A stretch of DNA of 64,000 nucleotides, from sequence record PP400782. One strand, written 5' to 3'. Within the stretch, counting starts at the first letter, position 1, and each line of letters starts with the position of its first letter. Source of the stretch: Escherichia phage FL31. Shown here piece by piece: positions 1-64,000 of the stretch. The notes under the pieces are model-generated. The model saw only the letters and a program-made list of their open reading frames with translations. It searched no databases and was not told where the DNA came from. Both the position numbers and the translations under genes were made by a program.

Positions 1-1710
1 AAGTGCACCATAAAGTGAGTTGATGAGCAATTTACGGTTAATCTGTGCAGTCATACCTGCAACTTCAGTACGTTGAGCTCTAAACAACATTTCATTAAGA
101 GATTTAGCAGACAACTTTTTAATCTTTTCTTTAATCTCATCGCTGAAGTCGAAACGATAATCAACATCTAATGGTTCGTCAACAGAAAGATTAGGATTAT
201 GCAATGCCTCTTTAATTATTTCACCATTACGTTGAGCTGCAAGCATGTAACCTTTATGTTCTTTACGTTGATTAAAGACCTTAGTGATTTCAGTTGGAAC
301 TACACCATCACGGTCTTTATAATACATCATGCCGTTAGGAGAGCAACTGTACACATCTGAAGGACGTTCAGCGATTGCGTTAATATAATCATGCAATGGA
401 GCTACTTTAAACGTTCCTGCTATTGTTTCCGGGCTAATATTCACTTGGCGAATAATACTTGGATACAGAGATGTAAGGTCGAAACTCATTACATATTTGT
501 ATCGATTTGGAATAGGTTCCTTAACAAAAGCGCCAGGATAAGGTTGAACCGGGTGAGAACGACCTTGTGGAATCACCTTGTTTTGTTCTTTAAGGCTATT
601 AAAAATAATAGCATCCCAAGTTTTAATTGGACTGAACACAGATTGAATCTGAATTTTAGCATAATAACCCATGTCCAAGCTCAAGTTGATGAACTGACGC
701 TTAGAATCAATTTGCAATACACGATACACGTCGATAATGTTATAAGAAATATATCGTTGGTGATTGCTTTCACGAAGCTTAGAAATAGGGCCGTCATATT
801 TCAGTTTACCAACGTTCAATTCAAATTCTGAAATGTAATCCAGAGAATACGACGGTTGATTAGTAAAAGAGAATTTTTTGTAAAGGTCAATGTAATCAAG
901 AACAGAGATACCGAACAATGTAATGATTTCACGAGAACCATACATGTTTTCGATAACTTTAACACGAGTTTTACGATGTGGTGATAAACGTTTCGCAGTA
1001 GATTCACCAAAAATATTCTTGATTCGGTTATACACATATGGAATATCAAATGACTCAACGTTCCATCCAGTCAAAATGACAGGAGTTTTCTGTTGCCAGA
1101 AGTTGAGATATTCCATCAACAATTCTTTTTCGTTATCGAACGGCATATAAATGATTTTATCGATAATTTCAGATGGAACTTCATCACCGCCTTGTTCTTG
1201 AAGCTTAGCAGCGATTTCAATAGACCATTCTTCTACATTACCATATGGAGAATTCAATAGATCAAATACGTAGAACCTGTCGTCAATTGAGTCATAATGG
1301 GTGATAGCATCAATCGGATGTTTTGCTTGTGATGGCTCAGGGAACCCATCCGGAGATGTTACTTCGATGTCGAAGTTAGCCACACGAATTTTTGTATGGT
1401 CGTATTTGATTTCATAGTTATAAGTGTCAGACAAATACGCCAATTTGAAATCGTCCATGCCAAGTGCTTCAAGTCCGATATCTTCCATGCGTTTAATCCA
1501 TTGGGAGGCATCACGCATATTAGCGAACAGCTTACGAGTACACGGCTTACCGTAGATATCGAAATATTTCGTAGCCTGACTTTCTGGACAATGAGCAAAC
1601 AGTGATGGTTTATATTCTACTTCACGAGTACGTTCACGGCCATTAGAATCGATGTAACGTTCAAAAATTGAATCACCAATCTGTTCAACCGTTAAGTAAA
1701 ATTCTTTCAT
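1..1710 (-). CDS. 43: DNA polymerase gp43, N-terminal ~570 codons; ORF runs off the window at position 1
   Basis: ATG at 1710-1708; translation begins MKEFYLTVEQIGDSIFERYID... matching the recalled T4 gp43 N-terminus, with exonuclease-domain motifs (FDIEV) downstream. Confidence 0.95.
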   Translation of the reverse strand, partial: MKEFYLTVEQIGDSIFERYIDSNGRERTREVEYKPSLFAHCPESQATKYFDIYGKPCTRKLFANMRDASQWIKRMEDIGLEALGMDDFKLAYLSDTYNYEIKYDHTKIRVANFDIEVTSPDGFPEPSQAKHPIDAITHYDSIDDRFYVFDLLNSPYGNVEEWSIEIAAKLQEQGGDEVPSEIIDKIIYMPFDNEKELLMEYLNFWQQKTPVILTGWNVESFDIPYVYNRIKNIFGESTAKRLSPHRKTRVKVIENMYGSREIITLFGISVLDYIDLYKKFSFTNQPSYSLDYISEFELNVGKLKYDGPISKLRESNHQRYISYNIIDVYRVLQIDSKRQFINLSLDMGYYAKIQIQSVFSPIKTWDAIIFNSLKEQNKVIPQGRSHPVQPYPGAFVKEPIPNRYKYVMSFDLTSLYPSIIRQVNISPETIAGTFKVAPLHDYINAIAERPSDVYSCSPNGMMYYKDRDGVVPTEITKVFNQRKEHKGYMLAAQRNGEIIKEALHNPNLSVDEPLDVDYRFDFSDEIKEKIKKLSAKSLNEMLFRAQRTEVAGMTAQINRKLLINSLYGAL

Positions 1711-1768
1711 TTAATTTCCTTTAGACGAGTTATTGTCTTTTGTTTGTTGATGAACTTATTATACTCCA

Positions 1769-1788
1769 AATGGGACCGAAGTCCCATT
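1769..1788 (-). promoter_or_regulatory. RNA hairpin with UUCG tetraloop in the regA-43 intercistronic region; candidate gene 43 translational operator
   Basis: Plus strand aatgggaccgaagtcccatt; on the mRNA strand AAUGGGAC-UUCG-GUCCCAUU, about 60 nt upstream of the gene 43 ATG. Confidence 0.4.
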
Positions 1789-1791
1789 GCT

Positions 1792-2160
1792 TTAATTACC
1801 AATTGTATATTTTGCTTTCAAAGTCCAGTCATCTTTCTGTTTAAAAGAGATAACACGGAAGTTATTAGTCAGGCCAAACAGATCTTCACGAGCAGAGTCT
1901 TCAATAACAATCAATCCCCAGTCTTCAAGCAACTGAGCAATCGAATCACGTCGCTGATAGTCTTCACCATCAATATCAACCTGACGTCCGTCCATACGCA
2001 GCATTTCTTTAAAGTGGACGATGTAATATTTACCTTGCTTTTGGAGGATATGACAGGACTGATAAAGAACTTTATCCTTGTTATTAGCGATGCCCATACG
2101 GGTCAGAGTCTCTTTGACTTTCAGAAAATCTTCGGGGTTCTTCAATTTAATTTCAATCAT
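1792..2160 (-). CDS. regA: Translational repressor RegA
   Basis: 122 aa from ATG at 2160 (MIEIKLKNPEDFLKVKETLTRMGIANNKDKVLYQSCHILQK...), matches recalled T4 RegA; located between 62 and 43. Confidence 0.9.
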   Translation of the reverse strand: MIEIKLKNPEDFLKVKETLTRMGIANNKDKVLYQSCHILQKQGKYYIVHFKEMLRMDGRQVDIDGEDYQRRDSIAQLLEDWGLIVIEDSAREDLFGLTNNFRVISFKQKDDWTLKAKYTIGN

Positions 2161-2162
2161 TT

Positions 2163-2726
2163 TTACCATTCCAATGCTAATTTTTTAAATTGTTTTTGTT
2201 CTTTCACATTTTTTGTAACTTCTTTGAGAAACTCATCAGTGACCATGGCCTTCAGTTCTTTAAGGACTATTGGCAACTTGTTATTTTTTTCAAGGAGCCG
2301 CTTATACTCGGTAGCATCATTCACGTTGATTGTGTAATGTTTCATCAACAGTTTGATAACTAGTAACTCTGAAGTGTCTTCGACTAGTTTAGCCCATTTA
2401 GAGAATCGACGACCACGTGGAATTGCCGCCATCATATAGTTGAAGTGCGCTTCATCACTTAATTCAGAACCGACTAAGTTCATCATGTAAACGGCTGGCA
2501 TACATTCTGGGAACTGGGATAATGAGTTCTCAACCATAAATTTTGAGTAGTCGACCTGAGCAATTGACATAGATTTCTTTTCATTAATAGCATTAATGAT
2601 TTTAAAGAATTCGTTCTCAGGTTTTTCTTTAAACATGTCAGCACATTTTTGAATTGCATCAGCGTCATTAGACTTCCATGCAATTTGGTGCTCGTTAAGC
2701 CGGACGTCATCATCGAATAAGTTCAT
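2163..2726 (-). CDS. 62: Clamp loader small subunit gp62
   Basis: 187 aa, [21 protein letters not shown]...[13 protein letters not shown]; recalled T4 gp62 similarity and 44-62-regA synteny. Confidence 0.9.
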
Positions 2727-2727
2727 A

Positions 2728-3690
2728 TTATTTCCAAGTCAGTTCGCAGGTCAGTTGAAGAAGCATATACATAACATGTAATTCAATATTACTTGCTAAT
2801 CCATGAAACTTATTGTTTTCGCCTGCAATTTCATAAAGCGAAATAATACTTTTACCAGGTGCAACTTGGTCATAACATTCTGAAACTAATTTATCGATGA
2901 ACCATGAATAATCTGCGGCGTATTTTGGAGCTAATGCACGAAGCTGTTTGATATCTTTGTTCTTCATTGCTTCGATAACATCAGAGACTGTGCCACGGTC
3001 ATTAGTTACGATAGACAAAATACCCGCATCAAGAACACCTTTAGCCGAGTACTGGTCTAATTGACCAATTGTACGACGAAAGTCCGGGAAGTTCTTTTTA
3101 ACCAGAGCTGCAACAACTTTCATATCAGCGATTTCGATATTTTCGTTCTTACAGATTTCAACCATACGATGAATCATTTTCTTCATCATTGAGATTTTAT
3201 CTTCTTCGGTTGGACGTCCGAATTCGATAACTCGACAACGACTACGTAACGGTTCGATAATTCCATCGATGTTGTTGGCAGTAATAATAATAGAACAGTT
3301 ACTAGAGAATTCTTCCATGAATGTACGAAGGTGACGTTGTGATTCAGCGAGGCCACTACGGTCAAATTCATCAATAACAATAACTTTAGGCTTGCCTTCC
3401 ATTGAGACTGAACGAGCGAATGCAGTTAATGGACCACGCACAAAATCAATCTTACAATCAGAACCGTTGACGAACATCATTTCGGCGTTGATGTCATTAC
3501 ATAATGCTTTTGCTACGGTTGTTTTACCTGTACCAGGAGAAGGAGAGTGCAAAATAATATGAGGAAGTTTTCCTTTAGATACTAAAGACTTGAATGTTTC
3601 ATGGTCATACGCAGGCAGAATACATTCGTCAATGGAAGAAGGACGATATTTCTGTTCTAGAATGTGTTCTTTGGAATTGATAGTAATCAT
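2728..3690 (-). CDS. 44: Clamp loader large subunit gp44 (AAA+ ATPase)
   Basis: 320 aa; Walker [11 protein letters not shown], Walker [12 protein letters not shown] motif ([10 protein letters not shown]); T4 gp44-like. Confidence 0.95.
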
Positions 3691-3716
3691 GTAATTTTCC
3701 TCATTATCATTAAACT

Positions 3717-3732
3717 GGAGGATTTCTCCTCC
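3717..3732 (-). promoter_or_regulatory. Intercistronic hairpin between genes 45 and 44
   Basis: ggaggatttctcctcc; on mRNA GGAGGA-GAAA-UCCUCC (GNRA-type loop). Confidence 0.4.
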
Positions 3733-3765
3733 ATAATCGTATCACAATAAACGTAAAGCTTTGAC

Positions 3766-4452
3766 TTAGAAGTCGTGAGTAGAATCGGCTTCCATCGCAA
3801 TAACATAACTTACTTGAGAGCTTTCAAACTTAGCTGCAACTTTATCACCAGCTCCCCACAACATTACTTTATAGTTACCTGGCTGGATTTTCATATTAGC
3901 CATATTGATTACGAAGTTAAAGTTATTAGAACCGTCATAATCAGTAAGAGTCAAAGAATACTTAGGACGAGTTAGTCCGGAATCTTCAACTTTATTATAG
4001 CCATTGATAACAATTTTACCATCTTTATTTGTAATAGCAATTGTATCAATCTGAAGTCCACGTGAAACTCGAAGCAATTGTTGAAGGTCTTCAGCTTTAA
4101 TTTCAGTAATCACAGAAGCCACTGGGAATTGAATTGGCTTATTAGGAAAAACAATGGTGCTCTTGTCGGCAGCAGGCCAATAAACTGTGGAACGTGTATC
4201 TGCAATTTTAATATTGCCATCAGTATGCATTGAAATTTCGGCATCATCAGACACTAGACTCAAAATGCTTAAGAAGCTATTCAAATCATAAAGTGCTACG
4301 TCAAAATCAATTTCATCAGAGATATTTGCTTCCGCATAAGTGGTGCCATTAACTGCACGAGTCATAATAAATTTACCTTGGCTCAGCAGAATGCCAGAGT
4401 TAATAGAAGCGAAGTTTTTCAGAATATTTACGGTTTCACGGCTAAGTTTCAT
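3766..4452 (-). CDS. 45: Sliding clamp gp45
   Basis: 228 aa; MKLSRETVNILKNFASINSGI...ADSTHDF matches recalled T4 gp45. Confidence 0.95.
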   Translation of the reverse strand: MKLSRETVNILKNFASINSGILLSQGKFIMTRAVNGTTYAEANISDEIDFDVALYDLNSFLSILSLVSDDAEISMHTDGNIKIADTRSTVYWPAADKSTIVFPNKPIQFPVASVITEIKAEDLQQLLRVSRGLQIDTIAITNKDGKIVINGYNKVEDSGLTRPKYSLTLTDYDGSNNFNFVINMANMKIQPGNYKVMLWGAGDKVAAKFESSQVSYVIAMEADSTHDF

Positions 4453-5339
4453 TTAGGTTTCCTATTAGCATAATAATTTGTCCAAGACCGGATAGCACCT
4501 TGGTATGATTCATCATTAAAACCATGCTGAATTGCATGTTTTCTAAATGTAATATAACTTGGTTTTCCTAAAGCAATCCACAATTCCTTTAATTTTTGTT
4601 CATGAAATATCCATGTACCTCTAGCTTTAGATTTTCTGAATTTATCCTTAAATTCTTTGGTTGCATTTCTTTTCGAAGCTGCGATAGAGGCCTTTGCTCT
4701 ATTTTCAGGTTTAGACCAATACAATGTTTTAGATATTTTTATTTTATCTTTAACATTAGGAGAATTCATTATATCTTTAAATTTTAAAGCAAAATCTCTA
4801 TCGTTAAACATTTTTTTAGAACGAATAGAAACTTTCTCTCTTCGTTCTTTGGTCCAATATGTTTTTTGAAATTCTCTAATTGCGTTTAAATGATTCTCCG
4901 ACAATTTGCAATTTTTTCTAACACCGACGTAATCTTCGTTTATTTCGTTTTTAGAAAGTTTTACTATTTTGCCTGTTTTTAAATTTTTATACGGTGCATA
5001 TCCTTTAGCTGATATTCTAGACTTCTCGTTAGCATAAGCCTTATTAAAATATTTTTCATTTGAAACGGCTTTAACATTGAGTTGGAATAGTCTTTCTATT
5101 CTTCTAGGGTCTAATGTGGTTTCGCCTAAAATTTTTACAGAATATTCGCCTTGGTCTATTAATCTGTTATATAAAGGAGAATACGAGGAATTAACACTAC
5201 CGGTATATATTTTACCGGTAGAATCTTCAATAATATCCTTTCCATTAAAATGACACGAAACTTTAGAACCTATATAATAACACGGGTATTCATTTTTAAT
5301 CTCACGATTATAAAAGGTTATAAGATATATTAAATTCAT
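4449..5339 (-). CDS. Putative free-standing GIY-YIG-type homing endonuclease (seg-like) with lysine-rich NUMOD-like C-terminal region
   Basis: N-terminus NLIYLITFYN...YYIGSKVS resembles the GIY...YIG module (spacing longer than canonical); C-terminal SKPENRAKASIAASKRNATKEF repeats; AT-rich relative to flanking genes; ATG at 5339 (track start 5348 is TTG). Confidence 0.45.
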   Translation of the reverse strand: MNLIYLITFYNREIKNEYPCYYIGSKVSCHFNGKDIIEDSTGKIYTGSVNSSYSPLYNRLIDQGEYSVKILGETTLDPRRIERLFQLNVKAVSNEKYFNKAYANEKSRISAKGYAPYKNLKTGKIVKLSKNEINEDYVGVRKNCKLSENHLNAIREFQKTYWTKERREKVSIRSKKMFNDRDFALKFKDIMNSPNVKDKIKISKTLYWSKPENRAKASIAASKRNATKEFKDKFRKSKARGTWIFHEQKLKELWIALGKPSYITFRKHAIQHGFNDESYQGAIRSWTNYYANRKPK

Positions 5340-5344
5340 AATTA

Positions 5345-5761
5345 TCAAGCAGCAACCATCTGCTTTTTAATAGCTTCAGGCAGTGATTCAATATATTCTG
5401 GAATTTTAGAAGCAACAATTTCGCCAGCTGCAATTAGTTGTTCGTCGGCATCAACGCAGTAGAAATCTTCCAGACGTTCAGAACCGTCTTTATCAAGAAC
5501 GATTTTAGCACCTGCTTCGATAGAATCTTTATAGTGCTTACGCATCAAATGAATCCACATATCAGACACATCGTTATCAATAAAGCCATAAATCATGAAA
5601 CGAGTTTCTTGTGGAAGAGATTGAAGCTTTTTAGCACTTGCGTCATCACAATGCAGGACCCATGCTTTACGAACACGATTATGGTTATGTGGGTTAGCGT
5701 CAGTACGGATAGAAGTAACTTTCAGATCAGCAGCAGTGAAACCTTTAGCAGTAGTAAACAT
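5345..5761 (-). CDS. Hypothetical early protein at the position of T4 rpbA
   Basis: 138 aa ORF between gene 45 region and 45.2-like ORF; assignment by synteny only. Confidence 0.45.
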   Translation of the reverse strand: MFTTAKGFTAADLKVTSIRTDANPHNHNRVRKAWVLHCDDASAKKLQSLPQETRFMIYGFIDNDVSDMWIHLMRKHYKDSIEAGAKIVLDKDGSERLEDFYCVDADEQLIAAGEIVASKIPEYIESLPEAIKKQMVAA

Positions 5762-5773
5762 ATTATTTCTCTC

Positions 5774-5965
5774 TTATTCGTAGAAGTCGGTAACTGTCCA
5801 TGCGGAATTGCGATTAGACATTATTTTATTATACTCATCTTTAAAAGCAGATTTGAGCATTTGTTCAGTAACAATATGTTCTTCACCTGAAAACGTATTG
5901 GTCAAAACATATTTTTTAATTTCAGGGACAACAAGAAGATGTTGTCCGGTTGAATACTCCGCCAT
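5774..5965 (-). CDS. Small hypothetical protein (position of T4 45.2)
   Basis: 63 aa ORF, same orientation, upstream of rpbA-position gene. Confidence 0.45.
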   Translation of the reverse strand: MAEYSTGQHLLVVPEIKKYVLTNTFSGEEHIVTEQMLKSAFKDEYNKIMSNRNSAWTVTDFYE

Positions 5966-5989
5966 TATAAATCTCCTTGATTAAAGCAA

Positions 5990-5997
5990 TATAAATA
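5990..5997 (+). promoter_or_regulatory. T4 late-promoter-like TATAAATA box upstream of the HNH endonuclease gene
   Basis: Exact TATAAATA on the plus strand 46 nt upstream of the ATG at 6043. Confidence 0.5.
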
Positions 5998-6042
5998 GGT
6001 TTATCAATTTATCTGTTGCTGTATCAAATAAGGATTTAGTAA

Positions 6043-6759
6043 ATGAATTATAACTCAATATACGAAAAGCTTATTACCAATGCTAAATCAAGAAGTTTAG
6101 ATGGTTATACAGAACGTCATCACATTATACCACAATGTTTAGGTGGAAGTGATGATGCTTTAAACTTAGTAGATTTAACACCAGAAGAACATTATTTGGC
6201 ACATCAACTGCTAGTAAAAATCCATCCAGATAATGCCTCTTTAATATATGCTGCTCGTATGATGACTATCTCATCTCCTAAAGCAGATAGAAGCAAAAAC
6301 AAATTATTTGGATGGCTTCGACGTAAGAATCAAGAAGTTCAAAAGAACAAAGAATTCACTGCTGAAACTCGTAAGAAAATGTCCGAGTCGGCAAAAAATA
6401 AACCAAAGATTACATGTCCACACTGCGGTTTAACCGGCACTGAAGGAAACATGAGACGTTGGCATTTTGATAACTGTAAACAAGGCCCTACGCCTAAAAT
6501 AGTAAAACTTGATCAAGAAACAAAGGATAAAATAATTAAAACCATGGCCACGAAAATTTGGAAAGAAGATTCTTGCCCGTTTTGTGGCTTAACTACTAAG
6601 TTATCGGCGTTAAAGCCGCATATAAAATTCTGTAAATCAAATCCTAACAGAAAGAAAAAAGAGGACAAGAAAATTAAATGTCCTCATTGCGATAAAATAG
6701 GGATCCCTGCTAATATGCATCGTTGGCATTTTGATAACTGTAAACATAAGCCTCATTAA
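6043..6759 (+). CDS. HNH homing endonuclease with NUMOD-like motif and three C-terminal CxxC zinc-ribbon repeats; only plus-strand gene in the early region
   Basis: ERHHIIPQCLGGSDDALNLVDLTPEEHYLAH (HNH core); EFTAETRKKMSESAKNK (NUMOD3-like); repeats CPHCGLTGTEGNMRRWHFDNCK / CPFCGL...KFCK / CPHCDKIGIPANMHRWHFDNCK; AGGA RBS before ATG. Confidence 0.8.
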   Translation: MNYNSIYEKLITNAKSRSLDGYTERHHIIPQCLGGSDDALNLVDLTPEEHYLAHQLLVKIHPDNASLIYAARMMTISSPKADRSKNKLFGWLRRKNQEVQKNKEFTAETRKKMSESAKNKPKITCPHCGLTGTEGNMRRWHFDNCKQGPTPKIVKLDQETKDKIIKTMATKIWKEDSCPFCGLTTKLSALKPHIKFCKSNPNRKKKEDKKIKCPHCDKIGIPANMHRWHFDNCKHKPH

Positions 6760-8444
6760 GAGGCTTTCATTACAGTAAATCGTCCAACTTTGCTCATTTG
6801 AAGATGTTGTCCATAAGCTTGTGGGTCATGGTCTCTGTGACTAATTATAAACACGTTTGCATCGGTTAGAGAGTTAAGAATTGTTGAAATAGCTTTAATA
6901 CCTTCAGAATCAGTCGCGGAATCCATGACTTCGTCCATAATTAATGTATTGATTCTAACACCAGAGACCTTTTCAGCAATATCTCGCCATGTAAACAACA
7001 ATGCGATATCGATACGTGCCTTTTCACCTTGACTAAATGAAGCATAACTGAACTCTTCACGGCCACGTGATTTTATAGATTCATTGAATTCTTCGTCAAT
7101 AGAAAACACGTAATCAGCTTCCATGATTTTAAGATAATGGTTAATCTGCTTGTTGAACAGAGGCACATATTTTTTAATGATAGCACCTTTAATACCAGAA
7201 TCTTTTAACATATCTGTGATAATACCACGATGGTATTTTTCAAGAACGATATCCGATTTTGTTTTAATGATTTTATCAAGTTCTTTTTGAAGCAAAGCTA
7301 TCTCATCGGCATGGTCGATAAATTCTGCTGAGGCTTGCTCTATTGCAGCTTTAACTTTCTTAGCTTTATCAATAGTGGCAATCATTGCTTGTTTCTTGGT
7401 ACGAATATCAGATGCAAGGTCCTGCTTAGTCTTAACATTAGCTCTATATTCATCAACTAGGACACTCAGATTATCTCTGTGACAGGTAAGTTGCTCGAAT
7501 GAGTGATTACATTCATGAAGCTTATCGGTAATCTTAGAGACAATAGGGTCACCCTGGTGCAATTGTGATGCACAAGTAGGACATGTGCCACCGTCATGAT
7601 ACATCTTAATAACTTTGTTATATGAGTCGATTTTAGATTTAATCAAGAATGCTTCTTGTCCTATCTTGTTGAATGCCTCAGTAGGGTCTTCATCAAGAAC
7701 GATATTAAGTAGTCGCTCATTAGCTTCTTCGATTTCTGCCTTTAATGAACGAGCTTCTTTGGCTAGGTCGTCATACATATTCTGTAGACGCGCTACATTA
7801 TCACCAGATAATTTCTTTTGACGTTCGATATTCTCGTTATAAATCTTAATTTGTTGGATAATACCATCTTTCTTGGCATCGAGAACTTGTCCCTGGGAAT
7901 TAAGTTCTCGAACTTGAGACTTATTGATTTTATCCATTTCAGCGAGTGTGCCGACTTCTAAAAGGTCTTCGACAAGTTTTCTACGAGCAGGGGTGCTAAG
8001 AGCCATGAAAGGGGTATACCCTGCCGTCCCAAGCACAACGATTTGTTTAAAAGACGCGTATGACATTCCGATGCTACGTTCAAATTCTTCTTGGAAGTCA
8101 CGACTGCTGGCAGATTCATCGAGACGAACACCGTCAACGGAGATTTCGAAAATATTGGGCTTTTGGCCACGTTTAATGAAGTATTTTTTATCATCGAATT
8201 CCATCCAAAGCTCAACTAAGAGCTCTTTCTTGTTCGTGCTATTAATGATTTGTCCTTTCTTAACATCACGAAATGGTTTACCGAAAAGTCCGAAAGTAAT
8301 GGCTTCTAACATCGTAGATTTACCACCGCCATTTTTACCGGTGATTAAGGTCTTTTGGACTTTATCTAATTGGATATCGATAGGATTCCCACCTACCGAC
8401 ATGATGTTTTGATAACGAACACGATTTAATTTAAATGATTTCAT
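6756..8444 (-). CDS. 46: Recombination endonuclease subunit gp46 (Rad50/SbcC-like ATPase)
   Basis: 562 aa; Walker A GKNGGGKST, coiled-coil middle, CPTC zinc hook, Walker B LIMDEV; T4 gp46-like. Confidence 0.95.
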   Translation of the reverse strand: MKSFKLNRVRYQNIMSVGGNPIDIQLDKVQKTLITGKNGGGKSTMLEAITFGLFGKPFRDVKKGQIINSTNKKELLVELWMEFDDKKYFIKRGQKPNIFEISVDGVRLDESASSRDFQEEFERSIGMSYASFKQIVVLGTAGYTPFMALSTPARRKLVEDLLEVGTLAEMDKINKSQVRELNSQGQVLDAKKDGIIQQIKIYNENIERQKKLSGDNVARLQNMYDDLAKEARSLKAEIEEANERLLNIVLDEDPTEAFNKIGQEAFLIKSKIDSYNKVIKMYHDGGTCPTCASQLHQGDPIVSKITDKLHECNHSFEQLTCHRDNLSVLVDEYRANVKTKQDLASDIRTKKQAMIATIDKAKKVKAAIEQASAEFIDHADEIALLQKELDKIIKTKSDIVLEKYHRGIITDMLKDSGIKGAIIKKYVPLFNKQINHYLKIMEADYVFSIDEEFNESIKSRGREEFSYASFSQGEKARIDIALLFTWRDIAEKVSGVRINTLIMDEVMDSATDSEGIKAISTILNSLTDANVFIISHRDHDPQAYGQHLQMSKVGRFTVMKAS

Positions 8445-8689
8445 ATGTATTCTCTTCGAATGAAGTCCTCTACATATTTTAACATGTCATCTCTATCAGC
8501 AAAATACTCATCTAGTTCTGCATACATAACAACACCTGGTGCGTACTCACAGGTAACATACATTGTTCCAAAGAAACGAGGAGTTGATTCCTCGTAATTC
8601 TCAGTCCATTCAACGATGCCAATATAACCGTCACCAATACTAAATTCATGACGATGGATTTCATAATCAGTCTTCGTCATTATACGCAT
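8441..8689 (-). CDS. Hypothetical protein (46.1 position)
   Basis: Small ORF between 46 and 47; track start is TTG, first ATG at 8689. Confidence 0.45.
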   Translation of the reverse strand: MRIMTKTDYEIHRHEFSIGDGYIGIVEWTENYEESTPRFFGTMYVTCEYAPGVVMYAELDEYFADRDDMLKYVEDFIRREYI

Positions 8690-8924
8690 CCTCAATACAC
8701 GCTTCAGCCATTTTAAGAATAGAACCGGGAGTATCGTTGTCCATTATATTAAAGCTAAATTCAATAGCCCAGTCGGTGCAGACATGAACTGCTTTAACTT
8801 CATTGCCTTCAACGCGTAATGGCTCAATCCAATACTTGATAGTGTTCTCGAATCCATCATCATCTTTAACGTCTATTTCAACTTCAAGCCCGAGCCCAGC
8901 ATTGTTAAATTCATCTAAAGTCAT
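8667..8924 (-). CDS. Hypothetical protein (46.2 position)
   Basis: 85 aa ORF with ATG at 8924, overlapping start of downstream ORF. Confidence 0.45.
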   Translation of the reverse strand: MTLDEFNNAGLGLEVEIDVKDDDGFENTIKYWIEPLRVEGNEVKAVHVCTDWAIEFSFNIMDNDTPGSILKMAEACIEDAYNDED

Positions 8925-9940
8925 TGTGTTGCCTCAATATAAAGTTCGTTGGAATATTTGACCAGCGCTTCTCTGTCTTCGTCTGAGATATCTGGAATCG
9001 CGTCAATATATTCTTTAATGATATCTTGAAGTGATTTAATCTCGATTTCCTGGTCATCATCAGATTCAACACTGTTATCAACTTTAGAAACCATACGAAG
9101 AGAGTGAACTACTTTTTCAAGTTCAGATTCAAACTTAGTCAACTCTGAATCAATTTCTGATACTATAACACGTATGGCTAGATTAGTATAATCAGAATAA
9201 TTGATTTTGCCTTTAAACGGATAAGTGATTCGTCGATGCCATGTTGTTTCATTAGGAATAAATTCCATACGTTCAACATCAGTGTCAAATACCCAGAATC
9301 CGCGCGGGTCGTTCTCATCACCTGCAGTAAGGGTCCATGGTGTCCCAATATATTTGACGTTAGCAGCTTCAGAGATTGTGTGGAAGTGGCCGGACCAGAC
9401 TTGTTTATAGGTCTTTAAGAAATCAGGTTCAAGCCCATGAGACTTCATTCCTTTATAGAAATAAAAGCCATTCAGTTCCCAGTGCCCAACACAATACGCT
9501 GCGGAAGAAGTCTTGATGTGCTCTAAGATTTCACCTGTATTTTCTTCACACATCCATGGAACGATATCAATCAGACATCCGTCAAAATCTACGGTAGTTG
9601 GATGCTCGTAAATAGTAAAGTTTTCAAATTGAGTCAACAATTCAGAAATAGTGTTAGGTGTTATTGTATTCTTAAACGCCATGTCATGGTTTCCTATCGT
9701 GACATGAACGTGAATGCCTGCTTTAGAAATCATATCAACGATTTCACGATTGAATTCCATTGTACGATGTGTTATTGCTTTACGGACGTCAAACCAATCG
9801 CCGTACTGAATCCAAGTTTTAATCCCGTGTTTCTTAGAGTATTCAATTGCTTGACGAATACCATCACGTTGAATATCTTGAACCCATGGGTCGTCTTGTT
9901 TGACTCCGATATGGAAGTCGCCTAAGTGCAAAATTTTCAT
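8921..9940 (-). CDS. 47: Recombination endonuclease subunit gp47 (Mre11/SbcD-like phosphoesterase)
   Basis: 339 aa; MKILHLGDFH..., GNHD, GHWE, GHFH metallophosphatase motifs; T4 gp47-like. Confidence 0.95.
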   Translation of the reverse strand: MKILHLGDFHIGVKQDDPWVQDIQRDGIRQAIEYSKKHGIKTWIQYGDWFDVRKAITHRTMEFNREIVDMISKAGIHVHVTIGNHDMAFKNTITPNTISELLTQFENFTIYEHPTTVDFDGCLIDIVPWMCEENTGEILEHIKTSSAAYCVGHWELNGFYFYKGMKSHGLEPDFLKTYKQVWSGHFHTISEAANVKYIGTPWTLTAGDENDPRGFWVFDTDVERMEFIPNETTWHRRITYPFKGKINYSDYTNLAIRVIVSEIDSELTKFESELEKVVHSLRMVSKVDNSVESDDDQEIEIKSLQDIIKEYIDAIPDISDEDREALVKYSNELYIEATQ

Positions 9941-9992
9941 ATTATTTCCTCATTAGTTAATTCATTTTATCATCCGTTTATAAAGCAAAAAA

Positions 9993-10010
9993 GGAACTCC
10001 GAAGAGTTCC
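9993..10010 (-). terminator. Rho-independent terminator-like hairpin (UUCG loop) followed by U6 on the minus-strand transcript
   Basis: ggaactccgaagagttcc preceded on plus strand by aaaaaa; mRNA GGAACUC-UUCG-GAGUUCC-UUUUUU. Confidence 0.5.
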
Positions 10011-10183
10011 TATCCACATAGTACACCGTACAGAGGCTCATTTGAACTTTTAAATCGAATGGGCTTGTATGTAATAGTTCCTTCGGCTTTAGCTTTATCA
10101 TAAGACTCTTTAAAACGTCTCATTCTTTCTGCTTTGCCTTTACGGATTTTATCGAAATTTTCAGAAGTCGGGATGTTCGTCAT
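10010..10183 (-). CDS. Small hypothetical ORF (57 aa) not in the supplied track
   Basis: ATG at 10183 to TAG at 10012-10010 (MTNIPTSENFDKIRKGKAERMRRFKESYDK...), ends at the terminator hairpin. Confidence 0.3.
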   Translation of the reverse strand: MTNIPTSENFDKIRKGKAERMRRFKESYDKAKAEGTITYKPIRFKSSNEPLYGVLCG

Positions 10184-10222
10184 GCATAAGCACCTCTCAG
10201 AAAATGCCTAAATCAATTTCTC

Positions 10223-10429
10223 TCATCGTTTCCACCATTTCTTAACTTGAAATGAATCGGCCCACACGAGTTGTTTTGGGTCTGCCTTTACAATAGGCGG
10301 ACAAATTTCTGTAATAGAACCGTCGTGGTATTCCTTTTCAGAAATTTTAACACAAAGAGGACCTCCCAATTTAAGGGTGAACCCTGCGTTCAGCTTCAGA
10401 CGTTTAAACTTTATTTGAACTAGCGCCAT
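10223..10429 (-). CDS. Hypothetical small protein
   Basis: ORF in region where T4 carries a-gt; first ATG at 10429. Confidence 0.4.
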   Translation of the reverse strand: MALVQIKFKRLKLNAGFTLKLGGPLCVKISEKEYHDGSITEICPPIVKADPKQLVWADSFQVKKWWKR

Positions 10430-10727
10430 TAATGATGTCCTCAATAGCCTGACGAGTAGTAACCCACTGGATTTTAATTAACTTGTCATTGTATGGTTGT
10501 CGTAGAATATCCCGAGATTTCTTAATAGCATATTCGTAAGCTTCGAAGTTGTTTTGAATTGCTGCTTCTTGAGCATGAGCATAAAGACGGTTTAGTTCAA
10601 AACGATTCTTTTTAAGAATCTTTTCGGATTTTTTACGTGCTTCAGCTTCATTTTTCTTTTGGATTTCTTGTAGCATTTTAGCTACTGCATCTTCTGCTTC
10701 TTTATTTTCAATAATCTCGGTAGTCAT
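10404..10727 (-). CDS. Hypothetical protein, predicted helical/coiled-coil
   Basis: 107 aa ORF with ATG at 10727; K/E-rich. Confidence 0.5.
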   Translation of the reverse strand: MTTEIIENKEAEDAVAKMLQEIQKKNEAEARKKSEKILKKNRFELNRLYAHAQEAAIQNNFEAYEYAIKKSRDILRQPYNDKLIKIQWVTTRQAIEDIINGASSNKV

Positions 10728-10728
10728 A

Positions 10729-10944
10729 TTATCTCATTAAATTAAAATAAAAACGTCCGTCCTCTTCAATACAGAACTCGTACTCAACTGGAGTCCCATT
10801 TATCGAAAATGACACGTCATGTGGGTTCAAAGGGTCGATGTCAAAATTAATTTTAAATTCACGACCCAACAGTTTTACCAAATAAGGGATTGCTTCGTCA
10901 AAAGGTTCTTCTAAGTAGTTAGAGATGTCAATTGTCATCCTCAT
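10729..10944 (-). CDS. Hypothetical small protein immediately downstream of gene 55
   Basis: ATG at 10944/10938 overlapping the gene 55 stop; longer track ORF overlaps gene 55 out of frame. Confidence 0.4.
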
Positions 10945-11485
10945 ATAAAAAATCCAAACTAGGCGAATCGCTAACAACTTCCTTCTTTTCAGCCCCAGGA
11001 GCTTTATAAGCGGATTCTTCATAATGCGTCATTTTATCGTAGATGTCTTGAATAAACGTTTCATCTACCAACGCTACCATATCATCGTCATGACTGTCGT
11101 AGACATTATGAACGAAGTAACTATATTTCTTTGCAACTTCCTTACGTTCTTTTTTGATACGTTGGACAAAAGCATTAAAACAAGCTCGAGTTATGTATGC
11201 ATGTGGGTTATTGTACTTAGTTTCGTCGAAATTATGAAGTCCCTTAATAGAGGCTTCAATCCCATCTGCAATCATCTCCTGCTTCCAAGACTGGGTATAT
11301 CCTGAAAAGTTGAAACGTTTGGACAGGCCTTCGGCGATAAGCATAATTGCTAAACCGATGGTATCATTCTGACGAATAATTTTGTTTGGGTCTTTATTAT
11401 TTAAGAGCTCCTTTTTCCACTCGATTATAGCGGCGAGAAGCTCTTTATTATTCACATAGTTATTTTTAGGTTTTTGTTCAGTCAT
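10928..11485 (-). CDS. 55: Late-transcription sigma factor gp55
   Basis: ATG at 11485 with GAGG RBS; [35 protein letters not shown]...[36 protein letters not shown] matches recalled T4 gp55. Confidence 0.9.
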
Positions 11486-11504
11486 AAGTACCTCTTGGCT
11501 CAAT

Positions 11505-11550
11505 TCATAGGTCTATTATATCATAATATTTAGAGACCTATCTTAAAGCA
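11505..11550 (-). promoter_or_regulatory. Middle-promoter-like element (MotA-box TGCTTTA) with inverted repeat, upstream of gene 55
   Basis: Minus strand TGCTTTAAGATAGGTCTCTAAATATTATGATATAATAGACCTAT; ATAGGTCT/AGACCTAT arms. Confidence 0.35.
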
Positions 11551-11640
11551 CGAGATACTATCAAAGATACGTAACTTTCATAAAGTTGTCGACTTAAAAT
11601 TCGCCCAGCTTTTCTTCAGTTATACTGATTCGAGTTAATT

Positions 11641-11868
11641 TCATTCTAGTTCCTTTGCTGCTTCAAGAGCAGCATCCAGCGAATCAAATTGGTCAACGAA
11701 ATCAATATTCAATGCATCGTCAACCGTAGCATATAACCACCATTGTTTGAATTCATATTCTAGAATAAATCCAGGACCTTCAATCTGAGGAAGACCTAGG
11801 CTATTTGTACCAACTTCGTAACCAGCTAGACGCAGGTCATTAATCAAAGTTTCTGTTAATACGCTCAT
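11641..11868 (-). CDS. Hypothetical acidic small protein
   Basis: 75 aa ORF, co-oriented and tightly packed. Confidence 0.5.
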   Translation of the reverse strand: MSVLTETLINDLRLAGYEVGTNSLGLPQIEGPGFILEYEFKQWWLYATVDDALNIDFVDQFDSLDAALEAAKELE

Positions 11869-12197
11869 TTTACCGCCTTAACAATTTTAAGGTCAACGAA
11901 TTTTTTCTTACGTTGATTTTTCATACGACGGATAGTTTTTTCAGAGATTTCATGTTTCTGATAAGCTTTAGATTCAACACCAAATGCAGCAACGTCAAAT
12001 TCAGAAAGAATATATTGTACTAGAATTTCGCGAATAGAATTACGTCCAATTTTCTGGTCGTGTTTTTGCATGATTTCATAAAGACGGAATTCCCACGCGT
12101 CAAGAACTTGAGGAGTAACAATATTGCCGGATTCCAGAAGAGCAACAACTTTATCGAAAGCGAAAGAATTAACTACGTTTTTGATTTTAGTAGACAT
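11865..12197 (-). CDS. Hypothetical protein
   Basis: ATG at 12197 with GAGGAAA RBS (track N-terminus extends into the promoter cassette). Confidence 0.5.
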   Translation of the reverse strand: MSTKIKNVVNSFAFDKVVALLESGNIVTPQVLDAWEFRLYEIMQKHDQKIGRNSIREILVQYILSEFDVAAFGVESKAYQKHEISEKTIRRMKNQRKKKFVDLKIVKAVK

Positions 12198-12216
12198 ATT
12201 ATTTTCCTCGGTTATT

Positions 12217-12264
12217 TTATTATCCAATGAGAGCATTATACTCTGCTCTCAAGAGTTTGTAAAT
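12217..12264 (-). repeat. PeSL-like early promoter cassette; 48-nt copy A (47/48 identical to 40375-40422)
   Basis: Minus strand ATTTACA-N17-TATAAT with GAGAGCA/TGCTCTC inverted repeat flanking the -10. Confidence 0.6.
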
Positions 12265-12266
12265 CG

Positions 12267-12479
12267 TTATCCGAACTTTTTAGCGCCTTTCCAGCCTTCG
12301 TACATAACTGCGCAAGTCAATAGCACAGCATGTTGGCATTCTTTGTATTTGTAAATCCAGAACCAGCGTAAGAAGTCTTCATCCTCAACACCGTTGAGTT
12401 TCATGTTGGCAAAGAATTCGGCACGTTCTTCACGAAGCTTTTGCGATAACATAGATTCAGGATTCATTTTGTATTCCAC
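12267..12479 (-). CDS. Hypothetical small protein
   Basis: 70 aa ORF. Confidence 0.45.
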   Translation of the reverse strand: MEYKMNPESMLSQKLREERAEFFANMKLNGVEDEDFLRWFWIYKYKECQHAVLLTCAVMYEGWKGAKKFG

Positions 12480-12691
12480 ACCCCATTTTCATCGATGAAC
12501 TTAATCCAGTCATTTACAGACCATTTAGTTGTATCGCCCTTTGGATTAACATTTAAAGTATATAATCCCTGCTTAAAAAGCATTCGTTTGATATTCATAA
12601 TTTCCTCAACTGTAACGATAACATTCGTTAGCTTTACGTTTGGCTTCAGTATGAGAAGTATTATAATCATAATCTTCTTTACTGTAAACAT
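12464..12691 (-). CDS. Hypothetical small protein
   Basis: 75 aa ORF. Confidence 0.45.
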   Translation of the reverse strand: MFTVKKIMIIILLILKPNVKLTNVIVTVEEIMNIKRMLFKQGLYTLNVNPKGDTTKWSVNDWIKFIDENGVWNTK

Positions 12692-12950
12692 CTTTTTTCA
12701 ACTTACGAACTTCTTTGCGGAGTTGTCGATTCATTTCATTCTTGACTTCAGAATCAACGCCTTTCATACGTTTCCATTTATCTGAGCGGAAAATGTTTTC
12801 AACCATGTCTTTGTGGCTAACACCGTCAGGAGCTTTACGTTTACCCATGTAATAAAAATCTTTAGAAGACAAATCTTTACGACGATACATTTTACCCATA
12901 AGTACCTCAGAGATTGATTTCAATGATACGTTTGATATACTGCACATCAC
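12606..12950 (-). CDS. Hypothetical basic protein
   Basis: 114 aa ORF overlapping the previous one in another frame; start uncertain. Confidence 0.4.
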   Translation of the reverse strand: MMCSISNVSLKSISEVLMGKMYRRKDLSSKDFYYMGKRKAPDGVSHKDMVENIFRSDKWKRMKGVDSEVKNEMNRQLRKEVRKLKKDVYSKEDYDYNTSHTEAKRKANECYRYS

Positions 12951-13155
12951 TTACTGAAAGGTCTTTAAGACCAATTGATTCTAAACGTTGTGCAAATGTT
13001 AACATATGGGTGAAGTCCAATTGCGTTTTAGTCATTTGATAAGTGTGAATGCCATTAGCAATTTCAACCTTCAAATCGTTAATGGTGACGAAAATCATTC
13101 GTTCATCATTCATGTTAAGAACTAGAACAACTTTCTTTGAATCTAAACTAATCAT
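12907..13155 (-). CDS. Hypothetical small protein
   Basis: 82 aa ORF. Confidence 0.45.
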   Translation of the reverse strand: MISLDSKKVVLVLNMNDERMIFVTINDLKVEIANGIHTYQMTKTQLDFTHMLTFAQRLESIGLKDLSVSDVQYIKRIIEINL

Positions 13156-13496
13156 GGCTTAATTTCCTTCGCAATTGAACAGAAGATACCACGGTCACAA
13201 AGCATTTCACCAATTTCTGGATATTTGATTGAATGGTACCAAACATCCAGGCTTGAAACTCTGGTTATCTGTACTGCATTACCGTTGACAGAATAGTACT
13301 GGTCAACCTTAATTTCTTTATCTTCAATTGCCATTTTGTTTTCCTCTGTGGTAGATGGTGCTAATCTTAACATATCTATCGAGGATGTAAACTGTTTTAT
13401 GAAAATATTTTCAATTTGGGAGGGGCACAAGGAGATAGTGAAGTGAAGATTCCAATGGATTATATTAGAAATGAGATAAAGAAGACCAGGCGGCAC
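13152..13496 (-). CDS. Hypothetical protein
   Basis: 114 aa ORF; start uncertain. Confidence 0.4.
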   Translation of the reverse strand: MPPGLLYLISNIIHWNLHFTISLCPSQIENIFIKQFTSSIDMLRLAPSTTEENKMAIEDKEIKVDQYYSVNGNAVQITRVSSLDVWYHSIKYPEIGEMLCDRGIFCSIAKEIKP

Positions 13497-13500
13497 CTGG

Positions 13501-13809
13501 TCAATCTTCTATGATATCAAAGTCATATCCTAATGAAATCAAGGACTTTTTAAACTCTGCAATATTCTTTTGTTTCTTATCATTTAAAAATATGACAGGA
13601 TAACGAATATTAAGTGAAGTGAATCCTGCACGTTTAGCAAGAGATACGATTAAAGGACGGTCATATTCAATCTTACCATTATTAGTGAGGACTTTATAAA
13701 ATGTATAAGGAACATTGAGCTCCTTTAAAAGTTTTGTAACAGTATAACATCCTGGACAACGTCCTACTTCTTCAGGGATGCCATAAATTTCAATCTTGTT
13801 GTGTTCCAC
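13501..13809 (-). CDS. nrdH: Glutaredoxin-like protein NrdH
   Basis: 102 aa with CPGC redox motif; adjacent to nrdG/nrdD. Confidence 0.65.
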   Translation of the reverse strand: MEHNKIEIYGIPEEVGRCPGCYTVTKLLKELNVPYTFYKVLTNNGKIEYDRPLIVSLAKRAGFTSLNIRYPVIFLNDKKQKNIAEFKKSLISLGYDFDIIED

Positions 13810-13811
13810 AA

Positions 13812-14024
13812 TTATTCCTTGCCAAGAACAGAATTCAGTTTATTAGTAATTTTGTCCAAACGTTCATTGAATTCGCTGGAGGATAAACCCTTTTCCGGAG
13901 AAATTAAACTAATCACGAAAAATACAACAGTAAAAGGAATAAGAAAAATAGCTCCAACTGCCATAAACGAAAAGAACGTTACAGTTGTAAGAAAATCAGC
14001 TAAACCTTTACGAAATTTATACAT
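13812..14024 (-). CDS. Small membrane protein
   Basis: 70 aa with one long hydrophobic helix (FFSFMAVGAIFLIPFTVVFFVISLI). Confidence 0.45.
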   Translation of the reverse strand: MYKFRKGLADFLTTVTFFSFMAVGAIFLIPFTVVFFVISLISPEKGLSSSEFNERLDKITNKLNSVLGKE

Positions 14025-14134
14025 ATTTACCCTTAATTAACTAAGCATTGATAAGCACTAAACTATATTGCGAATAAAATTCTGGACCAAAACGAAAAAT
14101 CATATCATTTATAGTATCCATAATGTAATTCAAT

Positions 14135-14605
14135 TTAATCATGTTTCCACACCCCATCGGTATTTGACCAAAGTCGCTGATTATCTGATCCTCGCCACAG
14201 TTTTTTGGTCGGAAGATTTTTCTCATACTTCCCATCAATAATAACATCAACATATTTAAGCATTTCTAGTTGTTTAATATCTTCAAACTTATATCCTGTC
14301 CACAACCAAATGCTTTTATTGGGATAAAGATTTTTAATAGTTTGAACCACAGAGTGAATCACATCTCTGTTATCAGGATAGAGAGGGTCTCCTCCGGTTA
14401 TAGTCAATCCTTCTATATAATCATTATTCAAGCATTCAATCAATTGTTCTAGTGTTTCACCAGTGAATGGAATACCATTTCTAGCATTCCATGTTGATTT
14501 ATTATAACACCCTTCGCATTTATGCAAACAACCTGTGACGAAAAGAACGACCCTGCAACCAGGGCCATTCACAAAATCACAAGGATAAAATCTATCATAA
14601 TTCAT
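14135..14605 (-). CDS. nrdG: Anaerobic ribonucleotide reductase activating protein NrdG (radical SAM)
   Basis: 156 aa; CxxxCxxC cluster (CLHKCEGCYN), GGDP motif. Confidence 0.9.
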   Translation of the reverse strand: MNYDRFYPCDFVNGPGCRVVLFVTGCLHKCEGCYNKSTWNARNGIPFTGETLEQLIECLNNDYIEGLTITGGDPLYPDNRDVIHSVVQTIKNLYPNKSIWLWTGYKFEDIKQLEMLKYVDVIIDGKYEKNLPTKKLWRGSDNQRLWSNTDGVWKHD

Positions 14606-16419
14606 TGGTGTTTAACCCTATGCATGATTTCTTTATTTTTACCGAGATTAAATCCACGTTCGTTCGGATTTCCCAAATAACCGCATGTTCTTCTTATGGT
14701 GTTCATCTTTTTAGGATCAGTTTCTCCGCAAACTGAACAAACAAATCCATTTTCAGTAGGAGTCATCTCATGGGTACTTCCACACGTAAAACATTTATCT
14801 ACTGGCATATTAACACCAAAATAATCTAAATGTTGTGCAGCATAATCCCAGACGGCCTCAAGTCCTTTTAAGTTATTTTTCATATCAGGAAGTTCAACAT
14901 AAGAAATGTGACCACCTGTCGCAATGAAATGATATGGCGCTTCACGAGAAATCTTTTCAAACGGAGTAATATTTTCTTCTACTGAAACATGGAAACTATT
15001 AGTGTACCAGCCTTTATCAGTGACATCCTTTACACTTCCATATTTTTCTGTATCAAGTTTACAGAAGCGATAACAAAGGTTTTCAGCAGGAGTCGAATAT
15101 AAACTAAAAGCAAATCCAGTTCTTTCAGTCCACTGTTTAAGATGAGCATTCATTTTAGTTAAAATTTCTTGCCCAATATCGCGACCGACAAGAATATTCA
15201 ATTCGTGAATACCAATGTATCCCAAAGACACTGAACTTCTACCGTTTTTAAATAACTCAATTATGTCGTCATCAGGTTTAAGACGAACCCCGAATGCACC
15301 TTCTTGGTAAAGAATAGGAGCTACAGTTGCTTTAACACCCTTTAAAGAACTAATTCTGCACATCAAGGCTTCAAAACACAGGTCCATTCGCTCATCAAAC
15401 AATTCAGTAAATTTCTGTTCATTGAACTGTGTTCCAATATAAGAATCTAACGCGATACGAGGAAGATTCAGTGTTACAACACCAAGATTATTGCGTCCAT
15501 CAAGAATTTCATTGCCAGTTGAATCTTTCCATACGCTCAAGAAACTACGGCAGCCCATTGGAGAAACTGGAACTGAAGAACCGGTAATAGCTTTATTATT
15601 CTTAGCTGAAATAATATCAGGATACATCCTTTTGCTTGCGCACTCTAAAGCAAGTTGCTTAATGTCGTAATTCGGATCGTCTTTATAAAGATTAACGCCT
15701 TCTTCAACGAACATAACAAGCTTAGGGAAAATAGGAGTTATTCCATCACGACCAAGGCCTTTAATACGATTTTTCAGAATTGCTTTCTGAATCATTCGTT
15801 CAGTCCAGTCAGTTCCTGTTCCAAATGTTATAGTAACAAAAGGAGTTTGACCGTTTGAGCTAAAAAGAGTATTTACTTCATACTCATAAGCTTGAAATGC
15901 GTCATAGACATCTTTTTCTGTTTTGGATTGAGCATAATTCAACGCATCGGCGATTTGCCATTTTTCTGCATCCTCAATATGTTTTGCATAGGTGCGTTTA
16001 ACATAAGGAGAAAGTACTTTATCTACATTAGCAAAAGTCGTTCCGCCATATTGGTGAGAAGCAACCTGTGCAGTAATTTGTGCCATAATTGCAGTAGCAA
16101 CGCCAATTGATTTAGGAGTTTCAATCTGTGCATTACCAAGCTTAAATCCGTTCTCAAGCATTCCTTTTAAATCTACTAAACAGCAATTAGTAAATGGAAG
16201 AGCAGGGGAATAATCAATATCGTGGAAATGGATAATTCCGCTTTCATGTGCTTTCATAATAAAAGACGGGACCATATTTTTGGCAATGTGTTTAGACACA
16301 ATACCAGCCATAAGGTCCCGTTGAGTTGGAAAAACACGAGAATCTTTATTAGCATTCTCGTTTAAAAGGTCTTTATTAGTTTTATTAATCAGTCCTTCAA
16401 TTTCTTTTTCAATTTTCAT
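14602..16419 (-). CDS. nrdD: Anaerobic ribonucleoside-triphosphate reductase NrdD, uninterrupted
   Basis: 605 aa continuous ORF; C-terminal zinc-ribbon CFTCGSTHEM...CSVCG and glycyl radical motif RRTCGYLG. Confidence 0.95.
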   Translation of the reverse strand: MKIEKEIEGLINKTNKDLLNENANKDSRVFPTQRDLMAGIVSKHIAKNMVPSFIMKAHESGIIHFHDIDYSPALPFTNCCLVDLKGMLENGFKLGNAQIETPKSIGVATAIMAQITAQVASHQYGGTTFANVDKVLSPYVKRTYAKHIEDAEKWQIADALNYAQSKTEKDVYDAFQAYEYEVNTLFSSNGQTPFVTITFGTGTDWTERMIQKAILKNRIKGLGRDGITPIFPKLVMFVEEGVNLYKDDPNYDIKQLALECASKRMYPDIISAKNNKAITGSSVPVSPMGCRSFLSVWKDSTGNEILDGRNNLGVVTLNLPRIALDSYIGTQFNEQKFTELFDERMDLCFEALMCRISSLKGVKATVAPILYQEGAFGVRLKPDDDIIELFKNGRSSVSLGYIGIHELNILVGRDIGQEILTKMNAHLKQWTERTGFAFSLYSTPAENLCYRFCKLDTEKYGSVKDVTDKGWYTNSFHVSVEENITPFEKISREAPYHFIATGGHISYVELPDMKNNLKGLEAVWDYAAQHLDYFGVNMPVDKCFTCGSTHEMTPTENGFVCSVCGETDPKKMNTIRRTCGYLGNPNERGFNLGKNKEIMHRVKHQ

Positions 16420-16889
16420 TTTAAACTCTTTCTAAGCTGCTTCTTAAATGAAGTTATTAACTGTGTTTTAGTATCAGATTCATTATATTCAAATCCTCTT
16501 TGAAGCATCTCGGTCATCATTTCCTCTTTACCTAGTCTTGAGAACTCTTTAGTTTTGTCTGGAACAAAATTAGGATGGATATTATTATCAGAATAATCTT
16601 GTTTCAAATAAGCAAGAAGAGCTTCAAGCCATTCGAGGTAGTCGACATCACGACCTTTAAGACCAGAACGGTTGAACTTATGCTTCATTTGGCCTTCTGC
16701 TGCGTTGCACAGATTACAGAGTAATCCACGAACTCTACCGGCTTTTGGCCCGTTTAACTCGTGGTCGTGGTCAAGATGGTTACCTTGAACATCAGGGTCT
16801 AATTCACGGTGGCAAATAGGACACTTACCGTTCTGTGCATCATAAAATTTTTGTTTTTCTTCTTTATATTTTGCGCCTGATAATAACAT
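16416..16889 (-). CDS. 49: Endonuclease VII (Holliday junction resolvase) gp49
   Basis: 157 aa; MLLSGAKYKEEKQKFYDAQNGKCPICHRELD...HLDHDHELNGPKAG matches recalled T4 endo VII. Confidence 0.95.
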   Translation of the reverse strand: MLLSGAKYKEEKQKFYDAQNGKCPICHRELDPDVQGNHLDHDHELNGPKAGRVRGLLCNLCNAAEGQMKHKFNRSGLKGRDVDYLEWLEALLAYLKQDYSDNNIHPNFVPDKTKEFSRLGKEEMMTEMLQRGFEYNESDTKTQLITSFKKQLRKSLK

Positions 16890-16924
16890 GATAAACCCTT
16901 ACCTTAAATAGATAAGGGTATTTA

Positions 16925-17350
16925 TTAACTTAAACGTCTTTCTAAATATTCAATGTATTCTGCGGCTGCTTGCATCAGGTTACCTTCATAGCCGTCGTTA
17001 TTTTCTTGTCCGGCTAATTTAGCTAATGCATAAGAAATTCGTTCACCTTCGAATTCGCCAAGTTTACTACCTAGCACATCCGCAATATCAGCCGAATCAA
17101 TTTCTTCGAGTTCATCTATTGAATGTGATTCCCAGAAGCACCAAAGAGAAGTATCACGGTCATAGATGCAAAGTTTCTCACCAGTGTTCAACATCACTTC
17201 AATAATGCCATGGTCGCCATAACCATCTTCGGTCGTAGTACCAATTACCTTGATGATTGTTCCTTTCTTTAATTCAGGAAACTTGACTTGTAGTTCTTCA
17301 TCTTCTTTAACAATCTTGAACCATTTACCACGTGTGTCAGAAATATTCAT
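16925..17350 (-). CDS. Hypothetical acidic protein (position of T4 pin; identity unverified)
   Basis: ATG at 17350 with GAGGA RBS; the longer track ORF to 17488 may be an N-terminal over-extension. Confidence 0.4.
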   Translation of the reverse strand: MNISDTRGKWFKIVKEDEELQVKFPELKKGTIIKVIGTTTEDGYGDHGIIEVMLNTGEKLCIYDRDTSLWCFWESHSIDELEEIDSADIADVLGSKLGEFEGERISYALAKLAGQENNDGYEGNLMQAAAEYIEYLERRLS

Positions 17351-17650
17351 ATCAATATCCTCTATAAAAGTTGCGATGCGTGCGTTTCGCTTTGCGAAGC
17401 TGACGTTTAGTTGGTCGAACCGTAAATGGTTGTCCAGAGAAAAAATTCGGATCGGTTTTAATAAGCAAATACCAATCATGTTTGCCATTTTTTAATAAAC
17501 GGTACAATAATTTAACTTGCATAATAATCTCTTCCCATTTCCAAATCAATCATATCGTTTACTGTAGGTTCATCATAACACGTTTCTTCGTCGTTGTAAA
17601 CTGTTTCGACGTCTGGCTCGACAGTTTCCCATCGAGCCGAATACCATGGC

Positions 17651-18007
17651 TTAACCACGGAGTTTATTGAGCTCTTCATAATCAATCCAGGATTCTAGCC
17701 CTGACGGCAGGTCACATTCAATGTTCCACAGAAGCTCTTCAATGGCTTGCAGGCGATTATATTCTTCAACGGTAATGGTAACCATTGGTGCAACCGGTTC
17801 TGCCTTTTTAACCATCATGTCGTTCATCAGGACGTAAAGGTCATCACGAACGACAGTGTCGTTCCAACCCCATGATTTGGCTTCGTAAGCTAATGATGAA
17901 GGGAGCACATTTAAAACTTCAATAATAGTTGGAGCATCAGGACCAAGTTCATTGGCACAAACTTCGTATACATCTTGGAAATCTTTAAGATTTAATGAAT
18001 ATGTCAT
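17651..18007 (-). CDS. Hypothetical protein
   Basis: 118 aa ORF between nrdC and gene 49 region. Confidence 0.5.
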   Translation of the reverse strand: MTYSLNLKDFQDVYEVCANELGPDAPTIIEVLNVLPSSLAYEAKSWGWNDTVVRDDLYVLMNDMMVKKAEPVAPMVTITVEEYNRLQAIEELLWNIECDLPSGLESWIDYEELNKLRG

Positions 18008-18267
18008 TTAAAATATTCTCGCAGTTGGTCAAATCCACCAATATGTCTTCCATCAGGAGCAAATACCTGAGGCATAGTCAATCCAACTTGTGATTCACGT
18101 CCTAGTTTATTCAGAAGCTCGTCAATTTTTTCTTCATCAAATACACCTTTCTCTGGCATCACGTTAATGAATTCGAACGGCTGTTTCTTAACAGTCAGCA
18201 ATCGTTTCGCATTATCACAATAAATGCATTTATGAATAGTAGAGTCATACCCGTACACTTTAAACAT
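18004..18267 (-). CDS. nrdC: Thioredoxin/glutaredoxin NrdC
   Basis: ATG at 18267; MFKVYGYDSTIHKCIYCDNAKRLLTVKKQPFEFINVMPEKG matches recalled T4 NrdC. Confidence 0.9.
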   Translation of the reverse strand: MFKVYGYDSTIHKCIYCDNAKRLLTVKKQPFEFINVMPEKGVFDEEKIDELLNKLGRESQVGLTMPQVFAPDGRHIGGFDQLREYFK

Positions 18268-18673
18268 TATTTTTCCTTTCATCAATTAAATATGCAATGC
18301 CAAATACAATACATGTAATAAAACCTGTGATACAGATAGAAACCAACAACACTGTACCAAAGAACCAAATCAAGTTATCTTTAGTAGTTTGTTTGATATC
18401 CATCTCACGAATTTCTATAGCTATCGTATCACCTTTATTCAGAAGCGTATAAAACGATGGCGATACACGCCTGTCAAAAACTCGTCCTTGCTCATCTTTA
18501 TAGACTGCAATAAATTCTAATTTAGAATATTTTCCTGTAGATTGGCCTGAGATTAATTCCACTACCTCCACAGGAATTACTTTAGTTTCCATGTAAGTAT
18601 TCTGACTGTTCCAAATGAATGGAATAATAGCAAAAACTAAAGCTGCGATAAAACAACGAAGGCTATATCTCAT
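18260..18673 (-). CDS. Membrane protein (two predicted TM helices)
   Basis: 137 aa; hydrophobic N- and C-terminal segments. Confidence 0.5.
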   Translation of the reverse strand: MRYSLRCFIAALVFAIIPFIWNSQNTYMETKVIPVEVVELISGQSTGKYSKLEFIAVYKDEQGRVFDRRVSPSFYTLLNKGDTIAIEIREMDIKQTTKDNLIWFFGTVLLVSICITGFITCIVFGIAYLIDERKNNV

Positions 18674-18978
18674 TATAATGTTCTCTCAAATTTGTGGAAG
18701 CATTTACGGCATTTCAATTTCAAGTTATCAGTGGTCCAGTTAACCAGTTGGACTTGGATAGTTCCACATTCCGGGCATGGATGTTTTGCTGCCGATTTGG
18801 CAGCATTTTCACGTCGTTCAACCATTTTCATTATTTCGTTCCATGCCGGAGGAACGAACTCTTCTTCACCGTGGATTTTATCTCGCTGAACAAATTCAAT
18901 CTTTGAACTATCGTCAATAAACTTAACCAAGCGGTGATTAGTGTTCATATCAATATCCTCTAGAAGACGTAGGTTCAT
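18673..18978 (-). CDS. Zinc-ribbon protein
   Basis: 101 aa; CPECG...CRKC. Confidence 0.5.
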   Translation of the reverse strand: MNLRLLEDIDMNTNHRLVKFIDDSSKIEFVQRDKIHGEEEFVPPAWNEIMKMVERRENAAKSAAKHPCPECGTIQVQLVNWTTDNLKLKCRKCFHKFERTL

Positions 18979-19928
18979 TATAACACCTCAATGGCATTTC
19001 GTAAACCGTCCGCTTTCGCATTCAGAGCTTTTAATGATTTAGTTTGTTCTGCAATTTGGGCTTCGACTTCTTTCAGACGAGATTTGAGATATTCGCGTTC
19101 TTCAGCCATGATATCGACCTTTTCTGCTTTAGGTTCTTTAATAGGCTTAGGTTTATACGTATTAGGGTTCTTCAGCTTAATTCGGGTACGAGAACTGTAT
19201 AACATTGAACCGTTATCTTCGGATTCGTCGAACGTTTCAACAACATCCATAGTCTCTAACAATGTAATAAGTTTATAAGACAACGAACGAATAGTTTTGT
19301 TGTGCTTATTAATTTCTTCGGCTTTCATGGTACCGAGATTACGTGAGTAATAATAAGGAACCTGGATATCAATTGATAATGATGCGTTACCATTACCGGT
19401 TGGTTTGAATACTGCAGTAACCCAATCTTTAACATGAACTTTATTTGTACGACCATCACCGCCTGTGAATAATTTACGAGAATGTTTAAAAAGCATATTC
19501 ACTTGTTTATTGAATTCACAAGCAAATTTATCAGCGAATTTAGTTTCAGGAATGGTAGTTAACCAATCAGCCAAATGAGTCTTTTTAACATCATTAACAA
19601 TAGTGAATTCAACCAAATCGGTTTTAGATGTCACAGATTTAATAAAGTTCGGCTTCATAAAGTTTTTGATGTTATCACGAGCCACAGTAGAAGATAATAA
19701 ACGAGAACGTTTGAACCATTGAAGCAGTGTCCCTAATGAATGAGAATACGCATTCTGAGTATCTTTACAGATATGATTTTCTTGGCCTGTGTATGTACCA
19801 AAATCGCGAAGAATACCACTTACTACATCTCGGTGTGGAACATCAAATCCTAGTGCGCCAGTAGCGCGCTGAGCATGAACGTTAGCGATAAGGCCGGCAA
19901 AGTATTCAATGTAATGTGAACGTGTCAT
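18978..19928 (-). CDS. Hypothetical protein with C-terminal coiled coil
   Basis: 316 aa ORF, ATG at 19928. Confidence 0.55.
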   Translation of the reverse strand: MTRSHYIEYFAGLIANVHAQRATGALGFDVPHRDVVSGILRDFGTYTGQENHICKDTQNAYSHSLGTLLQWFKRSRLLSSTVARDNIKNFMKPNFIKSVTSKTDLVEFTIVNDVKKTHLADWLTTIPETKFADKFACEFNKQVNMLFKHSRKLFTGGDGRTNKVHVKDWVTAVFKPTGNGNASLSIDIQVPYYYSRNLGTMKAEEINKHNKTIRSLSYKLITLLETMDVVETFDESEDNGSMLYSSRTRIKLKNPNTYKPKPIKEPKAEKVDIMAEEREYLKSRLKEVEAQIAEQTKSLKALNAKADGLRNAIEVL

Positions 19929-19947
19929 AATATTTTCCTCTCGTTAA

Positions 19948-19985
19948 GATAGAAAGATTATACTCCAACCATCCTTGGTTGTACA
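19948..19985 (-). promoter_or_regulatory. PeSL-like early promoter cassette
   Basis: Minus strand TGTACA-N17-TATAAT with CAACCA/TGGTTG inverted repeat in the spacer. Confidence 0.5.
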
Positions 19986-20981
19986 TCATTCCTTAAGAAG
20001 TTTTACTACTTGAATAAGATTAGCTCGTTCTGTTTTATTTTTACCATTTAAGCCTGCTAATCGTGAGATTTCATCGTCAGTCTGTTGAATAGTTACATTA
20101 AGTTCGTTAATCAAAGCTTCAAAGTATTTGATTTGCTCAGCATGTTTTGATTCAAATTTCTGAACAGGAATAACGTCTTGGTTCAGTTCATCAATAAGGT
20201 CTTTAAGAGCATCTTCTTGGTTGATATCATATTCAACTTCTTTTATTTCTTCAACGAGCTCGTCTTTATATCTAACGTCTTTTAGTCCTGGTGCTGGTCC
20301 TGAAATCTCTTCTTTAAGAGTACAAACATATCCAATACGGTATCCAGTTCCGTCTCGCTTGATATCAACTTCGTCGATAAATCCACAATGTTTAAGCCCG
20401 GAGCCGATTATGTCAAAATATCCTTGACGTCGTCCTTCAAACGTTACACGAACTACTAAGACAGTTTTGCCACCGACCTTTTGAAGCTCACATTTATAAA
20501 AGTTTGTTGAACCTGAATAACATGGATGAGTTTTAAAGTTCATCTGACGATCTAGGCCCATTTGTAAACGTGCTGTTACGGCCATAAAACGTGTTTGGTT
20601 CTCGTTAAGATGAGCAACAATCCATTTCAAAGGCATTTTACACTGTTCACGGCCGAACAAATCAGTACGTCCTAGATTACGCAGGATGTTGTTAGAGTTA
20701 ATCATCGACAGAACGTTAAGTTTATTCAGCGCGCTGAAGATTCCATCAGCCATTGATTTTCCATAACCTTTACACGCTTTAATAAGTGCTCGCGGCAGAT
20801 TAGTATAGATTTCAGACGGCATATGAAAATCAAATTTACTAACCGGTAATTGATGAACTTGGATAGCAATTTGCTCATAATTAAGTGCTCTGCGATCATT
20901 ATGGTCTTTAAACCACACTTTAATCTGTGAAGCACATAAACCGTTAATTTCATGTTTTACCGCATCAGATGTAATGCTCAT
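19986..20981 (-). CDS. Hypothetical protein
   Basis: 331 aa ORF. Confidence 0.55.
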   Translation of the reverse strand: MSITSDAVKHEINGLCASQIKVWFKDHNDRRALNYEQIAIQVHQLPVSKFDFHMPSEIYTNLPRALIKACKGYGKSMADGIFSALNKLNVLSMINSNNILRNLGRTDLFGREQCKMPLKWIVAHLNENQTRFMAVTARLQMGLDRQMNFKTHPCYSGSTNFYKCELQKVGGKTVLVVRVTFEGRRQGYFDIIGSGLKHCGFIDEVDIKRDGTGYRIGYVCTLKEEISGPAPGLKDVRYKDELVEEIKEVEYDINQEDALKDLIDELNQDVIPVQKFESKHAEQIKYFEALINELNVTIQQTDDEISRLAGLNGKNKTERANLIQVVKLLKE

Positions 20982-21043
20982 AACTATTTCCTCAGATTGA
21001 ATTGGAACTCAAAACCATTATAACCCGTCCTTGGGTAAAGCGT

Positions 21044-21571
21044 TTATGCGTGAACCGTCTTTAAACGTTCTTCAAATTTCCGAAGAGTACTAATACGTTC
21101 TGCTTTCTGTTTTGTATAGTTTGCAATACGTTCTGAAGTGAGAGCGTATCGTTCGTTTACTGATTCTTTCATGAAGTCAGGGATTTCACGAGAAGCTTTA
21201 ATTTCATCAAACTTATCGAGTACTGCCTGGTCTTCAGCAATTAAATTTTCGTACATCTCGATATCTTTCTTGATGAAGTCGATATCTTCCTGGGTTACTT
21301 TGGATAAACGAGATGCTTTATCCTTTTTGTACTGCTCGTTAGTTTCACGAGACCAGAATAATGTACGTTTTTTGTTAGTGTTTTTGTAGACTTCCACAAT
21401 TCCAACTGAATCGATGATAACAATCCAATTCCAGCGAGATTTGAAAATCTGACCTCCGTCCACGGTAATCTCGTTACCATAAGCAACGTCATTAAAGAAC
21501 TTGCTTTGTGCTTCAGATTTAAATTTACCGTCGTTATAATTTACCAGGTTGAAAATATCTTTAGCGTTCAT
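21044..21571 (-). CDS. Hypothetical protein
   Basis: 175 aa ORF with GGAGG RBS. Confidence 0.55.
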   Translation of the reverse strand: MNAKDIFNLVNYNDGKFKSEAQSKFFNDVAYGNEITVDGGQIFKSRWNWIVIIDSVGIVEVYKNTNKKRTLFWSRETNEQYKKDKASRLSKVTQEDIDFIKKDIEMYENLIAEDQAVLDKFDEIKASREIPDFMKESVNERYALTSERIANYTKQKAERISTLRKFEERLKTVHA

Positions 21572-21589
21572 GTTTTACCTCCAGTAGTT

Positions 21590-21628
21590 GATAGGTCTAT
21601 AATAACATAACCATAGACCTTGTAAACA
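21590..21628 (-). promoter_or_regulatory. PeSL-like early promoter cassette
   Basis: Minus strand GTTTACA-N16/17-TATTAT; AGGTCTAT/ATAGACCT inverted repeat spans the -10. Confidence 0.6.
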
Positions 21629-21629
21629 A

Positions 21630-21917
21630 CTAAAAGAAACTTTTTTCGGTATTTTTTCCACTGAACCAAACAGACTTCGGGATTTTTTGTAATTTTTCAG
21701 ATTTAAGTTTCTCTTCCTGTTCTTTCTTATATACACCCTTGTCGTACTGGAGCATCTCTATGGCATTCTTTTGCAAACGATCTAAGGTAATTAAGGCTTT
21801 AGTTTTTCCTTTCAAGGAAGAGTCCTGGCGAACCTCCTCGCTATATTGCATAGTAGAACTAACCATACGATGAGCATAGAGTTCGACTGCGGCTTTAATT
21901 TTTTGCGTAAAATCCAT
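21630..21917 (-). CDS. Hypothetical small protein
   Basis: 95 aa ORF. Confidence 0.45.
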   Translation of the reverse strand: MDFTQKIKAAVELYAHRMVSSTMQYSEEVRQDSSLKGKTKALITLDRLQKNAIEMLQYDKGVYKKEQEEKLKSEKLQKIPKSVWFSGKNTEKSFF

Positions 21918-22056
21918 AACATATCCTCTTTGATTTGTACATCATTATTTTTAAATATTTCTATGCCCTCAGTAGGTTCCCTGGTGTCCTTCTTTGAGGT
22001 AAGCCATATGATTATTCATCTTTATGGCTTTTGTTACCTCAGAACTTCCTATAAGC

Positions 22057-23037
22057 TTATTTCAGTAAAGTAACTTCCGAGATTTCTTCCCAACCATCTT
22101 TATCGGTTGAAATAAAATCTGCTACATAAAGAGCCGTACGTAATGATACATTGCGAAGACGAGATACGTTAGCCTTCATCCAGGACAATGCTTTATACGT
22201 TTCAGCATCAGTCAGACCACGTTTCTGCATCATGTCAGTAGATAATATTACATCTTCAACTCGAACCATAATCTCTTCATTAGAGTGTACTCCAAGGTCC
22301 AAATACACTGAACGAGATACTAAAGCTTGAAGGTGTGGAGCAAGTTTCGAACCGCGTTCTAACTCTTTATCGATATCAACGTTTGTAATGAAAACGATAG
22401 TACCTTCAAACTCAAATTCTTTATCAATACCCTTATCCTCGAGATAAGATGACGCAGTGCTCCAACAAACTTTGCGTTTATCGCCGGTATCTAATGCTGC
22501 TTTAAGAAGGTTCAAGATGTCCATATCTGAGAATACGTCAACGTCGTCGATTAAGAGAACGCTGTCTGCATCACGGTTGAGCCAAAGTTGTTCGTAAAGG
22601 CCAATACCAGAGATTTTACCATTAATGCTTTTGTATTTGATGAAACCATTATCATTAGCATTATTAAGTGCTTTATCCAGAGAATACGTCTTACCAATAC
22701 CGGCTGCACCTGAAATAATGAGTGAACGAATTTTGCCATCGATAATGCCATTCGTCATCATGTTCATTACTTTAAAGCGTTTGTTGATACGAGTTTTCAT
22801 ATCTTCAGTGCTTTCAATAACTGCAACTGGTGACGTCTCAACTCCTTCCATTATGATGTCTGATTTGAAGACCCATACTCCACGTTCAGAACCATCGATC
22901 ATAACGAAAATTTTACCATCACCTAAGTGGGAACATTCAGGATTAAGCTTTGCCGGGAACCAGGTCTTTGTGGCAACATAAGAACCAGAGATTTCGTTAT
23001 TACGGTAGATACCTTTTTTGATTTGAACGTTGAACAT
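22057..23037 (-). CDS. P-loop NTPase (Walker A/B) of unknown function
   Basis: ATG at 23037; GAAGIGKT (Walker A), LLIDDVD (Walker B). Confidence 0.6.
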   Translation of the reverse strand: MFNVQIKKGIYRNNEISGSYVATKTWFPAKLNPECSHLGDGKIFVMIDGSERGVWVFKSDIIMEGVETSPVAVIESTEDMKTRINKRFKVMNMMTNGIIDGKIRSLIISGAAGIGKTYSLDKALNNANDNGFIKYKSINGKISGIGLYEQLWLNRDADSVLLIDDVDVFSDMDILNLLKAALDTGDKRKVCWSTASSYLEDKGIDKEFEFEGTIVFITNVDIDKELERGSKLAPHLQALVSRSVYLDLGVHSNEEIMVRVEDVILSTDMMQKRGLTDAETYKALSWMKANVSRLRNVSLRTALYVADFISTDKDGWEEISEVTLLK

Positions 23038-23067
23038 TTTATTCTCCAAATTTACTCATTTCGTTTC

Positions 23068-23106
23068 GATAGGTCTATAATAACATGTTTAAAGCAAAAG
23101 TAAACA
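23068..23106 (-). promoter_or_regulatory. PeSL-like early promoter cassette (also carries a TGCTTTA MotA-box-like motif)
   Basis: Minus strand GTTTAC-TTTTGCTTTAAACATGT-TATTAT-AGACCTATC. Confidence 0.55.
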
Positions 23107-23107
23107 A

Positions 23108-23326
23108 TTATTTGCGACGAGATTTTTTGATAAGAGGTTGAAAGAACACTGCTTTACCAGCAGGAGTCAAAGTGACTCGTAATGCATTACCGATTCCCAA
23201 GGATGCTTTAACCAGACCTTTAGATTTCAGTTCACCAAATGCTTGACGTTGGTCTGCATCACGAGTGTTAACCATAAGACCTTTATCACCGGCTTCACGA
23301 ATCATTTCTAACATTTTGGTTTTCAT
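23108..23326 (-). CDS. Small basic protein, possible DNA-binding
   Basis: 72 aa ORF with GAGGAG RBS. Confidence 0.45.
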   Translation of the reverse strand: MKTKMLEMIREAGDKGLMVNTRDADQRQAFGELKSKGLVKASLGIGNALRVTLTPAGKAVFFQPLIKKSRRK

Positions 23327-23347
23327 TTTGTTTTCTCCTCTTGTTTT

Positions 23348-23385
23348 GATAGGTCTATAATAACATATCCTAAAAGCGTGTACAC
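23348..23385 (-). promoter_or_regulatory. PeSL-like early promoter cassette
   Basis: Minus strand GTACAC...TATTAT-AGACCTATCAAAAC. Confidence 0.5.
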
Positions 23386-23414
23386 TACTTTTTAAAAATA
23401 TTTTGACCCCCTAA

Positions 23415-23430
23415 AGGGCCCGAAGGCCCT
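23415..23430 (-). other. UUCG-tetraloop hairpin just downstream of the nucleotidyltransferase-like gene
   Basis: agggcccgaaggccct; mRNA GGGCC-UUCG-GGCCC. Confidence 0.45.
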
Positions 23431-23432
23431 TA

Positions 23433-24422
23433 TCATTTATAGTACGAATTGTGGTTTTCTAAGTAGACTTGTTCAAGGAAGTCATCCCAGAAACTCATAT
23501 CTACTTTTTGTTGCATACCGTTCTTAGCGGCTTGTTCTGATGCTTTTTCAACTTGGTCGACGATATCTTCTAGGAATTCTTGTACAGTTTTAAACGTATG
23601 TTTACCAAGCTTAACATCGAGAATAAATGGAGCATCTTGAAGTGGGTAAACCAGGTCACCGGTTTTGTAAATTTCCAATAGTTGGAGTCCACCACGACAT
23701 GCATGACTCAATGCTTTCCAGTCAATACCTTCGTTGGCTTCCGCCTTACGAGCACGTTCGCCATAGTTCTCTTCCAGTTTAACCAGGATGGCATTGAACT
23801 CTTTATTGGTTAACGTATCTTGGAATTTACGGTCTAACAGATTATAGAATGTTTGCTTACCTGTTTTCTCGTTTTCGGTTTCAACCCATGAAGCAAATTC
23901 ACCTACAGGCAGAACATTCTTCATATGTGATAAACGAATTACTGCACCATTATCAAAGTATTGTCCCCATTCATTAGAACGTTTAAGGGCTTGACGAAGA
24001 ACAGCCAGTCGAGAACCCTTGACACCGTATTTAGAAGCTTGCTTACGGACATACCCTAAATAAGATTTCATGTTAGTGGTATAGAAACGAGACCTGTTAT
24101 CTTGAATATACTTCCATACATCAGGCAAATCAGATTTAACTACTAGACTTTGTGGAGTGTGAAGCATATCTAATGCGACGGTTTCACCATCCGCAGCTAG
24201 TTTAAAGAAATATTTGAGACTATACAACTCATGGTCCACGTCGTCTTTTGTGTTCTTAGAAGATGTGTTATTCGTGTTCTTGCTCATGTGTTCTTTAACG
24301 TTACCGGTCAAGATATCACGAGCATGAGGGACATAAATTTCTTTAAAATCGACGTCAGATTCAGGAGTAGACGTTCCATAAAGGTGGCTACCAAAGTAGC
24401 CTTTCATAATTGTTTTCATCAT
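23433..24422 (-). CDS. Nucleotidyltransferase-fold (pol-beta superfamily) protein
   Basis: N-terminal GSHLYGTSTPESDVDF fits G[GS]x9-13[DE]h[DE]h; 329 aa. Confidence 0.45.
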   Translation of the reverse strand: MMKTIMKGYFGSHLYGTSTPESDVDFKEIYVPHARDILTGNVKEHMSKNTNNTSSKNTKDDVDHELYSLKYFFKLAADGETVALDMLHTPQSLVVKSDLPDVWKYIQDNRSRFYTTNMKSYLGYVRKQASKYGVKGSRLAVLRQALKRSNEWGQYFDNGAVIRLSHMKNVLPVGEFASWVETENEKTGKQTFYNLLDRKFQDTLTNKEFNAILVKLEENYGERARKAEANEGIDWKALSHACRGGLQLLEIYKTGDLVYPLQDAPFILDVKLGKHTFKTVQEFLEDIVDQVEKASEQAAKNGMQQKVDMSFWDDFLEQVYLENHNSYYK

Positions 24423-24892
24423 TTAGCCTTATATTCAAGAGTAGGACAGACTTTTTCTTTACGAGCTTTAAGGTATTCGCCTATTAATGATTTCTTACGT
24501 TCAATAGGCTCAAGTCCATTTTTAATTCGTTCTTGGTTTTGTGCAATGAGCTCAATTTCTTTATAATATTTTCTGTCGTTATATTTGTCTAACAACCAAG
24601 ACGGACCAATTACCAACCCGGTAGAAATAAAAGCCATGACTGCTACAATTAAAACGCCTACACCAATTGAAGCTGGAACTAATGTCCATAGACTGCTAAA
24701 AACAAAGAATTTAGTTAAAATTTCATGGCCAATGATTGTGACTGCTGCTAAAATCGCAAATCCAATAATTGAAACAGCTAATACCGGGATTAGCGTTTTC
24801 CAAAAATAAGCACACAACGTTTTCGGACGATTCCATGTACTATTGAACGCGGCATAAATTTTAAAGTGCCAAGAGTTTTCATTGATAATCAT
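24419..24892 (-). CDS. Integral membrane protein (about 4 TM helices)
   Basis: 157 aa, long hydrophobic stretches; overlaps start of the nucleotidyltransferase-like gene. Confidence 0.55.
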   Translation of the reverse strand: MIINENSWHFKIYAAFNSTWNRPKTLCAYFWKTLIPVLAVSIIGFAILAAVTIIGHEILTKFFVFSSLWTLVPASIGVGVLIVAVMAFISTGLVIGPSWLLDKYNDRKYYKEIELIAQNQERIKNGLEPIERKKSLIGEYLKARKEKVCPTLEYKAK

Positions 24893-24901
24893 AATAATTC
24901 C

Positions 24902-25444
24902 TTATTTCAAAGTTGGGATAATGGAATCGAGATAAGCTTTAAGAGCTACAGCTTCGTCTTTGGTAAATGTAGTAACATGTGAACGTAAATCATCATTTTG
25001 GCGAATAGTTACTACATCACCATCTTCATAAGAATTCATGACAGCCAAAGTCGTGGTATAGTTTGGAGCTATTGGATTAATAATGTAAGCACCACGACTG
25101 ATACCCCATTTAAGTTTAGCCTTTTCAGGTGGTTCGGATTCCAAGAATTCTTTCACCTTAGCAACGAATGTTTTCCAGTTATCGATAGAAAGGCATTTGT
25201 CTTCAGTTTCGATATTAGCACCGTTATAAAGCCCATGATAAAAACGAGCCTGAAGGTCTCCACCAATATTAATTGCCGATGCATGACCAGGCGGATTGAG
25301 TTTCAAAATCTCGTCTAGTTCCATAGGACAAATAGTAATACCATCATCTTCCTGAGTCAGAACGTATACATTACCACGTTTTTCGATAGTCAAATCACCG
25401 AACAGTTCGGTTGTTTCAATTACAGTTTTCATATTATTCACCAA
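24902..25444 (-). CDS. Hypothetical protein
   Basis: 180 aa ORF. Confidence 0.5.
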   Translation of the reverse strand: MVNNMKTVIETTELFGDLTIEKRGNVYVLTQEDDGITICPMELDEILKLNPPGHASAINIGGDLQARFYHGLYNGANIETEDKCLSIDNWKTFVAKVKEFLESEPPEKAKLKWGISRGAYIINPIAPNYTTTLAVMNSYEDGDVVTIRQNDDLRSHVTTFTKDEAVALKAYLDSIIPTLK

Positions 25445-25739
25445 TTAAAGTTTCAACAAAATTCACCAAATCATTCTGACGAGCATCAACTTGTTTTTCA
25501 TAAAAGTCTCCACAGTCATTTACTGCATGATAAGCTACATCATTTAAATCTGAATCAGCTTCACGTAAGTCATGGATAAGGTCCATCAATTTATTAGCTT
25601 GTTCGCGTGTCATTTTACCATACTCGCTTCAATAAGATTCACTATGCCGTTTACCATGTTATAAGTAAACATCGGATAATTGTATTGTACTACAACATAA
25701 GCGATAAGCAAAAGTTTCATTTTGTTCTCCGTTCGTTTT

Positions 25740-25778
25740 GGTAGGACTACTATAACATAATCCTACCAAGATGTAAAC
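25740..25778 (-). promoter_or_regulatory. PeSL-like early promoter cassette
   Basis: ggtaggactactataacataatcctacc followed by gtaaac (minus-strand GTTTAC -35); GGTAGGA/TCCTACC arms. Confidence 0.5.
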
Positions 25779-26011
25779 TACCGATTGTGTTTTAAATGTT
25801 GATAAAGTTCTTCAACTTGTTTAGGGTCCAAAACAATTAGGTCATTTTCTTGACGAAGATAAATCCATCCCTTATCCCCAGGTCCATTTTTACAAAACAT
25901 CACCACCGTATCATCATCTTCAGCGCTTTCAGGTAAAAGTTCAAGTACACCGTCTTCAGATTTTCCAGTATAATCGTAAAGCATAATATCCTCACATAAT
26001 CTCGTTAACAT
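25778..26011 (-). CDS. Hypothetical small acidic protein
   Basis: 77 aa ORF. Confidence 0.4.
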   Translation of the reverse strand: MLTRLCEDIMLYDYTGKSEDGVLELLPESAEDDDTVVMFCKNGPGDKGWIYLRQENDLIVLDPKQVEELYQHLKHNR

Positions 26012-26171
26012 ACATTTGCAATTCGGTGTGGGCTTCGGCCATCTTTTTCATAGCTCTGTTAATGTCGATGTCTCCATCTTCGCAACCATGAGCATTTTCC
26101 CAATCAGATACCGCATTAGCGTACTCTTCAATCAAAAACATCAACTTAGAAATCTTTTCTTTACGTGTCAT
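25992..26171 (-). CDS. Hypothetical small protein
   Basis: ATG at 26171 with GAGGAG RBS (track ORF over-extended to 26240). Confidence 0.4.
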   Translation of the reverse strand: MTRKEKISKLMFLIEEYANAVSDWENAHGCEDGDIDINRAMKKMAEAHTELQMYVNEIM

Positions 26172-26198
26172 AGCGTTCTCCTCTAGTAAGTAAGGTTT

Positions 26199-26227
26199 AC
26201 TATAACACAACCTGAGGAGAAGTAAAC
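26199..26227 (-). promoter_or_regulatory. PeSL-like early promoter
   Basis: Minus strand GTTTAC-TTCTCCTCAGGTTGTGT-TATAGT. Confidence 0.5.
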
Positions 26228-26242
26228 TGATAGATGCCAAAA

Positions 26243-26266
26243 AGCCCCAACCATAAGGAAGGGGCT
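26243..26266 (-). terminator. Terminator-like hairpin followed by U-run, immediately upstream of a promoter cassette
   Basis: agccccaaccataaggaaggggct preceded on plus strand by aaaa. Confidence 0.5.
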
Positions 26267-26272
26267 AGTAAA

Positions 26273-26575
26273 TTAGATAGATGTAGGCTCTAATTTTATT
26301 TTCATGAACTCGGCAAATTGTCTGGCAGTTTTTATGCCTTGTTCATGACATTCAAATGCATCATCACAGGGGCTATTTTTGTAATGCTTTGCCATATACT
26401 TATAGAATTTTTCAGAATTCTCAACATTTTGAATTTCGAACAAAGTATATACGTTTTTAATCCCTGATTCCATAAAGTTATCAAAGTATGGGTCAACATA
26501 TGCAGTACCAACGATAGGAGTTGTTGCTGCAAAAAACCCTAGCATCGCCATGACAGCTATCGCTCTTAAGGCCAT
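26273..26575 (-). CDS. Secreted/periplasmic small protein (signal peptide)
   Basis: MALRAIAVMAMLGFFAATTPIVGTAYV N-terminus. Confidence 0.5.
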   Translation of the reverse strand: MALRAIAVMAMLGFFAATTPIVGTAYVDPYFDNFMESGIKNVYTLFEIQNVENSEKFYKYMAKHYKNSPCDDAFECHEQGIKTARQFAEFMKIKLEPTSI

Positions 26576-26587
26576 ATAGGCCTCCTG

Positions 26588-26800
26588 TTAATTTTGGCCA
26601 GTATTTATTTTTCGCCTTTGGACGGCCTTAACATCTGTGAGGTATTTTTCCAGCTTGCGCTTGCGTGTATAATCAGCTTTAGAACCAGTTTGACGGATAT
26701 CCTCGTTTAAATGAGAAATAGAATGTCCTAATTCTCTTCGGATTTCATCCAATTGGGTTACAGTAAGATTACGAAGTTGTCTTTCGTTTAATTGCTGCAT
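26588..26800 (-). CDS. Hypothetical small protein
   Basis: 70 aa ORF. Confidence 0.45.
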
Positions 26801-26827
26801 ATATACCTCTTGGTTAGATATTAGTAT

Positions 26828-27409
26828 TTATAACAACCCTGTCAAATCATTCCAATGCTTCCGGCATAATGACACGTATCTATCGGTATCACCAATTTCA
26901 ATTTGACTGCCATCTGTAATTGGAAGTCCGTCTTCCGTGACTCTAGCTACCATTGTGGCCTTTTTACCACAATGACAGACACCTTTAAGTTCAACAAGCT
27001 TATCGGCAATAGCCATTAATGCTTGAGAACCTTCAAATAGATTACCTTTAAAATCTGTTCGTAGTCCATATGCCATTACCGGCACATTGTATACGTCAAC
27101 AATACGACTAAGTTGATACACCTTTTCAGTAGTTAAGAACTGAGCTTCGTCAACAAATACACAGTGAATATCCTTTTGTGCTGCAGCCCATTTATAGAAT
27201 TCAAAGATATCCATGTCTTTTGTAATTATATTGGCATCCTGACGAATACCAATACGAGAGACTATTTCACCTTTTGAATCACGAGTATCAATAGCCGGTT
27301 TAAGAACTAATACACCCATGCCACGTTCTTTATAGTTGTGTGCGGCAGTAAGTAATGAAGCAGACTTACCAGCGTTCATAGCGGCATATGTAAAAATTAA
27401 ACTAGCCAT
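26828..27409 (-). CDS. tk: Thymidine kinase
   Basis: 193 aa; MASLIFTYAAMNAGKSASLL P-loop, VDEAQF, C-terminal zinc-binding cysteines; matches recalled T4 Tk. Confidence 0.95.
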   Translation of the reverse strand: MASLIFTYAAMNAGKSASLLTAAHNYKERGMGVLVLKPAIDTRDSKGEIVSRIGIRQDANIITKDMDIFEFYKWAAAQKDIHCVFVDEAQFLTTEKVYQLSRIVDVYNVPVMAYGLRTDFKGNLFEGSQALMAIADKLVELKGVCHCGKKATMVARVTEDGLPITDGSQIEIGDTDRYVSLCRKHWNDLTGLL

Positions 27410-27418
27410 AAGAGTCCC

Positions 27419-27601
27419 TTATAGTGAATTCACGTAGTCAATGAGTTCTTGTTCTTTCCTGTCAAATGATTCCATCAATGCTTGATATTCTTCGTCCGTC
27501 AAAGGAGCATATTCATCATACGCATTGGTGGCTGCTTGCTCATCCAATAGGTCATGGATAAGTTCAAACAGTTTAGTTTTCTCTTCTTTAGTCAATTTCA
27601 T
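27419..27601 (-). CDS. Hypothetical small acidic protein
   Basis: 60 aa ORF. Confidence 0.45.
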   Translation of the reverse strand: MKLTKEEKTKLFELIHDLLDEQAATNAYDEYAPLTDEEYQALMESFDRKEQELIDYVNSL

Positions 27602-27819
27602 TTAGGTTCACCTTCTTTAACGAAATCTGGGTAAGGGTAAAATCCTGAGTAAAACCCTTCACCTTTATGATTGCTACAACCTTTGTTCGAACAGTAACAC
27701 CAATAATCAAAATCACAAGCCATTTCGTCATTGCATAAAGCAAAAACTACAGGCCATTCGCATTTTTCGCATTTAGCACCTGTAAGAATTTTTGTTTGGC
27801 TCATAACAATGGTTCCCAA
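27598..27819 (-). CDS. Cysteine-rich small protein (putative zinc finger)
   Basis: 73 aa; CEKCEW...CNDEMACDFDYWCYCSNKGC. Confidence 0.5.
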   Translation of the reverse strand: MGTIVMSQTKILTGAKCEKCEWPVVFALCNDEMACDFDYWCYCSNKGCSNHKGEGFYSGFYPYPDFVKEGEPK

Positions 27820-28298
27820 TCAACAATCACAATTTCTAGTTTAGTGGAATACGTATCTAAAATCTCTTCGATGACATCCCAGTTTCCACCACCAATACCT
27901 GCACCAATTCTTGGCATATAAATTACAGGCTTTGTTATCTTATTTTTTCCGAATTCATTTAATTCTATTATACAATTCATTAAAGCAGAGTACTCAAAAT
28001 TAGGTCCCGGCTCAAACTGTGTATAAAGATTAAAGCAATAAGCTTTATGGGTCTTAAAATATTTTTCATAAACCGAATAAGTCCCGAGTTTAGACTCGTC
28101 TCCGAATTCGGTTTGAAGTTTATCGGCTTCTAAAATTTTTGGATAAGCCTTTGCCAATTGACCTGCTACACCGGCACCCATTGTATGAAAACAATTGCAC
28201 CCATGAGCAATATTATTACCTTTAGAAAACAGGGCGACAATATCGCCCTTGATATAGTTTTTAATCACTTGCTGCAAGTCCTCTAGTATAAGAGTCAA
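27801..28298 (-). CDS. Macro-domain-like protein (putative ADP-ribose binding/processing)
   Basis: NIAHGCNCFHTMGAGVAGQLAKAYP and PRIGAGIGGG motifs typical of macro domains. Confidence 0.5.
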   Translation of the reverse strand: MTLILEDLQQVIKNYIKGDIVALFSKGNNIAHGCNCFHTMGAGVAGQLAKAYPKILEADKLQTEFGDESKLGTYSVYEKYFKTHKAYCFNLYTQFEPGPNFEYSALMNCIIELNEFGKNKITKPVIYMPRIGAGIGGGNWDVIEEILDTYSTKLEIVIVDWEPLL

Positions 28299-28608
28299 CT
28301 AGACGGTCCACCATAGAATTGCATGCTGCCTTATCTTTAGGTTCCGCCACCGAGCATTCTAATATTTGCCATTTTTTATGATATCGTTTAATTAAGGTAG
28401 ACGCCTTGAACCTACTAGACGCCCCATCTTTTTCTCCGTCTTTATACGCGTATAACAATTTTTGTGAAAAATCTACTTTACACTCTTGACTTTTACCACA
28501 ATAATCAGACGCCGTTCTGTTTGTATACTCCGTTACATCAGTATATGTAGTATTAGCAAGAGCGTTAAATGAAACCAAGCCAACTATTAAAGCCAACATT
28601 TTGGTCAT
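28261..28608 (-). CDS. Secreted protein with signal peptide
   Basis: MTKMLALIVGLVSFNALA N-terminus; several cysteines. Confidence 0.5.
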   Translation of the reverse strand: MTKMLALIVGLVSFNALANTTYTDVTEYTNRTASDYCGKSQECKVDFSQKLLYAYKDGEKDGASSRFKASTLIKRYHKKWQILECSVAEPKDKAACNSMVDRLVDSYTRGLAASD

Positions 28609-29147
28609 TCTTTTATTTCCAGTAGTTTATTTGATTTAAGGTAATTAGCCTTTTCTAGGACTTCAGAAGCATATTTACTTCCAGCACTTGTCTTCCATCC
28701 AGCATTATATGAGGATATAGCTTTTCTTATATCCCCGTTATGTATATTTAACCAATAAGAAAATTCGATATAAGCCCATCTGGCTGAATTAGACCGCTTA
28801 GATAGCATTTTCTTAATTTGGGCATCAGTCATATTATAACCAAGCTGGTTAATTCTTGCCCTCATTGTTGGTAGATAATTTTGGAACATTCCATACGCAT
28901 GGTGACCTTTCTTATCTTTAAGATTAATACCGGCAGATGATTCCTGCCATAGTATTGCGGCCATTATGTATCCAAGTCCTTTCTTATGCATATTTTCATG
29001 CGTTTTAAATTTTCCGTCCTTAGAAAACTGTTCCCCAAACTGATAAGCATAATTCAAGTTATCGAGTTGGACATTACTAAAAGTATGCTCGGAGCTATGT
29101 GCTGATAATGAAAGAGCAAATAGACCAGCGAGTAGTGCTTTTCTCAT
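28605..29147 (-). CDS. Secreted lytic-transglycosylase-like (SLT domain) protein
   Basis: Signal peptide MRKALLAGLFALSLSAHS; WQESS (catalytic E-S), AYGMFQ, SYNAGW motifs. Confidence 0.6.
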   Translation of the reverse strand: MRKALLAGLFALSLSAHSSEHTFSNVQLDNLNYAYQFGEQFSKDGKFKTHENMHKKGLGYIMAAILWQESSAGINLKDKKGHHAYGMFQNYLPTMRARINQLGYNMTDAQIKKMLSKRSNSARWAYIEFSYWLNIHNGDIRKAISSYNAGWKTSAGSKYASEVLEKANYLKSNKLLEIKE

Positions 29148-29155
29148 GTTTACCT

Positions 29156-29614
29156 CTAGATTTTAATCACTGCTTTAGAAGCTTTTCCTGGTAGTCGTTT
29201 ACTGTTAATAATAGCCATTCTGCATTGAAGAGTCTTCATTTTGAATGCCGGATTTTCGCGACAAACTGTAAGTCCTAACCAAAGATTTCCGTCAGTTATT
29301 TCTAAACGGCCCGGGCGATATTCGACACCTTCGTCAAAATCTTCATCAACATCTGGACGTGCCGGCATTGATAAAAATTCTGCAACTTCTTTAACATGAT
29401 TTTTTACTTTATGAAATAATTCAAAAACGTAATTCTCATCTATTTCTCTCTGGATGGCACGATCTAAGAGATGCTGAGAATACTTGATATGAAAGCCTGG
29501 TAGTCCAAGAGACTTTGCAGCATCTTTTATACCGGCATTTATTTTGCGGAACTCCGTTTCAAAGATTCGACGGAGTTTATTACGGCGGATAAAAACTTCC
29601 GAATTGATAGTCAT
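29156..29614 (-). CDS. regB: Endoribonuclease RegB
   Basis: ATG at 29614 with GAGGAG RBS; MTINSEVFIRRNKLRR... resembles recalled T4 RegB. Confidence 0.8.
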   Translation of the reverse strand: MTINSEVFIRRNKLRRIFETEFRKINAGIKDAAKSLGLPGFHIKYSQHLLDRAIQREIDENYVFELFHKVKNHVKEVAEFLSMPARPDVDEDFDEGVEYRPGRLEITDGNLWLGLTVCRENPAFKMKTLQCRMAIINSKRLPGKASKAVIKI

Positions 29615-29625
29615 TTTGATTTCTC

Positions 29626-29671
29626 CTCTAGTTGACAAGTCTATAGTAACACAACTAGAGGAGAAGTAAAC
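29626..29671 (-). promoter_or_regulatory. PeSL-like early promoter with perfect 10-bp inverted repeat; drives regB
   Basis: Minus strand GTTTAC-TTCTCCTCTAGTTGTGT-TACTAT; arms CCTCTAGTTG/CAACTAGAGG, downstream arm includes the regB Shine-Dalgarno. Confidence 0.6.
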
Positions 29672-29675
29672 TACT

Positions 29676-29891
29676 TTATTGATAAAACGGAGTTAAAGCC
29701 CAAGATTCTTTAGATACTATATTGGCGAAACGCCTCATCTCTTCGATTTGGCGTCGACGCTGATCAGCATAGTCTTCTTCGCCTTCTTCCTTACAATCTT
29801 CAAGGTCTTCTTCAAGATACTTTAAGTATTCACTACAAATTTTGTTGACCTTTTCTTGAAAGTCCAATAACCCAGTAATAGTAGAAGCCAT
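29676..29891 (-). CDS. Hypothetical small acidic protein
   Basis: 71 aa ORF. Confidence 0.45.
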   Translation of the reverse strand: MASTITGLLDFQEKVNKICSEYLKYLEEDLEDCKEEGEEDYADQRRRQIEEMRRFANIVSKESWALTPFYQ

Positions 29892-30325
29892 TAGTATTTT
29901 TCCTCAGGTCGAAATACCGCACGACATGCCCACATGCTGGCTTCTTTTAGATGTTGCTTAGCATACTTAAGAGCCTGCACTGCATCCATATCTTCTTTGG
30001 TTTGTTGCTCTGTTTCATTTTCTTTCAAGATATATGCTTCTTCAATCAGAGCATCAAACAACAATCCAAGACGGACTTCGGCATCTTTAATAGCGTTCAC
30101 TTTACCGATTTTATCATCGGTATGCGGCTTGTAGCCTTTGATGTCTTCAATCGACATAAGGAATTTCCTCATCGGTGGCAAGGTCATATTCGACAAATTG
30201 GATAGGCTTATTAATACCATATCCACGTACAGTGATATCAGTTGTCGGGTAGTTTCCAGTAATATCACCCATTCTAAATGATTCAATGAATGATTGCTCG
30301 CCTGGGCAAGTAAACCAGGCGGCAA
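29891..30325 (-). CDS. Hypothetical protein (start uncertain)
   Basis: 144 aa track ORF overlaps the 30147-30371 ORF; internal Met (MSIEDIKGY...) may be the true start. Confidence 0.35.
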   Translation of the reverse strand: MPPGLLAQASNHSLNHLEWVILLETTRQLISLYVDMVLISLSNLSNMTLPPMRKFLMSIEDIKGYKPHTDDKIGKVNAIKDAEVRLGLLFDALIEEAYILKENETEQQTKEDMDAVQALKYAKQHLKEASMWACRAVFRPEEKY

Positions 30326-30371
30326 AACATTTTAAAACATCTTCAGACCCTTCTATAAACAATTTAGCCAT
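30147..30371 (-). CDS. Hypothetical small protein
   Basis: 74 aa ORF. Confidence 0.4.
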   Translation of the reverse strand: MAKLFIEGSEDVLKCFAAWFTCPGEQSFIESFRMGDITGNYPTTDITVRGYGINKPIQFVEYDLATDEEIPYVD

Positions 30372-30733
30372 TATAGACTCTCAGTAAAGGTGCGAGCGAT
30401 AACGTCACGCTGCTGTTCCGGAGTCAGAGAGTTAAAGCGAACTGCATAACCGGATACACGGATGGTCAGCTGCGGATATTTTTCCGGATGCTTAACTGCA
30501 TCTTCCAGAGTTTCACGACGCAGAACGTTAACGTTTAGATGTTGTCCACCTTCAATTTTAACTTTAGGTTGATGTTCAATTTCAATTTCACGGGCATTCA
30601 AACCGTAGAAAATTTCTGGGTCTACAATAGCGTCTTCTTTAAAAGTTTTAGAGACAATAATCCGGGCTTGAGTACCGTCTTCAAAATAAATAGTGCCTTT
30701 GTGTGTGCCTTCAAGAATTTGATATGCTTTCAT
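30371..30733 (-). CDS. Autonomous glycyl radical cofactor (GrcA/YfiD-like; T4 Y06I-type)
   Basis: C-terminal [29 protein letters not shown] glycyl-radical signature. Confidence 0.8.
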
Positions 30734-30739
30734 ATAACC

Positions 30740-31048
30740 TCAATTAGAAAATAAATTTATCCAAGTTTTTTCTTTAATCAAAAATGGGTCGGAATTAAAC
30801 GCCATTAAACTTTGAGTGATTAATCCCTTAAATGGCCCATCAATAAATTCCATTTTGAAATGTGGAATACTAGTCATCAACCGTGCATTAGGAGCAGTAC
30901 AAAGAACCTGCTGCCCTGCGAACGGTCCTTTAGTCAAACGGTATCGTTTAGGTTTAAAATGGTAAATCTCGTAATTTTCTACAAGAGCCATTTTATTGCA
31001 TACTGGGCTGTTATAACAATATTCAAAAACTTCAATAGTGGTCATCAT
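30740..31048 (-). CDS. Hypothetical protein
   Basis: 102 aa ORF. Confidence 0.45.
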   Translation of the reverse strand: MMTTIEVFEYCYNSPVCNKMALVENYEIYHFKPKRYRLTKGPFAGQQVLCTAPNARLMTSIPHFKMEFIDGPFKGLITQSLMAFNSDPFLIKEKTWINLFSN

Positions 31049-31584
31049 TGCATTCCAATCACAAAAAATTGAGGACGAGCATTACCGCCGATGCAATATT
31101 TGCTTTTGCAACAGTGTTGGACTGTTTTAATATGCACATTGTAAATCTTATCCATATCAGGAGCTTTAATAGGCTCGTCAATTATGTACAGAATACGAGA
31201 AAGCGTTAATCCACGGAATTTAGAACCTTCATTGCCAATAAAACTACGAACAGAATCAGTAAATAAACGGAATCGAATATCGTCGCTAGAATAACGAGAA
31301 AATTCTTTTTTAATGTTGCAGGCAGAAATTTTAGCATAAGCTGAAGTATTAGAAAGAACAATAACTGTTCCACCATCATACAGCCAATTAACAGCAAAAT
31401 TAGTTACTGCGGTCGATTTACCTGATTGTCTGCCGCCGTCTAAACGAAGTGTACAGTACTGCTTGAGTACGTCTTCAAATGGTGGGACATAACCGTTCTT
31501 ACAAATTTCTTCTACTCTAGCATCAGAATGGTGTGTAAAAGCATTCATCAGGGATAGATAAGGACCAGTTAAAAATGTTCTCAT
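31045..31584 (-). CDS. P-loop NTPase of unknown function
   Basis: GGRQSGKST (Walker A), ILYIIDEP (Walker B). Confidence 0.55.
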   Translation of the reverse strand: MRTFLTGPYLSLMNAFTHHSDARVEEICKNGYVPPFEDVLKQYCTLRLDGGRQSGKSTAVTNFAVNWLYDGGTVIVLSNTSAYAKISACNIKKEFSRYSSDDIRFRLFTDSVRSFIGNEGSKFRGLTLSRILYIIDEPIKAPDMDKIYNVHIKTVQHCCKSKYCIGGNARPQFFVIGMQ

Positions 31585-31697
31585 TTAGTTTCTCTTTTAG
31601 GTTGGGCCATTCCGTGGCGCATGAATTGTCCATTTCTGTATTTACCCCTCCAAGTAATTATGAATATACTATCACAATTCTAGGAGAAAGTAAACTG

Positions 31698-32000
31698 TTA
31701 TTTATCTTTAATTACTTTAGCTGCTTCGATAGCCGCTTGCTGAAGGTCATCCATAGACATACCGAATTTAGAAGCAAAGTTATCAATTTTCTTTTCGACA
31801 GCATTCAAAGGCTTGGCCTGTTTACCTTCATTAGCGCCAGGAAGAGCGAGAATACGCTCTTTGTCAATATAAAGGCTTACAAGTTTCTTACGGTCTTTAT
31901 CGGACAAATCATGAAATGAATGGGCCTTTTTATTTATAGCGGCTTCTAATTTACCTGCACTCACTCGCGCTTCAGTAATAAATTCTTGATATGTTTTCAT
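31698..32000 (-). CDS. ipII: Internal protein II-like (capsid targeting sequence)
   Basis: 100 aa; N-terminal MKTYQEFITEA capsid-targeting motif. Confidence 0.7.
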   Translation of the reverse strand: MKTYQEFITEARVSAGKLEAAINKKAHSFHDLSDKDRKKLVSLYIDKERILALPGANEGKQAKPLNAVEKKIDNFASKFGMSMDDLQQAAIEAAKVIKDK

Positions 32001-32041
32001 ATGTTTCCTTTAAATGTAAATAGGTCTGAGTATTAGCTTTA

Positions 32042-32620
32042 TTAGGAATTACGGGCTGCATTAGCAACGGCGTAAGCGTACTGAACATTAGCGTCTTTAA
32101 ACGTGCCCTTAGTTGTATCTAGTTCTACCTTAAAACCGCCTTTAGCCATAACATCGGCAAATTCTTTACGGAAAGCCATTGCATCAAGACCTTTCCATGA
32201 TGATTTATGCTTGGCAAATTCAAGACCTGCGAAGTTGACAGCTTTAGCTAATTTATTATCAATGACCCATTTACCTGCTTTAGGCACAAACTTCGGACCT
32301 TTTTGTTTAGAGAACAGTTTTAAATTCCAGCGACGAAGGTCACTGTCGGCTTTAACAAAAGCTGCGTCTAAGTTACTAGCAACAACATCTTCAATATGAG
32401 CAAATTTAAGTCCGTCAACTTCAATATTTAGATCATTACGCCAGCGTAGTCCTTCCCAAGCGAAGGCTTTAAAGTCGGAAGCCTTTGTAGCTAAGTACCG
32501 TTCAATAGGAGCAGTTTTAGGGTCAAAGCCGTTTCCGCCACGATAAGTCCACTCGTCTTTATTAATGCCTTGAGCTTTTCCTGCAAAGGCCTCGGCGATA
32601 AATTCTTTATATGTTTTCAT
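32042..32620 (-). CDS. ipIII: Internal protein III-like
   Basis: 192 aa; MKTYKEFIAEA N-terminus; size matches T4 IPIII. Confidence 0.7.
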   Translation of the reverse strand: MKTYKEFIAEAFAGKAQGINKDEWTYRGGNGFDPKTAPIERYLATKASDFKAFAWEGLRWRNDLNIEVDGLKFAHIEDVVASNLDAAFVKADSDLRRWNLKLFSKQKGPKFVPKAGKWVIDNKLAKAVNFAGLEFAKHKSSWKGLDAMAFRKEFADVMAKGGFKVELDTTKGTFKDANVQYAYAVANAARNS

Positions 32621-32645
32621 TTTGTTCCTATTGATTTAATTTATG

Positions 32646-32960
32646 TTATTCTTTAGGGAAGTTTTTAGAGTATGCGTCATAAAGTTTATTACCGATGCGA
32701 CGGAAGACTTTAGCTGCAAAACGGTTTTCAGGGTTTTTAATCATGATTTGCATCATGTAAGTTCCTGCATCCGAAAGAGCTTCTTCATAGTACCCATTAA
32801 TTTCTTTAAGAGTCCTACGTTTACCACCAGGACCATCAACAGTAATTTTCCATTTACCAGTAGAAGTGCGGCTCGGTGGTTCAACTTGTTCAATCCAAAT
32901 ATAACCACCTTCAACGCGTTGGTTGGCGGATTCTGCAATAAATTCTTTATACGTTTTCAT
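32646..32960 (-). CDS. Internal-protein-like protein (CTS-bearing)
   Basis: MKTYKEFIAES N-terminus, 104 aa. Confidence 0.6.
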   Translation of the reverse strand: MKTYKEFIAESANQRVEGGYIWIEQVEPPSRTSTGKWKITVDGPGGKRRTLKEINGYYEEALSDAGTYMMQIMIKNPENRFAAKVFRRIGNKLYDAYSKNFPKE

Positions 32961-33023
32961 TTTTGTTTCCTTGTTTGTTTTGATAGAGTAATTATACCAT
33001 ATTAATACTTAAGCGTAAACAAT

Positions 33024-33284
33024 TTAAGCTTTACCGTCAGAAATAATTCCGAAGTTGTTAAAATCGTATCCAATATCGTCAACATCTACTTTAGGACTTG
33101 CTACAACATAAGCAATTTCACTACGTTTTGCATAGGTGTTGATTTCTTTACCATCGCCACCTAAGAAAGAATACCCATTACGTTTTAATGAGCCAAAGTC
33201 TTCCGCATCACCAATGAAAGCTTTAACTTTAAATTTAGGACCTTTGACATCTGTTTCAATGATAAATTCTTGATACATTTTCAT
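33024..33284 (-). CDS. Internal-protein-like protein (CTS-bearing)
   Basis: MKMYQEFIIET N-terminus, 86 aa. Confidence 0.6.
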   Translation of the reverse strand: MKMYQEFIIETDVKGPKFKVKAFIGDAEDFGSLKRNGYSFLGGDGKEINTYAKRSEIAYVVASPKVDVDDIGYDFNNFGIISDGKA

Positions 33285-33290
33285 TTTTCC

Positions 33291-33704
33291 TTAGTAAATT
33301 GATTTACCATAGTATTTGTACCAAGTAGGACGCTGAGCAATTTTTTCATCTAAGCGTGCTTGACTTATCGCAATGGACGCTTCGGACGGGACATAATTAT
33401 TACGAAATTCTACAGGAATATCGGAAATATCCTGGACAGTCGTGTCCTTGATTTTGAAACCACGTTTCAAACATTCGGCTATTAGCTCGATTTGACGTAA
33501 ACGTAAAAATTCGAGTTTGTCGTAAAAGAATGTTACGTGACCTGTGCCTAAGATAAATGTTGGAGAGATTTTAAAATCCTTTACACGTTTACCGTTTTGA
33601 ACATGTTTACGGACTGCACCAAATACGCGTGGTAATTCACGATACTCAGCCATAAGATGTTGGTCGGTCAGTTCAGAAACAAGTGTTAAATTGATACGGG
33701 TCAT
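33291..33704 (-). CDS. denV: Endonuclease V (pyrimidine dimer DNA glycosylase) DenV
   Basis: ATG at 33704; [35 protein letters not shown]... matches recalled T4 DenV. Confidence 0.9.
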
Positions 33705-33709
33705 AATTT

Positions 33710-33761
33710 CCTCCAAGTAGTTGATGAATGTATAGTATCAAAGTCCTTGGAGGAAGTAAAC
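33710..33761 (-). promoter_or_regulatory. PeSL-like early promoter with 8-bp inverted repeat, upstream of denV
   Basis: Minus strand GTTTAC...TACTAT; arms CCTCCAAG/CTTGGAGG. Confidence 0.55.
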
Positions 33762-33762
33762 A

Positions 33763-34044
33763 CTATTTTTCTGAAGCGCCTGAAATATATTTTTCAAGAC
33801 GCTGTTTCATCAACGAGCCGTTCTTAGCGATTTCTTCCGGTTTATCGCACATACGCAACAATGCTTCAAGCTTAACGATATCACTGGTGCGCTCAAATTT
33901 GCGAGTATCTATCTTACTAGCAAGTTCAGAAATACGTGCTAATAGACTTTCGGCTTCAACCAAAGCTGCACCTAGCTTAGTTGCAAATGTGTCAGTAGCT
34001 TCGTTAAGAATAGATTCCGATAAAAATTCACTATATGTTTTCAT
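33763..34044 (-). CDS. Internal-protein-like protein (CTS-bearing)
   Basis: ATG at 34044 gives [11 protein letters not shown]...; overlaps lysozyme stop (ATGA). Confidence 0.55.
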
Positions 34045-34529
34045 ATATACGCTTTCCAAGTTCCTGTTTTAAATGTTGAGATTACGCGTTTCGCGCGATT
34101 AGGTGTCTGACGATACCATTTAGATTGGGCTAGATTTACTGCCGCTTCGTCCCAACGTTTCTGTTGAAGCATACGAAGAGAATTAGTAAAACCGGCGACG
34201 CCTGCTACACCCATTTGGAAGACCATATTGACCAATGCACAACGACGAACCGCATCTAAAAAATCATATACCGGTTTAAGTTTAGCATTACCCAAGATTC
34301 CGCGAACGGCTTTATCAACGTCTTCATTAAATAGCTTTTCAGCCTCATCAAGGGTAATTGTACCGTTGCATTTACGACCGATCATTCTGTCAAGTTCAGC
34401 TTTAGCTACGGCTAAAGACGGGTTCTTTGTTACCAAATGGCCTATGCCAATCGTCCAAAAGCCTTCAGTGTCTTTGTATAAAGTCAGTCTAAGACCTTCG
34501 TCATTACGAAGCATTTCAAATATATTCAT
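34041..34529 (-). CDS. e: Lysozyme (endolysin) e
   Basis: ATG at 34529; [32 protein letters not shown]... matches recalled T4 lysozyme. Confidence 0.95.
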
Positions 34530-34563
34530 AATACCTCCCACGTTTATAGGAGGTATTTATTAC

Positions 34564-35037
34564 TTATAGGAGGGTAGTGAGCACCTTATATAATGATTTG
34601 CCCATTACATATTCCCATTGAGAAGGTTTAATTAAAGCGAATGCATCAAATTCAGGAATCTGTCGTCCGTCTGGGAATGTATGATAGGAATTACAAACAC
34701 TGTTTCTGAATTGCTCGTGCTCTACAGGGATGGTATATTGGAACAGATGAATATTCTTATTGTCTGAGTAATGATGTTCACCTAGGTCTTTCAGGAAGGC
34801 AGGGTCATATTGTGTAAACCCAGTTTCTTCTTCGCATTCACGAATAGCGGCTTCAATAGGAGATTCGCCAGGTTCGACACGGCCTTTAGGAATATCCCAC
34901 CGATGAGCTAAAGAACCTTTAGGACGAGAACCAGTTACACGGCCCATGAATAATTCTTTATCTTCGGTAAGGAAAATAATACCAGCTGATAGTTCTTTCA
35001 CTTTATTTTTCTTACTCATCATCTCAAATTCCTGCAT
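34564..35037 (-). CDS. nudE: Nudix hydrolase NudE
   Basis: Nudix box GRVEPGESPIEAAIRECEEETGF; start among three Met codons uncertain. Confidence 0.85.
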   Translation of the reverse strand: MQEFEMMSKKNKVKELSAGIIFLTEDKELFMGRVTGSRPKGSLAHRWDIPKGRVEPGESPIEAAIRECEEETGFTQYDPAFLKDLGEHHYSDNKNIHLFQYTIPVEHEQFRNSVCNSYHTFPDGRQIPEFDAFALIKPSQWEYVMGKSLYKVLTTLL

Positions 35038-35417
35038 TCGGTGATAAAACGTTCAACTTCATTATTCTTGGCTTTTATCTTGTCTTTACGTTCCTGTAAA
35101 CTACTTTTAACAAGATTAATAATGATGCCTACAGTACCTCCACCAATAATACCACCAATAATACTTACGATAGTAGATGCTAATAAGATAGCGATAATAT
35201 CTAGTATAGCAAAGGCACTTACTTTAGTACTAAAAAACCACACTGACGGTACAAATATAATCCATCCTGTTATCCATTGACACTTATTGAAAAACTTTTC
35301 AAGCTCAGCTTGAGTTGTTCGTATTACTTCATCGATAGGTTGATATCCATTAATGTATCTGTTCACGATAATACCTGCTGGCTGGTTGATTTTAAATTCT
35401 TGGCAAATATGTTTCAC
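35019..35417 (-). CDS. Membrane protein
   Basis: 132 aa with hydrophobic segments (GGIIGGGTVGIIINLV). Confidence 0.5.
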   Translation of the reverse strand: MKHICQEFKINQPAGIIVNRYINGYQPIDEVIRTTQAELEKFFNKCQWITGWIIFVPSVWFFSTKVSAFAILDIIAILLASTIVSIIGGIIGGGTVGIIINLVKSSLQERKDKIKAKNNEVERFITECRNLR

Positions 35418-35499
35418 TAAGTAGGATGGACATCCTGTCCAATCTACTGAATAATACGAAATACCTTCGTTGCATTAGACCAATATGTTTTGTTAATCA

Positions 35500-36186
35500 T
35501 TACCAGCCTTCCATAGGGAATTCCAGATAAACTTGAGCGTTGACACGAATTTCATTGGTAATCTTTTTAACTCGGTCTGTATTACGAGATACACGTCCAA
35601 ACCAACGCCATCCGTTACTAATTGCACGAGAACCAGTGTGCCATGTTTGCCAATCAAATTGAAGAAGAGTACGGTCTGGAGCTTCCCATTTCTCTAGTTC
35701 GCCTTTTTCGATTTTTTCGAGGACTTCTTTGTGCCACTGGCGATAGATAAGTTCGCCATCAGGAATCTGACTGAACTCTGCAGTTCCTGTTGCAAAATGA
35801 GTAGGACACACATCAGCGTTAACAAGACCAAGAATATGTTCAGACAAATAGCGAGGATTGTCATAGTCAGGTTGTCCTGCAGTAATAAAGTGTTGACCAA
35901 CTGGAATATCAGGGCGTGGAACATCGTCATGGTGATATCCAGGAATAGCAGGGTACCAGCCAGGCATCAGCATGTGGACTCGTGAATCAAATACAACCTG
36001 GTCGGTGTTCCAATCATCCGGCAAGTTCATGATGAAGCTGCGAGTAATAGGACCGCCGTTATTATAAGCAAATTCTAAACTACAGTTGAAGAACATAGGC
36101 TCGTTCTTGATTTTATCATTAGAAATACCGCCGGCAAAACCACCTACTGCACGAGCTTGACTATTAAACACTTTAGAACTATTCAT
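35500..36186 (-). CDS. Hypothetical protein
   Basis: 228 aa ORF, W/H/D-rich, no motif recognised. Confidence 0.55.
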   Translation of the reverse strand: MNSSKVFNSQARAVGGFAGGISNDKIKNEPMFFNCSLEFAYNNGGPITRSFIMNLPDDWNTDQVVFDSRVHMLMPGWYPAIPGYHHDDVPRPDIPVGQHFITAGQPDYDNPRYLSEHILGLVNADVCPTHFATGTAEFSQIPDGELIYRQWHKEVLEKIEKGELEKWEAPDRTLLQFDWQTWHTGSRAISNGWRWFGRVSRNTDRVKKITNEIRVNAQVYLEFPMEGW

Positions 36187-36187
36187 A

Positions 36188-36493
36188 TTATTTTCCTCGA
36201 CATTCTTTAATGAAATTTTCTAGATTGGTAGATTCAATAGCTTTTTTACGAGCTTCTGCGTGTTCTTCTTCGGTCAATTTATGTTTATAATTGACCCAGA
36301 CATTATGGTCGAAACTAGTCGTGGCATATAATAACAAAGCTCCGACGAATAATAAAAACGGTGATAAGAATATACAACCAGGCACACCATCCATACTGTA
36401 AGCCTTTTGTAATACTGCAACAGAAAGAGTTGCGTAAAAAAGTGATGCAAATATTGTTAAAAGACCAATTCGGTTGGTTTCGCCTAATTTCAT
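36188..36493 (-). CDS. Small membrane protein
   Basis: 101 aa, two hydrophobic helices; GAGGAG RBS. Confidence 0.5.
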   Translation of the reverse strand: MKLGETNRIGLLTIFASLFYATLSVAVLQKAYSMDGVPGCIFLSPFLLFVGALLLYATTSFDHNVWVNYKHKLTEEEHAEARKKAIESTNLENFIKECRGK

Positions 36494-36512
36494 AATATTC
36501 TCCTCATGTTTT

Positions 36513-36552
36513 GGTAGGACTACTATAACATAGTCCTATAATTGTGTAAACA
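36513..36552 (-). promoter_or_regulatory. PeSL-like early promoter cassette
   Basis: ggtaggactactataacatagtcctata + gtaaaca; TAGGACTA/TAGTCCTA arms around the -10. Confidence 0.55.
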
Positions 36553-36563
36553 GTTTTGCGAAA

Positions 36564-37520
36564 TTATTTGAAAGGTTTTACCATATGGAAATTTTGTTTG
36601 AAACGTTTGACGTAATCGTCATGTCCTAAGCTTTGGTACATACTTACTACTTTGCTGTAGTTTTCCCAGGCGTATTCACGGAACCAACCGGAGGTGATGC
36701 TTGTACAGACCTTTTCCAATGCCGTCATAAAACTGGCTTCAGGGTTAATTTTAAAGTCATTAGGAATCTGAGAACGTTCTAATGCTAATACACATGATTC
36801 TTCATATACACCGGCCAATTTGACCATTTCCGGTAATGATTCGAACTTCTCGCGTGAGGTCATGACTTCAGAACCATCTTTCATGTAAAATGTATACGCT
36901 GGACGGTCTGTTAGTGCAATGGCTTCATGAATAGTATCATGGTCATATGTATAGATGTCATCTTTAAAGAATGCGCTTTTAGAAGTGTCAAGAACCGGGT
37001 GAGCATAATTCAAGGTTTCTTTCTGGCGTTTCAGCATAATTTCAGTAAGTTCATCGTTCAGTGTAACACCTTTACCACGAAGATACTGAATATGGTTCAT
37101 AGTCTTTAAAAAGAATGGATTATTTTTCTTGAAACGATGAGACATCTTAATTGCAAGACACATCTCAGGAGTTGCCCAGTAAAACCCGTTAAAACGATCT
37201 TTAGTCAAATTTTTCTTGGCGTATTTTAAAAGGTCATAAGAAGACGTGAAATCTTCAGGAGTGAGTTCACCGACTAATTCACGGACATTAGTGATTGCCG
37301 GAACAATATATGCTTCAAAATGAGTTTCGCGTCCATTATGGAAGCATTTGAAAACTTGGACATCAGGGTTATCTTGGTGAACATATACACCCATCATTTG
37401 ATTTTTGAATGCATTCCAAGAACCTTGGTCCGCAATAAAGTCCCAATCACTATTTTTAATAGCGCTAGAATCAATAAGACCGTGATAGTGAAGTGCACGA
37501 GAACCAATAACTAACATCAT
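36564..37520 (-). CDS. Hypothetical protein
   Basis: 318 aa ORF. Confidence 0.55.
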   Translation of the reverse strand: MMLVIGSRALHYHGLIDSSAIKNSDWDFIADQGSWNAFKNQMMGVYVHQDNPDVQVFKCFHNGRETHFEAYIVPAITNVRELVGELTPEDFTSSYDLLKYAKKNLTKDRFNGFYWATPEMCLAIKMSHRFKKNNPFFLKTMNHIQYLRGKGVTLNDELTEIMLKRQKETLNYAHPVLDTSKSAFFKDDIYTYDHDTIHEAIALTDRPAYTFYMKDGSEVMTSREKFESLPEMVKLAGVYEESCVLALERSQIPNDFKINPEASFMTALEKVCTSITSGWFREYAWENYSKVVSMYQSLGHDDYVKRFKQNFHMVKPFK

Positions 37521-37548
37521 AATATTTTCCTCGGATTAATTCATTAAC

Positions 37549-37800
37549 TTAAATTTCACGACATGCGATATTATATTCATCCCAGAGGTCATCGTGTGAA
37601 GCCTCTACTAATGGAACGATTGTACCATTTATGTCTTCATTATAAGGGCAAATTGTACAATGTGCATCTTCGAATCGGATGCCTTTGTGTTCAGATTTTT
37701 TATAACGCATATCGAATATCTTTGCAAACTTTTCACGAGTAATGGTTTTACCAACCACTTCGGTTCCGATACTTTCGTAATAAATCATTGTGGACTCCAT
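37549..37800 (-). CDS. Hypothetical small protein
   Basis: 83 aa ORF. Confidence 0.5.
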   Translation of the reverse strand: MESTMIYYESIGTEVVGKTITREKFAKIFDMRYKKSEHKGIRFEDAHCTICPYNEDINGTIVPLVEASHDDLWDEYNIACREI

Positions 37801-37807
37801 TTAATTT

Positions 37808-37846
37808 GATAGGACTACTATAACATAGCCCTATCTTGTTGTAAAC
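37808..37846 (-). promoter_or_regulatory. PeSL-like early promoter cassette
   Basis: gataggactactataacatagccctatc + gtaaac. Confidence 0.55.
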
Positions 37847-37851
37847 TGTTT

Positions 37852-38049
37852 TTAGCAAGAATAACTAGATGATACCCAGCCTTGAACAGTAATACTATTG
37901 TGGGATAATGAGATCGCGTCCTGGAGATTCAGACCTGCGTTATCTTCAATCCATAATGTAACTTCTTCGCGTTCTTCTGTTGCAATTTGGAACAGGTTTT
38001 CTAGAGCAGCTACTGCGGTACGTACAGCACAATCTAATTCACGAGACAT
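37852..38049 (-). CDS. Small protein, WVSSSxxC family paralogue C
   Basis: 65 aa ending ...QGWVSSSYSC. Confidence 0.5.
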   Translation of the reverse strand: MSRELDCAVRTAVAALENLFQIATEEREEVTLWIEDNAGLNLQDAISLSHNSITVQGWVSSSYSC

Positions 38050-38058
38050 ATGGTTTCC

Positions 38059-38331
38059 TTAGCAAGTGTGAGAAGATGCAACCCAACCACCAGTTTCGAG
38101 GCTCAGGTTGTAGTCATATTGGTAAACGTCCGCCCATTCAGCATAGCCGTTTTTTGTACAACGTTCAAGATCGGCTTTAAGATGTCCGGGTGAATGATAG
38201 GTTCCACCCATACCATAAGCTGGGTACAAGTTGAATGTTGTGTTTTGTTTATCAGCAATTTCTTTGGCAGCCTCAATAGCTGCATAGATTTTTGCTACAG
38301 CTTCGGCCAGTTCGGTTTGTTCTTTAGACAT
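38059..38331 (-). CDS. Small protein, WVSSSxxC family paralogue B
   Basis: 90 aa ending ...GGWVASSHTC; MSKE N-terminus. Confidence 0.5.
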   Translation of the reverse strand: MSKEQTELAEAVAKIYAAIEAAKEIADKQNTTFNLYPAYGMGGTYHSPGHLKADLERCTKNGYAEWADVYQYDYNLSLETGGWVASSHTC

Positions 38332-38340
38332 AATGATTCC

Positions 38341-38646
38341 TTAGCACAACGCAGAAGACGAAACCCAAGCACCTTCAGTAATAACGTATCCATTACCTTC
38401 ACGCTTAACATCGCCGCCATTATTTTCAATTTCATCTTTCATCCACTGGGATACGATTTCACCCTTAGGATAATAAGTACGACCGCTACCATAATCACCT
38501 ACAGAAAATGATACGGCATATTGGTCTGCGATCTTTGTTGCTTCTTCTTCGATACGTTCAGCTTGATTCAGAAGTTTATAAATTGCATCTGAAGCGGATT
38601 TGGCATCATTAAACTCTGGTACTTTAATTTCAATAATCTTACTCAT
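38341..38646 (-). CDS. Small protein, WVSSSxxC family paralogue A
   Basis: 101 aa ending ...GAWVSSSALC; MSK N-terminus. Confidence 0.5.
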   Translation of the reverse strand: MSKIIEIKVPEFNDAKSASDAIYKLLNQAERIEEEATKIADQYAVSFSVGDYGSGRTYYPKGEIVSQWMKDEIENNGGDVKREGNGYVITEGAWVSSSALC

Positions 38647-38744
38647 TTTCTACATTCCTTAATAAAGTTTTCGATTGTTTCATTTTCACGTCTAGCTAGG
38701 AGTTCATTATAACTAATCATTTGAGAAGCGTAAACAGCATAATT

Positions 38745-39167
38745 TCAGTTGAGGCTTTTGCATCTTATTTCCTTAACGAATTCCATAGCTTCTTCATATT
38801 CATACTTTTTAACAGCTTCATCATACTGAGCTTGGGCTTTTGCGCACTGAACTTTCCATTCTCTTAATCTGGCTCTGTGATGACGTCCTTGGTACCAATA
38901 TCCCATCCAGTTAATAGGCATTAATAAAAACGGTATAATAAGTGGTGCGACGAACATTAATGAAAATGCTGCATCAGACGATATAACTTCACTAGAATCT
39001 AAAACAGCTCCTATAATCATAAAGATTAAAAATGCTAAAGCTAAAATAGGGCCAAATAATACTTCATTTGGGATTAATTTACGCTTGTATTCATACGCCC
39101 AGGGCTTAATTGGCATGTATAGGGTTGGCTTTGACATATTCTCTACATTCCATAATAAATTGCTCAA
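38745..39167 (-). CDS. Membrane protein
   Basis: 140 aa with TM helices; basic C-terminus. Confidence 0.5.
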   Translation of the reverse strand: MSNLLWNVENMSKPTLYMPIKPWAYEYKRKLIPNEVLFGPILALAFLIFMIIGAVLDSSEVISSDAAFSLMFVAPLIIPFLLMPINWMGYWYQGRHHRARLREWKVQCAKAQAQYDEAVKKYEYEEAMEFVKEIRCKSLN

Positions 39168-39729
39168 GGATTAAATTGTTAGTGAAATTAGGACTAACAA
39201 CCATAGTTTCATAAAGCGCATCAATAGCACTTAAAGCATCAGCTCTTTTAAGCAAAGGCTTGCCTTCATACATAGTTTCAGAATCGACGATTAACGTAAA
39301 GTAATATTTTTTATTATCGACTAGAACTTCTGTATCGATATAAAACATATTAGACCTTAAAAGCTTATCTCTAAAACCATAATAATCTTCAGAGCGTTCG
39401 CTGATATATTCCCATTCAGTGTTTAAACAACAAACAGACCATGTAGGAGCAACGAAATCAGTGAATCTAATATCATGGTCTGCAACTAGTTTAGCAATAG
39501 CTCCGATATCATGAATCATAATACCTGGGGCTAATAAAGATTTTCTGTTATGGCTAGCCGTTTTCTCGGTGGTCTCATAAGAAGCCGACCAGTACCATTT
39601 ACGACCGGTTGCGGCATATCGTAATGAATCAACTAAAGACGTAGGTGGATTTACCTTATTTCGGAACTCTTCGAACATTGAGTCAATATCATTATTTTGG
39701 TTTCGCATGTTAACTCCTTTATTATCCAA
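39106..39729 (-). CDS. Hypothetical protein
   Basis: 207 aa ORF. Confidence 0.5.
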   Translation of the reverse strand: MDNKGVNMRNQNNDIDSMFEEFRNKVNPPTSLVDSLRYAATGRKWYWSASYETTEKTASHNRKSLLAPGIMIHDIGAIAKLVADHDIRFTDFVAPTWSVCCLNTEWEYISERSEDYYGFRDKLLRSNMFYIDTEVLVDNKKYYFTLIVDSETMYEGKPLLKRADALSAIDALYETMVVSPNFTNNLILEQFIMECREYVKANPIHAN

Positions 39730-39757
39730 AAGGAGGACCGGAGTCCTCCGTATTATT

Positions 39758-40351
39758 TTATTTCAAAGAGTTAATATATTCTTGTACATCAGCAGAAGTG
39801 GTTTCGACACCGACCGGAGTGCCATTGAATGTTTCGACACGAGTCAGAGTGTCTTCGATATCAACCTTAGTCAGTGCAGCGATTTCAATTACATCATCGG
39901 CCGTAGAGATACCAAGGGCATTGGCTGCTCGAGTTTCACGAATGTATTCGAGTTTGATTGCCAGGTTCTGACGAGCATCGTCAAGTTCAACCACCTTACG
40001 AGCAATTTCAATTCGCATAGCGGCATACCCGTCAGCTTTTGTATTAAGTTGTTCGGCAGTTCGACGATACAGAAGACCAAGCTTAGCATGCATGGTAACA
40101 TCTTGTCCTTCGGCCAGGAGCTTACGAATTTCACGTTCCTTAGAAGCGGCTTGCTTGTTCTTTTCATTAACAAGTTCGCGAATACGTTTTTCTTCATTAA
40201 TAGATTTAACAGAAGCCGTTTTTAGTTCTTTGATTTGGGTAATCAACTTATCTGCAGCTGCGTTATACTGTTCTTCAACAGTCAGATTTTTAGCCATAGC
40301 AGTACCCAGTTTAGTGCGGATGAATTCAACAAGTTTCTTCAGTGTGTTCAT
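39758..40351 (-). CDS. Coiled-coil protein, possibly PspA/IM30-like
   Basis: ATG at 40351; long heptad-like K/E/A-rich helices. Confidence 0.35.
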
Positions 40352-40374
40352 ATTATTACCTTTCAATTGGTGGT

Positions 40375-40422
40375 TTATTATCCAACGAGAGCATTATACT
40401 CTGCTCTCAAGAGTTTGTAAAT
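40375..40422 (-). repeat. PeSL-like early promoter cassette; 48-nt copy B (47/48 identical to 12217-12264)
   Basis: ttattatccaacgagagcattatactctgctctcaagagtttgtaaat. Confidence 0.6.
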
Positions 40423-40649
40423 TATTTTTTAATCAAATTGACATAAAACTTGGCGTCTTCGGGGTGCATGCCTTCGCAGTATTCTTCAACCATGAACTTC
40501 TTAATAGCTTCATAAGGACCACTCAGATTAAGCTCAGTTGTCCAGAACTTGGAATCTTGGGCTGAATCGATACGAACTTCAGGGTGACGGTTGCGAATAA
40601 CTTCTTCGGTGTATTCATAATCAACGACATCAATACTAACTGTAGCCAT
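40422..40649 (-). CDS. Hypothetical small protein
   Basis: 75 aa ORF. Confidence 0.45.
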   Translation of the reverse strand: MATVSIDVVDYEYTEEVIRNRHPEVRIDSAQDSKFWTTELNLSGPYEAIKKFMVEEYCEGMHPEDAKFYVNLIKK

Positions 40650-40668
40650 TTTGTTTTCCTCTTGATTT

Positions 40669-40709
40669 GATAGGAGACTACTATAACATAAACTTACTTA
40701 GATGTAAAT
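40669..40709 (-). promoter_or_regulatory. PeSL-like early promoter cassette
   Basis: gataggagactactataacata...gtaaat. Confidence 0.45.
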
Positions 40710-40885
40710 TATTTCAACGTCACCTTTAGCTGCTTTATAACCTTCAGCCCAAGATACAACAGAGTTTTTATCTGAGGATTCAAATTCAGGCATTGGACTT
40801 TCACCAATATTCACACAGTATGTTTCTTCATTTTCATCGAACCAAATAATTAAAGTAGTCATTTTGTTTACTCCTCTGTAGTTGA

Positions 40886-40921
40886 TAAGTCTATAGTATC
40901 ACCATCCTTGGTGCTTGTACA
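40886..40921 (-). promoter_or_regulatory. PeSL-like early promoter cassette
   Basis: Minus strand TGTACA-N17-TACTAT with CACCAAGG/ATGGTG imperfect inverted repeat; precedes an unlisted ~57-codon ORF starting at 40861. Confidence 0.45.
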
Positions 40922-40930
40922 TCATTATTT

Positions 40931-41236
40931 TTAATTTTTCCAACTTAACAACTTGTAGTGTCCTTCATTCATACGTGGTTTATCCCAAGAAATACTAATA
41001 TATGATTCGCTGTCAATAGAAGTCGCCGGGTTTTTCTCTACCGTAAGACCTTCACTTTCCAGCCATTCAATAGTATTTGCGCATAAATCAGAAGAACACC
41101 TAATCGGAAACCGGCAAGATTTTTCACCTTTAGCTGCAGTGTTATACATCTTTTCTAAAATACGCTTTTGCACGTTTTTAAAAATAGTTTCAGCAGATTC
41201 TTCAGATTTTTTATTCAGTTCAGTGTAAAGACTCAT
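40931..41236 (-). CDS. Hypothetical protein
   Basis: 101 aa ORF with GAGGAG RBS. Confidence 0.5.
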   Translation of the reverse strand: MSLYTELNKKSEESAETIFKNVQKRILEKMYNTAAKGEKSCRFPIRCSSDLCANTIEWLESEGLTVEKNPATSIDSESYISISWDKPRMNEGHYKLLSWKN

Positions 41237-41255
41237 AATATTCTCCTCATGTTTT

Positions 41256-41294
41256 GATAGGTCTATAGTAACACATCTAGGGAAGAAGTAAACA
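41256..41294 (-). promoter_or_regulatory. PeSL-like early promoter cassette
   Basis: gataggtctatagtaacacatctagggaagaagtaaaca. Confidence 0.55.
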
Positions 41295-41324
41295 ACTTTT
41301 TCAGTAAGTTATAGACCCCCTAAA

Positions 41325-41340
41325 GGGGACCGAAGTCCCC
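41325..41340 (-). other. UUCG-tetraloop hairpin downstream of the 41346-41972 gene
   Basis: ggggaccgaagtcccc, overlapping a second potential stem cccc-taaa-gggg. Confidence 0.45.
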
Positions 41341-41345
41341 ATTCT

Positions 41346-41972
41346 TTACTTACGAGTTTTTGCATACTGAGCAGCGTCAGCAGCCAAACGACCTGCCTGA
41401 CGAAGTTTTTCTTTAATCGCATCGTGAAGTGGTTGAGTGTACTTCAAACCTTCGATAGTCAAATAAAGACGATAAAGGTCCGGGGTATCAAGGTTGTTGA
41501 TATGTTGGCCATTACGAAGAATATTGAATTCACGAACGAGTGAAGATGTATCGGATTCAATATCACGAACAAGCGAAGATAGTTGTTTATATTTTTTTTC
41601 CAGACTAGAAGTATCAAACTTAAGAGCAGGAGCTTTAGGAGTTGCTTTTACTTCAGGCTTAGGCTCAGGTTTTGCTATTGCTTTAGGGGTCGCAGGTTTA
41701 GGAATGGAAGGAGTAGGTTTTACTTTAGGCGAACCCGATTTAGCAGAAACACCACCACTAACAATATCTTTGAATGCTTTAGAAGCTCTGTAATATTCTT
41801 TTTGGCTGGAAGTGTCGATACCGTACATGGCTTGAACGTTTTTGAAAAACTCTGTACTAGTTTTTGTACCAGAAATAGCATCGTAAGCAGCTTGCCATTT
41901 CTCTTTTGTCATACGTACACCGGCTTCGGTGATTACTTCCGTTTCGGCTAAAAATTCATTAAAAGTATACAT
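41346..41972 (-). CDS. Internal-protein-like protein with CTS and Pro/Lys-rich linker
   Basis: ATG at 41972 gives MYTFNEFLAETEV...; SPKVKPTPSIPKPATPKAIAKPEPKPEVKATPKAPA low-complexity segment. Confidence 0.55.
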   Translation of the reverse strand: MYTFNEFLAETEVITEAGVRMTKEKWQAAYDAISGTKTSTEFFKNVQAMYGIDTSSQKEYYRASKAFKDIVSGGVSAKSGSPKVKPTPSIPKPATPKAIAKPEPKPEVKATPKAPALKFDTSSLEKKYKQLSSLVRDIESDTSSLVREFNILRNGQHINNLDTPDLYRLYLTIEGLKYTQPLHDAIKEKLRQAGRLAADAAQYAKTRK

Positions 41973-42021
41973 CAATGGTCCTTAGAAAGTAGGTTTATTG
42001 TTTACTATATTTATACAAAAA

Positions 42022-42046
42022 AGCCCCAACCTTTCGGAAGGGGCTA
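42022..42046 (-). terminator. Terminator-like hairpin plus U-run at the distal end of the tRNA/stable-RNA cluster
   Basis: agccccaacctttcggaaggggct preceded on plus strand by aaaaa. Confidence 0.5.
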
Positions 42047-42084
42047 TATACCTTGTCGGGGTTCCACCTGCTAAGGCAAGTGTT

Positions 42085-42179
42085 TGTACGAAACGCCGGG
42101 ATTCGAACCCGGTTATTAAGTAGTTGACGCTACTCAATATTTTTAAAAGGCCATATCTCGACCATATCCGAACGTTCCG
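42085..42179 (-). ncRNA. tRNA-like small RNA candidate (acceptor-like stem and canonical T-arm but no canonical anticodon arm)
   Basis: Minus strand CGGAACG...CCGGG-TTCGAAT-CCCGG-CGTTTCG; about 92 nt; a second stable hairpin GGCATTAA...TTAATGCC lies at 42261-42292. Confidence 0.35.
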
Positions 42180-42347
42180 TCAAAAACGCTACTCGGCTTA
42201 CGGCAAAGATATTTCCTCGAATCGATAATTCGGTGCGCCGTTTCTGCTGTGATATAAGGGGGCATTAACAAAACATAAAGATTTATTAATGCCAGTCCTT
42301 ACTCAGGGAACATCAGTCCGACGACTTACCGGTAGCGACCCGGCTTC

Positions 42348-42692
42348 TTATTTTGGCATATCATCAATTTGCTCTCGACGCCGACGCCATAGATTAATCG
42401 CTTCATAAACACATTCTGCGTTTGGTATATGACGGCAATAATATAATGATTCGCGTTTCTGGAATCGATGTTGCAATGGGATTTCGTTTAAAAGGTCTTT
42501 ACGGTCAAAGTATTCAAAACTAGTTAACCCGGAACGGTTTTTAATGAACTTCCAATGACCAAATTCATTTTGAACATAGATGTAATCTGCATGTTGGTAT
42601 AACAAATTAATCAATCGGTCTGAAATAACTGTATCATGTTCGTTAAAATAAAACGTTAAATCATGAACTACTAAGTAAACATTACCTTTCAT
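42348..42692 (-). CDS. Hypothetical protein between tRNA-Arg and the stable-RNA region
   Basis: ATG at 42692 with GAGGAAA RBS; the longer track ORF would overlap tRNA-Arg. Confidence 0.5.
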   Translation of the reverse strand: MKGNVYLVVHDLTFYFNEHDTVISDRLINLLYQHADYIYVQNEFGHWKFIKNRSGLTSFEYFDRKDLLNEIPLQHRFQKRESLYYCRHIPNAECVYEAINLWRRRREQIDDMPK

Positions 42693-42710
42693 ATTTTCCT
42701 CACTTAAAAT

Positions 42711-42787
<77 letters not shown>

Positions 42788-42887
42788 ATGATGCGGCTTT
42801 GGGTGTTTCAGTGTTACTCGTTTGTAGGTTCTACTTTTAACCCTTATTCGAACAACTTACCTACCTAAGAGCGTACTCACCGCGAAT

Positions 42888-42962
42888 TGGTGGCCCTGGC
42901 TGGTTTCGATCCAGCTACCTATCAGTTATGAGCTGACAGCTCTCCCATTGAGCTACAGGGCC
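42888..42962 (-). tRNA. tRNA with CAT anticodon (Met, or Ile if lysidine-modified as in T4 tRNA-Ile)
   Basis: Acceptor GGCCCTG/CAGGGCC, D stem GCTC/GAGC, anticodon loop CTCATAA, T stem GCTGG/CCAGC, encoded CCA. Confidence 0.7.
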
Positions 42963-43024
42963 TAAATAACTTTCTATTATGAAAGGCACTTGAGGGAGCA
43001 CCTTTGGTAATAGAGGGTAGATTA

Positions 43025-43049
43025 ATAATAACACATAATTCTTAAAGCA
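43025..43049 (-). promoter_or_regulatory. Middle-promoter-like element (MotA box + -10) upstream of the tRNA cluster
   Basis: Minus strand TGCTTTA-N12-TATTAT. Confidence 0.45.
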
Positions 43050-43058
43050 AATTACGTT

Positions 43059-43349
43059 TTACCGTACCATATTAATGTAGTTATATTCAATGCAACGTAA
43101 TTTCAAAGGGTTCTTGAAAATATCATATTCAAGAGGGCCTTTTTCTGTTTCAATAAAGAAATCAAAGTTAACTGTGTTAAATTTAACGTCTTCACAGAGT
43201 AATTTAACTTGTGAAGATGAACGGTCGATATAAACCTTTTCAACCTCAAAGATAGTCAGAATACCGTAGTCATTAACCAGTGCTTTAGCTGCACGTTGGT
43301 CGCTTTCATATCCGTTCTCAATGGACGATACTTTAGCATAAAGAATCAT
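43059..43349 (-). CDS. Hypothetical protein
   Basis: 96 aa ORF. Confidence 0.5.
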   Translation of the reverse strand: MILYAKVSSIENGYESDQRAAKALVNDYGILTIFEVEKVYIDRSSSQVKLLCEDVKFNTVNFDFFIETEKGPLEYDIFKNPLKLRCIEYNYINMVR

Positions 43350-43708
43350 GAATGTTCCACCATTTCAAAGGTATGAGCATCAACAATATGATACCAGTCA
43401 AAATTTTCTTCCGCGTTTTTATAAATTTCGCGAAGAGCTTCAACAGTTTTTCCTGTAGCAACAAGATCGTCAATACCACCAAGAGGATAACAGTAATAAC
43501 CAGCAAACAGAAGGAAATTAATAGTTTCTGTAGGTTCTGGATGCAGAACTCCGTTATCGTCTACCACTTCAAAGAAAGTGTAAGAAGGAGTACAAGTTTT
43601 AATCCAAGCCCATGCTTGAGCTGCCGAATCAAATGGTTTGCGTATCAAACGACAATCAGGGTCTTTAGAAGGATTTGCTTCAAAATCTGCATATACATGA
43701 TATTTCAT
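43346..43708 (-). CDS. Hypothetical protein
   Basis: 120 aa ORF. Confidence 0.5.
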   Translation of the reverse strand: MKYHVYADFEANPSKDPDCRLIRKPFDSAAQAWAWIKTCTPSYTFFEVVDDNGVLHPEPTETINFLLFAGYYCYPLGGIDDLVATGKTVEALREIYKNAEENFDWYHIVDAHTFEMVEHS

Positions 43709-43915
43709 TTACTCACCTTTTGCAATTTTATCCATAACAATAGCGATTAAACCGATTAGAAATGCTACTACCAATGAGATAGAATTTTCTGTTGTTGTCA
43801 GTAGTCCACAAATGAATCCTACAAACATCGAAAAACTAAAAGCCATTGAAGCAATTACTACAGCAACATTACGAATCAGTTCAGCGCGTTTCATTTTATT
43901 TCTCCATTTACTCAT
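43709..43915 (-). CDS. Small membrane protein
   Basis: One TM helix; better RBS at internal Met (ATG 43894). Confidence 0.45.
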   Translation of the reverse strand: MSKWRNKMKRAELIRNVAVVIASMAFSFSMFVGFICGLLTTTENSISLVVAFLIGLIAIVMDKIAKGE

Positions 43916-43922
43916 TTGTTTT

Positions 43923-43961
43923 GATAGGACTACTATAACATATCCCTATAGGCTTGTATAC
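43923..43961 (-). promoter_or_regulatory. PeSL-like early promoter cassette
   Basis: gataggactactataacatatccctata...gtatac. Confidence 0.5.
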
Positions 43962-43963
43962 CT

Positions 43964-44228
43964 TTATTTCAAATATATTGCGTATTTTTTATAGCCACCA
44001 GGCTCGTGTCGAAGACCTTTATCATTCGCAAAACGTTGAATGTTATTGAACTGGTTTTCATCAAGTTCGGATGTGTTAAATATAAAAAAAGTTTCGTTTG
44101 TTACCAAGCGTGATATGCGGAGTTAAGTCAATGTTATACAAATTAAGAATATCAGCAATAACCTGATTAACCGCTTTGTTAATTTTCACGCCAGACGATT
44201 CTGAGATGAATTCGTTGAAAGTTTTCAT
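43964..44228 (-). pseudogene. Internal-protein-like gene interrupted by a frameshift at a 7-nt homopolymer (or a short 50-aa CTS protein)
   Basis: ATG at 44228 gives MKTFNEFISESSGVKINKAVNQV... and stops after 50 codons just past the A7 run at 44084-44090; removing one base restores an ~87-aa reading frame ending at 43964. Confidence 0.45.
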
Positions 44229-44251
44229 TTTAGGTTCCATTTGGTTGTTTT

Positions 44252-44290
44252 GATAGGACTACTATAACATAGTCCTATCATGTTGTAAAT
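44252..44290 (-). promoter_or_regulatory. PeSL-like early promoter cassette with perfect 10-bp inverted repeat
   Basis: gataggacta-ctataaca-tagtcctatc + gtaaat; minus strand ATTTACA-N17-TATAGT. Confidence 0.6.
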
Positions 44291-44601
44291 TATTTTATGC
44301 CTTTAGAAGAAATGGTATTTTGGCGTTTGGCCCCTGTTTGTGAAAAATCGTGGTTATCGATTTGGTCAACTCTCATAACACCAAATGCGGATTTAATTTT
44401 GGCTTTTGAACCTTTTTTGATACTAATTATCATATAAGTATCATTTTTCTTATATTCGAAATTTGTTACTTCAACGCCTTGATTAGAAATTGACTTAATA
44501 ATAGCATTAGCGTATTCATCATCTAATGGACCGGTAGTGTTAATAATAAAATTTTTATCTGGTTTAGTAGCTTCAGCGATAAACTCTTGATAAGTTTTCA
44601 T
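44290..44601 (-). CDS. Internal protein I-like (CTS-bearing), adjacent to 57B
   Basis: ATG at 44601 gives MKTYQEFIAEATKPDKNF..., 103 aa; position corresponds to T4 ipI. Confidence 0.6.
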   Translation of the reverse strand: MKTYQEFIAEATKPDKNFIINTTGPLDDEYANAIIKSISNQGVEVTNFEYKKNDTYMIISIKKGSKAKIKSAFGVMRVDQIDNHDFSQTGAKRQNTISSKGIK

Positions 44602-44627
44602 TTGTTTTTCCGTTTGGTTTGTGATTT

Positions 44628-44666
44628 GATAGGATGATAGTAACACACCATCATCCTTATGTAAAC
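44628..44666 (-). promoter_or_regulatory. PeSL-like early promoter cassette
   Basis: gataggatgatagtaacacaccatcatcc + gtaaac; GGATGAT/ATCATCC arms. Confidence 0.55.
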
Positions 44667-44679
44667 TGTTTTGTGAAAA

Positions 44680-45365
<686 letters not shown>

Positions 45366-45369
45366 TTTA

Positions 45370-46104
45370 TTACCTTAAGATTTTTTCAATTTTAGAATAA
45401 AGCTCTTCTAACGAGCCGTCGTTTGTAATAACTAAGTCGCCTTCTTCAATAGGCAACCCAGCTTCTGTAATATGTTTATCAGTGGATTCCGTACCAGAGC
45501 GAACCACATGAATAACTGTAGCACCCATCGCTCTAGCGGTTTCCATTTCATGGACTTGGCGTGTATCGGTCACAACGTAGTAATCGAAATCACTTCCAAT
45601 ATAATCCATATAGTTTAATGCAAAAAGTTTAACCCAATACATACGGTCAAATAAATTAACGACAACATCCGTACCGAGGGCTTGCATAAGACGGCGGATT
45701 GACCACGTGTCGTTGATATTATTTATAGCTTCACGCAGGGCTTCGTACGGTTTAATATCTAGATATGAGTATCCACCTTCTAGTGATGATAATACGTTAA
45801 CACCATTAATTGGCAGGTATTGTCGTTGTAAATAAATTAGCGTTTCTTCCATTAATTCAATAACATCCAATTTATTGAGATTTAATGGTGTTTCACGGTC
45901 GTATCCAATGCCTTCAAAGTATTCATATTTCAACTCGGTGAATACATCAGGGTTTTCGGCATGTTTACGCTCCCAAGCTATTGCTAGAGCGTCTTTAATT
46001 GGATACGCTAATTGATATTTTATAGATTTAAAGTTTGAATTGATGTAATCAGCAGTAGTGTCTTTACCACTACGTTTGATGCCGCTTAAAAAGATTAGCT
46101 CCAT
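45370..46104 (-). CDS. 1: Deoxynucleoside monophosphate kinase gp1
   Basis: 244 aa; MELIFLSGIKRSGKDTTADYI P-loop; T4 gp1-like. Confidence 0.9.
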   Translation of the reverse strand: MELIFLSGIKRSGKDTTADYINSNFKSIKYQLAYPIKDALAIAWERKHAENPDVFTELKYEYFEGIGYDRETPLNLNKLDVIELMEETLIYLQRQYLPINGVNVLSSLEGGYSYLDIKPYEALREAINNINDTWSIRRLMQALGTDVVVNLFDRMYWVKLFALNYMDYIGSDFDYYVVTDTRQVHEMETARAMGATVIHVVRSGTESTDKHITEAGLPIEEGDLVITNDGSLEELYSKIEKILR

Positions 46105-46158
46105 AGGTTTTTCCTCATATAATTTATGAACGATTATAACATATGGAGCTAGAAGCGA

Positions 46159-46743
46159 TTAGCGCAAGGAAGGGTGTCTAGAAATGGATTTAGATTCGGC
46201 AGCCTGACGTGGTTGTTGAGATACAATGACTTCGCCATCCTTTTCTATCGTCATATACGCGTAATGAATAGTTGCTACGCAAGTAACGGCAGGGTCAGAG
46301 TCTTCGGTGTAACTAAATTCAATTTCACTCAAATCAGAAATCCATGGTTTATAGAAATTCGCCGTCAAAACTACTTCAGTCTTATTGTTGTTTAAAATGT
46401 GCAAAGTAACAAACTCAGGACCATCGGAGTGTGCCGTATTATGTCCGGTTATATAGTTATTAGTGCTGAGCATCCATTTATACATGTTCATCCAGGACGT
46501 CATGTCTTCATCAACTATAAATCGTACAACAAAAGGGTCATATTCAAATGTGGTGCCTGCACGCATTGCACGTCCTAACCCCATTGTGCCTGTCACAGTT
46601 TCAACAACAGGAATTCTCACACCTGGCAATGGAGCCGTTTGGGCATTGAGCACAAAACCTGAAGTTCGTGTACTATCCGGGATATCCACAACAAAGTTTG
46701 TTATATTTGTTTGGTTAAAAATCTGTCTCGCTGGACGAGTCAT
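46159..46743 (-). CDS. 3: Tail completion/sheath stabiliser gp3
   Basis: By synteny (1-3-2-4) and size; ATG at 46743 (track start is GTG). Confidence 0.7.
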   Translation of the reverse strand: MTRPARQIFNQTNITNFVVDIPDSTRTSGFVLNAQTAPLPGVRIPVVETVTGTMGLGRAMRAGTTFEYDPFVVRFIVDEDMTSWMNMYKWMLSTNNYITGHNTAHSDGPEFVTLHILNNNKTEVVLTANFYKPWISDLSEIEFSYTEDSDPAVTCVATIHYAYMTIEKDGEVIVSQQPRQAAESKSISRHPSLR

Positions 46744-46845
46744 AAGCACCTCAAAAACGCTTTAATAAAAATGCAGTATAATGGTTTTAGGTCTCTTCCA
46801 TTAATCCGGTTTAACAGAATATCAGACGAACGGAAGAGAATAGAA

Positions 46846-47667
46846 TTAAGATTTCCAAACAGTATTTGCAGAGAAACGTTTTCCTTTTGACATAAACTGC
46901 TGAGTAGGTAACATGATTATGTTAGCCCAGTCTTTAGGAGCTATTTCTGTTATTGTTCCTCTAATGTGGCCTGGCAGGTATGCTTTAATCATTTTGTCAG
47001 CACCTTGAAATCCTTTCACCTTGCTCCAGTCTATCTTCAACTTTGTGTTATTAGTAATAGTAGTTGTGCTAGCATATTGCTTCAGCAATTCTTCAAGAAA
47101 CTGTTGACGTGCTTTAGGTGGGATATAGTGCAAGTTTAACCCATACATCAAATTATGTTTACCTAATCCTAAATAAATAATCAAAGGATATCTGTCCCAA
47201 TACGGTAGAGTATCTTTATGTTTAGCATCATACACGTAAGTATAAATTTTGCCTGGCGTAGGCTTGACTACTTTATGACCTTTTACACTTTTCTTAATTG
47301 TTTCAACAAACCACTTGGATGATTTGTTGTTTACTGCTGCGCCTTCATTTCTAATCTTTTCTCGTATTGAACTGCGAAACGAGTTTATCATCAGAAGTTG
47401 ACGTTCTTGCTTATTGAGTTTATTTTTAGGTTTAGATTCAAGCGTTTCAATTTTCTGTGCAGTCTTAATAGATGATGCATATCTAGACATTGCAGATGTA
47501 AACGACGAGTATTTTATTCCTTTTGATTCTGCAAATGCTTTTGCAGTGATTCCTTTCTCTTTAGCTTTCTTGTATTCTAATCCTATCTCAATCCATTTTC
47601 TTTCATTCATAGACTGAGCAATCTTAGGGGCTTGTACGCCTTCAGATATAATTTGGAATATGCTCAT
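46846..47667 (-). CDS. 2: DNA end protector gp2
   Basis: 273 aa, basic; synteny between 3 and 4. Confidence 0.75.
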
Positions 47668-47669
47668 AA

Positions 47670-48119
47670 TTACCCCTTGTATCCGAGTTTTCTAAGTCCG
47701 TCTTCGGTTAGAACTCGAAATTTTATATTTCTCTTTTCAGCAACAGCTGAGGCAGCTTTCCATTTGTCACAGTTCACAGACCACGTGTAGATTTCATTCA
47801 TATAACGTTTCTTAGCCGCAGTTGTAAGATTCACCGGTTTAATAGGCGGCTGAGTTTCTTTCTTTGGTTTTATTTCTACAAAGAACTCTTGACCTGATGC
47901 ATCTTTCATCCATATGTCCATATAGTATCGACGTTTCTTACCTTCGGCATTACAAAAATATGGAATTACTGCTGTTTCACTACCCCATGCAATAATTTCT
48001 GGATTTTTATCCAACCATTCGAAAAAGAATTTTTCCCAGTTTGAACGATACGTTATTTTGGTATGGTCTCCACGGTATTTTTTTAAATTTTTTGGGACCC
48101 ATTTACCAGAGTAGGCCAT
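47670..48119 (-). CDS. 4: Head completion protein gp4
   Basis: ATG at 48119 with AAGGAGG RBS; [26 protein letters not shown]... matches recalled T4 gp4. Confidence 0.85.
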
Positions 48120-48130
48120 GTTGTCCTCCT

Positions 48131-48138
48131 TATAAATA
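48131..48138 (+). promoter_or_regulatory. T4 late promoter (TATAAATA) for gene 53
   Basis: Exact TATAAATA 43 nt upstream of the gene 53 start. Confidence 0.6.
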
Positions 48139-48145
48139 GTATTAT

Positions 48146-48153
48146 TATTTATA
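48146..48153 (-). promoter_or_regulatory. Divergent T4 late promoter (TATAAATA on minus strand) for genes 4-2-3
   Basis: Plus strand tatttata = minus strand TATAAATA, about 27 nt upstream of the gene 4 ATG. Confidence 0.55.
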
Positions 48154-48180
48154 CCAATTTCATATTGGAAGGAGACTATC

Positions 48181-48756
48181 TTGTTATTTACATTCTTCGA
48201 CCCAATAGGATATAGTGCTAAAACAGTTGATAAGAATGCACCTACTATTCCTATGACAGACATATTTCGTAACTATAAAGAGTACTTTAAGCGTGTTGCT
48301 GCCAATTATAGATTACGTTCTTATTATATTAAAGGCTCTCCACGTCCTGAAGAACTAGCGAATATCATTTATGGCAACCCTCAATTATACTGGGTCCTTT
48401 TGATGTGTAATGATAACTATGATCCGTATTATGGTTGGATTACATCTCAGGAAGCAGCGTATCAAGCTTCTATTCAGAAGTATGCAAATGCAGGTGGAGA
48501 CCAAATTCTTTATCATATTAACGAAAAACGCGAGAAATTTTACAACTTAGTTTCATATCCAGATGAGCCATTAGTATGGTATGATAAAGGCGACAAAGCT
48601 CGTAAGTATCCGCAATATAAAGGACCTTTAGCTGCAGTAGATACTTATGAAGCGGCAGTATTAGATAATGAAAAACTTCGTAAAATAAAAATTGTTGCAA
48701 AAGAAGATATAAACTCATTTATCACTGATTTGATTCGTGAGATGGAGATTGCATAA
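48181..48756 (+). CDS. 53: Baseplate wedge protein gp53 (apparent TTG start)
   Basis: 191 aa; MLFTFFDPIGYSAKTVDKNAPTIPMTDIFRNY...; strong GGAAGGAG RBS; no in-frame ATG upstream. Confidence 0.85.
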   Translation: MLFTFFDPIGYSAKTVDKNAPTIPMTDIFRNYKEYFKRVAANYRLRSYYIKGSPRPEELANIIYGNPQLYWVLLMCNDNYDPYYGWITSQEAAYQASIQKYANAGGDQILYHINEKREKFYNLVSYPDEPLVWYDKGDKARKYPQYKGPLAAVDTYEAAVLDNEKLRKIKIVAKEDINSFITDLIREMEIA

Positions 48757-50489
48757 TGGAAATGATTAGTAGTAGCCTTAATTGGTTTGTAGGTGTTGTT
48801 GAAGACAGAATGGACCCATTGAAACAAGGGCGTGTTCGAGTACGAGTCGTAGGCCTGCATCCGGCGCAGAGAACACAAGGTGATGTACAAGGTATTCCTA
48901 CAGAAAAACTTCCATGGATGACTGTTATTCAACCTATTACGTCTGCATCAATGTCAGGTATTGGTGGTTCTGTTACAGGTCCTGTTGAAGGAACTCGAGT
49001 ATATGGTCATTTCTTAGACAAATGGAAAACAAACGGTATTGTACTCGGTACATACGGTGGAATCGTACGTGAAAAGCCTAATAGACTTGAAGGTTTTTCA
49101 GACCCGACAGGCCAGTATCCACGACGTTTAGGTAATGATACGAACGTATTAAACCAAGGTGGTGAAGCTGGTTATTATTCGAACTCTAACGTAATTCAAG
49201 ATAACAACTTGGATTATGGTATAAACCCAGACGATACAGATTTAGCAAATATTCCAGAAGATGATGACCCAAATTTTACAATAACAGAAATGTTACGTCG
49301 TGACGAAGGTCTTCGTGATAAAGTGTATTGGGACCATCTCGGATATCCTACAGTAGGTATTGGACACCTTATCGTAATGGAAAAGACCCGAGATATGTCT
49401 CGAATTAATAAATTGTTATCCGATCAAGTAGGGCGTGAAGTAACAGGAAATCCAGGGACTATTACATTAGAAGAAGCAACAGCGTTATTTGAGAAAGACC
49501 TTGCTAAGATGCAGAAAGACATTCGTTCTAATTCTAAAGTAGGTCCTGTTTATGCTAAAATGAACAGATCTCGCCAAATGGCATTAGAAAACATGTGCTT
49601 CCAAATGGGCGTTGGTGGTGTAGCAAAATTCAATACTATGCTTAAAGCAATGGCCGAAGGTGATTGGAAAACTGCATACAAATCTGGACGCGATTCATTA
49701 TGGTTCCAACAGACTAAAGGACGCGCTTCACGTGTAACAACAATTATTTTAACCGGTAACATGGAATCATACGGTGTTCCTGTTAAAACACCGCCTTCAC
49801 CAGGAGTTGGTGCCGATTTAGTTACTAGAAATACCGATCCAGAAGACCCGGCTGGTCCTCCTGTTCCATTAGATTCACGCATCCTTTTTAAAGAACCGGA
49901 ATCAAGTTATCGTGGTGAGTATCCATACGTTCATGCTATGGAAACAGAAAGTGGTCATATCCAAGAATTTGACGATACTCCAGGTAATGAACGTTATCGC
50001 TTAGTTCATCCAACAGGGTCATATGAGGAAGTTTCTCCATCCGGGCGTCGTACTCGTAAAACTGTAGAAGACCTTTTTGACATCACTAATGGTGATGGGA
50101 ACTTTTTGATTTCTGGCGATAAGCTTGTTAACGTTGGTGCTAATGAAATATATTATAACATGGCAGACCGCCTCCATCAAATAGATGGCAATGACACAAT
50201 CTTTATTCGTGGCAACCAAGTTAAAACTGTTGAAGGCGATGGAACTCTTTATGTTAAGGGTAATATCAAAATAGTTGTTGACGGAAATGCAGATATTCTT
50301 GTTAAAGGTGATGCTAAAACTCAGGTCGAAGGGAATCATGATTACACCGTAAACGGAAACGTTAAATGGACTGTTAATGGTAATGTTGATATGACTGTTA
50401 CCGGGGATTGGGCAGAGACAATGTCTACAATGAGCTCAATAGCTTCAGGACAATACACTGTTGACGGATCTCGTATTGATATTGGGTAA
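48756..50489 (+). CDS. 5: Baseplate hub/tail lysozyme gp5
   Basis: 577 aa; central T4-lysozyme-like domain (TEMLRRDEGLRDKVYWDHLGYPTVGIGHL) and C-terminal VxGxxxV beta-helix repeats. Confidence 0.95.
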   Translation: MEMISSSLNWFVGVVEDRMDPLKQGRVRVRVVGLHPAQRTQGDVQGIPTEKLPWMTVIQPITSASMSGIGGSVTGPVEGTRVYGHFLDKWKTNGIVLGTYGGIVREKPNRLEGFSDPTGQYPRRLGNDTNVLNQGGEAGYYSNSNVIQDNNLDYGINPDDTDLANIPEDDDPNFTITEMLRRDEGLRDKVYWDHLGYPTVGIGHLIVMEKTRDMSRINKLLSDQVGREVTGNPGTITLEEATALFEKDLAKMQKDIRSNSKVGPVYAKMNRSRQMALENMCFQMGVGGVAKFNTMLKAMAEGDWKTAYKSGRDSLWFQQTKGRASRVTTIILTGNMESYGVPVKTPPSPGVGADLVTRNTDPEDPAGPPVPLDSRILFKEPESSYRGEYPYVHAMETESGHIQEFDDTPGNERYRLVHPTGSYEEVSPSGRRTRKTVEDLFDITNGDGNFLISGDKLVNVGANEIYYNMADRLHQIDGNDTIFIRGNQVKTVEGDGTLYVKGNIKIVVDGNADILVKGDAKTQVEGNHDYTVNGNVKWTVNGNVDMTVTGDWAETMSTMSSIASGQYTVDGSRIDIG

Positions 50490-50492
50490 TAT

Positions 50493-51008
50493 ATGGCACA
50501 AATACTTCCTTTAAATACCGACTTAGGAGAAGACATGGAAGGGGCGTCTATTGACGTCCTTTTTACTCCGCAGTTAGAAACAACCGAAACTTTAGTGTCA
50601 ATAAATATAACAGATTATGAACCGACACAAGGCATTGCGGTAGATGGCAATCGTTTATATGGAACATATGAAAGTGTGTTTAGCTTTTCTTCAGATGCAT
50701 TGAAATACCGATTAAATGATGATTTTGAAACCGCATCTTCATGGGATGATTTACCAAAAGATGAATCCACACAGTTATATTTGTGGAGAGCTCCTCAGAA
50801 TCTTCGTAAAGTGTTTAGTTATACGGTTGAAATGATTTATAACTACCAAGAAGAAAGTTCATCAGGCGGTTCTAGAAGTGACTCTGGTACAGAACCTCCG
50901 CCAGCTCCGATACAAAAAACTCTTACTAAGGTTTATACAAAAACTATAGTAGGAAATTGGAGCAAATGGGCTCAACAATTACGAAACTATGTTTATGCGA
51001 GGCCATAA
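50493..51008 (+). CDS. Hypothetical protein (5.1 position)
   Basis: 171 aa ORF between 5 and 5.4. Confidence 0.6.
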
Positions 51009-51010
51009 AA

Positions 51011-51304
51011 ATGTCTGGATTAAGTTACGACAAGTGCGTTACAGCAGGTCATGAAGCATGGCCTCCTACTGTAATAAATGCTTCCCAATCTAAAGTGTTC
51101 ACCGGCGGTATTCCTGTTCTTGTGGCAGGAGACCAAATAACACCTCATACAGAAATTAAAAAACCATACGAGACTCATGGAGGTGTTACTGAACCTCGTA
51201 CATCTAAAGTATACGTCACCGGTAAAAAGGCCGTTCAAATGGCTGACCCAATTTCATGCGGGGATACTGTTTCTCAGGCCTCGTCAAAAGTCTTTATAAA
51301 ATAG
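51011..51304 (+). CDS. 5.4: PAAR-repeat spike tip protein gp5.4
   Basis: 97 aa from ATG at 51011; size and position match T4 gp5.4. Confidence 0.7.
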
Positions 51305-51312
51305 GAATTAAA

Positions 51313-53283
51313 ATGGCAAACACTCCTGTAAATTATCAATTAACCCGAACAGCGAATGCTATTCCCGAGATTTTTATCGGGGGCACATTTGCCGAAATCA
51401 AACAGAACATTATCGAATGGCTTAATGGACAGAATGAATTTCTTGATTATGATTTTGAAGGTTCACGCTTAAACGTATTGTGTGACCTTTTAGCATATAA
51501 TACTCTTTATATCCAACAGTTCAGTAATAGTGCAGTGTATGAAAGCTTTATGCGTACTGCTAACTTGCGCAGTTCCGTTGTACAAGCGGCTCAGGATAAT
51601 GGATATCTGCCTGCATCTAAATCAGCAGCACAAACAGAAATTATGCTCACATGTACGGATGCATTAAATAGAAACTATATCACTATTCCACGTGGTACTC
51701 GTTTCCTGGCGTATGCTAAAGGTACTTCTGTAAATCCATATAACTTTGTTTCCACCGAAGACGTCATTGTAGTTAAAGACAAAAATAATCAATATTTCCC
51801 ACGTCTTAGGTTAGCTCAGGGACGTATTGTTCGTACTGAATTAATATTTGATAAATTAAAACCTATCATTATTCGTGATAAGAACATCGACCGTAATTTG
51901 GTTAAATTGTATGTTGACGGAGCAGAATGGATTAACTGGACTCGCAAATCGATGGTTCATGCTGGTTCTACTTCAACCATTTATTATATGCGAGAAACTG
52001 TTGACGGGAACACTGAATTTTATTTTGGTGAAGGTGAAATCTCTATTAACACATCAGAAGGTGCTTTAACATCCAACTACATTGGTGGCCTTAAACCTGT
52101 CCAGGGTTCTAAAATCGTAATTGAATATATTTCTACTAATGGTGCTGAAGCAAATGGTGCAGTAGGATTCTCTTATGCTGATACATTAGCTAATATCACA
52201 GTTATTGGAATTAATGAAAACCCAAGTAATAACCCTGACTTCGTTGGTGCGGATGGCGGTGGCGACCCTGAAGATATTGAACGTATCCGTGAATTAGGTA
52301 CAATTAAACGTGAAACTCAACAACGATGTGTGACTGCGACTGATTACGACACATTCGTCTCTGAACGATTTGGTTCTATTATTCAAGCGGTTCAGACATT
52401 TACGGATTCATCTAAGCCTGGGTACGCATTTATTGCTGCTAAACCTAAGTCTGGGTTATATTTGACTTCCGTCCAACGAGATGATATTAAAAATTATCTT
52501 AATGAGTATAACTTAGGGACGATAACTCCTGTTGTTATTTCTCCTGATTATTTGTTTATTAAAATGAATATTCGCGTTACGTATGCATTGAACAAATTAC
52601 AGGAATCTGAACAATGGTTAGAAGGCCAAATTATTAATAAAATCGACCGTTATTATATTGAAGACGTGGAAATTTTTAACTCGTCATTCGCAAAATCTAA
52701 AATGTTAACGTATGTCGATGACGCGGATATTTCTATCATTGGTTCGTCTGCGACTATTCAAATGGTTCGCGAGGTACAGAACTTCTACAAAACACCTGAA
52801 ACAGGTATTAAATACAATAACCAGATTAAAGATAGAACATTAGAATCTAACGTGTTTTCATTTGATAGTTTACGCGTTGACCCTGAAACGGAAGCTACTA
52901 TTAAATACGACGTTCGCATTGTAGGTTCAGATAGAAATGACCGCGGCATTGGACAAGTTATTATTGGCCCGTTTGCAGATGGCGACGTTATAGAAAACGC
53001 TTATATTCAACCATATACTGGTGACGATTTTAATAAACTTCATGTTACGGACGGAAGAAACAAATATTACTCTATAGGTGAAGTAAATTATCCGGCTGAT
53101 TCAATTTATTGGAATATAGCTAAAATTGATTTAACTTCTGATAGGTTTGAAGTTCAAACTATTGAACTCTATTCAGACCCAGCTGATGATGTTATCTTTA
53201 CTAAAGACGGGTCATTAATTGTATTTGAAAATGACTTACGTCCACAATATTTAACCATAGATTTGGAGCCTATTTCACAATGA
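51313..53283 (+). CDS. 6: Baseplate wedge protein gp6
   Basis: ATG at 51313; MANTPVNYQLTRTANAIPEIF... matches recalled T4 gp6. Confidence 0.9.
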   Translation: MANTPVNYQLTRTANAIPEIFIGGTFAEIKQNIIEWLNGQNEFLDYDFEGSRLNVLCDLLAYNTLYIQQFSNSAVYESFMRTANLRSSVVQAAQDNGYLPASKSAAQTEIMLTCTDALNRNYITIPRGTRFLAYAKGTSVNPYNFVSTEDVIVVKDKNNQYFPRLRLAQGRIVRTELIFDKLKPIIIRDKNIDRNLVKLYVDGAEWINWTRKSMVHAGSTSTIYYMRETVDGNTEFYFGEGEISINTSEGALTSNYIGGLKPVQGSKIVIEYISTNGAEANGAVGFSYADTLANITVIGINENPSNNPDFVGADGGGDPEDIERIRELGTIKRETQQRCVTATDYDTFVSERFGSIIQAVQTFTDSSKPGYAFIAAKPKSGLYLTSVQRDDIKNYLNEYNLGTITPVVISPDYLFIKMNIRVTYALNKLQESEQWLEGQIINKIDRYYIEDVEIFNSSFAKSKMLTYVDDADISIIGSSATIQMVREVQNFYKTPETGIKYNNQIKDRTLESNVFSFDSLRVDPETEATIKYDVRIVGSDRNDRGIGQVIIGPFADGDVIENAYIQPYTGDDFNKLHVTDGRNKYYSIGEVNYPADSIYWNIAKIDLTSDRFEVQTIELYSDPADDVIFTKDGSLIVFENDLRPQYLTIDLEPISQ

Positions 53284-56200
53284 CAGTAAAAGCGCCAGCA
53301 GTCACGAGTCTCAGATTATCTAAATTGTCCGCAAACCAAGTTCAAATTCGCTGGGATGAGGTTGGCGCTAATTTCTACTATTTTGTGGAAATAGCTGAGA
53401 CCAAAACAGCTAACGGGGAAGTAATTCCACGTAATAGCTATAGATGGACTAATTTAGGATATACCGCTGATAACAATTTCTTTGAGTCCGGTTTAAATTC
53501 ATTAACAACATATATGATGCGTGTGGCTACAGCAGCGGAGGGATTTGAGCAGTCTGATTGGAGATACACCGAAGAGTTTGAAACATTTGAAATAAACGCT
53601 TACACATTCCAACATATGATTGAAATGCAATTAGCTAATGAGTTTATTTCTGAAAAATTTACAAAAAATAATACAAACTACGTTGATTTTAATAATGACA
53701 CGATCATGGCAGCCCTGATGAGCGAGTCGTTCCAATTTAGTCCTGCATACACCGATGTGTCGTCGATTAGAAATTTTATAATTGGTGAAAATCAGTATCA
53801 TGAAATCCAGGGGCATATCCAGGACGTATGTAAAGATATAAATCGAGTATATCTAATGGAATCTGAAGGAATTCTTTACCTTTTTGAAAGATTCCAACCT
53901 ATTGTAAAAGTGTCTAATGATAAAGGCCAAACATGGAAAGCGGTTAAATTGCTTAATGACCGTGTAGGATATCCACTTTCACGAACTGTATATTACCAAT
54001 CAGAATATACGACGTATTTGCTCGGCTATGATAAGATTTTTTACGGGCGTAAATCATCCGATATTCGTTGGTCTGCTGATGATGTTCGTTTCAGTTCACA
54101 AGATGTAACATTTGCTAAAATCGGGGACCGATTAAATTTAGGTTTTGATGTAGAGATTTTCGGTACATACGCGTCATTACCAGGAAACGTATCACGTATT
54201 GCAGAAGCTATTACTTGTAATGATGACTATGTTTATATTGCGGCCAGAGATAAAGTTCGCTTCGTTAAAACCAGTAACGCTCCTATTGATTCAGATCCAT
54301 TATCTCCGACCTATTCCGAACGGTTGTTTGAACCTGAGACGTTTACAATAACAGGCAACCCTAAAGCAGTTTGTTATAAAATGGATTCTGTTGGTGGAAG
54401 AATATTCGCTCTTATTATTGGTGAAGTCGAAAACGTTAATGACGACCCAAGAACAAAGCCTATTTTGGATTCCGTTGATAAAGGTGTATACGTTTTAGAC
54501 CATGACGCTGGAACATTTAAAAGGATATTTGGTAATACCGAAGAAGAACGCCGTCGTATAGAACCGGCTTTCACCAATATGTCTACTGATGGTGTTGAGC
54601 TTTATATCTCTTCTAGTAATTTTAAATTTTTAGAATCTGATATTGTTGACGACCCAGAAACGCAATCTAAGTATGGACTTTTAGAAGCAGTTAAGTATGA
54701 ATATCCTAGAGAATGGCTCGCAGATAAACATTACCATATGATGATTTTCGCATCAAACGAAGAAAGTAATTGGGAAACTTTTTCACCAACTCCTATGCAG
54801 TATTATGCAGAACCTTTCTTTAGTTATTCTAGAAAATCAGGCACACGTTCTTGGATTAATAACTCTGATAGAGCGGTAGTGATTTATTCTGATTTGCTTT
54901 ACACAAAGGTAGTGGAAAGCCACCCTAGCACTTCACCTGATCGCAAAGTTCATGAATACTGGAATGATGGCGATTGTAAGATTGTTATGCCGAATATAGA
55001 ATTCACCGGATTTAAAAAATACGCATCTGGTATGTTATTTTATAAATCATCAGGTGAAATAATTTCATATTATGATTTTAGTTATCGTGTTAGAGATAAC
55101 GTTTCTATAATTTGGAAGCCCACTAACGTATTCTTGACCGCCTCATTACAAAACCAAGAAAAAGAAACTTCTTGGGTTCCTGTTGAAGAGACAGGTCTAG
55201 CTGACCCGGATTTACGCCCATTACTCACTACAATGATGCCAGAGTCTTATCTGTTGGATAATACAAACTTTGAAGCATTTTGTGAAGCGTATATTCAATA
55301 TCTTTCTGATGGATACGGGACTCATTATAATAACTTATTGAATTTGATTAAAAATAAATACCCACGAGAAGAACACGCCTGGGAATATCTTTGGTCTGAA
55401 ATTTATAAACGGAACATTTATTTGAATGCTGAGAAACGTGATTTAGTTTCTAGGTTCTTTGAGTCCAGAAGTTATGATTTTTATTCTACTAAAGGAACTG
55501 AAGCGTCGTATAAGTTTTTGTTTAAAGTTCTTTATAACGAAGACGTTGAAGTTGAAATCGAGTCATCTGCTGGAACAGAGTACGATATCATAATTCAATC
55601 TGATTCTATAAGTGAAGATTTGGTTGGACAAACTATATACACCGCTACAGGTAGATGTAATGTTACATATTTAGAAAGAAGCTATTCTAAAGGTAAATTA
55701 CAATGGACTGTGACTATTCATAACCTTTTAGGTAGGCTTTTAGTCGGTCAAGAAGTAAAAGCCGAAAGACTAGCAGATTTTGAAGGTGAAATAGTTCGCG
55801 GTATTAAAGGTAAAGAACTTGCCCAAAACACTATCGATTATTTTAATCGTGGTAGAGCTTATTACGTCATGAAAATAAAGTCAAATCTTCCATCCTCTCG
55901 TTGGAAATCTGACGTACTACGTTTTGTACATCCGGTAGGATTTGGATTTATTGCAATAACCTTATTAACAATGTTTATTAATACAGGATTAACGCTTAAA
56001 CATGTTGGAACTATTATTAATAAATATAAAAATTATAAGTGGGATTCCGGACTGCCTACGGAATATGCAGACCGAGTCGCTCGTTTAGACCCTCAAGGTA
56101 ATGTGGAATTCAATCCTGTTACAGGTGAAGTAATTTATGATGCTGGTCCTTATGCTGGTATCGAATACCCTTTACCTGCAAATTATAACGAAGAAAATGA

Positions 56201-56378
56201 TAACTCTATTTTCCAAGGACAATTACCGTCCGAACGACGCAAGCAAATGAGCCCATTATTTGATGCATCAGGTACAACGTTCTCTAGATTTAGAGAGCTT
56301 GTTAATGAAAGATTGTTAGATAACGTGGGAAATCCTAGAGACCCGATTAATCCACCACAGGTTAAATTAGATGAATGA
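53280..56378 (+). CDS. 7: Baseplate wedge initiator gp7
   Basis: 1032 aa ORF; size and synteny. Confidence 0.9.
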   Translation: MTVKAPAVTSLRLSKLSANQVQIRWDEVGANFYYFVEIAETKTANGEVIPRNSYRWTNLGYTADNNFFESGLNSLTTYMMRVATAAEGFEQSDWRYTEEFETFEINAYTFQHMIEMQLANEFISEKFTKNNTNYVDFNNDTIMAALMSESFQFSPAYTDVSSIRNFIIGENQYHEIQGHIQDVCKDINRVYLMESEGILYLFERFQPIVKVSNDKGQTWKAVKLLNDRVGYPLSRTVYYQSEYTTYLLGYDKIFYGRKSSDIRWSADDVRFSSQDVTFAKIGDRLNLGFDVEIFGTYASLPGNVSRIAEAITCNDDYVYIAARDKVRFVKTSNAPIDSDPLSPTYSERLFEPETFTITGNPKAVCYKMDSVGGRIFALIIGEVENVNDDPRTKPILDSVDKGVYVLDHDAGTFKRIFGNTEEERRRIEPAFTNMSTDGVELYISSSNFKFLESDIVDDPETQSKYGLLEAVKYEYPREWLADKHYHMMIFASNEESNWETFSPTPMQYYAEPFFSYSRKSGTRSWINNSDRAVVIYSDLLYTKVVESHPSTSPDRKVHEYWNDGDCKIVMPNIEFTGFKKYASGMLFYKSSGEIISYYDFSYRVRDNVSIIWKPTNVFLTASLQNQEKETSWVPVEETGLADPDLRPLLTTMMPESYLLDNTNFEAFCEAYIQYLSDGYGTHYNNLLNLIKNKYPREEHAWEYLWSEIYKRNIYLNAEKRDLVSRFFESRSYDFYSTKGTEASYKFLFKVLYNEDVEVEIESSAGTEYDIIIQSDSISEDLVGQTIYTATGRCNVTYLERSYSKGKLQWTVTIHNLLGRLLVGQEVKAERLADFEGEIVRGIKGKELAQNTIDYFNRGRAYYVMKIKSNLPSSRWKSDVLRFVHPVGFGFIAITLLTMFINTGLTLKHVGTIINKYKNYKWDSGLPTEYADRVARLDPQGNVEFNPVTGEVIYDAGPYAGIEYPLPANYNEENDNSIFQGQLPSERRKQMSPLFDASGTTFSRFRELVNERLLDNVGNPRDPINPPQVKLDE

Positions 56379-57375
56379 TTCAAGTGTTGTCTATCGTTCG
56401 ATAGTTACTTCAAAATTTAGAACTGAAAAAATGTTGAATTTCTACAATTCAATAGGTGATGGTGATAATAAAAACACCATCTTTATAACGTTTGGTCGGT
56501 CTGAACCATGGGCTGCTAATGAAAATGAGGTGGGCTTCGCCCCGCCGTATCCAACAGACTCGGTTTTAGGTGTAACAGATATGTGGACTAACATGATGGG
56601 TTTAGTTAAAGTTATCCCATCTATGTTAGACTCGGTTATTCCTAGACGTGACTGGGGAGATATTCGTTATCCAGACCCTTATACATTCAAAATAAATGAT
56701 ATAGTCGTATGTAATACAGCCCCTTATAATGCTACTGAAGACGGGGCAGGATGGTTAGTATATCGTTGCGTAGATGTTCCTGATGTTGGGATGTGTTCTA
56801 TTGAGTCTCTCGACAACAAAGAAGAATGTCTTAAATTAGGTGGTAAATGGACTCCATCTGTTAGGTCTTTAACACCTCCTGAAGGCCGTGGAGATGCTGA
56901 AGGGATTATCGAAGTTGGTGATGGATATATATGGGAGTATCTTTATGAGATTCCACCTGATGTGTCTATAAACCGATGTACTAATGAATATATAGTCGTT
57001 CCATGGCCGGAAGAAGTTAAAGAAGACCCTGCTCGTTGGGGATATGAAAACAATCTAACCTGGCAACAAGATGATTTTGGCCTTGTGTATAGAGTTAAAG
57101 CAAACATAATTCGTTTTAAAGCCTATTTAGACTCAGTTTATTTCCCTAATGCAGCACTGCCTGGTAATAAAGGATTTAGACAAATTTCTATTATCACAAA
57201 CCCGTTGGAAGCTAAACTCCGTCCTAATGACCCTAATATAAAAGCTGAAAAGGATTATTATGACCCCAGAGATTTACAGCGTCATTCTGGTGAAATGATT
57301 TATATGGAAAACCGTCCACCTATTATTATGGCAATGGACCAAACCGAAGAGATCAATATTTTGTTTATGTTCTAA
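56371..57375 (+). CDS. 8: Baseplate wedge protein gp8
   Basis: 334 aa; size and synteny. Confidence 0.9.
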   Translation: MNDSSVVYRSIVTSKFRTEKMLNFYNSIGDGDNKNTIFITFGRSEPWAANENEVGFAPPYPTDSVLGVTDMWTNMMGLVKVIPSMLDSVIPRRDWGDIRYPDPYTFKINDIVVCNTAPYNATEDGAGWLVYRCVDVPDVGMCSIESLDNKEECLKLGGKWTPSVRSLTPPEGRGDAEGIIEVGDGYIWEYLYEIPPDVSINRCTNEYIVVPWPEEVKEDPARWGYENNLTWQQDDFGLVYRVKANIIRFKAYLDSVYFPNAALPGNKGFRQISIITNPLEAKLRPNDPNIKAEKDYYDPRDLQRHSGEMIYMENRPPIIMAMDQTEEINILFMF

Positions 57376-57379
57376 TTTA

Positions 57380-57397
57380 GGGAGACTTCGGTCTCCC
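57380..57397 (+). terminator. UUCG-tetraloop hairpin after gene 8 (terminator or stability element)
   Basis: gggagacttcggtctccc followed by ttt. Confidence 0.4.
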
Positions 57398-57404
57398 TTT
57401 CGTG

Positions 57405-57412
57405 TATAAATA
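57405..57412 (+). promoter_or_regulatory. T4 late promoter (TATAAATA) for gene 9
   Basis: Exact TATAAATA 26 nt upstream of the gene 9 ATG. Confidence 0.6.
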
Positions 57413-57437
57413 GTATAAACTATTAAGGATTAGCCAC

Positions 57438-58301
57438 ATGTATATTCAAACTCCAAAACAATTGATTGACGTTGGCGAAATTGGTAACGCTTCTACAGGC
57501 GATATCCTTTTTGACGGCGGTGTTAAAATAAACAGTGATATAAATGCTATTTACAACGCGTTTGGTGATCAACGAAAAATGGCAACTGCTAATGGGACAG
57601 GACCAAATGGACAAATAATCCATGCCACTGGATACTACCAAAAAGGAGGTCCTACTGATTATTTCACCCCTGTTCCAGTAGGAAGTAGACATGACATAGA
57701 TGCTTCTACCGGTGGTGTTATTGTTACTGTTGCTAGAGGTGAACTCGGTGATTCCGTGGAATTTATAAATTCAAACGGGTCAATTTCTGTAAACAACCCA
57801 TTAAGTATCCAAGCATTAGATTCTATTAAAGGTGTTGCAGGTAATTTAGTTATAACTACACCTTATACTAAAGTTACTCTTCGTTGTATTTCTTCTGGTG
57901 CAGGCGGTTCAATATGGGATTATTCTACAGAAAGTATGTTTAGTCATACCGAAATTCCTGTAGACGGGACATGGAATATTATTTCAGACTATGTCAATAT
58001 TCCTCTATTTTATAAAACTGAATATAATGCTGCTAAACTTTTGGTTACATGCCAATCTGCCAACGGTAGAAAAATTAAATCATGTGAAATAAATATTCTA
58101 ATAGATACAATTAATTCAAGAGTTATTTCAACCGAATACGCAGTGATGCGCGTTGGAAATGATAACGAAGAAGATGAAATTGCGAATATTAGTTTTTCGA
58201 TAATTAACAATTTTGCCACTATGACAGTTTCTTCACATATAAATGGTCTTCGAGTGGCAGCTAAAGTTATTTCAACTCAGAAAATTAGGGTCGCTCAATA
58301 A
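57438..58301 (+). CDS. 9: Baseplate wedge/long tail fibre connector gp9
   Basis: 287 aa; size and synteny. Confidence 0.9.
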   Translation: MYIQTPKQLIDVGEIGNASTGDILFDGGVKINSDINAIYNAFGDQRKMATANGTGPNGQIIHATGYYQKGGPTDYFTPVPVGSRHDIDASTGGVIVTVARGELGDSVEFINSNGSISVNNPLSIQALDSIKGVAGNLVITTPYTKVTLRCISSGAGGSIWDYSTESMFSHTEIPVDGTWNIISDYVNIPLFYKTEYNAAKLLVTCQSANGRKIKSCEINILIDTINSRVISTEYAVMRVGNDNEEDEIANISFSIINNFATMTVSSHINGLRVAAKVISTQKIRVAQ

Positions 58302-60115
58302 TGAAACAAAATATTAAAATTGGGAACGTCGTTGATGACGGACAAGGCGATTACCTTCGTCGTGGTGGTGCAAAAATTAATGAAAACTTTGATGAGTTGT
58401 ATTATGAATTAGGCGATGGCGAAGTTCCATATTCCGCTGGTGCCTGGAAAACATACCATTCTTCAGATGGACTTAATTTAGCTGCTGAATGGGGTAAATC
58501 ATACGCAATTGATACTTCAACAGGGCGTGTTTCTATAAATTTACCTAAAGGAACAGTGGAAGATTATAATAAAGTAATTAGAGCCCGTGATGTATTCGCC
58601 ACATGGAATATTAACCCTGTAACATTAATTGCTGCCAGCGGTGATACTATTAAAGGTTCTTCTAGCCCAGTAGAAATCAATGTGCAGTTTTCAGACTTAG
58701 AATTAGTTTACTGTTCTCCTGGGCGATGGGAATACGTTAAAAATAAACAAATAGACAAAATTACTAGTTCTGATATTAGTAGTGTAGCTCGTAAAGAATT
58801 TTTAGTCGAAGTTCAAGGTCAAACTGATTTTCTTGATGTATTTGGGTCTGTTTCTTATAATGTGAATAATATCCGTGTAAAACATCGTGGTAACGAATTA
58901 TACTACGGTGATGCGTTCAGTGACAATAGTGACTTTGGTTCTCCAGGAGCTAATCCTGGTGAAATCGTTGCATTAGATGGTAAAAACATCCGTTTAAGAC
59001 AACCATGTAATATTGGCGACACCGTACAAATTGAAACCTTTTTGGATGGGATTACACAATTACGCAGTTCTTATTCTCGCCGCCAAATACGTATTTTAGA
59101 TTCGAAATTAACAACCCGTCCTTCCTTAGAAGGAAGTGTATATGTCGCTGATTTGTCAACTTTGAAATCTATTCCTTTTTCGGCATTTGGAGTTAATCCT
59201 TCAGAACCTGTCAATACTAATTCTTTAGAAGTTCGTTTTAATGGTATTCTTCAAGAATTAGCTGGTACTGTTGGTTTACCTATGTTCAGATGTGAAGGTG
59301 CTGATGCAGAAACTTCTACCGAGTGTTCAGCTTTAGGTGGGACTTGGGTTACATCTAACACCGATTATTCTATTGAATATGATGATAACGATGCAACTAT
59401 TGCACGTGCTTTAGTCTTTGACCGTAAGTTTGAAGACCAAGACATTATTGATATTACATGGTTTAATAACGATTTAGGCACTTTATTAAGTATCGATGAC
59501 ATTTTAGATACAACTGATGAAAGATATGTTGCACAAGGTGCAACCGTAAATGTGACCGGCGATGTGGCTTTGACCGATTTCAATAATATCGGATGGCCTA
59601 ATGTAGAATCTGTTCCGGCATATAGCAGGGAATTCTCATCTATTGCAAATATTTTTAACACTATTTACCCTGTCGGTACTATTTACGAAAATGCAGTGAA
59701 CCCTAATAACCCAGCCACGTATTTAGGATTTGGCTCTTGGAAATTATGGGGACAAGGAAAAGTATTAGTTGGATGGAACGACGATATTAGCGATCCTAAT
59801 TTTGCATTAAATAATAACGACCTTGATTCTAGCGGGAATCCTACACATACCGCCGGTGGAACAGTCGGAACAACGTCTAACACACTAACTAATTCTGATT
59901 TACCTCCTACTCAAACTGACGAGAAAGTTCTTATTTCCGATGAGAACGGTACAATTATTATTGGTGGCTGTCAATACGACCCTGATGCAGAAGGTCCTAT
60001 ATACACCAAATACCGTGAAGGCCACGCCACAACGAATAGTACACACATACCGCCTCAAGCCGTAAATAATATTCAACCGTCAATTACCGTATACCGTTGG
60101 GTAAGGATTGCATAA
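58301..60115 (+). CDS. 10: Baseplate wedge/tail pin gp10
   Basis: 604 aa; size and synteny. Confidence 0.9.
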
Positions 60116-60774
60116 TGACCATACTTAATACTAAAGCGGGAGTAATATCCCGCGAAGCAGATTTTTTAGGATTTAGAAAAAATCCTACTCAAATTGATAT
60201 TTTAAACAACCAAGGCGTAGGTTCTGTAACCATTTCTCAATTGGCAAAAGGATTCTACGATGATAACGTAGAATCTGCAATAAACGATGTTCATAATATT
60301 GCTAGAGCAGATGTAGGAACAGTTACAATTAACACCTCAGGTGTATCTCCTGAAGGAACTTCACAGGTAGATTATTGGTCCTTTAGTGGAAGTGTAACTG
60401 ACCCTAGTTTGCCCGATGGAAGCCCTGTTATTGTAAAAGTTTACGGGCTTCCTGTTAATGCTACTGTAGGTATGACAGCCGACGAATTTGTTGTACAATT
60501 ACGTACTACTCTCCGGAATGCGATTTCCGACCAATTGGCTATTGCAGAGTATAAAGATGACCCTACTGTTGGGACTAAATTACAAATAACATATTTAGAT
60601 AACCAAAGACACGTACTCCCAACGTATTCCTCTTATGGTATCACGGTTTCTCAAGAAATAGTGTCTCAGGCTAAGTCCGGGTACGGCACTTGGAATTTAC
60701 TAGGTGCGCAAACCATTACTCTTGACAACCATATTTCACCTACAACCTTTTATTATTTTGTGAGAACCGCATGA
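60115..60774 (+). CDS. 11: Baseplate wedge/short tail fibre attachment gp11
   Basis: ATG at 60115; [26 protein letters not shown]... matches recalled T4 gp11. Confidence 0.9.
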
Positions 60775-62321
60775 GTAACAATACATATCAACACGTTTCG
60801 AACGAATCGGTATATGTTGAATTTGACCCGGTAGGGTCAAATTTTGATAGTTCAATAACCAATGTCCAGGCAGCCTTAGCCTCAATTAGCGCATATGGTG
60901 TTAAAGGTGTTCCGGACGCAAGCGAAGCAGAAAAAGGTGTAATTCAATTAGCGACAGAACAAGAAGTTCTTGATGGATTTAATAGTACTAAAGCCGTTAC
61001 ACCCGCCACATTAAATGCAAGACTTCAGTATCCGAACGCGTCAGAAACACAGTACGGCGTAACTAAATATGCAACACAAGAGGAGGCCATTGCTGGCACT
61101 TTAGACACTGTTTCTATTACTCCGCTTAAATTAAACCAAACTATTGATAACACGTTCTCTACTCGTTATTCAACAGAAACAACTAACGGTGTTATTAAAA
61201 TTGCAACTCAAACCGCTGCACTTGCCGGGTCTGATGACACCACAGCAATGACTCCGCTTAAAACGCAGCAATTAGCAATAAAATTAATTTCTCAAATAGC
61301 TCCTAATAACGACCCGGCTTCAGAATCTATTACCGGTGTTGTGCGTTTAGCTACGGTGGCTCAAACACGTCAAGGAACTCTTCGCGAAGGATATGCAATT
61401 TCCCCATATACCTTTATGAATTCTGTTGCAACACAAGAATATAAAGGTGTTATACGTCTAGGAACACAAGCGGAAATTAATAGTAATTTGGGAGATGTTG
61501 CTGTAACAGGTGAAACGCTAAATGGTAGAGGAGCTACCGGTTCTATGCGTGGAGTCGTAAAATTAACGACGCAGGCCGGTATTGCCCCTGAAGGCGATAG
61601 CTCCGGAGCATTAGCATGGAACGCAGATGTAATTAATACACGCGGTGGACAAACTATTAATGGTTCTTTAAATTTAGATCACCTCACAGCAAATGGAATT
61701 TGGTCGCGTGGCGGAATGTGGAAAAACGGTGACCAGCCAGTTGCAACAGAGAGATATGCATCTGAACGTGTTCCTGTTGGAACAATTCAAATGTTCGCAG
61801 GTGATAGCGCTCCTCCAGGTTGGGTTTTATGTCATGGTGGGACCATTTCTGGAGACCAATTTCCGGACTATCGAAATGTGGTTGGAACAAGATTTGGCGG
61901 TGATTGGAATAATCCTGGAATTCCGGATATGCGCGGCCTTTTTGTTAGAGGAGCTGGTACTGGCAGTCATATTTTAAATAATCGTGGCCAAGACGGCTAT
62001 GGAAAGGATAGATTAGGTGTAGGATGTGACGGCATGCATGTTGGTGGTGTCCAAGCACAACAAATGTCATATCATAAACATGCCGGTGGATGGGGCGAAT
62101 ATCAACGTCATGAGGCACCGTTCGGAGCATCCGTATATCAAGGTTATTTAGGTACTAGAAAATACTCTGATTGGGATAACGCATCATATTTCACAAATGA
62201 CGGCTTCGAATTAGGTGGTCACCGCGACGCGCTGGGTACTCTTAACCGTGAAGGACTTATCGGATATGAGACTCGTCCGTGGAATATATCTTTAAATTAT
62301 ATTATTAAAGTCCATTACTAA
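60771..62321 (+). CDS. 12: Short tail fibre gp12
   Basis: 516 aa; [20 protein letters not shown]...; C-terminal [13 protein letters not shown]. Confidence 0.95.
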
Positions 62322-62330
62322 GGGTAAAAA

Positions 62331-63773
62331 ATGATCGAATTAAAAAGTCTACCATATGTTGATGGCCCTCCTGACGAGGGTCAAAAACGTTTAAACTGGA
62401 TTAAAAATTCAGAAGAAATAACTGGTGCTGACACGTTATATGGTTCTGAAGGAGTAATGAACCGTCCAATAACAGAAGTTCAACGAAATGTGGAAACAAT
62501 TAACGATAACGTTAAGACTATTGCAGAATCTTTAGATACCGCTAATGCTGATATTGTCACAATTAAAAGTATCTTGGATGTTTCTGGTGACGTAGATGCT
62601 TTAGCACAAATTGGACATAACACTGATGATATTGAAGTATTAAAACATACTGTAAATTCACACGGTGTTGATATTTTAAACACTGAAGAAAAACTAGATG
62701 ATACTATTGCTAATATCGGAGTAGTTAATCCGGAAACAGATTCAGTGTATCGTACGGTGCGTAACGACCTTCTTTGGATTAAAACCGAATTAGGGCAATA
62801 TACTGGACAAGATATTAATGGTGTCCCGACCGAAGGTAATGAAAGCACCGGGATGAAACGACGTATTATTACTAACAGCTCAGTGTTGGTTGACCAAGGC
62901 GTTCGTTTAACCGAGTTGGAAAATAAATTTGCCGATTCTGATGTTGGGGCTCTGACAACTGAAGTTGAAAACCTCCGCCAAGAAATGGGTCCTAGACCAT
63001 CGTTAACAGTACCGGTTTACACTCGTTTATCTAGTATTGATTCATCCATTTCTATCCAAACCAGAGATATTGCGGCATTAAAAGATTTTGTTGGATATCC
63101 TAATTCAACCGCTATTAAAACTCAAGTCGAGGCCAATCGTCTTTCTATATCAACAATAAATTCAGACATTAACTCGCCTGGTGGTATTAAACCACGTTTG
63201 ACAACGTTAGAAACTACTATAGGCTCTCCGGATTTACCGACTACTCTTCAGGGTAAGATCAAATTAAATACCGATTCCATTTCAGGTATTAACACAGTTT
63301 TAGGTGTTGATTCTTCTAGCGGTTTACGTTTTAACGTAGCATGGCTTAATCAGGTGGTTGGCGTCGATTCAAATGGTGGACAACCTGAACCGGCTGGTTC
63401 ACTTTTATATAGGACTCGTATTCTTGAAAATGGTGTTACTGACCTAGGCAATAACATTCAAAACGTTCAAACCGAATTGGGAACTAATTCGTCCGGTATT
63501 AAAGGACAAGTGACTAGTTTAAATAAACTTATAAGCGGCACTAACCCAAACGGTCAAACCATAGAAGAACGTGGTATATTGCCAACAGTTAAAAACCATG
63601 ACACGACAATTACGGATTTAACTACGCGTGTTACCACTTTAGAAACAGACCTTGCTGCAGCAGAAGAAGAAATTCAAGCCCTTAAAGAGGCCGGATATAT
63701 CGAAGACGCTCCTTCAGACGGTAAATTCTATGTTCGTAAAGATGGTGCTTGGGTTGAACTTCCTACAGCTTAA
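62331..63773 (+). CDS. wac: Fibritin (whisker antigen control) Wac
   Basis: 480 aa coiled-coil protein ending in foldon GYIEDAPSDGKFYVRKDGAWVELPTA. Confidence 0.95.
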   Translation: MIELKSLPYVDGPPDEGQKRLNWIKNSEEITGADTLYGSEGVMNRPITEVQRNVETINDNVKTIAESLDTANADIVTIKSILDVSGDVDALAQIGHNTDDIEVLKHTVNSHGVDILNTEEKLDDTIANIGVVNPETDSVYRTVRNDLLWIKTELGQYTGQDINGVPTEGNESTGMKRRIITNSSVLVDQGVRLTELENKFADSDVGALTTEVENLRQEMGPRPSLTVPVYTRLSSIDSSISIQTRDIAALKDFVGYPNSTAIKTQVEANRLSISTINSDINSPGGIKPRLTTLETTIGSPDLPTTLQGKIKLNTDSISGINTVLGVDSSSGLRFNVAWLNQVVGVDSNGGQPEPAGSLLYRTRILENGVTDLGNNIQNVQTELGTNSSGIKGQVTSLNKLISGTNPNGQTIEERGILPTVKNHDTTITDLTTRVTTLETDLAAAEEEIQALKEAGYIEDAPSDGKFYVRKDGAWVELPTA

Positions 63774-63779
63774 TGAAAA

Positions 63780-63793
63780 GGGCCTTCGGGCCC
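63780..63793 (+). other. UUCG-tetraloop hairpin between wac and gene 13
   Basis: gggccttcgggccc immediately after the wac stop. Confidence 0.45.
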
Positions 63794-63805
63794 TAAAGGA
63801 TTTAT

Positions 63806-64000
63806 ATGTCAGGTTATAATGCACAAAACCCTAAAGAATTAAAGGATGTAATATTACGTCGTTTAGGCGCTCCTATTGTAAATGTTGAATTAACTACAGA
63901 CCAAATTTATGATTGTATTTCACGGGCGTTAGAACTTTATGGTGAATATCATTTTGACGGATTGAATAAAGGTTTTCACGTATTTTTTGTTGATGACGAA
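63806..64000 (+). CDS. 13: Neck protein gp13, N-terminal part; ORF runs off the window end
   Basis: [65 protein letters not shown] matches recalled T4 gp13 N-terminus. Confidence 0.9.

Follow-up and report, generated by a model that had tools for sequence, protein, structure and literature searches.

A predicted free-standing SegG-like GIY-YIG homing endonuclease gene between rpbA and gene 45 of Escherichia phage FL31

The closest described systems are found in phage T4. SegG (gp32.1), encoded between genes 59 and 32, is an active, free-standing homing endonuclease of the GIY-YIG type with gene 32 as its target, and promoters of gene 32 are located inside segG (PMC2988022). The characterised free-standing endonucleases of T4 usually cleave at some distance from the place where they are inserted, often hundreds of base pairs away (PMC2988022). 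SegA is encoded between uvsX and beta-gt, and SegA-type proteins match the Pfam families GIY-YIG (PF01541), SegE_GIY-YIG (PF19835) and NUMOD3. I-TevI, encoded by the td intron of T4 (PDB 1LN0), is composed of a catalytic domain, a linker, a NUMOD3 segment and a C-terminal helical DNA-binding module. Here we describe a gene between rpbA and gene 45 of phage FL31, which is best explained, with good confidence, as a free-standing SegG-like GIY-YIG homing endonuclease gene on a mobile cassette.

The window, that is the whole 64-kb stretch of FL31 DNA analysed, belongs to a T4-like phage of the genus Mosigvirus, with vB_EcoM_G2285, JM17 and AV116 as the nearest records at 98-99% identity. The open reading frame (ORF) comprises 891 nt, or 296 codons plus a TGA stop, at 4449-5339 on the minus strand, in the minus-strand gene order 46, 45.2, rpbA, endonuclease ORF, 45, 44, 62, regA. 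Its GC content is 0.28-0.30 across 4500-5250, compared to 0.34-0.40 in the flanks. The ORF listing, the GC scan and the Pfam matches of the flanking genes thus confirmed the extent, AT-richness and position given in a preliminary description. The adjacency of gene 45 and rpbA in T4, stated there as background, was also confirmed, as only a 55-nt spacer separates them in T4. The proposed overlap of the stop codon with the start of gene 45 was seen as an ATGA, whereas the proposed overlap of the start codon with the upstream stop was not: the sequence from the rpbA stop to the endonuclease ATG reads TGA-TAATT-ATG, leaving a gap of 5 nt, and an alternative in-frame TTG at 5348 is the sole candidate start that would overlap the rpbA stop. 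Homology to the family consensus MHIVYK favours the ATG at 5339 as the predicted start. Inspection of the junction sequence revealed no Shine-Dalgarno sequence ahead of this ATG. The ribosome-binding site of gene 45, AGGAAA, lies within the last codons at the 3' end of the endonuclease ORF. A search for a second copy of the gene within the 64-kb window found none. A chance ORF was ruled out by the homologues and the high-confidence predicted fold described below. The features of the locus are collected in Table 1.

Table 1. Positions of features at the rpbA/45 locus of FL31, in window coordinates
Feature	Position	Strand	Basis
rpbA	5345-5761	minus	Pfam Phage_RpbA, E 5e-48
Left junction: rpbA stop TGA (5345-5347), 5-nt spacer, ATG (5337-5339)	5337-5348	minus	Sequence and alignment
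Predicted free-standing SegG-like GIY-YIG homing endonuclease gene	4449-5339	minus	PHROG 7504, T4 SegG match, 246 relatives
N-terminal GIY-YIG catalytic domain, residues 1 to about 110	5010-5339	minus	
Linker, three short beta strands, residues 111-145	4905-5009	minus	Model secondary structure; conserved columns 112-143
Lys/Arg-rich helical region with degenerate NUMOD3-type repeats, residues 146-237	4629-4904	minus	Family NUMOD3 matches; all-helical model
A7 run in ORF; A6 in the closest relative G2285, splitting its copy into two ORFs	4811-4817	minus	Pairwise alignment; split CDS in MK327933
Candidate MotA-dependent middle promoter in ORF: TGCTTTA, 12 nt, TATAAT	4768-4791	minus	Pattern scan
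Second candidate MotA-type middle promoter in ORF: TGCTTTA, 12 nt, TATATT	4551-4575	minus	Pattern scan
C-terminal three-helix tail, SegA-like, residues 238-296	4452-4628	minus	BLASTP, hhalign, model helices
ATGA overlap of endonuclease stop codon and gene 45 start	4449-4452	minus	Sequence
Gene 45	3766-4452	minus	gp45 clamp domains, E 1e-44
Variant patch, gene 45 codons 3-9, 13 of 18 nt differing from empty-site Mosigvirus	4427-4444	minus	Junction comparison

The N-terminus of the protein reads MNLIYLITF...YPCYYIGSK, with L3-I4-Y5 and Y21-Y22-I23-G24-S25 as the LIY...YYIGS arrangement noted earlier. The sole direct curated match is PHROG 7504, annotated as 'homing endonuclease', over residues 1-137 with an E-value of 2.6e-16. 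Comparison with T4 SegG over residues ~1-136 yields 38% identity, with E-values of 8e-16 by BLASTP and 4e-10 by tblastn against phage genomes. In the catalytic domain, the two proteins are 38% identical over 138 residues and share the motifs VY...R...P-YYIGSK-N...Y-x-x-S...E...YFN. Scans of the ORF with Pfam (E<=1) and NCBIfam gave no match; however, T4 SegG itself has no match in either collection. Therefore, the missing match is a property of the SegG-like clade and not evidence against the assignment. As the curated GIY-YIG models miss this whole clade, such genes are often annotated 'hypothetical protein'.

A word-indexed homologue search gave only 5 proteins, and an exhaustive profile search of a representative library, clustered at 50% identity, was needed to reveal the family, which comprises 246 related cluster representatives. 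Conservation was counted in an alignment of 126 of these relatives. The key residues of the catalytic domain are I4-Y5, R12, Y22-I23-G24-S25-K26, Y45-x-G-S48, E82 and F98-N99. Residues Y5, Y22, G24, Y45, S48 and N99 are invariant, and V/I4, P19, I23, K26, E82 and F98 are conserved in at least 90% of the aligned relatives. The GIY tyrosine Y5 (126/126), at the end of beta strand 1, aligns with the 'IY' of SegA-type proteins. The predicted metal-binding catalytic glutamate E82 (125/126) aligns with the SegA-type invariant Glu, corresponding to E75 of I-TevI, and N99 (126/126) with the SegA-type invariant Y-N, corresponding to N90 of I-TevI. The YIG element Y22-I23-G24 of beta strand 2 is present at a Tyr-to-Tyr spacing of 17 residues (Y5-Y22), compared to a canonical spacing of about 10-11 and to 11 (Y13-Y24) in SegA-type proteins. 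The unusually long spacing remarked on in the preliminary description is therefore real; it is found clade-wide and is common to the active SegG.

The catalytic residues Arg, Glu and Asn, whose conservation had been proposed as a check, fared differently: Glu and Asn are conserved, but the column of the helix-alpha1 arginine (R27 of I-TevI) is not. The FL31 protein has R59 at this position, whereas the clade mostly has Glu (43), Asp (18), Asn (16) or Lys (15), and among the 44 Pfam-positive SegA-type proteins only 13 have an arginine in the same column. K26 (125/126) and R12 (102/114) are conserved basic residues of the family, and either might replace the canonical arginine.

The family was further compared to a SegA-type reference profile built from the N-terminal domains of 44 SegA relatives positive for Pfam GIY-YIG. 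Alignment of the two profiles by hhalign gave a probability of 96.8% and an E-value of 2.6e-10 over 83 columns; the GIY, YIG, Glu and Asn elements of the two profiles coincide, and Y-x-G-S is paired with Y-M-G-S. Against single sequences the hhalign comparisons were weak, I-TevI being aligned only in its NUMOD3 segment and SegA only in the Glu/Asn half, and nothing was found against the single SegF sequence. The model PF19835 (SegE_GIY-YIG) matched 7 of the 126 relatives weakly, with a best E-value of 3.3e-4. Sequence searches of the PDB, with the single protein or with a 5-sequence profile, returned only chance matches (E>0.07). An AlphaFold2 model calculated from the family alignment has a mean pLDDT of 88.6 and revealed a GIY-YIG alpha/beta fold in which extra beta strands form a hairpin that separates the YIG strand from helix alpha1. 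The top Foldseek match in the PDB is 1ln0 (I-TevI), a weak one with an E-value of 0.67 and a TM-score of 0.58 on the target; against viral models, Foldseek gave 42 matches at E<=0.001, many of them named SegG, GIY-YIG, NUMOD or intron endonuclease. The profile match anticipated in the preliminary description was thus obtained with the custom SegA-type profile, but not with Pfam or NCBIfam. Its tentative GIY-YIG/seg assignment is supported by the SegG and profile matches and the conserved Glu and Asn, and the protein is predicted to be a free-standing homing endonuclease of a SegG-like branch of the GIY-YIG superfamily.

Following the catalytic domain, the linker shows the family motif Y-x-T/P-Y-K-x-x-x-T-G-K-x-V-K/R-L ... 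Y-V-G-V. Residues 140-296 contain 17% Lys and have a pI of 10.4, in agreement with the Lys-rich C-terminal region described earlier. The NUMOD-like repeats also described there were recovered in part: Pfam NUMOD3 matched the homologous region of 90 of the 126 family members, but gave no match in the FL31 protein itself, in which the region is too degenerate. Examples of its degenerate NUMOD3-type repeats within residues 146-237 are LSENHLNAIREFQK, WTKERREKVSIRSKK and WSKPENRAKASIAASKR. The family profile aligns by hhalign to the NUMOD3 segment 168-202 of I-TevI. The tail that follows is modelled as helices 238-256, 262-271 and 277-291. Residues 248-279 share 44% identity over 32 residues with residues 176-207 of T4 SegA (BLASTP E-value 1e-5, hhalign E-value 1.7e-4), including the motif W...GKP...K.AI..GF...SY. 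By homology, the NUMOD3-type helical region is presumed to bind DNA and the C-terminal tail is presumed to be a sequence-reading DNA-binding module. The protein is therefore a modular Seg enzyme in its architecture, in which a catalytic head resembling that of SegG is followed by NUMOD3-type helices and by a tail resembling that of SegA.

Similar to SegG, the FL31 gene is free-standing, co-oriented with its neighbours and directly upstream of an essential replication gene, and in both cases expression signals of the downstream gene lie inside the endonuclease gene. However, the FL31 protein has 296 residues against 210 in SegG, with the NUMOD3-type helices and the SegA-like tail in addition, and the C-terminal halves are unrelated by BLAST. 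As the insertion site differs (rpbA/45 instead of 59/32) and only the N-terminal domain is similar, the FL31 gene is a paralogue in the SegG-like clade and not the SegG orthologue. SegA resembles the protein in its catalytic-domain profile and in having a NUMOD3-type middle region, but is encoded at a different site. I-TevI has the same succession of catalytic domain, linker, NUMOD3 and C-terminal helical module, but the identity is only 19% and the FL31 gene is not intron-encoded. In addition, the FL31 protein contains the extra beta hairpin and its linker has no zinc finger, and the equivalent of R27 is not conserved in the SegG-like clade.

The endonuclease ORF was found in 9 of the 563 phage records matching the region, whereas it is missing from about 150 Mosigvirus records whose flanks are 95-99% identical; the carriers thus represent 9 of about 160 close Mosigvirus genomes. 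In some empty-site phages, for example mogra with 98.7% identity, the flanks are as close as those of the carriers. The empty site consists of a 42-nt spacer in Mosigvirus NRG-P0074, compared to the 55-nt spacer of T4. Therefore, the gene is a mobile insert that occurs sporadically among near-identical phages.

The same rpbA/45 site is filled in three further T4-like lineages, with identities of 49-63%. The version in Gaprivervirus VR26, labelled 'putative DNA endonuclease', is 63% identical and that in Tequatrovirus SHBML-50-1, labelled 'homing endonuclease', is 60% identical; versions of 60-63% identity occupy the site in VR26 and about 28 Tequatrovirus and related records, and a 49%-identical version lies there in a T4-like contig from a metagenome. 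Salmonella phage F13076 and PaulHMueller also have orthologues at this site. The orthologous proteins have 292-296 residues, their 49-63% identity extends over the full length, and their genes show the same overlap with the start of gene 45 and the same kind of rewritten N-terminal codons in gene 45. They differ from the FL31 gene in belonging to other genera, including Gaprivervirus and Tequatrovirus, and in a start codon that overlaps the rpbA stop where FL31 has the 5-nt gap. More distant relatives are located elsewhere, at 59/32 (SegG), next to gene 49 and next to uvsX. Several GenBank records and PHROGs already label such genes 'homing endonuclease', and a literature search for rpbA together with 'homing endonuclease' found nothing relevant. 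Thus rpbA/45 is a Seg-type site not described in the literature searched, and the member is new while its kind is known. It adds a site next to the sliding-clamp gene to those occupied by Seg-type selfish nucleases in T4-like genomes; it is an ordinary kind of mobile insert and changes no general concept.

Comparison of the junctions with an empty-site genome revealed that homology ends exactly at the rpbA stop codon on one side. On the other side the break lies inside gene 45, where nt 9-26 contain 13 mismatches compared to 4 in nt 28-90. No other dense cluster of mismatches occurs in the roughly 2.2 kb to each side. The earlier proposal of a seg-type insertion at the rpbA/45 junction is borne out by these breaks together with the empty sites in T4 and NRG-P0074. 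The insert is a mobile cassette of about 0.92 kb (4427-5348) which replaces the short rpbA-45 spacer.

The patch is present at 100% identity in the nine carrier genomes only, whereas the empty-site allele of the gene 45 start gives a full-length alignment in 1025 records, and the first 22 nt of gene 45 are identical between T4 and empty-site Mosigvirus. The N-termini of gp45 in the carrier lineages read MKLSRETVNI, MKFSRETLNI and MKFSRDTIAV, with S-R-E/D in common, compared to MKLSKDT... in empty-site genomes. The likeness of the patches among carrier lineages suggests joint movement of patch and gene. The patch is probably the protected target site of the endonuclease and, together with the lost spacer, is the best candidate for both recognition and self-immunity. 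However, since the free-standing T4 enzymes usually cut at a distance, it may instead be only co-converted donor sequence.

The rpbA-45 spacer, displaced here by the insert, contains in T4 a middle promoter with a MotA box (TGCTTTA, 12 nt, TATAAA). A pattern scan found the two candidate MotA-type promoters inside the endonuclease ORF that are listed in Table 1. Across the window this pattern was counted 12 times against an expectation of 1.9, and 9 of the 12 occurrences are on the minus strand, which is the strand of the genes examined here. Both internal motifs are kept in the VR26 homologue, the only orthologue to share them, and not in that of SHBML-50-1; the motif at 4768-4791 has an unchanged position in VR26. 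A T4 late promoter (TATAAATA) was sought inside the ORF and none was found, and a generic scan for sigma-70 promoters and terminators did not exceed the shuffle expectation. By analogy with the gene 32 promoters within segG, the internal MotA-type motifs may now serve gene 45. As no Shine-Dalgarno sequence precedes its ATG, the endonuclease probably relies on upstream read-through and reinitiation after rpbA, and its expression is probably low.

Based on these comparisons, we propose a homing cycle modelled by analogy on SegG, SegF and SegE (PMC2988022). In a mixed infection with a relative lacking the gene, the C-terminal modules would bind the empty rpbA/45 allele, most likely at the conserved start of gene 45, ATGAAACTGTCTAAAGATACTA. 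The GIY-YIG domain would then introduce a double-strand break in the empty allele, expected for this superfamily to leave 2-nt 3' overhangs, and the recombination-dependent repair of T4 would use the carrier genome as the template from which the endonuclease gene is copied along with flanking markers. As a result, the gene would spread and local markers of the competitor would be excluded, an outcome demonstrated for SegG at gene 32. Immunity of the carrier itself is proposed to follow from the loss of the spacer and from the 13 substitutions among 18 nt at the start of gene 45. This leads to the prediction that the target is the conserved 30-nt beginning of gene 45 and that the 18-nt patch confers immunity. 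Since the ribosome-binding site of gene 45, and perhaps two middle promoters, lie inside the insert, its clean deletion would be discouraged. For Mosigvirus phages used in therapy or typing, the insert points to the surroundings of genes 45, 44 and 62 as a local hotspot for gene conversion and for the exclusion of markers.

An improbable alternative is that the gene is a decaying or inactive remnant of a past invasion, which no longer cuts and persists by supplying the ribosome-binding site, and possibly promoters, of gene 45. Frameshifts split five of the nine near-identical copies, those of G2285, JM17, FL18, AV111 and AV115, which indicates weak selection for an intact gene; these phages are nevertheless viable. 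The missing Shine-Dalgarno sequence, NUMOD3 repeats that are degenerate compared to most relatives, and the presence inside the ORF of MotA-like motifs and of the ribosome-binding site of gene 45 point in the same direction. However, the FL31 copy is intact over all 296 codons and retains every invariant family residue listed above. The nearly invariant residues, including K26 and E82, are kept as well, except at position 127, where a minority Lys is found (Lys in 11 of 126 relatives, Arg in 114). Moreover, the persistence of intact versions of 49-63% identity at rpbA/45 in three further lineages indicates purifying selection or continued mobility. The frameshift of G2285 falls within the A7 run and could be genuine decay or a homopolymer artefact of sequencing or slippage.

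The preliminary description had also allowed for a conserved structural or replication gene. The ORF does lie within the replication-gene cluster, is translationally linked to gene 45 and encodes a basic helical C-terminal half, which would suit a conserved replication or transcription accessory protein, for example one that binds DNA and regulates gene 45 or one that acts with RpbA, rather than a mobile nuclease. This is scarcely credible given the GIY-YIG fold and catalytic residues, an AT content unlike that of the neighbours, and family members at the unrelated sites 32/59, next to gene 49 and at uvsX. The distribution led to the rejection of a conserved replication gene, as neither T4 nor about 150 near-identical Mosigvirus genomes contain the ORF. 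A free-standing homing endonuclease on a mobile cassette is therefore the preferred reading.

Beyond this homing endonuclease reading, the inserted beta hairpin, the 17-residue Tyr-to-Tyr spacing and the lack of a conserved helix-alpha1 arginine raise the question of whether the SegG-like clade might form a distinct GIY-YIG subfamily, of which this member would cut within about 30 bp of its insertion point, in the first ten sliding-clamp codons, while carrying a ready-made 18-nt immunity patch. We consider this combination possible but rather unlikely. Cutting near its own insertion point would set this member apart from the T4 enzymes that cut at a distance.

The copy of the SegG-like GIY-YIG homing endonuclease gene in the closest relative, phage G2285, carries A6 in place of the A7 run found in FL31, resulting in a gene broken into two annotated CDSs. 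Two-piece matches to the gene were also found in four further near-identical phages, namely JM17, FL18, AV111 and AV115. No model in Pfam or NCBIfam recognises the SegG-type catalytic domain, either in T4 SegG (L004, the T4 sequence, 1501-2133) or in the SegG-like family of profile-search relatives, and many family members are labelled 'hypothetical protein' in GenBank. Within the coding region, a hairpin spans the codons for S40-S48, including the invariant Y45-x-G-S48 motif. Folded in a 51-nt context, it gives -14.9 kcal/mol, with a z of -3.9 versus shuffles. This stem-loop could have a role in regulation or processing, or it could have arisen by chance.

A second homing endonuclease gene, of the HNH type, lies between 45.2 and 46 on the strand opposite to the SegG-like gene. 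Its product contains CxxC...RWHxxNCK zinc-finger repeats, and many members of the SegG-like family carry the same zinc-finger module at their C-terminus. The occurrence of the HNH-type gene varies between relatives, being present in G2285 and NRG-P0074. The alignments of JM17, the AV1xx phages and mogra to the window end at position 5960, and therefore these phages probably lack the gene.

Coordinates of the features in the FL31 window and in related sequences
Feature	Location	Strand	Remarks
HNH-type homing endonuclease gene	window 6043-6759	+	PHROG 655, E 7e-67
Perfect T4 late-promoter box, TATAAATA	window 5990-5997	+	upstream of the HNH-type gene
A7 run in the SegG-like gene	window 4811-4817	-	A6 at L001 (G2285) about 2585-2612
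Perfect 9-bp stem with 7-nt loop, CUACCGGUAAAAUAUAUACCGGUAG	window 5197-5221	-	within the SegG-like coding region
MotA-box pattern sites, among others	window 5988, 9987, 7294, 16507	-	pattern scan
Locus with the distant relative (445 aa, 29% identity)	L011 2028-4867; also L012, L013		metagenomic T4-like contigs

Both strands of the window were scanned for the MotA-box pattern of middle promoters (TGCTT[TC]A, 11-13 nt, TAnnnT), which occurs nine times on the minus strand and three times on the plus strand, against an expectation of 1.9. The minus-strand sites at 5988 and 9987 are located directly upstream of genes 45.2 and 47, respectively. The pattern could be used for mapping the middle promoters of FL31.

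In the metagenomic contigs, the 445-aa relative is flanked by a 309-aa ORF and a 180-aa ORF. As the latter contains only the C-terminal domain of UvsX, the arrangement suggests that a homing endonuclease insertion has split a uvsX gene, or that uvsX is fused around it.

Follow-up and report, generated by a model that had tools for sequence, protein, structure and literature searches.

The Mob endonuclease genes of T4 are free-standing, lie between essential DNA-metabolism genes and are patchily present in close relatives. One of them, mobE, occupies the nrdA/nrdB site. It is promoterless, co-oriented and co-transcribed with nrdA, and its product was mobile in experiments, with the HNH motif required, and nicked one strand rather than making a double-strand cut (PMC2790892). 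The HNH endonuclease I-TevIII, encoded within the group I intron of nrdB in phage RB3, joins an N-terminal HNH domain to two C-terminal zinc fingers of a DNA-binding type, and dimerises to make a double-strand break. The CX2CX12-13HX3C motifs of I-TevIII bind zinc and are needed for DNA binding (PMC1865063). T4 segD, a free-standing GIY-YIG endonuclease gene located among late genes, is oriented opposite to the genes around it, and no promoter belonging to it could be identified (PMC2988022). RB69 has been listed as having no homing endonuclease genes (PMC2993671).

The DNA analysed here (the window; 64,000 nucleotides of sequence record PP400782, Escherichia phage FL31) derives from a Mosigvirus, an RB69-like coliphage, 98.7% identical to vB_EcoM_G2285. 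At its 45.2/46 junction lies a gene that, like those of the T4 Mob enzymes, is free-standing, placed between essential DNA-metabolism genes and patchy in close relatives. Unlike mobE, it sits at 45.2/46 rather than nrdA/nrdB, runs antisense to all neighbouring genes and carries a late-promoter box of its own. Its strand orientation recalls segD, but the encoded enzyme is of the HNH rather than the GIY-YIG type, and the gene lies among early/middle genes with a late box upstream. We consider this feature to be probably a free-standing T4 Mob-type homing endonuclease cassette at the Mosigvirus 45.2/46 junction that is mobile by homing. As selfish genes of T4-like phages go, the gene is an ordinary one, of a known kind and already annotated as 'homing endonuclease' in GenBank, and adding the 45.2/46 junction to the homing-endonuclease sites of these phages is of little import beyond bookkeeping. 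Searches of the open-access literature turned up no publication dealing with an endonuclease at this junction and no cleavage, homing or transcript work on the window enzyme or its orthologues.

The gene and its neighbours

5774-5965, minus strand: gene 45.2, 63 aa, phrog_1045
6043-6759, plus strand: homing endonuclease ORF at the 45.2/46 junction, intact, 238 aa, ATG start
6756-8444, minus strand: gene 46, SbcC-like recombination nuclease subunit, 562 aa

The initial annotation described the only plus-strand gene in 48 kb of minus-strand early genes, situated between the 45.2 ORF and gene 46, and both points were borne out by an ORF scan and the G2285 record. From position 1 to ~48,180, the ORF at 6043-6759 is the sole plus-strand ORF of at least 90 aa other than antisense shadows of minus-strand genes. 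The collinear stretch of G2285 likewise holds a single plus-strand CDS, and its plus-strand baseplate genes begin at locus position 46,446, as against 48,181 in the window. A second plus-strand candidate at 391-831 was rejected, as it falls within gene 43, whose minus-strand reading frame stays open from 1710 to the edge of the window. The endonuclease gene is antisense to all adjoining transcription units. Genes 45.2 and 46 on either side are both still intact ORFs, so the element is free-standing and neither an intron nor an intein. Its stop codon does overlap that of gene 46 in convergent orientation, as originally reported, the two having TTAA (6756-6759) in common.

Protein domains and relation to known endonucleases

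The encoded protein consists of an N-terminal Mob-type HNH domain, two NUMOD3-like helices and three zinc fingers, with the following features:

6109-6216, plus strand: HNH catalytic core, aa 23-58, with H26, H27, N41, H50 and H54
6355-6402, plus strand: NUMOD3-like helix 1, aa 105-120, FTAETRKKMSESAKNK, read from the sequence; modelled as a helix at 107-118
6415-6477, plus strand: zinc finger 1 (C125, C128, H141, C145; CX2CX12HX3C), read from the sequence; beta-hairpin plus helix in the model
6457-6482, plus strand: 26-nt exact repeat, copy 1, encoding RWHFDNCK of finger 1
6508-6555, plus strand: NUMOD3-like helix 2, aa 156-171, LDQETKDKIIKTMATK, read from the sequence; modelled as a helix at 158-170
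6574-6633, plus strand: zinc finger 2 (C178, C181, H193, C197; CX2CX11HX3C), aligning with I-TevIII finger 1
6679-6741, plus strand: zinc finger 3 (C213, C216, H229, C233; CX2CX12HX3C), aligning with I-TevIII finger 2
6721-6746, plus strand: 26-nt exact repeat, copy 2, encoding RWHFDNCK of finger 3

A clear HNH core and a NUMOD3-like motif had been claimed for this protein. Residues and homologues agree with both, but the protein itself lies below the Pfam thresholds, and the two assignments therefore rest on homologues and conserved residues. Its best HNH match is to HNH_5 (E 0.069; 13.5 bits against a cut-off of 27.5), and NUMOD3 does not occur among 25 of the 27 Pfam families listed for it at E ≤ 1. 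Pfam HNH (PF01844) is matched by 54 of 91 homologues, HNH_5 by 21 of 91 (E ≤ 0.01) and NUMOD3 (PF07460) by 49 of 91 (best E 1.7e-29). The catalytic residues H26, H27, N41, H50 and H54 are intact on alignment and invariant across the 91 homologues, while the HNH-motif residues are nearly invariant in 120 homologues and align with the motif of MobE. The protein also matches phrog_12434 ('HNH endonuclease'; E 4.6e-12) and phrog_655 ('homing endonuclease'; E 6.9e-67), and 2533 homologues were obtained at E ≤ 1e-5.

Structure models reached pLDDT values of 93.8 and 95.8. The HNH core in the latter is predicted to form strand 24-27, strand 42-45 and helix 47-60, a beta-beta-alpha arrangement, and aa 105-120 and 156-171, which fit the NUMOD3 pattern by eye, are helical in the model. 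The top Foldseek matches of the N-terminal domain (Cas8-HNH, EcoKMcrA, colicin E9, Gme HNH and Cas9 HNH) were not significant (best E 0.47), and whole-protein fold searches gave nothing informative. A PDB sequence search returned no relative, its best matches being chance CxxC similarity to LapB (E 0.14).

Three C-terminal repeats are present, as first described; however, they are CX2C-X11-12-H-X3-C fingers, modelled as beta-hairpin plus helix, and not CxxC...CxxC zinc ribbons. The ligands of finger 3 (C213, C216, H229 and C233) are invariant in the 91 homologues. The identical 26-nt stretch noted in two of the repeats was recovered exactly (6457-6482 = 6721-6746), and it sits in a 77-nt direct repeat of 73% identity.

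The initial annotation had suggested a homology search against I-TevIII and Mob-type enzymes, and this search gave significant results for the Mob HNH domain and for the I-TevIII fingers. Over the first ~120 aa, blastp aligned the protein with T4 MobE (44% identity, E 7e-28), MobB (43.5%, 6e-25), MobD (37.5%, 4e-24) and MobC (36%, 2e-18), together with the MobA remnant (E 7e-6); N-terminal identity was also 44% to MobE of RB3. The signature MNY..IY..LI...HHIIP..MGGSDD.NLV.LT..EH..AH is common to the window protein and T4 MobB-E. The C-terminal half differs, as the T4 Mob proteins are without the three CCHC fingers. Fingers 2-3 are 38% identical to both I-TevIII fingers over 74 aa (E 2e-10) and finger 1 is weakly similar to I-TevIII finger 2 (E 3e-4), with spacings of 12, 11 and 12 in the window protein compared to CX2CX12-13HX3C in I-TevIII. 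The two proteins share their overall plan, yet the window gene is free-standing rather than intron-encoded, its product has three fingers rather than two, and the HNH domains are of different subtype with no BLAST similarity; the window protein is not an I-TevIII orthologue. The gene is a clean, naturally occurring example of domain shuffling, in which a Mob-type HNH domain has been joined to I-TevIII-type fingers. If characterised, the enzyme would add to the known sequence-tolerant HNH nucleases one whose modular DNA-binding domain has three fingers.

Cassette boundaries and expression signals

The gene is part of a larger replaced segment, whose features outside the coding sequence are listed below:

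5961-6766: homing-endonuclease cassette, 806 bp; insert-free Mosigvirus genomes have 67 bp instead
5964-5988, minus strand: MotA-type middle-promoter-like element TGCTTTA-N12-TATAAT at the left end of the cassette, a pattern match of presumed function
5990-5997, plus strand: T4-type late-promoter box TATAAATA, exact match, 45 nt between box and ATG
6030-6034, plus strand: Shine-Dalgarno-like AAGGA, 8 nt before the ATG, read from the sequence
6737-6776, both strands: two-tier hairpin with both convergent stops (TTAA, 6756-6759) in its loop

Comparison of the 45.2-46 junction with that of insert-free relatives, as had been recommended, defined the insertion site as 5961-6766. The borders were set by fixed differences between 9 carriers and 7 non-carriers, all of which fall within these coordinates and none in the flanks; they are sharp and the same in 9 of 9 carriers. 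The length difference of 739 bp agrees with the gap between BLAST pieces. The 67 bp that were replaced hold the start codon of 45.2, a promoter-like hairpin spacer and, from gene 46, the stop together with the three sense codons before it. The cassette supplies a start codon and an extra Ala codon to gene 45.2 (MAEYS vs MEYS), the latter also found in the Tequatrovirus carrier T4_ev240, and provides the stop and final three sense codons of gene 46, with KAS replacing TVS. The left boundary of the cassette is homologous in Tequatrovirus. Alignment of the left end with the native spacer gave an ambiguous result as to homology. The statement in the initial annotation that T4 has no gene at this position proved correct, the T4 45.2-46 spacer being 55 bp long and without an endonuclease gene. 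In both T4 and Mosigvirus the empty junction is organised, with a MotA-type middle-promoter-like element inside a strong hairpin.

The box TATAAATA is not enriched in the window (8 copies vs 8.7 expected by chance), and because of this the motif count alone is no evidence for a late promoter. The box is retained ahead of the orthologues of Tequatrovirus and Dhakavirus; in F2, T4_ev240 and MX01 (three genera) an exact copy precedes the gene by 33-45 nt, a conserved spacing, and the PSD2001 orthologue has CATAAATA at the box position, with one mismatch. No late box was found upstream of the COW86c orthologue. The exact match originally reported is present in the window, and its reading as a late promoter is backed by its retention upstream of orthologues in other genera, from which we infer late transcription of the endonuclease gene from a gp55-dependent promoter. 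No sigma-70-like early promoter scored above the scan threshold in the 77-bp upstream spacer, with regional counts at chance level. Masking of the ribosome-binding site by RNA structure, of the type known from I-TevI and mobE, found no support, the 5' leader (6003-6060) having no significant structure (z -0.73, no better than shuffles).

On the minus strand, the -10 of the middle-promoter-like element overlaps the 45.2 start codon. The pattern TGCTTTA-N12-TATAAT has 12 matches in the window, 9 of them on the minus strand, vs 1.84 expected. The MotA-like box and -10 are kept in the cassette copies of F2, ESCO47 and OZ035759, and an equivalent MotA-like element is present in the native spacers of T4 and AV116. 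At the other end of the cassette, the hairpin is built from an inner stem (6748-6754/6760-6766) and an outer stem (6737-6743/6770-6776) and folds as RNA on either strand (-17.8 kcal/mol, z -8.0; -17.9 kcal/mol, z -5.3). Its inner stem, (A)AGCCTC/GAGGCT(T), is kept in MX01, PSD2001 and COW86c. No intrinsic terminator was called 3' of the endonuclease gene, and the hairpin has no U-tract.

The cassette carries its own putative T4-type late promoter, a ribosome-binding site, the 238-aa enzyme and a hairpin around the convergent stops, and on its opposite strand a middle-promoter-like element and the new 45.2 start. In the enzyme, an HNH nuclease domain of predicted beta-beta-alpha-metal type is tethered via the NUMOD3-like helices to three CCHC fingers like those with which I-TevIII binds DNA. 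The comparisons thus show the anatomy of the cassette, its family membership, its presence/absence polymorphism, selection against amino-acid change and a single transfer footprint; DNA cleavage, where its target lies, expression late in infection and homing are inferred, as follows. On coinfection of one cell by a carrier and a non-carrier, the enzyme would be made late from the gp55-dependent promoter and would nick or cut the non-carrier genome at its empty 45.2/46 junction; both modes are possible, since a single-strand nick was observed for MobE, the closest characterised relative. T4-type recombination-dependent repair would then copy the cassette into the break (intronless homing), and carrier genomes would be immune because, it is proposed, the insertion replaced the 67-bp target region.

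A bolder extension, which we regard as possible though rather doubtful, is that the cassette forms a self-contained, host-compensating module directed at the native regulatory spacer itself. The cassette would remove the native promoter-hairpin spacer and bring replacements, namely the minus-strand TGCTTTA-N12-TATAAT element, which adjoins the cassette late promoter back to back, the new 45.2 start, and a two-way hairpin closing gene 46 as well as the endonuclease gene. The promoter-hairpin spacer would in that case be what the enzyme recognises, and late convergent transcription of the cassette might damp gene 46/47 expression late in infection. With the enzyme characterised, the cassette could be a handy system for examining how a selfish cassette replaces displaced host regulatory signals.

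Distribution, selection and competing explanations

Cassette carriers account for 13 of ~155 Mosigvirus records, and an orthologue is found at the homologous site in 60 of ~503 Tequatrovirus records; far from being at this position in all relatives, the gene is absent from most of them as well as from T4. Orthologues sharing this junction and orientation occur in Mosigvirus, Tequatrovirus, Dhakavirus, Gaprivervirus, Erwinia phage COW86c and Cronobacter phages. The G2469 protein is 100% identical to the window protein and that of F2 differs by one residue. Orthologues with the same position and orientation have been annotated in F2 (YP_010068820.1, 'homing endonuclease'), NHEP10 and NRG-P0074, and that of a Cronobacter phage at the same junction is labelled 'Mob-like HNH homing endonuclease'. 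These public labels were assigned by similarity.

Compared to the window copy, orthologues in other genera have 57-68% aa identity and saturated dS, while gene 46 has 66-82% (the comparison uses the gene 46 and rpbA rows; those of gene 45, at ~21-24% identity, were at noise level, probably from wrong coordinates, and were discarded). Since same-site orthologues from five or more lineages show roughly the divergence of gene 46, the element is, on this evidence, an old resident of 45.2/46 in Tevenvirinae that cycles within genera and not a recent import from outside. The acquired homing element of the initial annotation is supported by the patchy presence, with the amendment that it has long resided at the locus; the divergence fits long residence as well as active spread.

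The ORF is intact in 9 of 9 Mosigvirus copies read. Among the eight non-chimeric copies dN/dS is 0-0.08, and synonymous to non-synonymous differences among Mosigvirus copies run at 24:1, 15:1 and 8:1, pointing to strong purifying selection on the cassette copies. The ESCO47 copy has H27Y in the catalytic histidine pair. ESCO47 is 99-100% identical to the window over the cassette and ~220 bp of gene 46, with a left flank at ~85%; this block is a transfer footprint and shows recent lateral movement of the cassette. It is also the single, indirect sign of the endonuclease-dependent, super-Mendelian inheritance that homing would give in mixed infections. The left flank of the window is closest to that of the non-carrier pEB20 (99.3%). 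No general co-conversion signal was seen, as carriers were no more alike near the junction than far away (9 carriers vs 7 non-carriers, a small sample with averages dominated by the divergent ESCO47 and FL18).

The strength of this selection (very strong at such dN/dS values) is also what would be expected of a domesticated nuclease, descended from a homing endonuclease but kept for its benefit to the phage and not for self-copying; the benefit might lie in cutting DNA from co-infecting relatives (marker exclusion) or in aiding recombination or amplification near gene 46. The cassette does look well integrated, bringing a 45.2 start and ribosome-binding site, a middle-promoter-like element and a hairpin in place of those displaced, and SegB, another T-even homing endonuclease, is reported to have a host-beneficial role (PMC13096335). 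However, were the gene generally useful, one would expect it in more than the ~8-12% of close relatives that carry the cassette, and H27Y in ESCO47 is as expected of a dispensable selfish gene. Marker exclusion is moreover a normal outcome of intronless homing, which makes this explanation hard to tell from that of a mobile cassette. We consider domestication unlikely.

Less likely still is an ancestral Tevenvirinae gene at 45.2/46, inherited vertically and deleted many times, so that its patchiness reflects loss rather than gain. The shared junction and orientation across genera and a divergence about that of gene 46 would suit such a history. The empty sites are not deletion scars, though, as the T4 and Mosigvirus spacers hold a middle-promoter-like element in a strong hairpin; flanking haplotypes do not sort by cassette presence, as the match of the window to pEB20 illustrates; and the ESCO47 identity block speaks for recent lateral movement. 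An ancestral origin would in any case be compatible with homing if the element persists via repeated cycles of homing and loss. The window copy could also be a decaying relic of a past invader, now inactive; such relics are common in T4, where mobA and I-TevIII are defective, and the ESCO47 copy has H27Y. Given that the window copy keeps every invariant catalytic and zinc-binding residue and has no frameshift or stop, with near-identical relatives differing almost only at synonymous sites, we regard this as very improbable for the window gene.

In G2285, G2469 and ST0 the gene is omitted or labelled hypothetical, and Mob-like HNH homing endonuclease would be a safe label.

Gene context and protein family

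Along its whole length, the 3 kb around the endonuclease matched Escherichia phage vB_EcoM_G2285, a Mosigvirus of the RB69/JS09 group, at 98.7%, and 244 phage records matched this region at least partly. The minus-strand gene order is 43, regA, 62, 44, 45, rpbA, 45.2, 46, 46.1, 46.2, 47, with the endonuclease between 45.2 and 46:

6043..6759, plus strand: endonuclease ORF, 238 aa; AAGGA lies 8 nt ahead of the ATG

As the initial annotation had stated, this is the sole plus-strand gene in ~48 kb: an ORF scan (at least 90 aa) found no other plus-strand ORF free of minus-strand gene overlap in the first ~48 kb of the window, and the G2285 annotation likewise holds one plus-strand CDS, the endonuclease. 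The convergent overlap with gene 46 is also as described, both stops sharing TTAA at 6756-6759, and T4 indeed has no gene at this position, its 45.2-46 spacer being merely 55 bp. A candidate second plus-strand gene at 391-831 was rejected, as it lies inside gene 43, whose minus-strand frame stays open between 1710 and the edge of the window; 1-1710 (minus strand) holds the N-terminal 570 codons of this DNA polymerase gene. The record of G2285, which is near-identical to the window, marks its polymerase gene as interrupted (‘unable to determine intron/exon boundaries’) and places an extra CDS within it; just beyond the window, an insertion may therefore be present in the polymerase gene of this phage group.

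The protein matched phrog_655 ‘homing endonuclease’ (E 6.9e-67) and had 2533 homologues at E <= 1e-5. It fell below Pfam thresholds itself (HNH_5, E 0.069); among 91 aligned homologues, Pfam matches were to PF01844 HNH (54/91), HNH_5 (21/91) and NUMOD3 (49/91). Blastp against T4 proteins gave 44% identity to MobE over 120 aa (E 7e-28), followed by MobB (43.5%), MobD (37.5%), MobC (36%) and the MobA remnant (50% over 30 aa); RB3 MobE was also 44% identical. The two zinc fingers of I-TevIII aligned with residues 163-234 (38% identity, E 2e-10), and its HNH domain showed no similarity by blastp. The homology search that had been proposed thus recovered Mob-type enzymes and the fingers of I-TevIII. 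In I-TevIII, CX2CX12-13HX3C motifs bind one zinc ion each and are required for DNA binding (PMC1865063).

The HNH core and three C-terminal zinc repeats noted at first are present, and the NUMOD3-like motif is supported through the homologues, though the label of zinc ribbon did not stand. Far from being lost on alignment, the HNH residues H26, H27, N41, H50 and H54 were invariant in the 91 homologues, as were P30, G35, C213, C216, H229 and C233. Three CX2C...HX3C-type motifs were found (C125/C128/H141/C145, C178/C181/H193/C197 and C213/C216/H229/C233). In the AlphaFold model (pLDDT 93.8) each forms a beta-hairpin followed by a helix, which rules out zinc ribbons and identifies the modelled repeats as beta-beta-alpha CCHC fingers; a NUMOD3-like helix precedes both finger 1 and finger 2. 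Modelled on its own, the N-terminal domain (pLDDT 95.8) shows a strand-strand-helix core; its best structural matches were HNH domains, at non-significant scores (best E 0.47). Neither fold searches with the whole protein nor a search of PDB sequences returned a useful match. We infer that the gene encodes a Mob-type HNH homing endonuclease and forms a free-standing cassette. The observation is real and its first interpretation correct; the gene is a further member of a well-known kind, of low interest to the specialist. GenBank records of close relatives already label it ‘homing endonuclease’, and no experimental work on it was found in the open-access literature.

Limits of the cassette and its insertion site

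Comparison with insert-free relatives, as had been proposed, defined the insertion. Nine carriers (the window, G2285, F2, 348Ecol098PP, NHEP10, ST0, ESCO47, OZ035759 and NRG-P0074) were compared with seven non-carriers (AV116, pEB20, FL18, mogra, mar007P3, JK45 and SQ17). All fixed differences fell within 5961-6766, with none in the 600 bp to the left or the 1.7 kb to the right, so that the predicted target most likely lies within the 67 bp displaced by the 806-bp cassette. Within these 67 bp are the start codon of 45.2, the spacer, and the 3' end of gene 46, namely its final three sense codons and its stop. Since the cassette replaces both gene ends, gp45.2 starts MAEYS rather than MEYS and gp46 ends KAS rather than TVS. 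In the Tequatrovirus carrier T4_ev240, compared with the empty junction of T4, the left boundary is at the homologous base with the same extra Ala codon, so the site is specific and common to both genera.

The right end of the cassette carries a predicted hairpin:

6737-6776, both strands: two-tier hairpin at the cassette end, with both stop codons in the loop

Its folding energy was -17.8 kcal/mol (z -8.0) on one strand and -17.9 kcal/mol (z -5.3) on the other; it lacks a U-tract and received no terminator call. The inner stem is kept in MX01, PSD2001 and COW86c. At empty junctions the strong hairpin is a different one (AV116, -25 to -27 kcal/mol; T4, -19 to -21 kcal/mol). The cassette thus appears to substitute its own structure for the displaced one, and this structure might act in 3' end formation or stabilisation.

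Expression signals

The exact late-promoter box reported upstream of the ORF was confirmed: TATAAATA lies at 5990-5997, 45 nt before the ATG. The motif alone proves nothing, since it occurs 8 times in the window where chance would give 8.7. Unlike the count, its placement is informative: in F2, T4_ev240 and MX01 the orthologues have an exact TATAAATA 33-45 nt upstream, with a conserved leader after it (..TTTATC..GCTGTATCAAA.AAGGAT..). The PSD2001 orthologue has CATAAATA, and no such box was found upstream of the COW86c orthologue. Read-through expression is not open to the endonuclease, as it is antisense to all neighbouring transcription units, and the 77-bp upstream spacer yielded no sigma-70-like call. 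T4 mobE, in contrast, is promoterless and co-transcribed with nrdA, whereas the window gene has a candidate late-promoter box of its own. Late expression, probably from its own promoter, is thus the best-supported reading. No significant RNA structure was found in the leader.

A second element within the cassette, found by pattern match, lies on the other strand:

5964-5988, minus strand: TGCTTTA-N12-TATAAT, middle-promoter-like element

The MotA-type pattern TGCTTYA-N11-13-TANNNT occurred 12 times in the window against 1.84 expected, nine of them on the minus strand (for example 4551-4575, 4768-4791, 7270-7294 and 9964-9987). Box and -10 of the cassette element are kept in other Mosigvirus copies. 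As its -10 overlaps the 45.2 start codon, putative transcripts would serve rpbA and gene 45, not 45.2. The element would fit a published remark that T4 endonuclease genes often contain promoters for the host genes downstream of them (PMC2988022). The empty spacers of AV116 (locus L002, 2464-2517) and T4 (locus L009, 4248-4302) hold an equivalent element; their sequences differ between Mosigvirus and T4, and in both a strong hairpin (16-18 bp) encloses the box and -10, a conserved arrangement.

Distribution, mobility and neighbouring endonuclease genes

That the gene is an acquired element, not common to all relatives, was supported by its distribution: 13 of ~155 Mosigvirus records (identity >= 90%) and 60 of ~503 Tequatrovirus records carry it, with junction and orientation in the latter as in the window. 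RB69 is listed without homing endonuclease genes (PMC2993671). Orthologues also occupy this junction and orientation in Dhakavirus MX01, Gaprivervirus PSD2001, Erwinia phage COW86c and Cronobacter phages, where they are annotated ‘Mob-like HNH homing endonuclease’. Between genera the endonuclease protein is 57-68% identical (dS saturated) and gene 46 66-82%, a similar divergence, so that the lineage is old at this locus.

Close relatives are polymorphic for the endonuclease, and it is under purifying selection; all Mosigvirus copies are intact, with differences nearly all synonymous (24:1, 15:1, 8:1 and 7:0, synonymous:non-synonymous). Flank haplotypes did not sort by cassette presence, and no general co-conversion signal was seen within Mosigvirus (nine carriers, seven non-carriers). 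Between ESCO47 and the window, identity is ~85% in the rpbA/45.2 flank, rises to 99-100% across the cassette and next ~220 bp of gene 46, and then falls again, the footprint that would be expected had the cassette recently been transferred along with a short stretch of flank. In the ESCO47 copy (locus L014, 3718-4434) the single residue difference from the window copy is H27Y, which affects the invariant pair of catalytic histidines; this copy may have invaded and then been inactivated. The copy in OZ035759, a Mosigvirus mar005p1 assembly (locus L015, 3702-4418), is chimeric: residues 1-155 are nearly identical to the window protein and residues 156-238 (fingers 2 and 3) are of another sequence type. 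The gene is entirely absent from other records under that phage name (LR027383 and others).

The 26-nt stretch said to be shared by two zinc repeats is exact (6457-6482 = 6721-6746), lies inside a 77-nt repeat of 73% identity and codes for the RWHFDNCK segment of fingers 1 and 3. Most Mosigvirus copies keep it exact; in F2, NRG-P0074 and OZ035759 synonymous changes interrupt it. Synonymous sites of the two RWHFDNCK segments (6448-6483 and 6712-6747) are mostly alike within one lineage but not from one lineage to another (TTT in both in the window and in PSD2001, TTC in MX01), a thin hint of occasional conversion between fingers 1 and 3.

Further endonuclease genes lie nearby:

4449-5348, minus strand: ORF between gene 45 and rpbA, 299 aa; N-terminal 140 aa match phrog_7504 ‘homing endonuclease’ (E 3e-16)
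4590-5450 of the F2 locus (L004): third endonuclease gene, directly downstream of gene 46, at or next to 46.1, annotated HNH / ‘MobE mobile endonuclease’
6119-6973 of the NRG-P0074 locus (L016): the same, likewise annotated
5351-6211 of the SQ17 locus (L021): the same, likewise annotated

The ORF at 4449-5348, ~700 bp from the first endonuclease gene, is a second polymorphic one: it is present in some relatives only (G2285, AV116-AV118, FL18 and JM17), as bases 1-342 of the 3-kb query were covered in those alone. Its counterpart is two CDSs in G2285 and FL18. Two of the MotA-type matches fall inside it. The third gene is found in some Mosigvirus genomes, with or without the 45.2/46 cassette; the window lacks it, 46.1 (8441-8695) directly adjoining gene 46. 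Its protein is weakly similar to the 45.2/46 endonuclease (E 7e-5).

Follow-up and report, generated by a model that had tools for sequence, protein, structure and literature searches.

An inverted repeat in the early-promoter cassettes of the RB69-like phage FL31 is probably an RNA hairpin of read-through transcripts

On the minus strand of the 64,000-nt stretch of Escherichia phage FL31 analysed here (PP400782; hereafter, the window), the same short promoter module recurs in front of one gene after another, and many copies carry an inverted repeat spanning the -10 element, which raises the question of whether this repeat acts in DNA or in RNA. The modules are sigma-70-dependent, T4-type early-promoter cassettes of an RB69-like (Mosigvirus) coliphage. 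They fit the published description of PeSLs, as the first-pass annotation had proposed, and the promoter class is not new: early promoters of this kind had already been predicted in RB69, and other T4-like phages have them under the name PeSLs. A weight-matrix (PWM) scan returned 22-24 minus-strand modules at 12689-44666, no plus-strand match at >=14 bits, and no match in block shuffles. With manual additions, the set comprises ~25 minus-strand modules between 12.2 and 44.7 kb, where at least 17 had been counted; three copies (12264, 19986 and 40422) and two degenerate ones (~11520 and ~21943) came from visual inspection or a repeat search. An unbiased repeat finder independently returned the cassettes as the dominant dispersed repeats of the window (D1, 12 copies of 43 nt; D2, 7 copies of 64 nt; D3, 8 copies of 49 nt). 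The 20 cassettes within 19.9-44.7 kb correspond to ~1 per 1.2 kb, in line with the earlier estimate of one per 1-2 kb.

The cassette is a compact module of ~60 nt that occupies the intergenic gap. Its elements are an UP-like stretch rich in A, a -35 with the sequence GTTTAC or a variant of it, a spacer of 17-18 nt that contains TG, and a -10 (TAnnnT), followed at 7 nt by the predicted start, a ~21-nt leader with the Shine-Dalgarno sequence (SD), and the ATG. The stop codon of the upstream gene usually lies 1-6 nt 5' of the -35, and -35 and ATG are 56-68 nt apart in 19 of 25 cassettes. The motif AG(A/T)CCTATCAAAAC, initially given as a part of the module downstream of the -10, is real but limited to ~9-11 copies. 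The start-site positions are predictions based on T4 and RB69. In T4, the same promoter model gives 38 minus-strand and no plus-strand matches, and the match at 133331 is the record's 'early promoter Pe133295', an agreement that sets the start 36 nt past the first base of the -35. For RB69, 57 early promoters have been predicted (Nolan 2006; PMC1524935); in these, GTTTAC occupies positions -36 to -31, and C is preferred at -3 to -1 (PMC1524935).

The inverted repeat is present far above chance, but in about half of the cassettes (11-12 of 25) and not in most of them, as had been claimed; the three repeats originally used as illustrations were recovered at essentially the same coordinates. Of 24 copies, 8 form a perfect stem of >=8 bp versus 0.35 expected by shuffling (maximum 3 in 300 shuffles), and repeats of this length are found at 33% of cassettes versus 1.7% of random genomic sites. 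With G.U pairs included, significance (p<=0.05) is reached individually by 11 of the 25 cassettes (Fisher combined p = 3.7e-6). At least 7 Watson-Crick pairs are formed by 12 of the 25 cassettes in the window and, among 93 distinct cassettes from 24 sources, by 52 versus 14.7 in shuffles (maximum 25). The hairpin is thus an optional component of the module, about half of the copies having no significant helix. In every case, the 5' arm precedes the predicted start, as was noted at the outset, and is located within the spacer or the -10/discriminator; arm position otherwise varies, and the loop measures 6 to about 25 nt.

In class A cassettes the 3' arm spans the predicted start site, and the hairpins have energies of -11 to -17 kcal/mol. 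This class comprises the cassettes at 44599..44666 (GTTTAC, 18-nt spacer, TACTAT; helix AGGATGATGG/CTATCATCCT), 44226..44290 (ATTTAC, 18-nt spacer, TATAGT; TGATAGGACTA/TAGTCCTATCA, 11 bp, -16.7 kcal/mol), 40349..40422 (ATTTAC, 18-nt spacer, TATAAT; GAGAGCA/TGCTCTC), 37786..37846 (GATAGGGCTA/TAGTCCTATC, one G.U pair), 36491..36551 (TAGGACTA/TAGTCCTA), 25718..25778 (TTGGTAGGATTA/TAGTCCTACCAA, 11 Watson-Crick pairs and one G.U, -17.4 kcal/mol), 21569..21627 (AGGTCTAT/ATAGACCT) and 12195..12264 (ATTTAC, 18-nt spacer, TATAAT; TGAGAGCA/TGCTCTCA). The segment 12216-12264 of the last one is 98% identical over 49 nt to cassette 40422. The first drives an internal-protein-like gene (MKTYQEF...). In class B the 3' arm covers the SD; class C is of the same SD-burying type and occurs in relatives. 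The earlier statement that the downstream arm can contain the SD holds for regB (29612..29671; TTCTCCTCTAGTTG pairs with CAACTAGAGGAGAA over 14 bp, the SD being GGAG), for denV (33702..33761; an anti-SD arm TTCCTCCAAG directly 3' of the -35 pairs with the SD-containing CTTGGAGGAA, 10 bp) and for the cassette at 26169..26227 (TTCTCCTC with GAGGAGAA, 8 bp), and weakly for the one at 13332..13392 (GTTTAC, 17-nt spacer, TAAGAT; TCCTC/GAGGA).

Imperfect helices occur at 43892..43961 (GTATAC, 18-nt spacer, TATAGT, then agtCCTATCAAAAC) and 31582..31695 (GTTTAC, 18-nt spacer, TAGTAT; AATTGTGA/TCATAATT and CTCCtAG/CTtGGAG). No significant helix is present at 41234..41293 (GTTTAC, 17-nt spacer, TACTAT, then agaCCTATCAAAAC) or 40860..40922 (ATGTAC, TACTAT), and none at 38644..38735 (GTTTAC, 18-nt spacer, TATAAT; longer leader), 32958..33020 (GTTTAC, 18-nt spacer, TATAAT; in front of an internal-protein-like gene), 23324..23385 (GTGTAC, TATTAT, then agaCCTATCAAAAC), 18947..19006 (within the 3' end of the upstream gene) or 17520..17601 (within a coding sequence, and conserved at the homologous T4 site, 47452). 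Further cassettes lie at 40647..40709 (ATTTAC, 18-nt spacer, TATAGT), 23035..23105 (GTTTAC, 17-nt spacer, TATTAT) and 19926..19986 (ATGTAC, TATAAT). Weak, promoter-like candidates are found at 43017..43052 (ATTTGC, 16-nt spacer, TATTAT), upstream of tRNA-Met, and at 12654..12689, within a coding sequence (T4 homologue at 41261). The degenerate cassette at 11483..11541 has a TATAAT and the helix ATAGGTCT/AGACCTAT without a -35 at proper spacing. The half cassette at 21914..21943 keeps the UP-like region and an ATGTAC -35 (92% identical over 25 nt to cassette 40922) with a poor -10, TATGGA.

From the position of the upstream arm before the start, the first-pass annotation judged a DNA-level role of the repeat, or its origin in cassette duplication, more probable than an mRNA hairpin. 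In such a scheme, it would extrude as a cruciform or single-strand hairpin and form a recombination hot spot, as in the speculation that the stem-loop might be the target of a recombination protein (Arbiol 2010; PMC2839356), or else be a mere by-product of duplication. Indel and replacement boundaries, scored against four close relatives, are indeed enriched in cassettes, which supports the idea that PeSLs shuffle genes: 9 of 33 fall inside the 58-nt cassette core versus 4% expected (p = 4e-6), and 12 of 28 junction boundaries lie at cassette-bearing junctions versus 26% expected (p = 0.044), the enrichment over this gene-junction null being weak. Several are located exactly at the -35 edge, where insertions of the relatives start at cassettes 38735 (250 nt) and 36551 (262 nt); another of 295 nt maps into the -35 of cassette 12264, and the 993-nt insertion of relative JK36 maps into the spacer of cassette 19986 (19957-19983). 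Relatives also carry an insertion 24 nt upstream of cassette 40922 and an extra 184 nt at 11562, just upstream of the degenerate cassette 11541. Replacement boundaries are found at 41299 (cassette 41293), 31623 and 31647 (cassette 31695), 29675 (regB, 29671) and 23096, just past the -35 of cassette 23105; cassette 23385 is within the segment 23096-23435 that is replaced in relatives. Indel boundaries lie at 43949-43961 (cassette 43961) and 43052-43061 (module 43052). However, boundaries occur equally at the helix-less cassettes 38735, 41293, 23105 and 43961. As dispersed near-repeats of 40-65 nt, the cassettes would be substrates of homologous recombination, and gene-content breakpoints would fall in them for that reason, as the PeSL model has it, with no need for structure. 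Moreover, inverted repeats are not produced by direct duplication, and cruciform extrusion is poor for stems of 7-14 bp with loops of up to ~25 nt. A DNA-level role of the helix is, in our view, distinctly unlikely.

We favor instead, with moderate confidence, the view that the helix is an RNA hairpin of read-through transcripts that, in classes B and C, provides translational insulation, with the cassette serving in addition as a recombination substrate. The DNA-level proposal neglected read-through from upstream early promoters; in T4, the extension of immediate-early into delayed-early RNA is well established, and early transcripts run on into downstream genes (PMC2988021). Four lines of evidence argue for a sense-strand RNA hairpin. 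First, the arms covary: across 16 lineages of the regB promoter, own-lineage helices average 9.8 bp versus 6.7 for cross-lineage combinations, and across 20 lineages of the denV promoter the values are 9.05 and 6.64, the observed sum being attained in none of 20,000 permutations in either case. Second, non-Watson-Crick helix positions are sense-strand G.U rather than A.C (32:7), an excess due in part to the fixed ...TGG / CTAT... promoter motifs; without pairs touching these motifs the ratio is 17:7, against a null G.U fraction of 0.41-0.48 (p ~0.01-0.02). This bias is at odds with a cruciform, which requires the folding of both strands. A single-stranded DNA hairpin of the sense strand would tolerate G.T too. 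Third, seven of eight predicted read-through RNA folds tested have z-scores of -2.85 to -3.98, while the own-promoter leaders of regB and denV score +1.7 and +1.9. Over the 20 intergenic cassettes, the own leaders are unusually unstructured (mean z = +0.57, p = 5e-5) and the read-through RNAs are structured (mean z = -1.56, p = 0.0015). Fourth, in three distinct geometries the 3' arm stays with the SD or AUG, a placement that would be meaningless at the DNA level.

The predicted folds also affect the SD, whose unpaired probability over the 20 intergenic cassettes drops from 0.68 in the own leader to 0.46 in the read-through RNA (p = 3e-5). It is fully paired for regB and denV and markedly less accessible in five further cassettes. 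Accessibility falls from 0.93 to 0.51 at cassette 40709, from 0.82 to 0.34 at 13392, and from 0.57 to 0.08 at 21627, where the SD is also occluded; at class A hairpins it is unchanged. Family-wide, occlusion in 26 of 66 cassettes exceeds the control with shuffled upstream segments only modestly (16.8 +/- 3.6, maximum 27 in 60 sets), and pyrimidine-rich spacers pair with purine-rich SDs through composition alone.

These last figures bear on the possibility that the repeats are functionless, arising from composition-driven pairing of spacer and SD and from templated mutation that perfects and maintains imperfect repeats. Quasi-palindromes are a classical source of templated mutation in T4, shuffled segments alone occlude the SD in ~17 of 66 cassettes, and half of the cassettes have no helix. 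Yet such a mutational process predicts neither the G.U bias nor the consistent position of the 5' arm upstream of the start; the own-lineage advantage at both regB and denV and the excess of >=8-bp repeats over random sites also speak against it. Own-promoter leaders, in addition, have significantly less structure than shuffled versions of themselves, which points to selection on RNA folding, and we regard a neutral origin as highly improbable.

Isolation could also be transcriptional, which is the published PeSL function: as a composite promoter-terminator, the stem-loop would end or attenuate upstream transcription. One RB49 PeSL stem-loop cut lacZ read-through about as much as rrnB T1 (PMC2839356), Rho sites are known between immediate-early and delayed-early genes (PMC2988021), and Rho-dependent polarity could also result where the downstream cistron is kept from being translated; the class A hairpins are stable and leave the SD untouched. 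Against this, no cassette helix is followed by a U-run (class A continues with AAAAC, class B with the leader and ATG), and none of 17 terminator-like sites found in a scan coincides with a cassette helix. A canonical terminator exists separately, as the hairpin at 26234..26267 (minus strand; AGCCCC...GGGGC then TTTTT) just upstream of cassette 26227, with a second copy at 42013-42046. The covarying 3' arm is, furthermore, anchored on the SD, which termination does not require. We regard this reading as unlikely. As for an operator, the dyad over the -10 might be bound by a dimeric protein, from phage or host, to shut off early promoters, a process 'not completely understood' in T4 (PMC3014915), and six or seven cassettes of the window share nearly identical arms (GATAGGACTA/TAGTCCTATC). 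Among cassettes and phages, however, arm sequences vary freely while pairing is retained, a signature of structure and not of sequence-specific recognition, and arm positions and loop lengths are variable; the chance that the repeat is an operator seems to us close to negligible.

With the hairpin in RNA, the cassette might work as follows. RNA from its own promoter would lack the 5' arm and have an open leader, whereas RNA reading through from an upstream promoter, which we infer at each site together with all functional consequences, would contain both arms and fold. In classes B and C, this fold would bury the ribosome-binding site, so that translation of the gene would depend wholly or mostly on transcripts from its own early promoter, the hairpin being a translational insulator. 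For regB, the buried site would also be the GGAG that RegB cuts, and RNA structure shields GGAG from RegB (PMC3014915). For class A hairpins we suggest, with low confidence, a role as attenuators or RNA-end protectors that mark the borders between cistrons in read-through RNA. When ribosomes terminate at the stop codon of the upstream gene, they may partly melt the 5' arm, and the helix might then couple translation and not block it. T4 and distant relatives also have the cassette helix, the arm sequences being unrelated. A promoter-in-hairpin design is established for T4 e, soc, 49 and I-TevI (PMC3014915), and the insulator proposed here would work likewise, except that it is an early promoter that sits in the loop.

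The closest relatives of the window are Mosigvirus (RB69-like) phages such as vB_EcoM_G2469, p000v, SCS57 and JK36, with 96-99% identity, and its source can be classified by sequence similarity as a T4-like coliphage; T4 itself matches at ~70-90% identity, in blocks only. The stretch of 11.5-44.7 kb, which is transcribed from the minus strand, corresponds to the T4 early region with gene 55.x/nrdC, tk, regB, denV, ipIII, e, the tRNA genes and ipI. Its tRNA locus (42711-42962) holds just two genes, Arg-tct and Met-cat, where JK36 has ten and T4 eight, and the tRNA edges carry several indel boundaries (42711, 42787, 42891 and 42917). At 15881-15882, nrdD is continuous, whereas T4 has the I-TevII group I intron there, ~1 kb extra. 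A ~51-nt repeat occurs six times (31969-32019, 32589-32639, 32929-32979, 33253-33303, 34013-34063 and 44570-44620) and, in small genes, takes in the Shine-Dalgarno (SD), the start codon ATG and the ~10 opening codons (MKTYQEFI...); it looks like a conserved N-terminal leader of internal-protein (IP) genes, and indel boundaries with respect to the relatives lie within or adjoining such IP-type leaders at 44579 and 44223.

The main dispersed direct repeats that an unbiased repeat finder returned in this region are promoter modules, here called cassettes and designated by the coordinate of their upstream edge. An exact search for GTTTAC-N16-18-TAnnnT gave 18 minus-strand matches versus three poor ones on the plus strand, and a position weight matrix (PWM) built from these matches, the check proposed in the first-pass annotation, returned 22-24 modules on the minus strand only, with no plus-strand match at or above 14 bits and none in shuffled sequences. 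The high-scoring matches at 44290, 43961, 40922, 40709 and 23385 count as independent, because they were absent from the seed set of the matrix. With the downstream CCTATCAAAAC block in the matrix, a motif present in ~9-11 copies, the scan was too strict and missed cassettes 12264, 19986 and 40422; the re-scan used a promoter-only PWM, and these three, together with degenerate copies at ~11520 and ~21943, were added through breakpoint inspection and the repeat search. The -35-to-ATG spacing is 56-68 nt in 19 of the 25 cassettes, and the module therefore occupies the whole intergenic gap. Two cassettes 28 kb apart (12216-12264 and 40374-40422) are 98% identical over 49 nt, and a cassette of this type precedes motB in T4 (at 7215), its compensating arms being GGGACCA/TGGTCCC. 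An Rfam search found no family that fits the cassettes, its only matches being the two tRNAs. The gene order at 31650-33760 is unlike that of T4, with denV upstream of ipIII/ipII-like genes instead of e-ipIII-ipII-denV, and this rearranged block is bordered by cassettes 33761, 33020 and 31695.

The modules are T4-type sigma-70 early promoters, for which the 5' ends are predicted. All 25 lie on the minus strand, 5' of early ORFs, and carry GTTTAC or a close variant followed at 17-18 nt by TAnnnT with a TG-rich extension (consensus A.aaAa..GTTTAC ... T.TGTTAt.AT). A generic sigma-70 consensus scan was not discriminating (76 sites versus 66.9 expected). Applied to T4, the same PWM gave 38 minus-strand matches and none on the plus strand; the matches include the promoters of regB (62797), denV (65413) and ipI (73939), which shows homology to T4 promoters at corresponding positions. 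The T4 GenBank and RefSeq records contain no promoter features, and the note for Pe133295 alone was usable for calibrating the start; it coincides with a PWM match and sets the start at the seventh nucleotide after the -10. The 57 early promoters predicted for RB69 have GTTTAC between -36 and -31 and prefer C from -3 to -1 (Nolan et al. 2006, PMC1524935), a preference that the agtCCTAtc of the cassettes fits. The cassettes share both features with the T4/RB69 early promoters, as well as the TG-extended -10, the A-rich UP element and the "additional regions of consensus" described for them (Liebig & Ruger 1989; PMC1524935; Hinton 2010, PMC2988021). These descriptions treat linear consensus motifs, and the accessible parts of their text do not discuss complementarity between the spacer and the downstream segment.

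The cassette at ~11520 has no -35 at the proper spacing, and a TATAAT with an 8-bp bracket repeat remains; as a MotA-type middle promoter it was rejected, since TGCTTTA is present but lies 23 nt from the -10 instead of the required 11-13. Nearby, at 11562, all four close relatives have ~184 nt extra. In the relatives, longest-ORF starts fall inside promoter elements, at the ATG of TATAATG (18978) and at a spacer ATG (21917). These starts may be mis-called; at ~18949, a downstream ATG with a good SD offers an alternative to the start at 18978. The cassette list provides a promoter and leader map for Mosigvirus annotation that would fix start codons called inside promoters.

In 8 of 24 cassettes, the spacer can form a perfect stem of at least 8 bp with the -10/downstream segment, whereas shuffling leads one to expect 0.35 (maximum 3 in 300) and 1.7% of random genomic sites with the same geometry have such a stem. 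When G.U pairs are counted as well, individual significance is reached by 11 of 25 cassettes, and 12 show at least seven Watson-Crick pairs (Fisher combined p = 3.7e-6). The inverted repeat seen in the first-pass annotation, whose three quoted examples are all found in the window, is thus real; it is present, however, in about half of the copies (11-12 of 25) and not in most, as had been claimed. The same 11-12 have the stem-loop that defines promoter-early stem-loops (PeSLs), and the others would be classed as ordinary promoters or "half" PeSLs. Among 93 distinct cassettes from 24 sources, 52 have at least seven Watson-Crick pairs, compared with 14.7 in shuffles. Bracket helices with unrelated arm sequences also occur in T4 and in distant relatives, as at T4 ipI (arms TGATGAGGTA/TACCTCATCA), T4 57990 (a 14-bp stem) and the relative L020 (arms GATGGGAC/GTCCCATC).

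Three geometries can be distinguished, of which the window has the first two. In class A (44666, 44290, 40422, 37846, 36551, 25778, 21627 and 12264, all minus strand), the spacer holds the 5' arm, and the 3' arm starts where the -10 ends and reaches about +3. In class B (the regB cassette 29671, the denV cassette 33761, 26227 and, weakly, 13392; likewise minus strand), an anti-SD arm directly follows the -35 and the 3' arm includes the SD. Class C, seen at denV promoters of relatives, has a 5' arm from the -10/discriminator to about -1 and a 3' arm formed by the SD and AUG. In all three, the predicted start is downstream of the 5' arm, which ends at -19 to -25 or close to -1; the position of this start was inferred by calibration.

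This arrangement bears on the level at which the repeat acts. T4 early transcripts extend into downstream genes (PMC2988021), and in the window usually just 1-6 nt separate the upstream stop codon from the -35, and no terminator intervenes; therefore, RNA initiated at upstream promoters (read-through RNA) should hold both arms. The best reading of the helix is that it would form an RNA hairpin specific to read-through transcripts. The DNA-level role favored in the first-pass annotation was the weak part of that account, and the evidence points to such a hairpin. Read-through RNA folds with z-scores of -2.85 to -3.98 in seven of eight cases. The regB and denV read-through folds (-23.8 and -20.9 kcal/mol, respectively) have the SD completely paired, and the leaders transcribed from the promoters of these two genes are less structured than nearly all shuffles (z = +1.7 and +1.9). 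Over 20 intergenic cassettes, the mean z is +0.57 for own-promoter RNA (p = 5e-5) and -1.56 for read-through RNA (p = 0.0015), and the probability that the SD is unpaired is 0.68 in the former and 0.46 in the latter (p = 3e-5). This probability falls from 0.76 to 0.03 for regB and from 0.64 to 0.13 for denV, and predicted SD accessibility also drops in read-through RNA at cassettes 21627, 19986, 13392, 26227 and 40709. The class A hairpins do not pair the SD and leave its predicted accessibility unchanged. Family-wide, the SD is occluded in 26 of 66 cassettes versus 16.8 +/- 3.6 in a shuffled-upstream control, which is a modest excess only.

Evolutionary comparison was carried out with an alignment-free permutation test of own versus cross pairings, chosen because a MAFFT alignment of the regB promoter put the 3' arms out of register. 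For the regB promoter in 16 lineages, down to ~56% RegB identity, the lineages' own helices average 9.8 bp versus 6.7 bp for cross pairings, and none of 20,000 permutations reached the observed helix sum. The anti-SD:SD core is lengthened by lineage-specific complements (CTAGTTG/CAACTAG, TTGAC/GTTAA, TTTAT/ATAAA, TGTAAG/CTTACA and TTTTAG/CTAAAA). The denV promoter replicates the covariation in 20 lineages (9.05 versus 6.64; 0 of 20,000 permutations). At internal non-Watson-Crick positions, G.U on the sense strand outnumbers A.C by 32:7; the fixed TGG/CTAT promoter motifs account for part of the raw G.U:A.C ratio (34:10), and without pairs touching fixed promoter motifs the bias is 17:7 (null G.U fraction 0.41-0.48; p about 0.01-0.02).

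In read-through RNA, a class B or C helix would hide the ribosome-binding site, and translation would thereby be confined to the early transcripts made by the cassette itself. In the case of regB, the GGAG in the helix is also the autoregulatory cut site of RegB, an enzyme from which structured RNA is known to be protected (PMC3014915); the hairpin would bear on regB autoregulation, because this target would be hidden in read-through RNA. The class A hairpins may have a role in attenuation or in protecting RNA ends after leader cleavage. Alternatively, ribosomes that terminate translation could melt part of the 5' arm, and the helix might then serve to couple translation and not to block it; against the hairpin model overall stands the fact that half of the cassettes have no helix.

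A role as canonical intrinsic (Rho-independent) terminators is not supported by the sequence, because a scan found no U-run after the helix in any cassette and no overlap with terminator-like sites; the cassette helices thus do not have the G+C-rich stem-loop plus U-run of such terminators. Rho-dependent polarity following a translational block is possible. Canonical terminator hairpins (AGCCCC...GGGGC followed by a T-run) are present at 26234-26267 and 42013-42046. These two are 85% identical and 15.8 kb apart; the former is directly upstream of cassette 26227 and the latter at a replacement boundary (42011). At four denV loci on ~350-kb phage contigs (L090, L093, L097 and L098), a G+C-rich hairpin ~60 nt upstream of denV encloses the -35 (TTGAC), and after the hairpin come a T-run and a TATAAT, in this order (for example, GGGTTGACttcgGTCAGCCCtttttgcTATAAT). 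By its layout, this jumbo-phage element is a true overlapping terminator-promoter, unlike the window cassettes.

The first-pass annotation had proposed checking whether the cassettes coincide with gene-content breakpoints, and an enrichment is indeed found. Between 11 and 47 kb, comparison of the window with its four close relatives gave 33 unique indel or replacement boundaries, of which 9 fall in the 58-nt cassette core versus 4% expected (p = 4e-6) and 12 in the extended cassette; against a gene-junction null, 12 of 28 boundaries are at cassettes versus 26% (p = 0.044). Several insertions start exactly at the -35 (36551, 38735, 43961, 41299 and 29675) or within the spacer (19957-19983 and 12257-12267). 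This enrichment supports the view that PeSLs shuffle gene modules. Dispersed homology would suffice for this, and DNA structure is not needed, because boundaries are also found at cassettes lacking a helix and at junctions lacking a cassette. A study of T4 amplification (eLife 2022) did not implicate early promoters in recombination junctions.

The assignment of the cassettes as early promoters of the PeSL kind was right and is known already in kind, fitting both the early-promoter consensus and the published description, in which the stem-loop is most often between the -35 and -10 or overlaps the -10 (Arbiol et al. 2010, PMC2839356). PeSLs were later extended to T4/PST and KVP40/nt-1 (Comeau et al. 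2014, PMC4122927). Like the window cassettes, they combine a strong sigma-70-like early promoter, an AT-rich upstream segment, a stem-loop that sits in the promoter or overlaps it, and a 3' end with SD and ATG, and they lie in hyperplastic early regions near indels between close relatives. They have been published for RB49/phi1, T4/PST and KVP40/nt-1, not for the RB69 group (PMC2839356, PMC4122927), and in the published drawings for T4/PST the stem-loops immediately precede the promoter. PeSL stem-loops have been assigned a terminator or attenuator function, and the 2010 paper (PMC2839356) mentions neither translation nor the ribosome. In contrast, the window helices have no U-tracts, their 3' arm is often the SD, and their arms covary with it.

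A parallel in mechanism may be provided by T4 e, soc, 49 and I-TevI, in which a promoter lies inside the region encoding the 5' strand of a helix that sequesters the SD/AUG (PMC3014915). There, as in the model for the window, upstream-initiated RNA is translationally silent and proximal-promoter RNA is open. At regB and denV, the SD is predicted to be paired in upstream-initiated RNA, with lowered SD accessibility at the five other cassettes named above, and proximal transcripts, taken from the inferred start, lack the 5' strand of the helix. However, the internal promoter of the T4 genes is late (gp55, TATAAATA) and delays expression (PMC3014915), whereas no window cassette has a late internal promoter; theirs is of the early sigma-70 type, with the predicted effect of confining translation to their own early transcripts. 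The cassettes would thus be analogous in mechanism to the e/soc/49/I-TevI hairpins, not members of that set, and an early-promoter variant of the promoter-in-hairpin theme is plausibly new. In the window, a hairpin at 16855-16925 (CCCTTAtctatttaaggTAAGGG), immediately upstream of the start of gene 49 (endonuclease VII), probably corresponds to the leader structure known from gene 49 of T4, and a JK36 replacement boundary lies at 16925.

If the read-through hairpin reading is true, it joins the modular shuffling of PeSLs with promoter-in-hairpin translational control. Early-gene output would then be governed by the promoter from which the RNA came and not by transcription alone, which bears on how immediate-early and delayed-early expression are interpreted, and it would explain how orphan genes are swapped between phages and yet are correctly expressed. 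We suggest, tentatively and as somewhat less than an even bet, that early genes of T4-like phages (Tevenvirinae) are generally packaged as self-insulating expression modules, each with a helix that would cover the gene's ribosome-binding site and with the early promoter inside the upstream arm of this helix or immediately 5' of that arm. An outside transcript would then be translationally silent, with its GGAG shielded from RegB, and the module's own transcript would be open. If so, this would explain how PeSL-flanked genes shuffle between contexts without a changed expression program, and the conserved sequence of spacer and leader in T4 early promoters would gain a function beyond RNA polymerase binding. 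In the fold-back inhibition of IS10/IS50, RNA from outside contains an upstream segment that pairs with the transposase ribosome-binding site, and the element's own RNA lacks it. Those elements differ from the window cassettes in being bacterial insertion sequences with a single gene and no dispersed family of promoter cassettes. Self-insulating modules, if verified, would be the phage counterpart of this system, as in both cases a mobile unit guards its gene from outside transcription.
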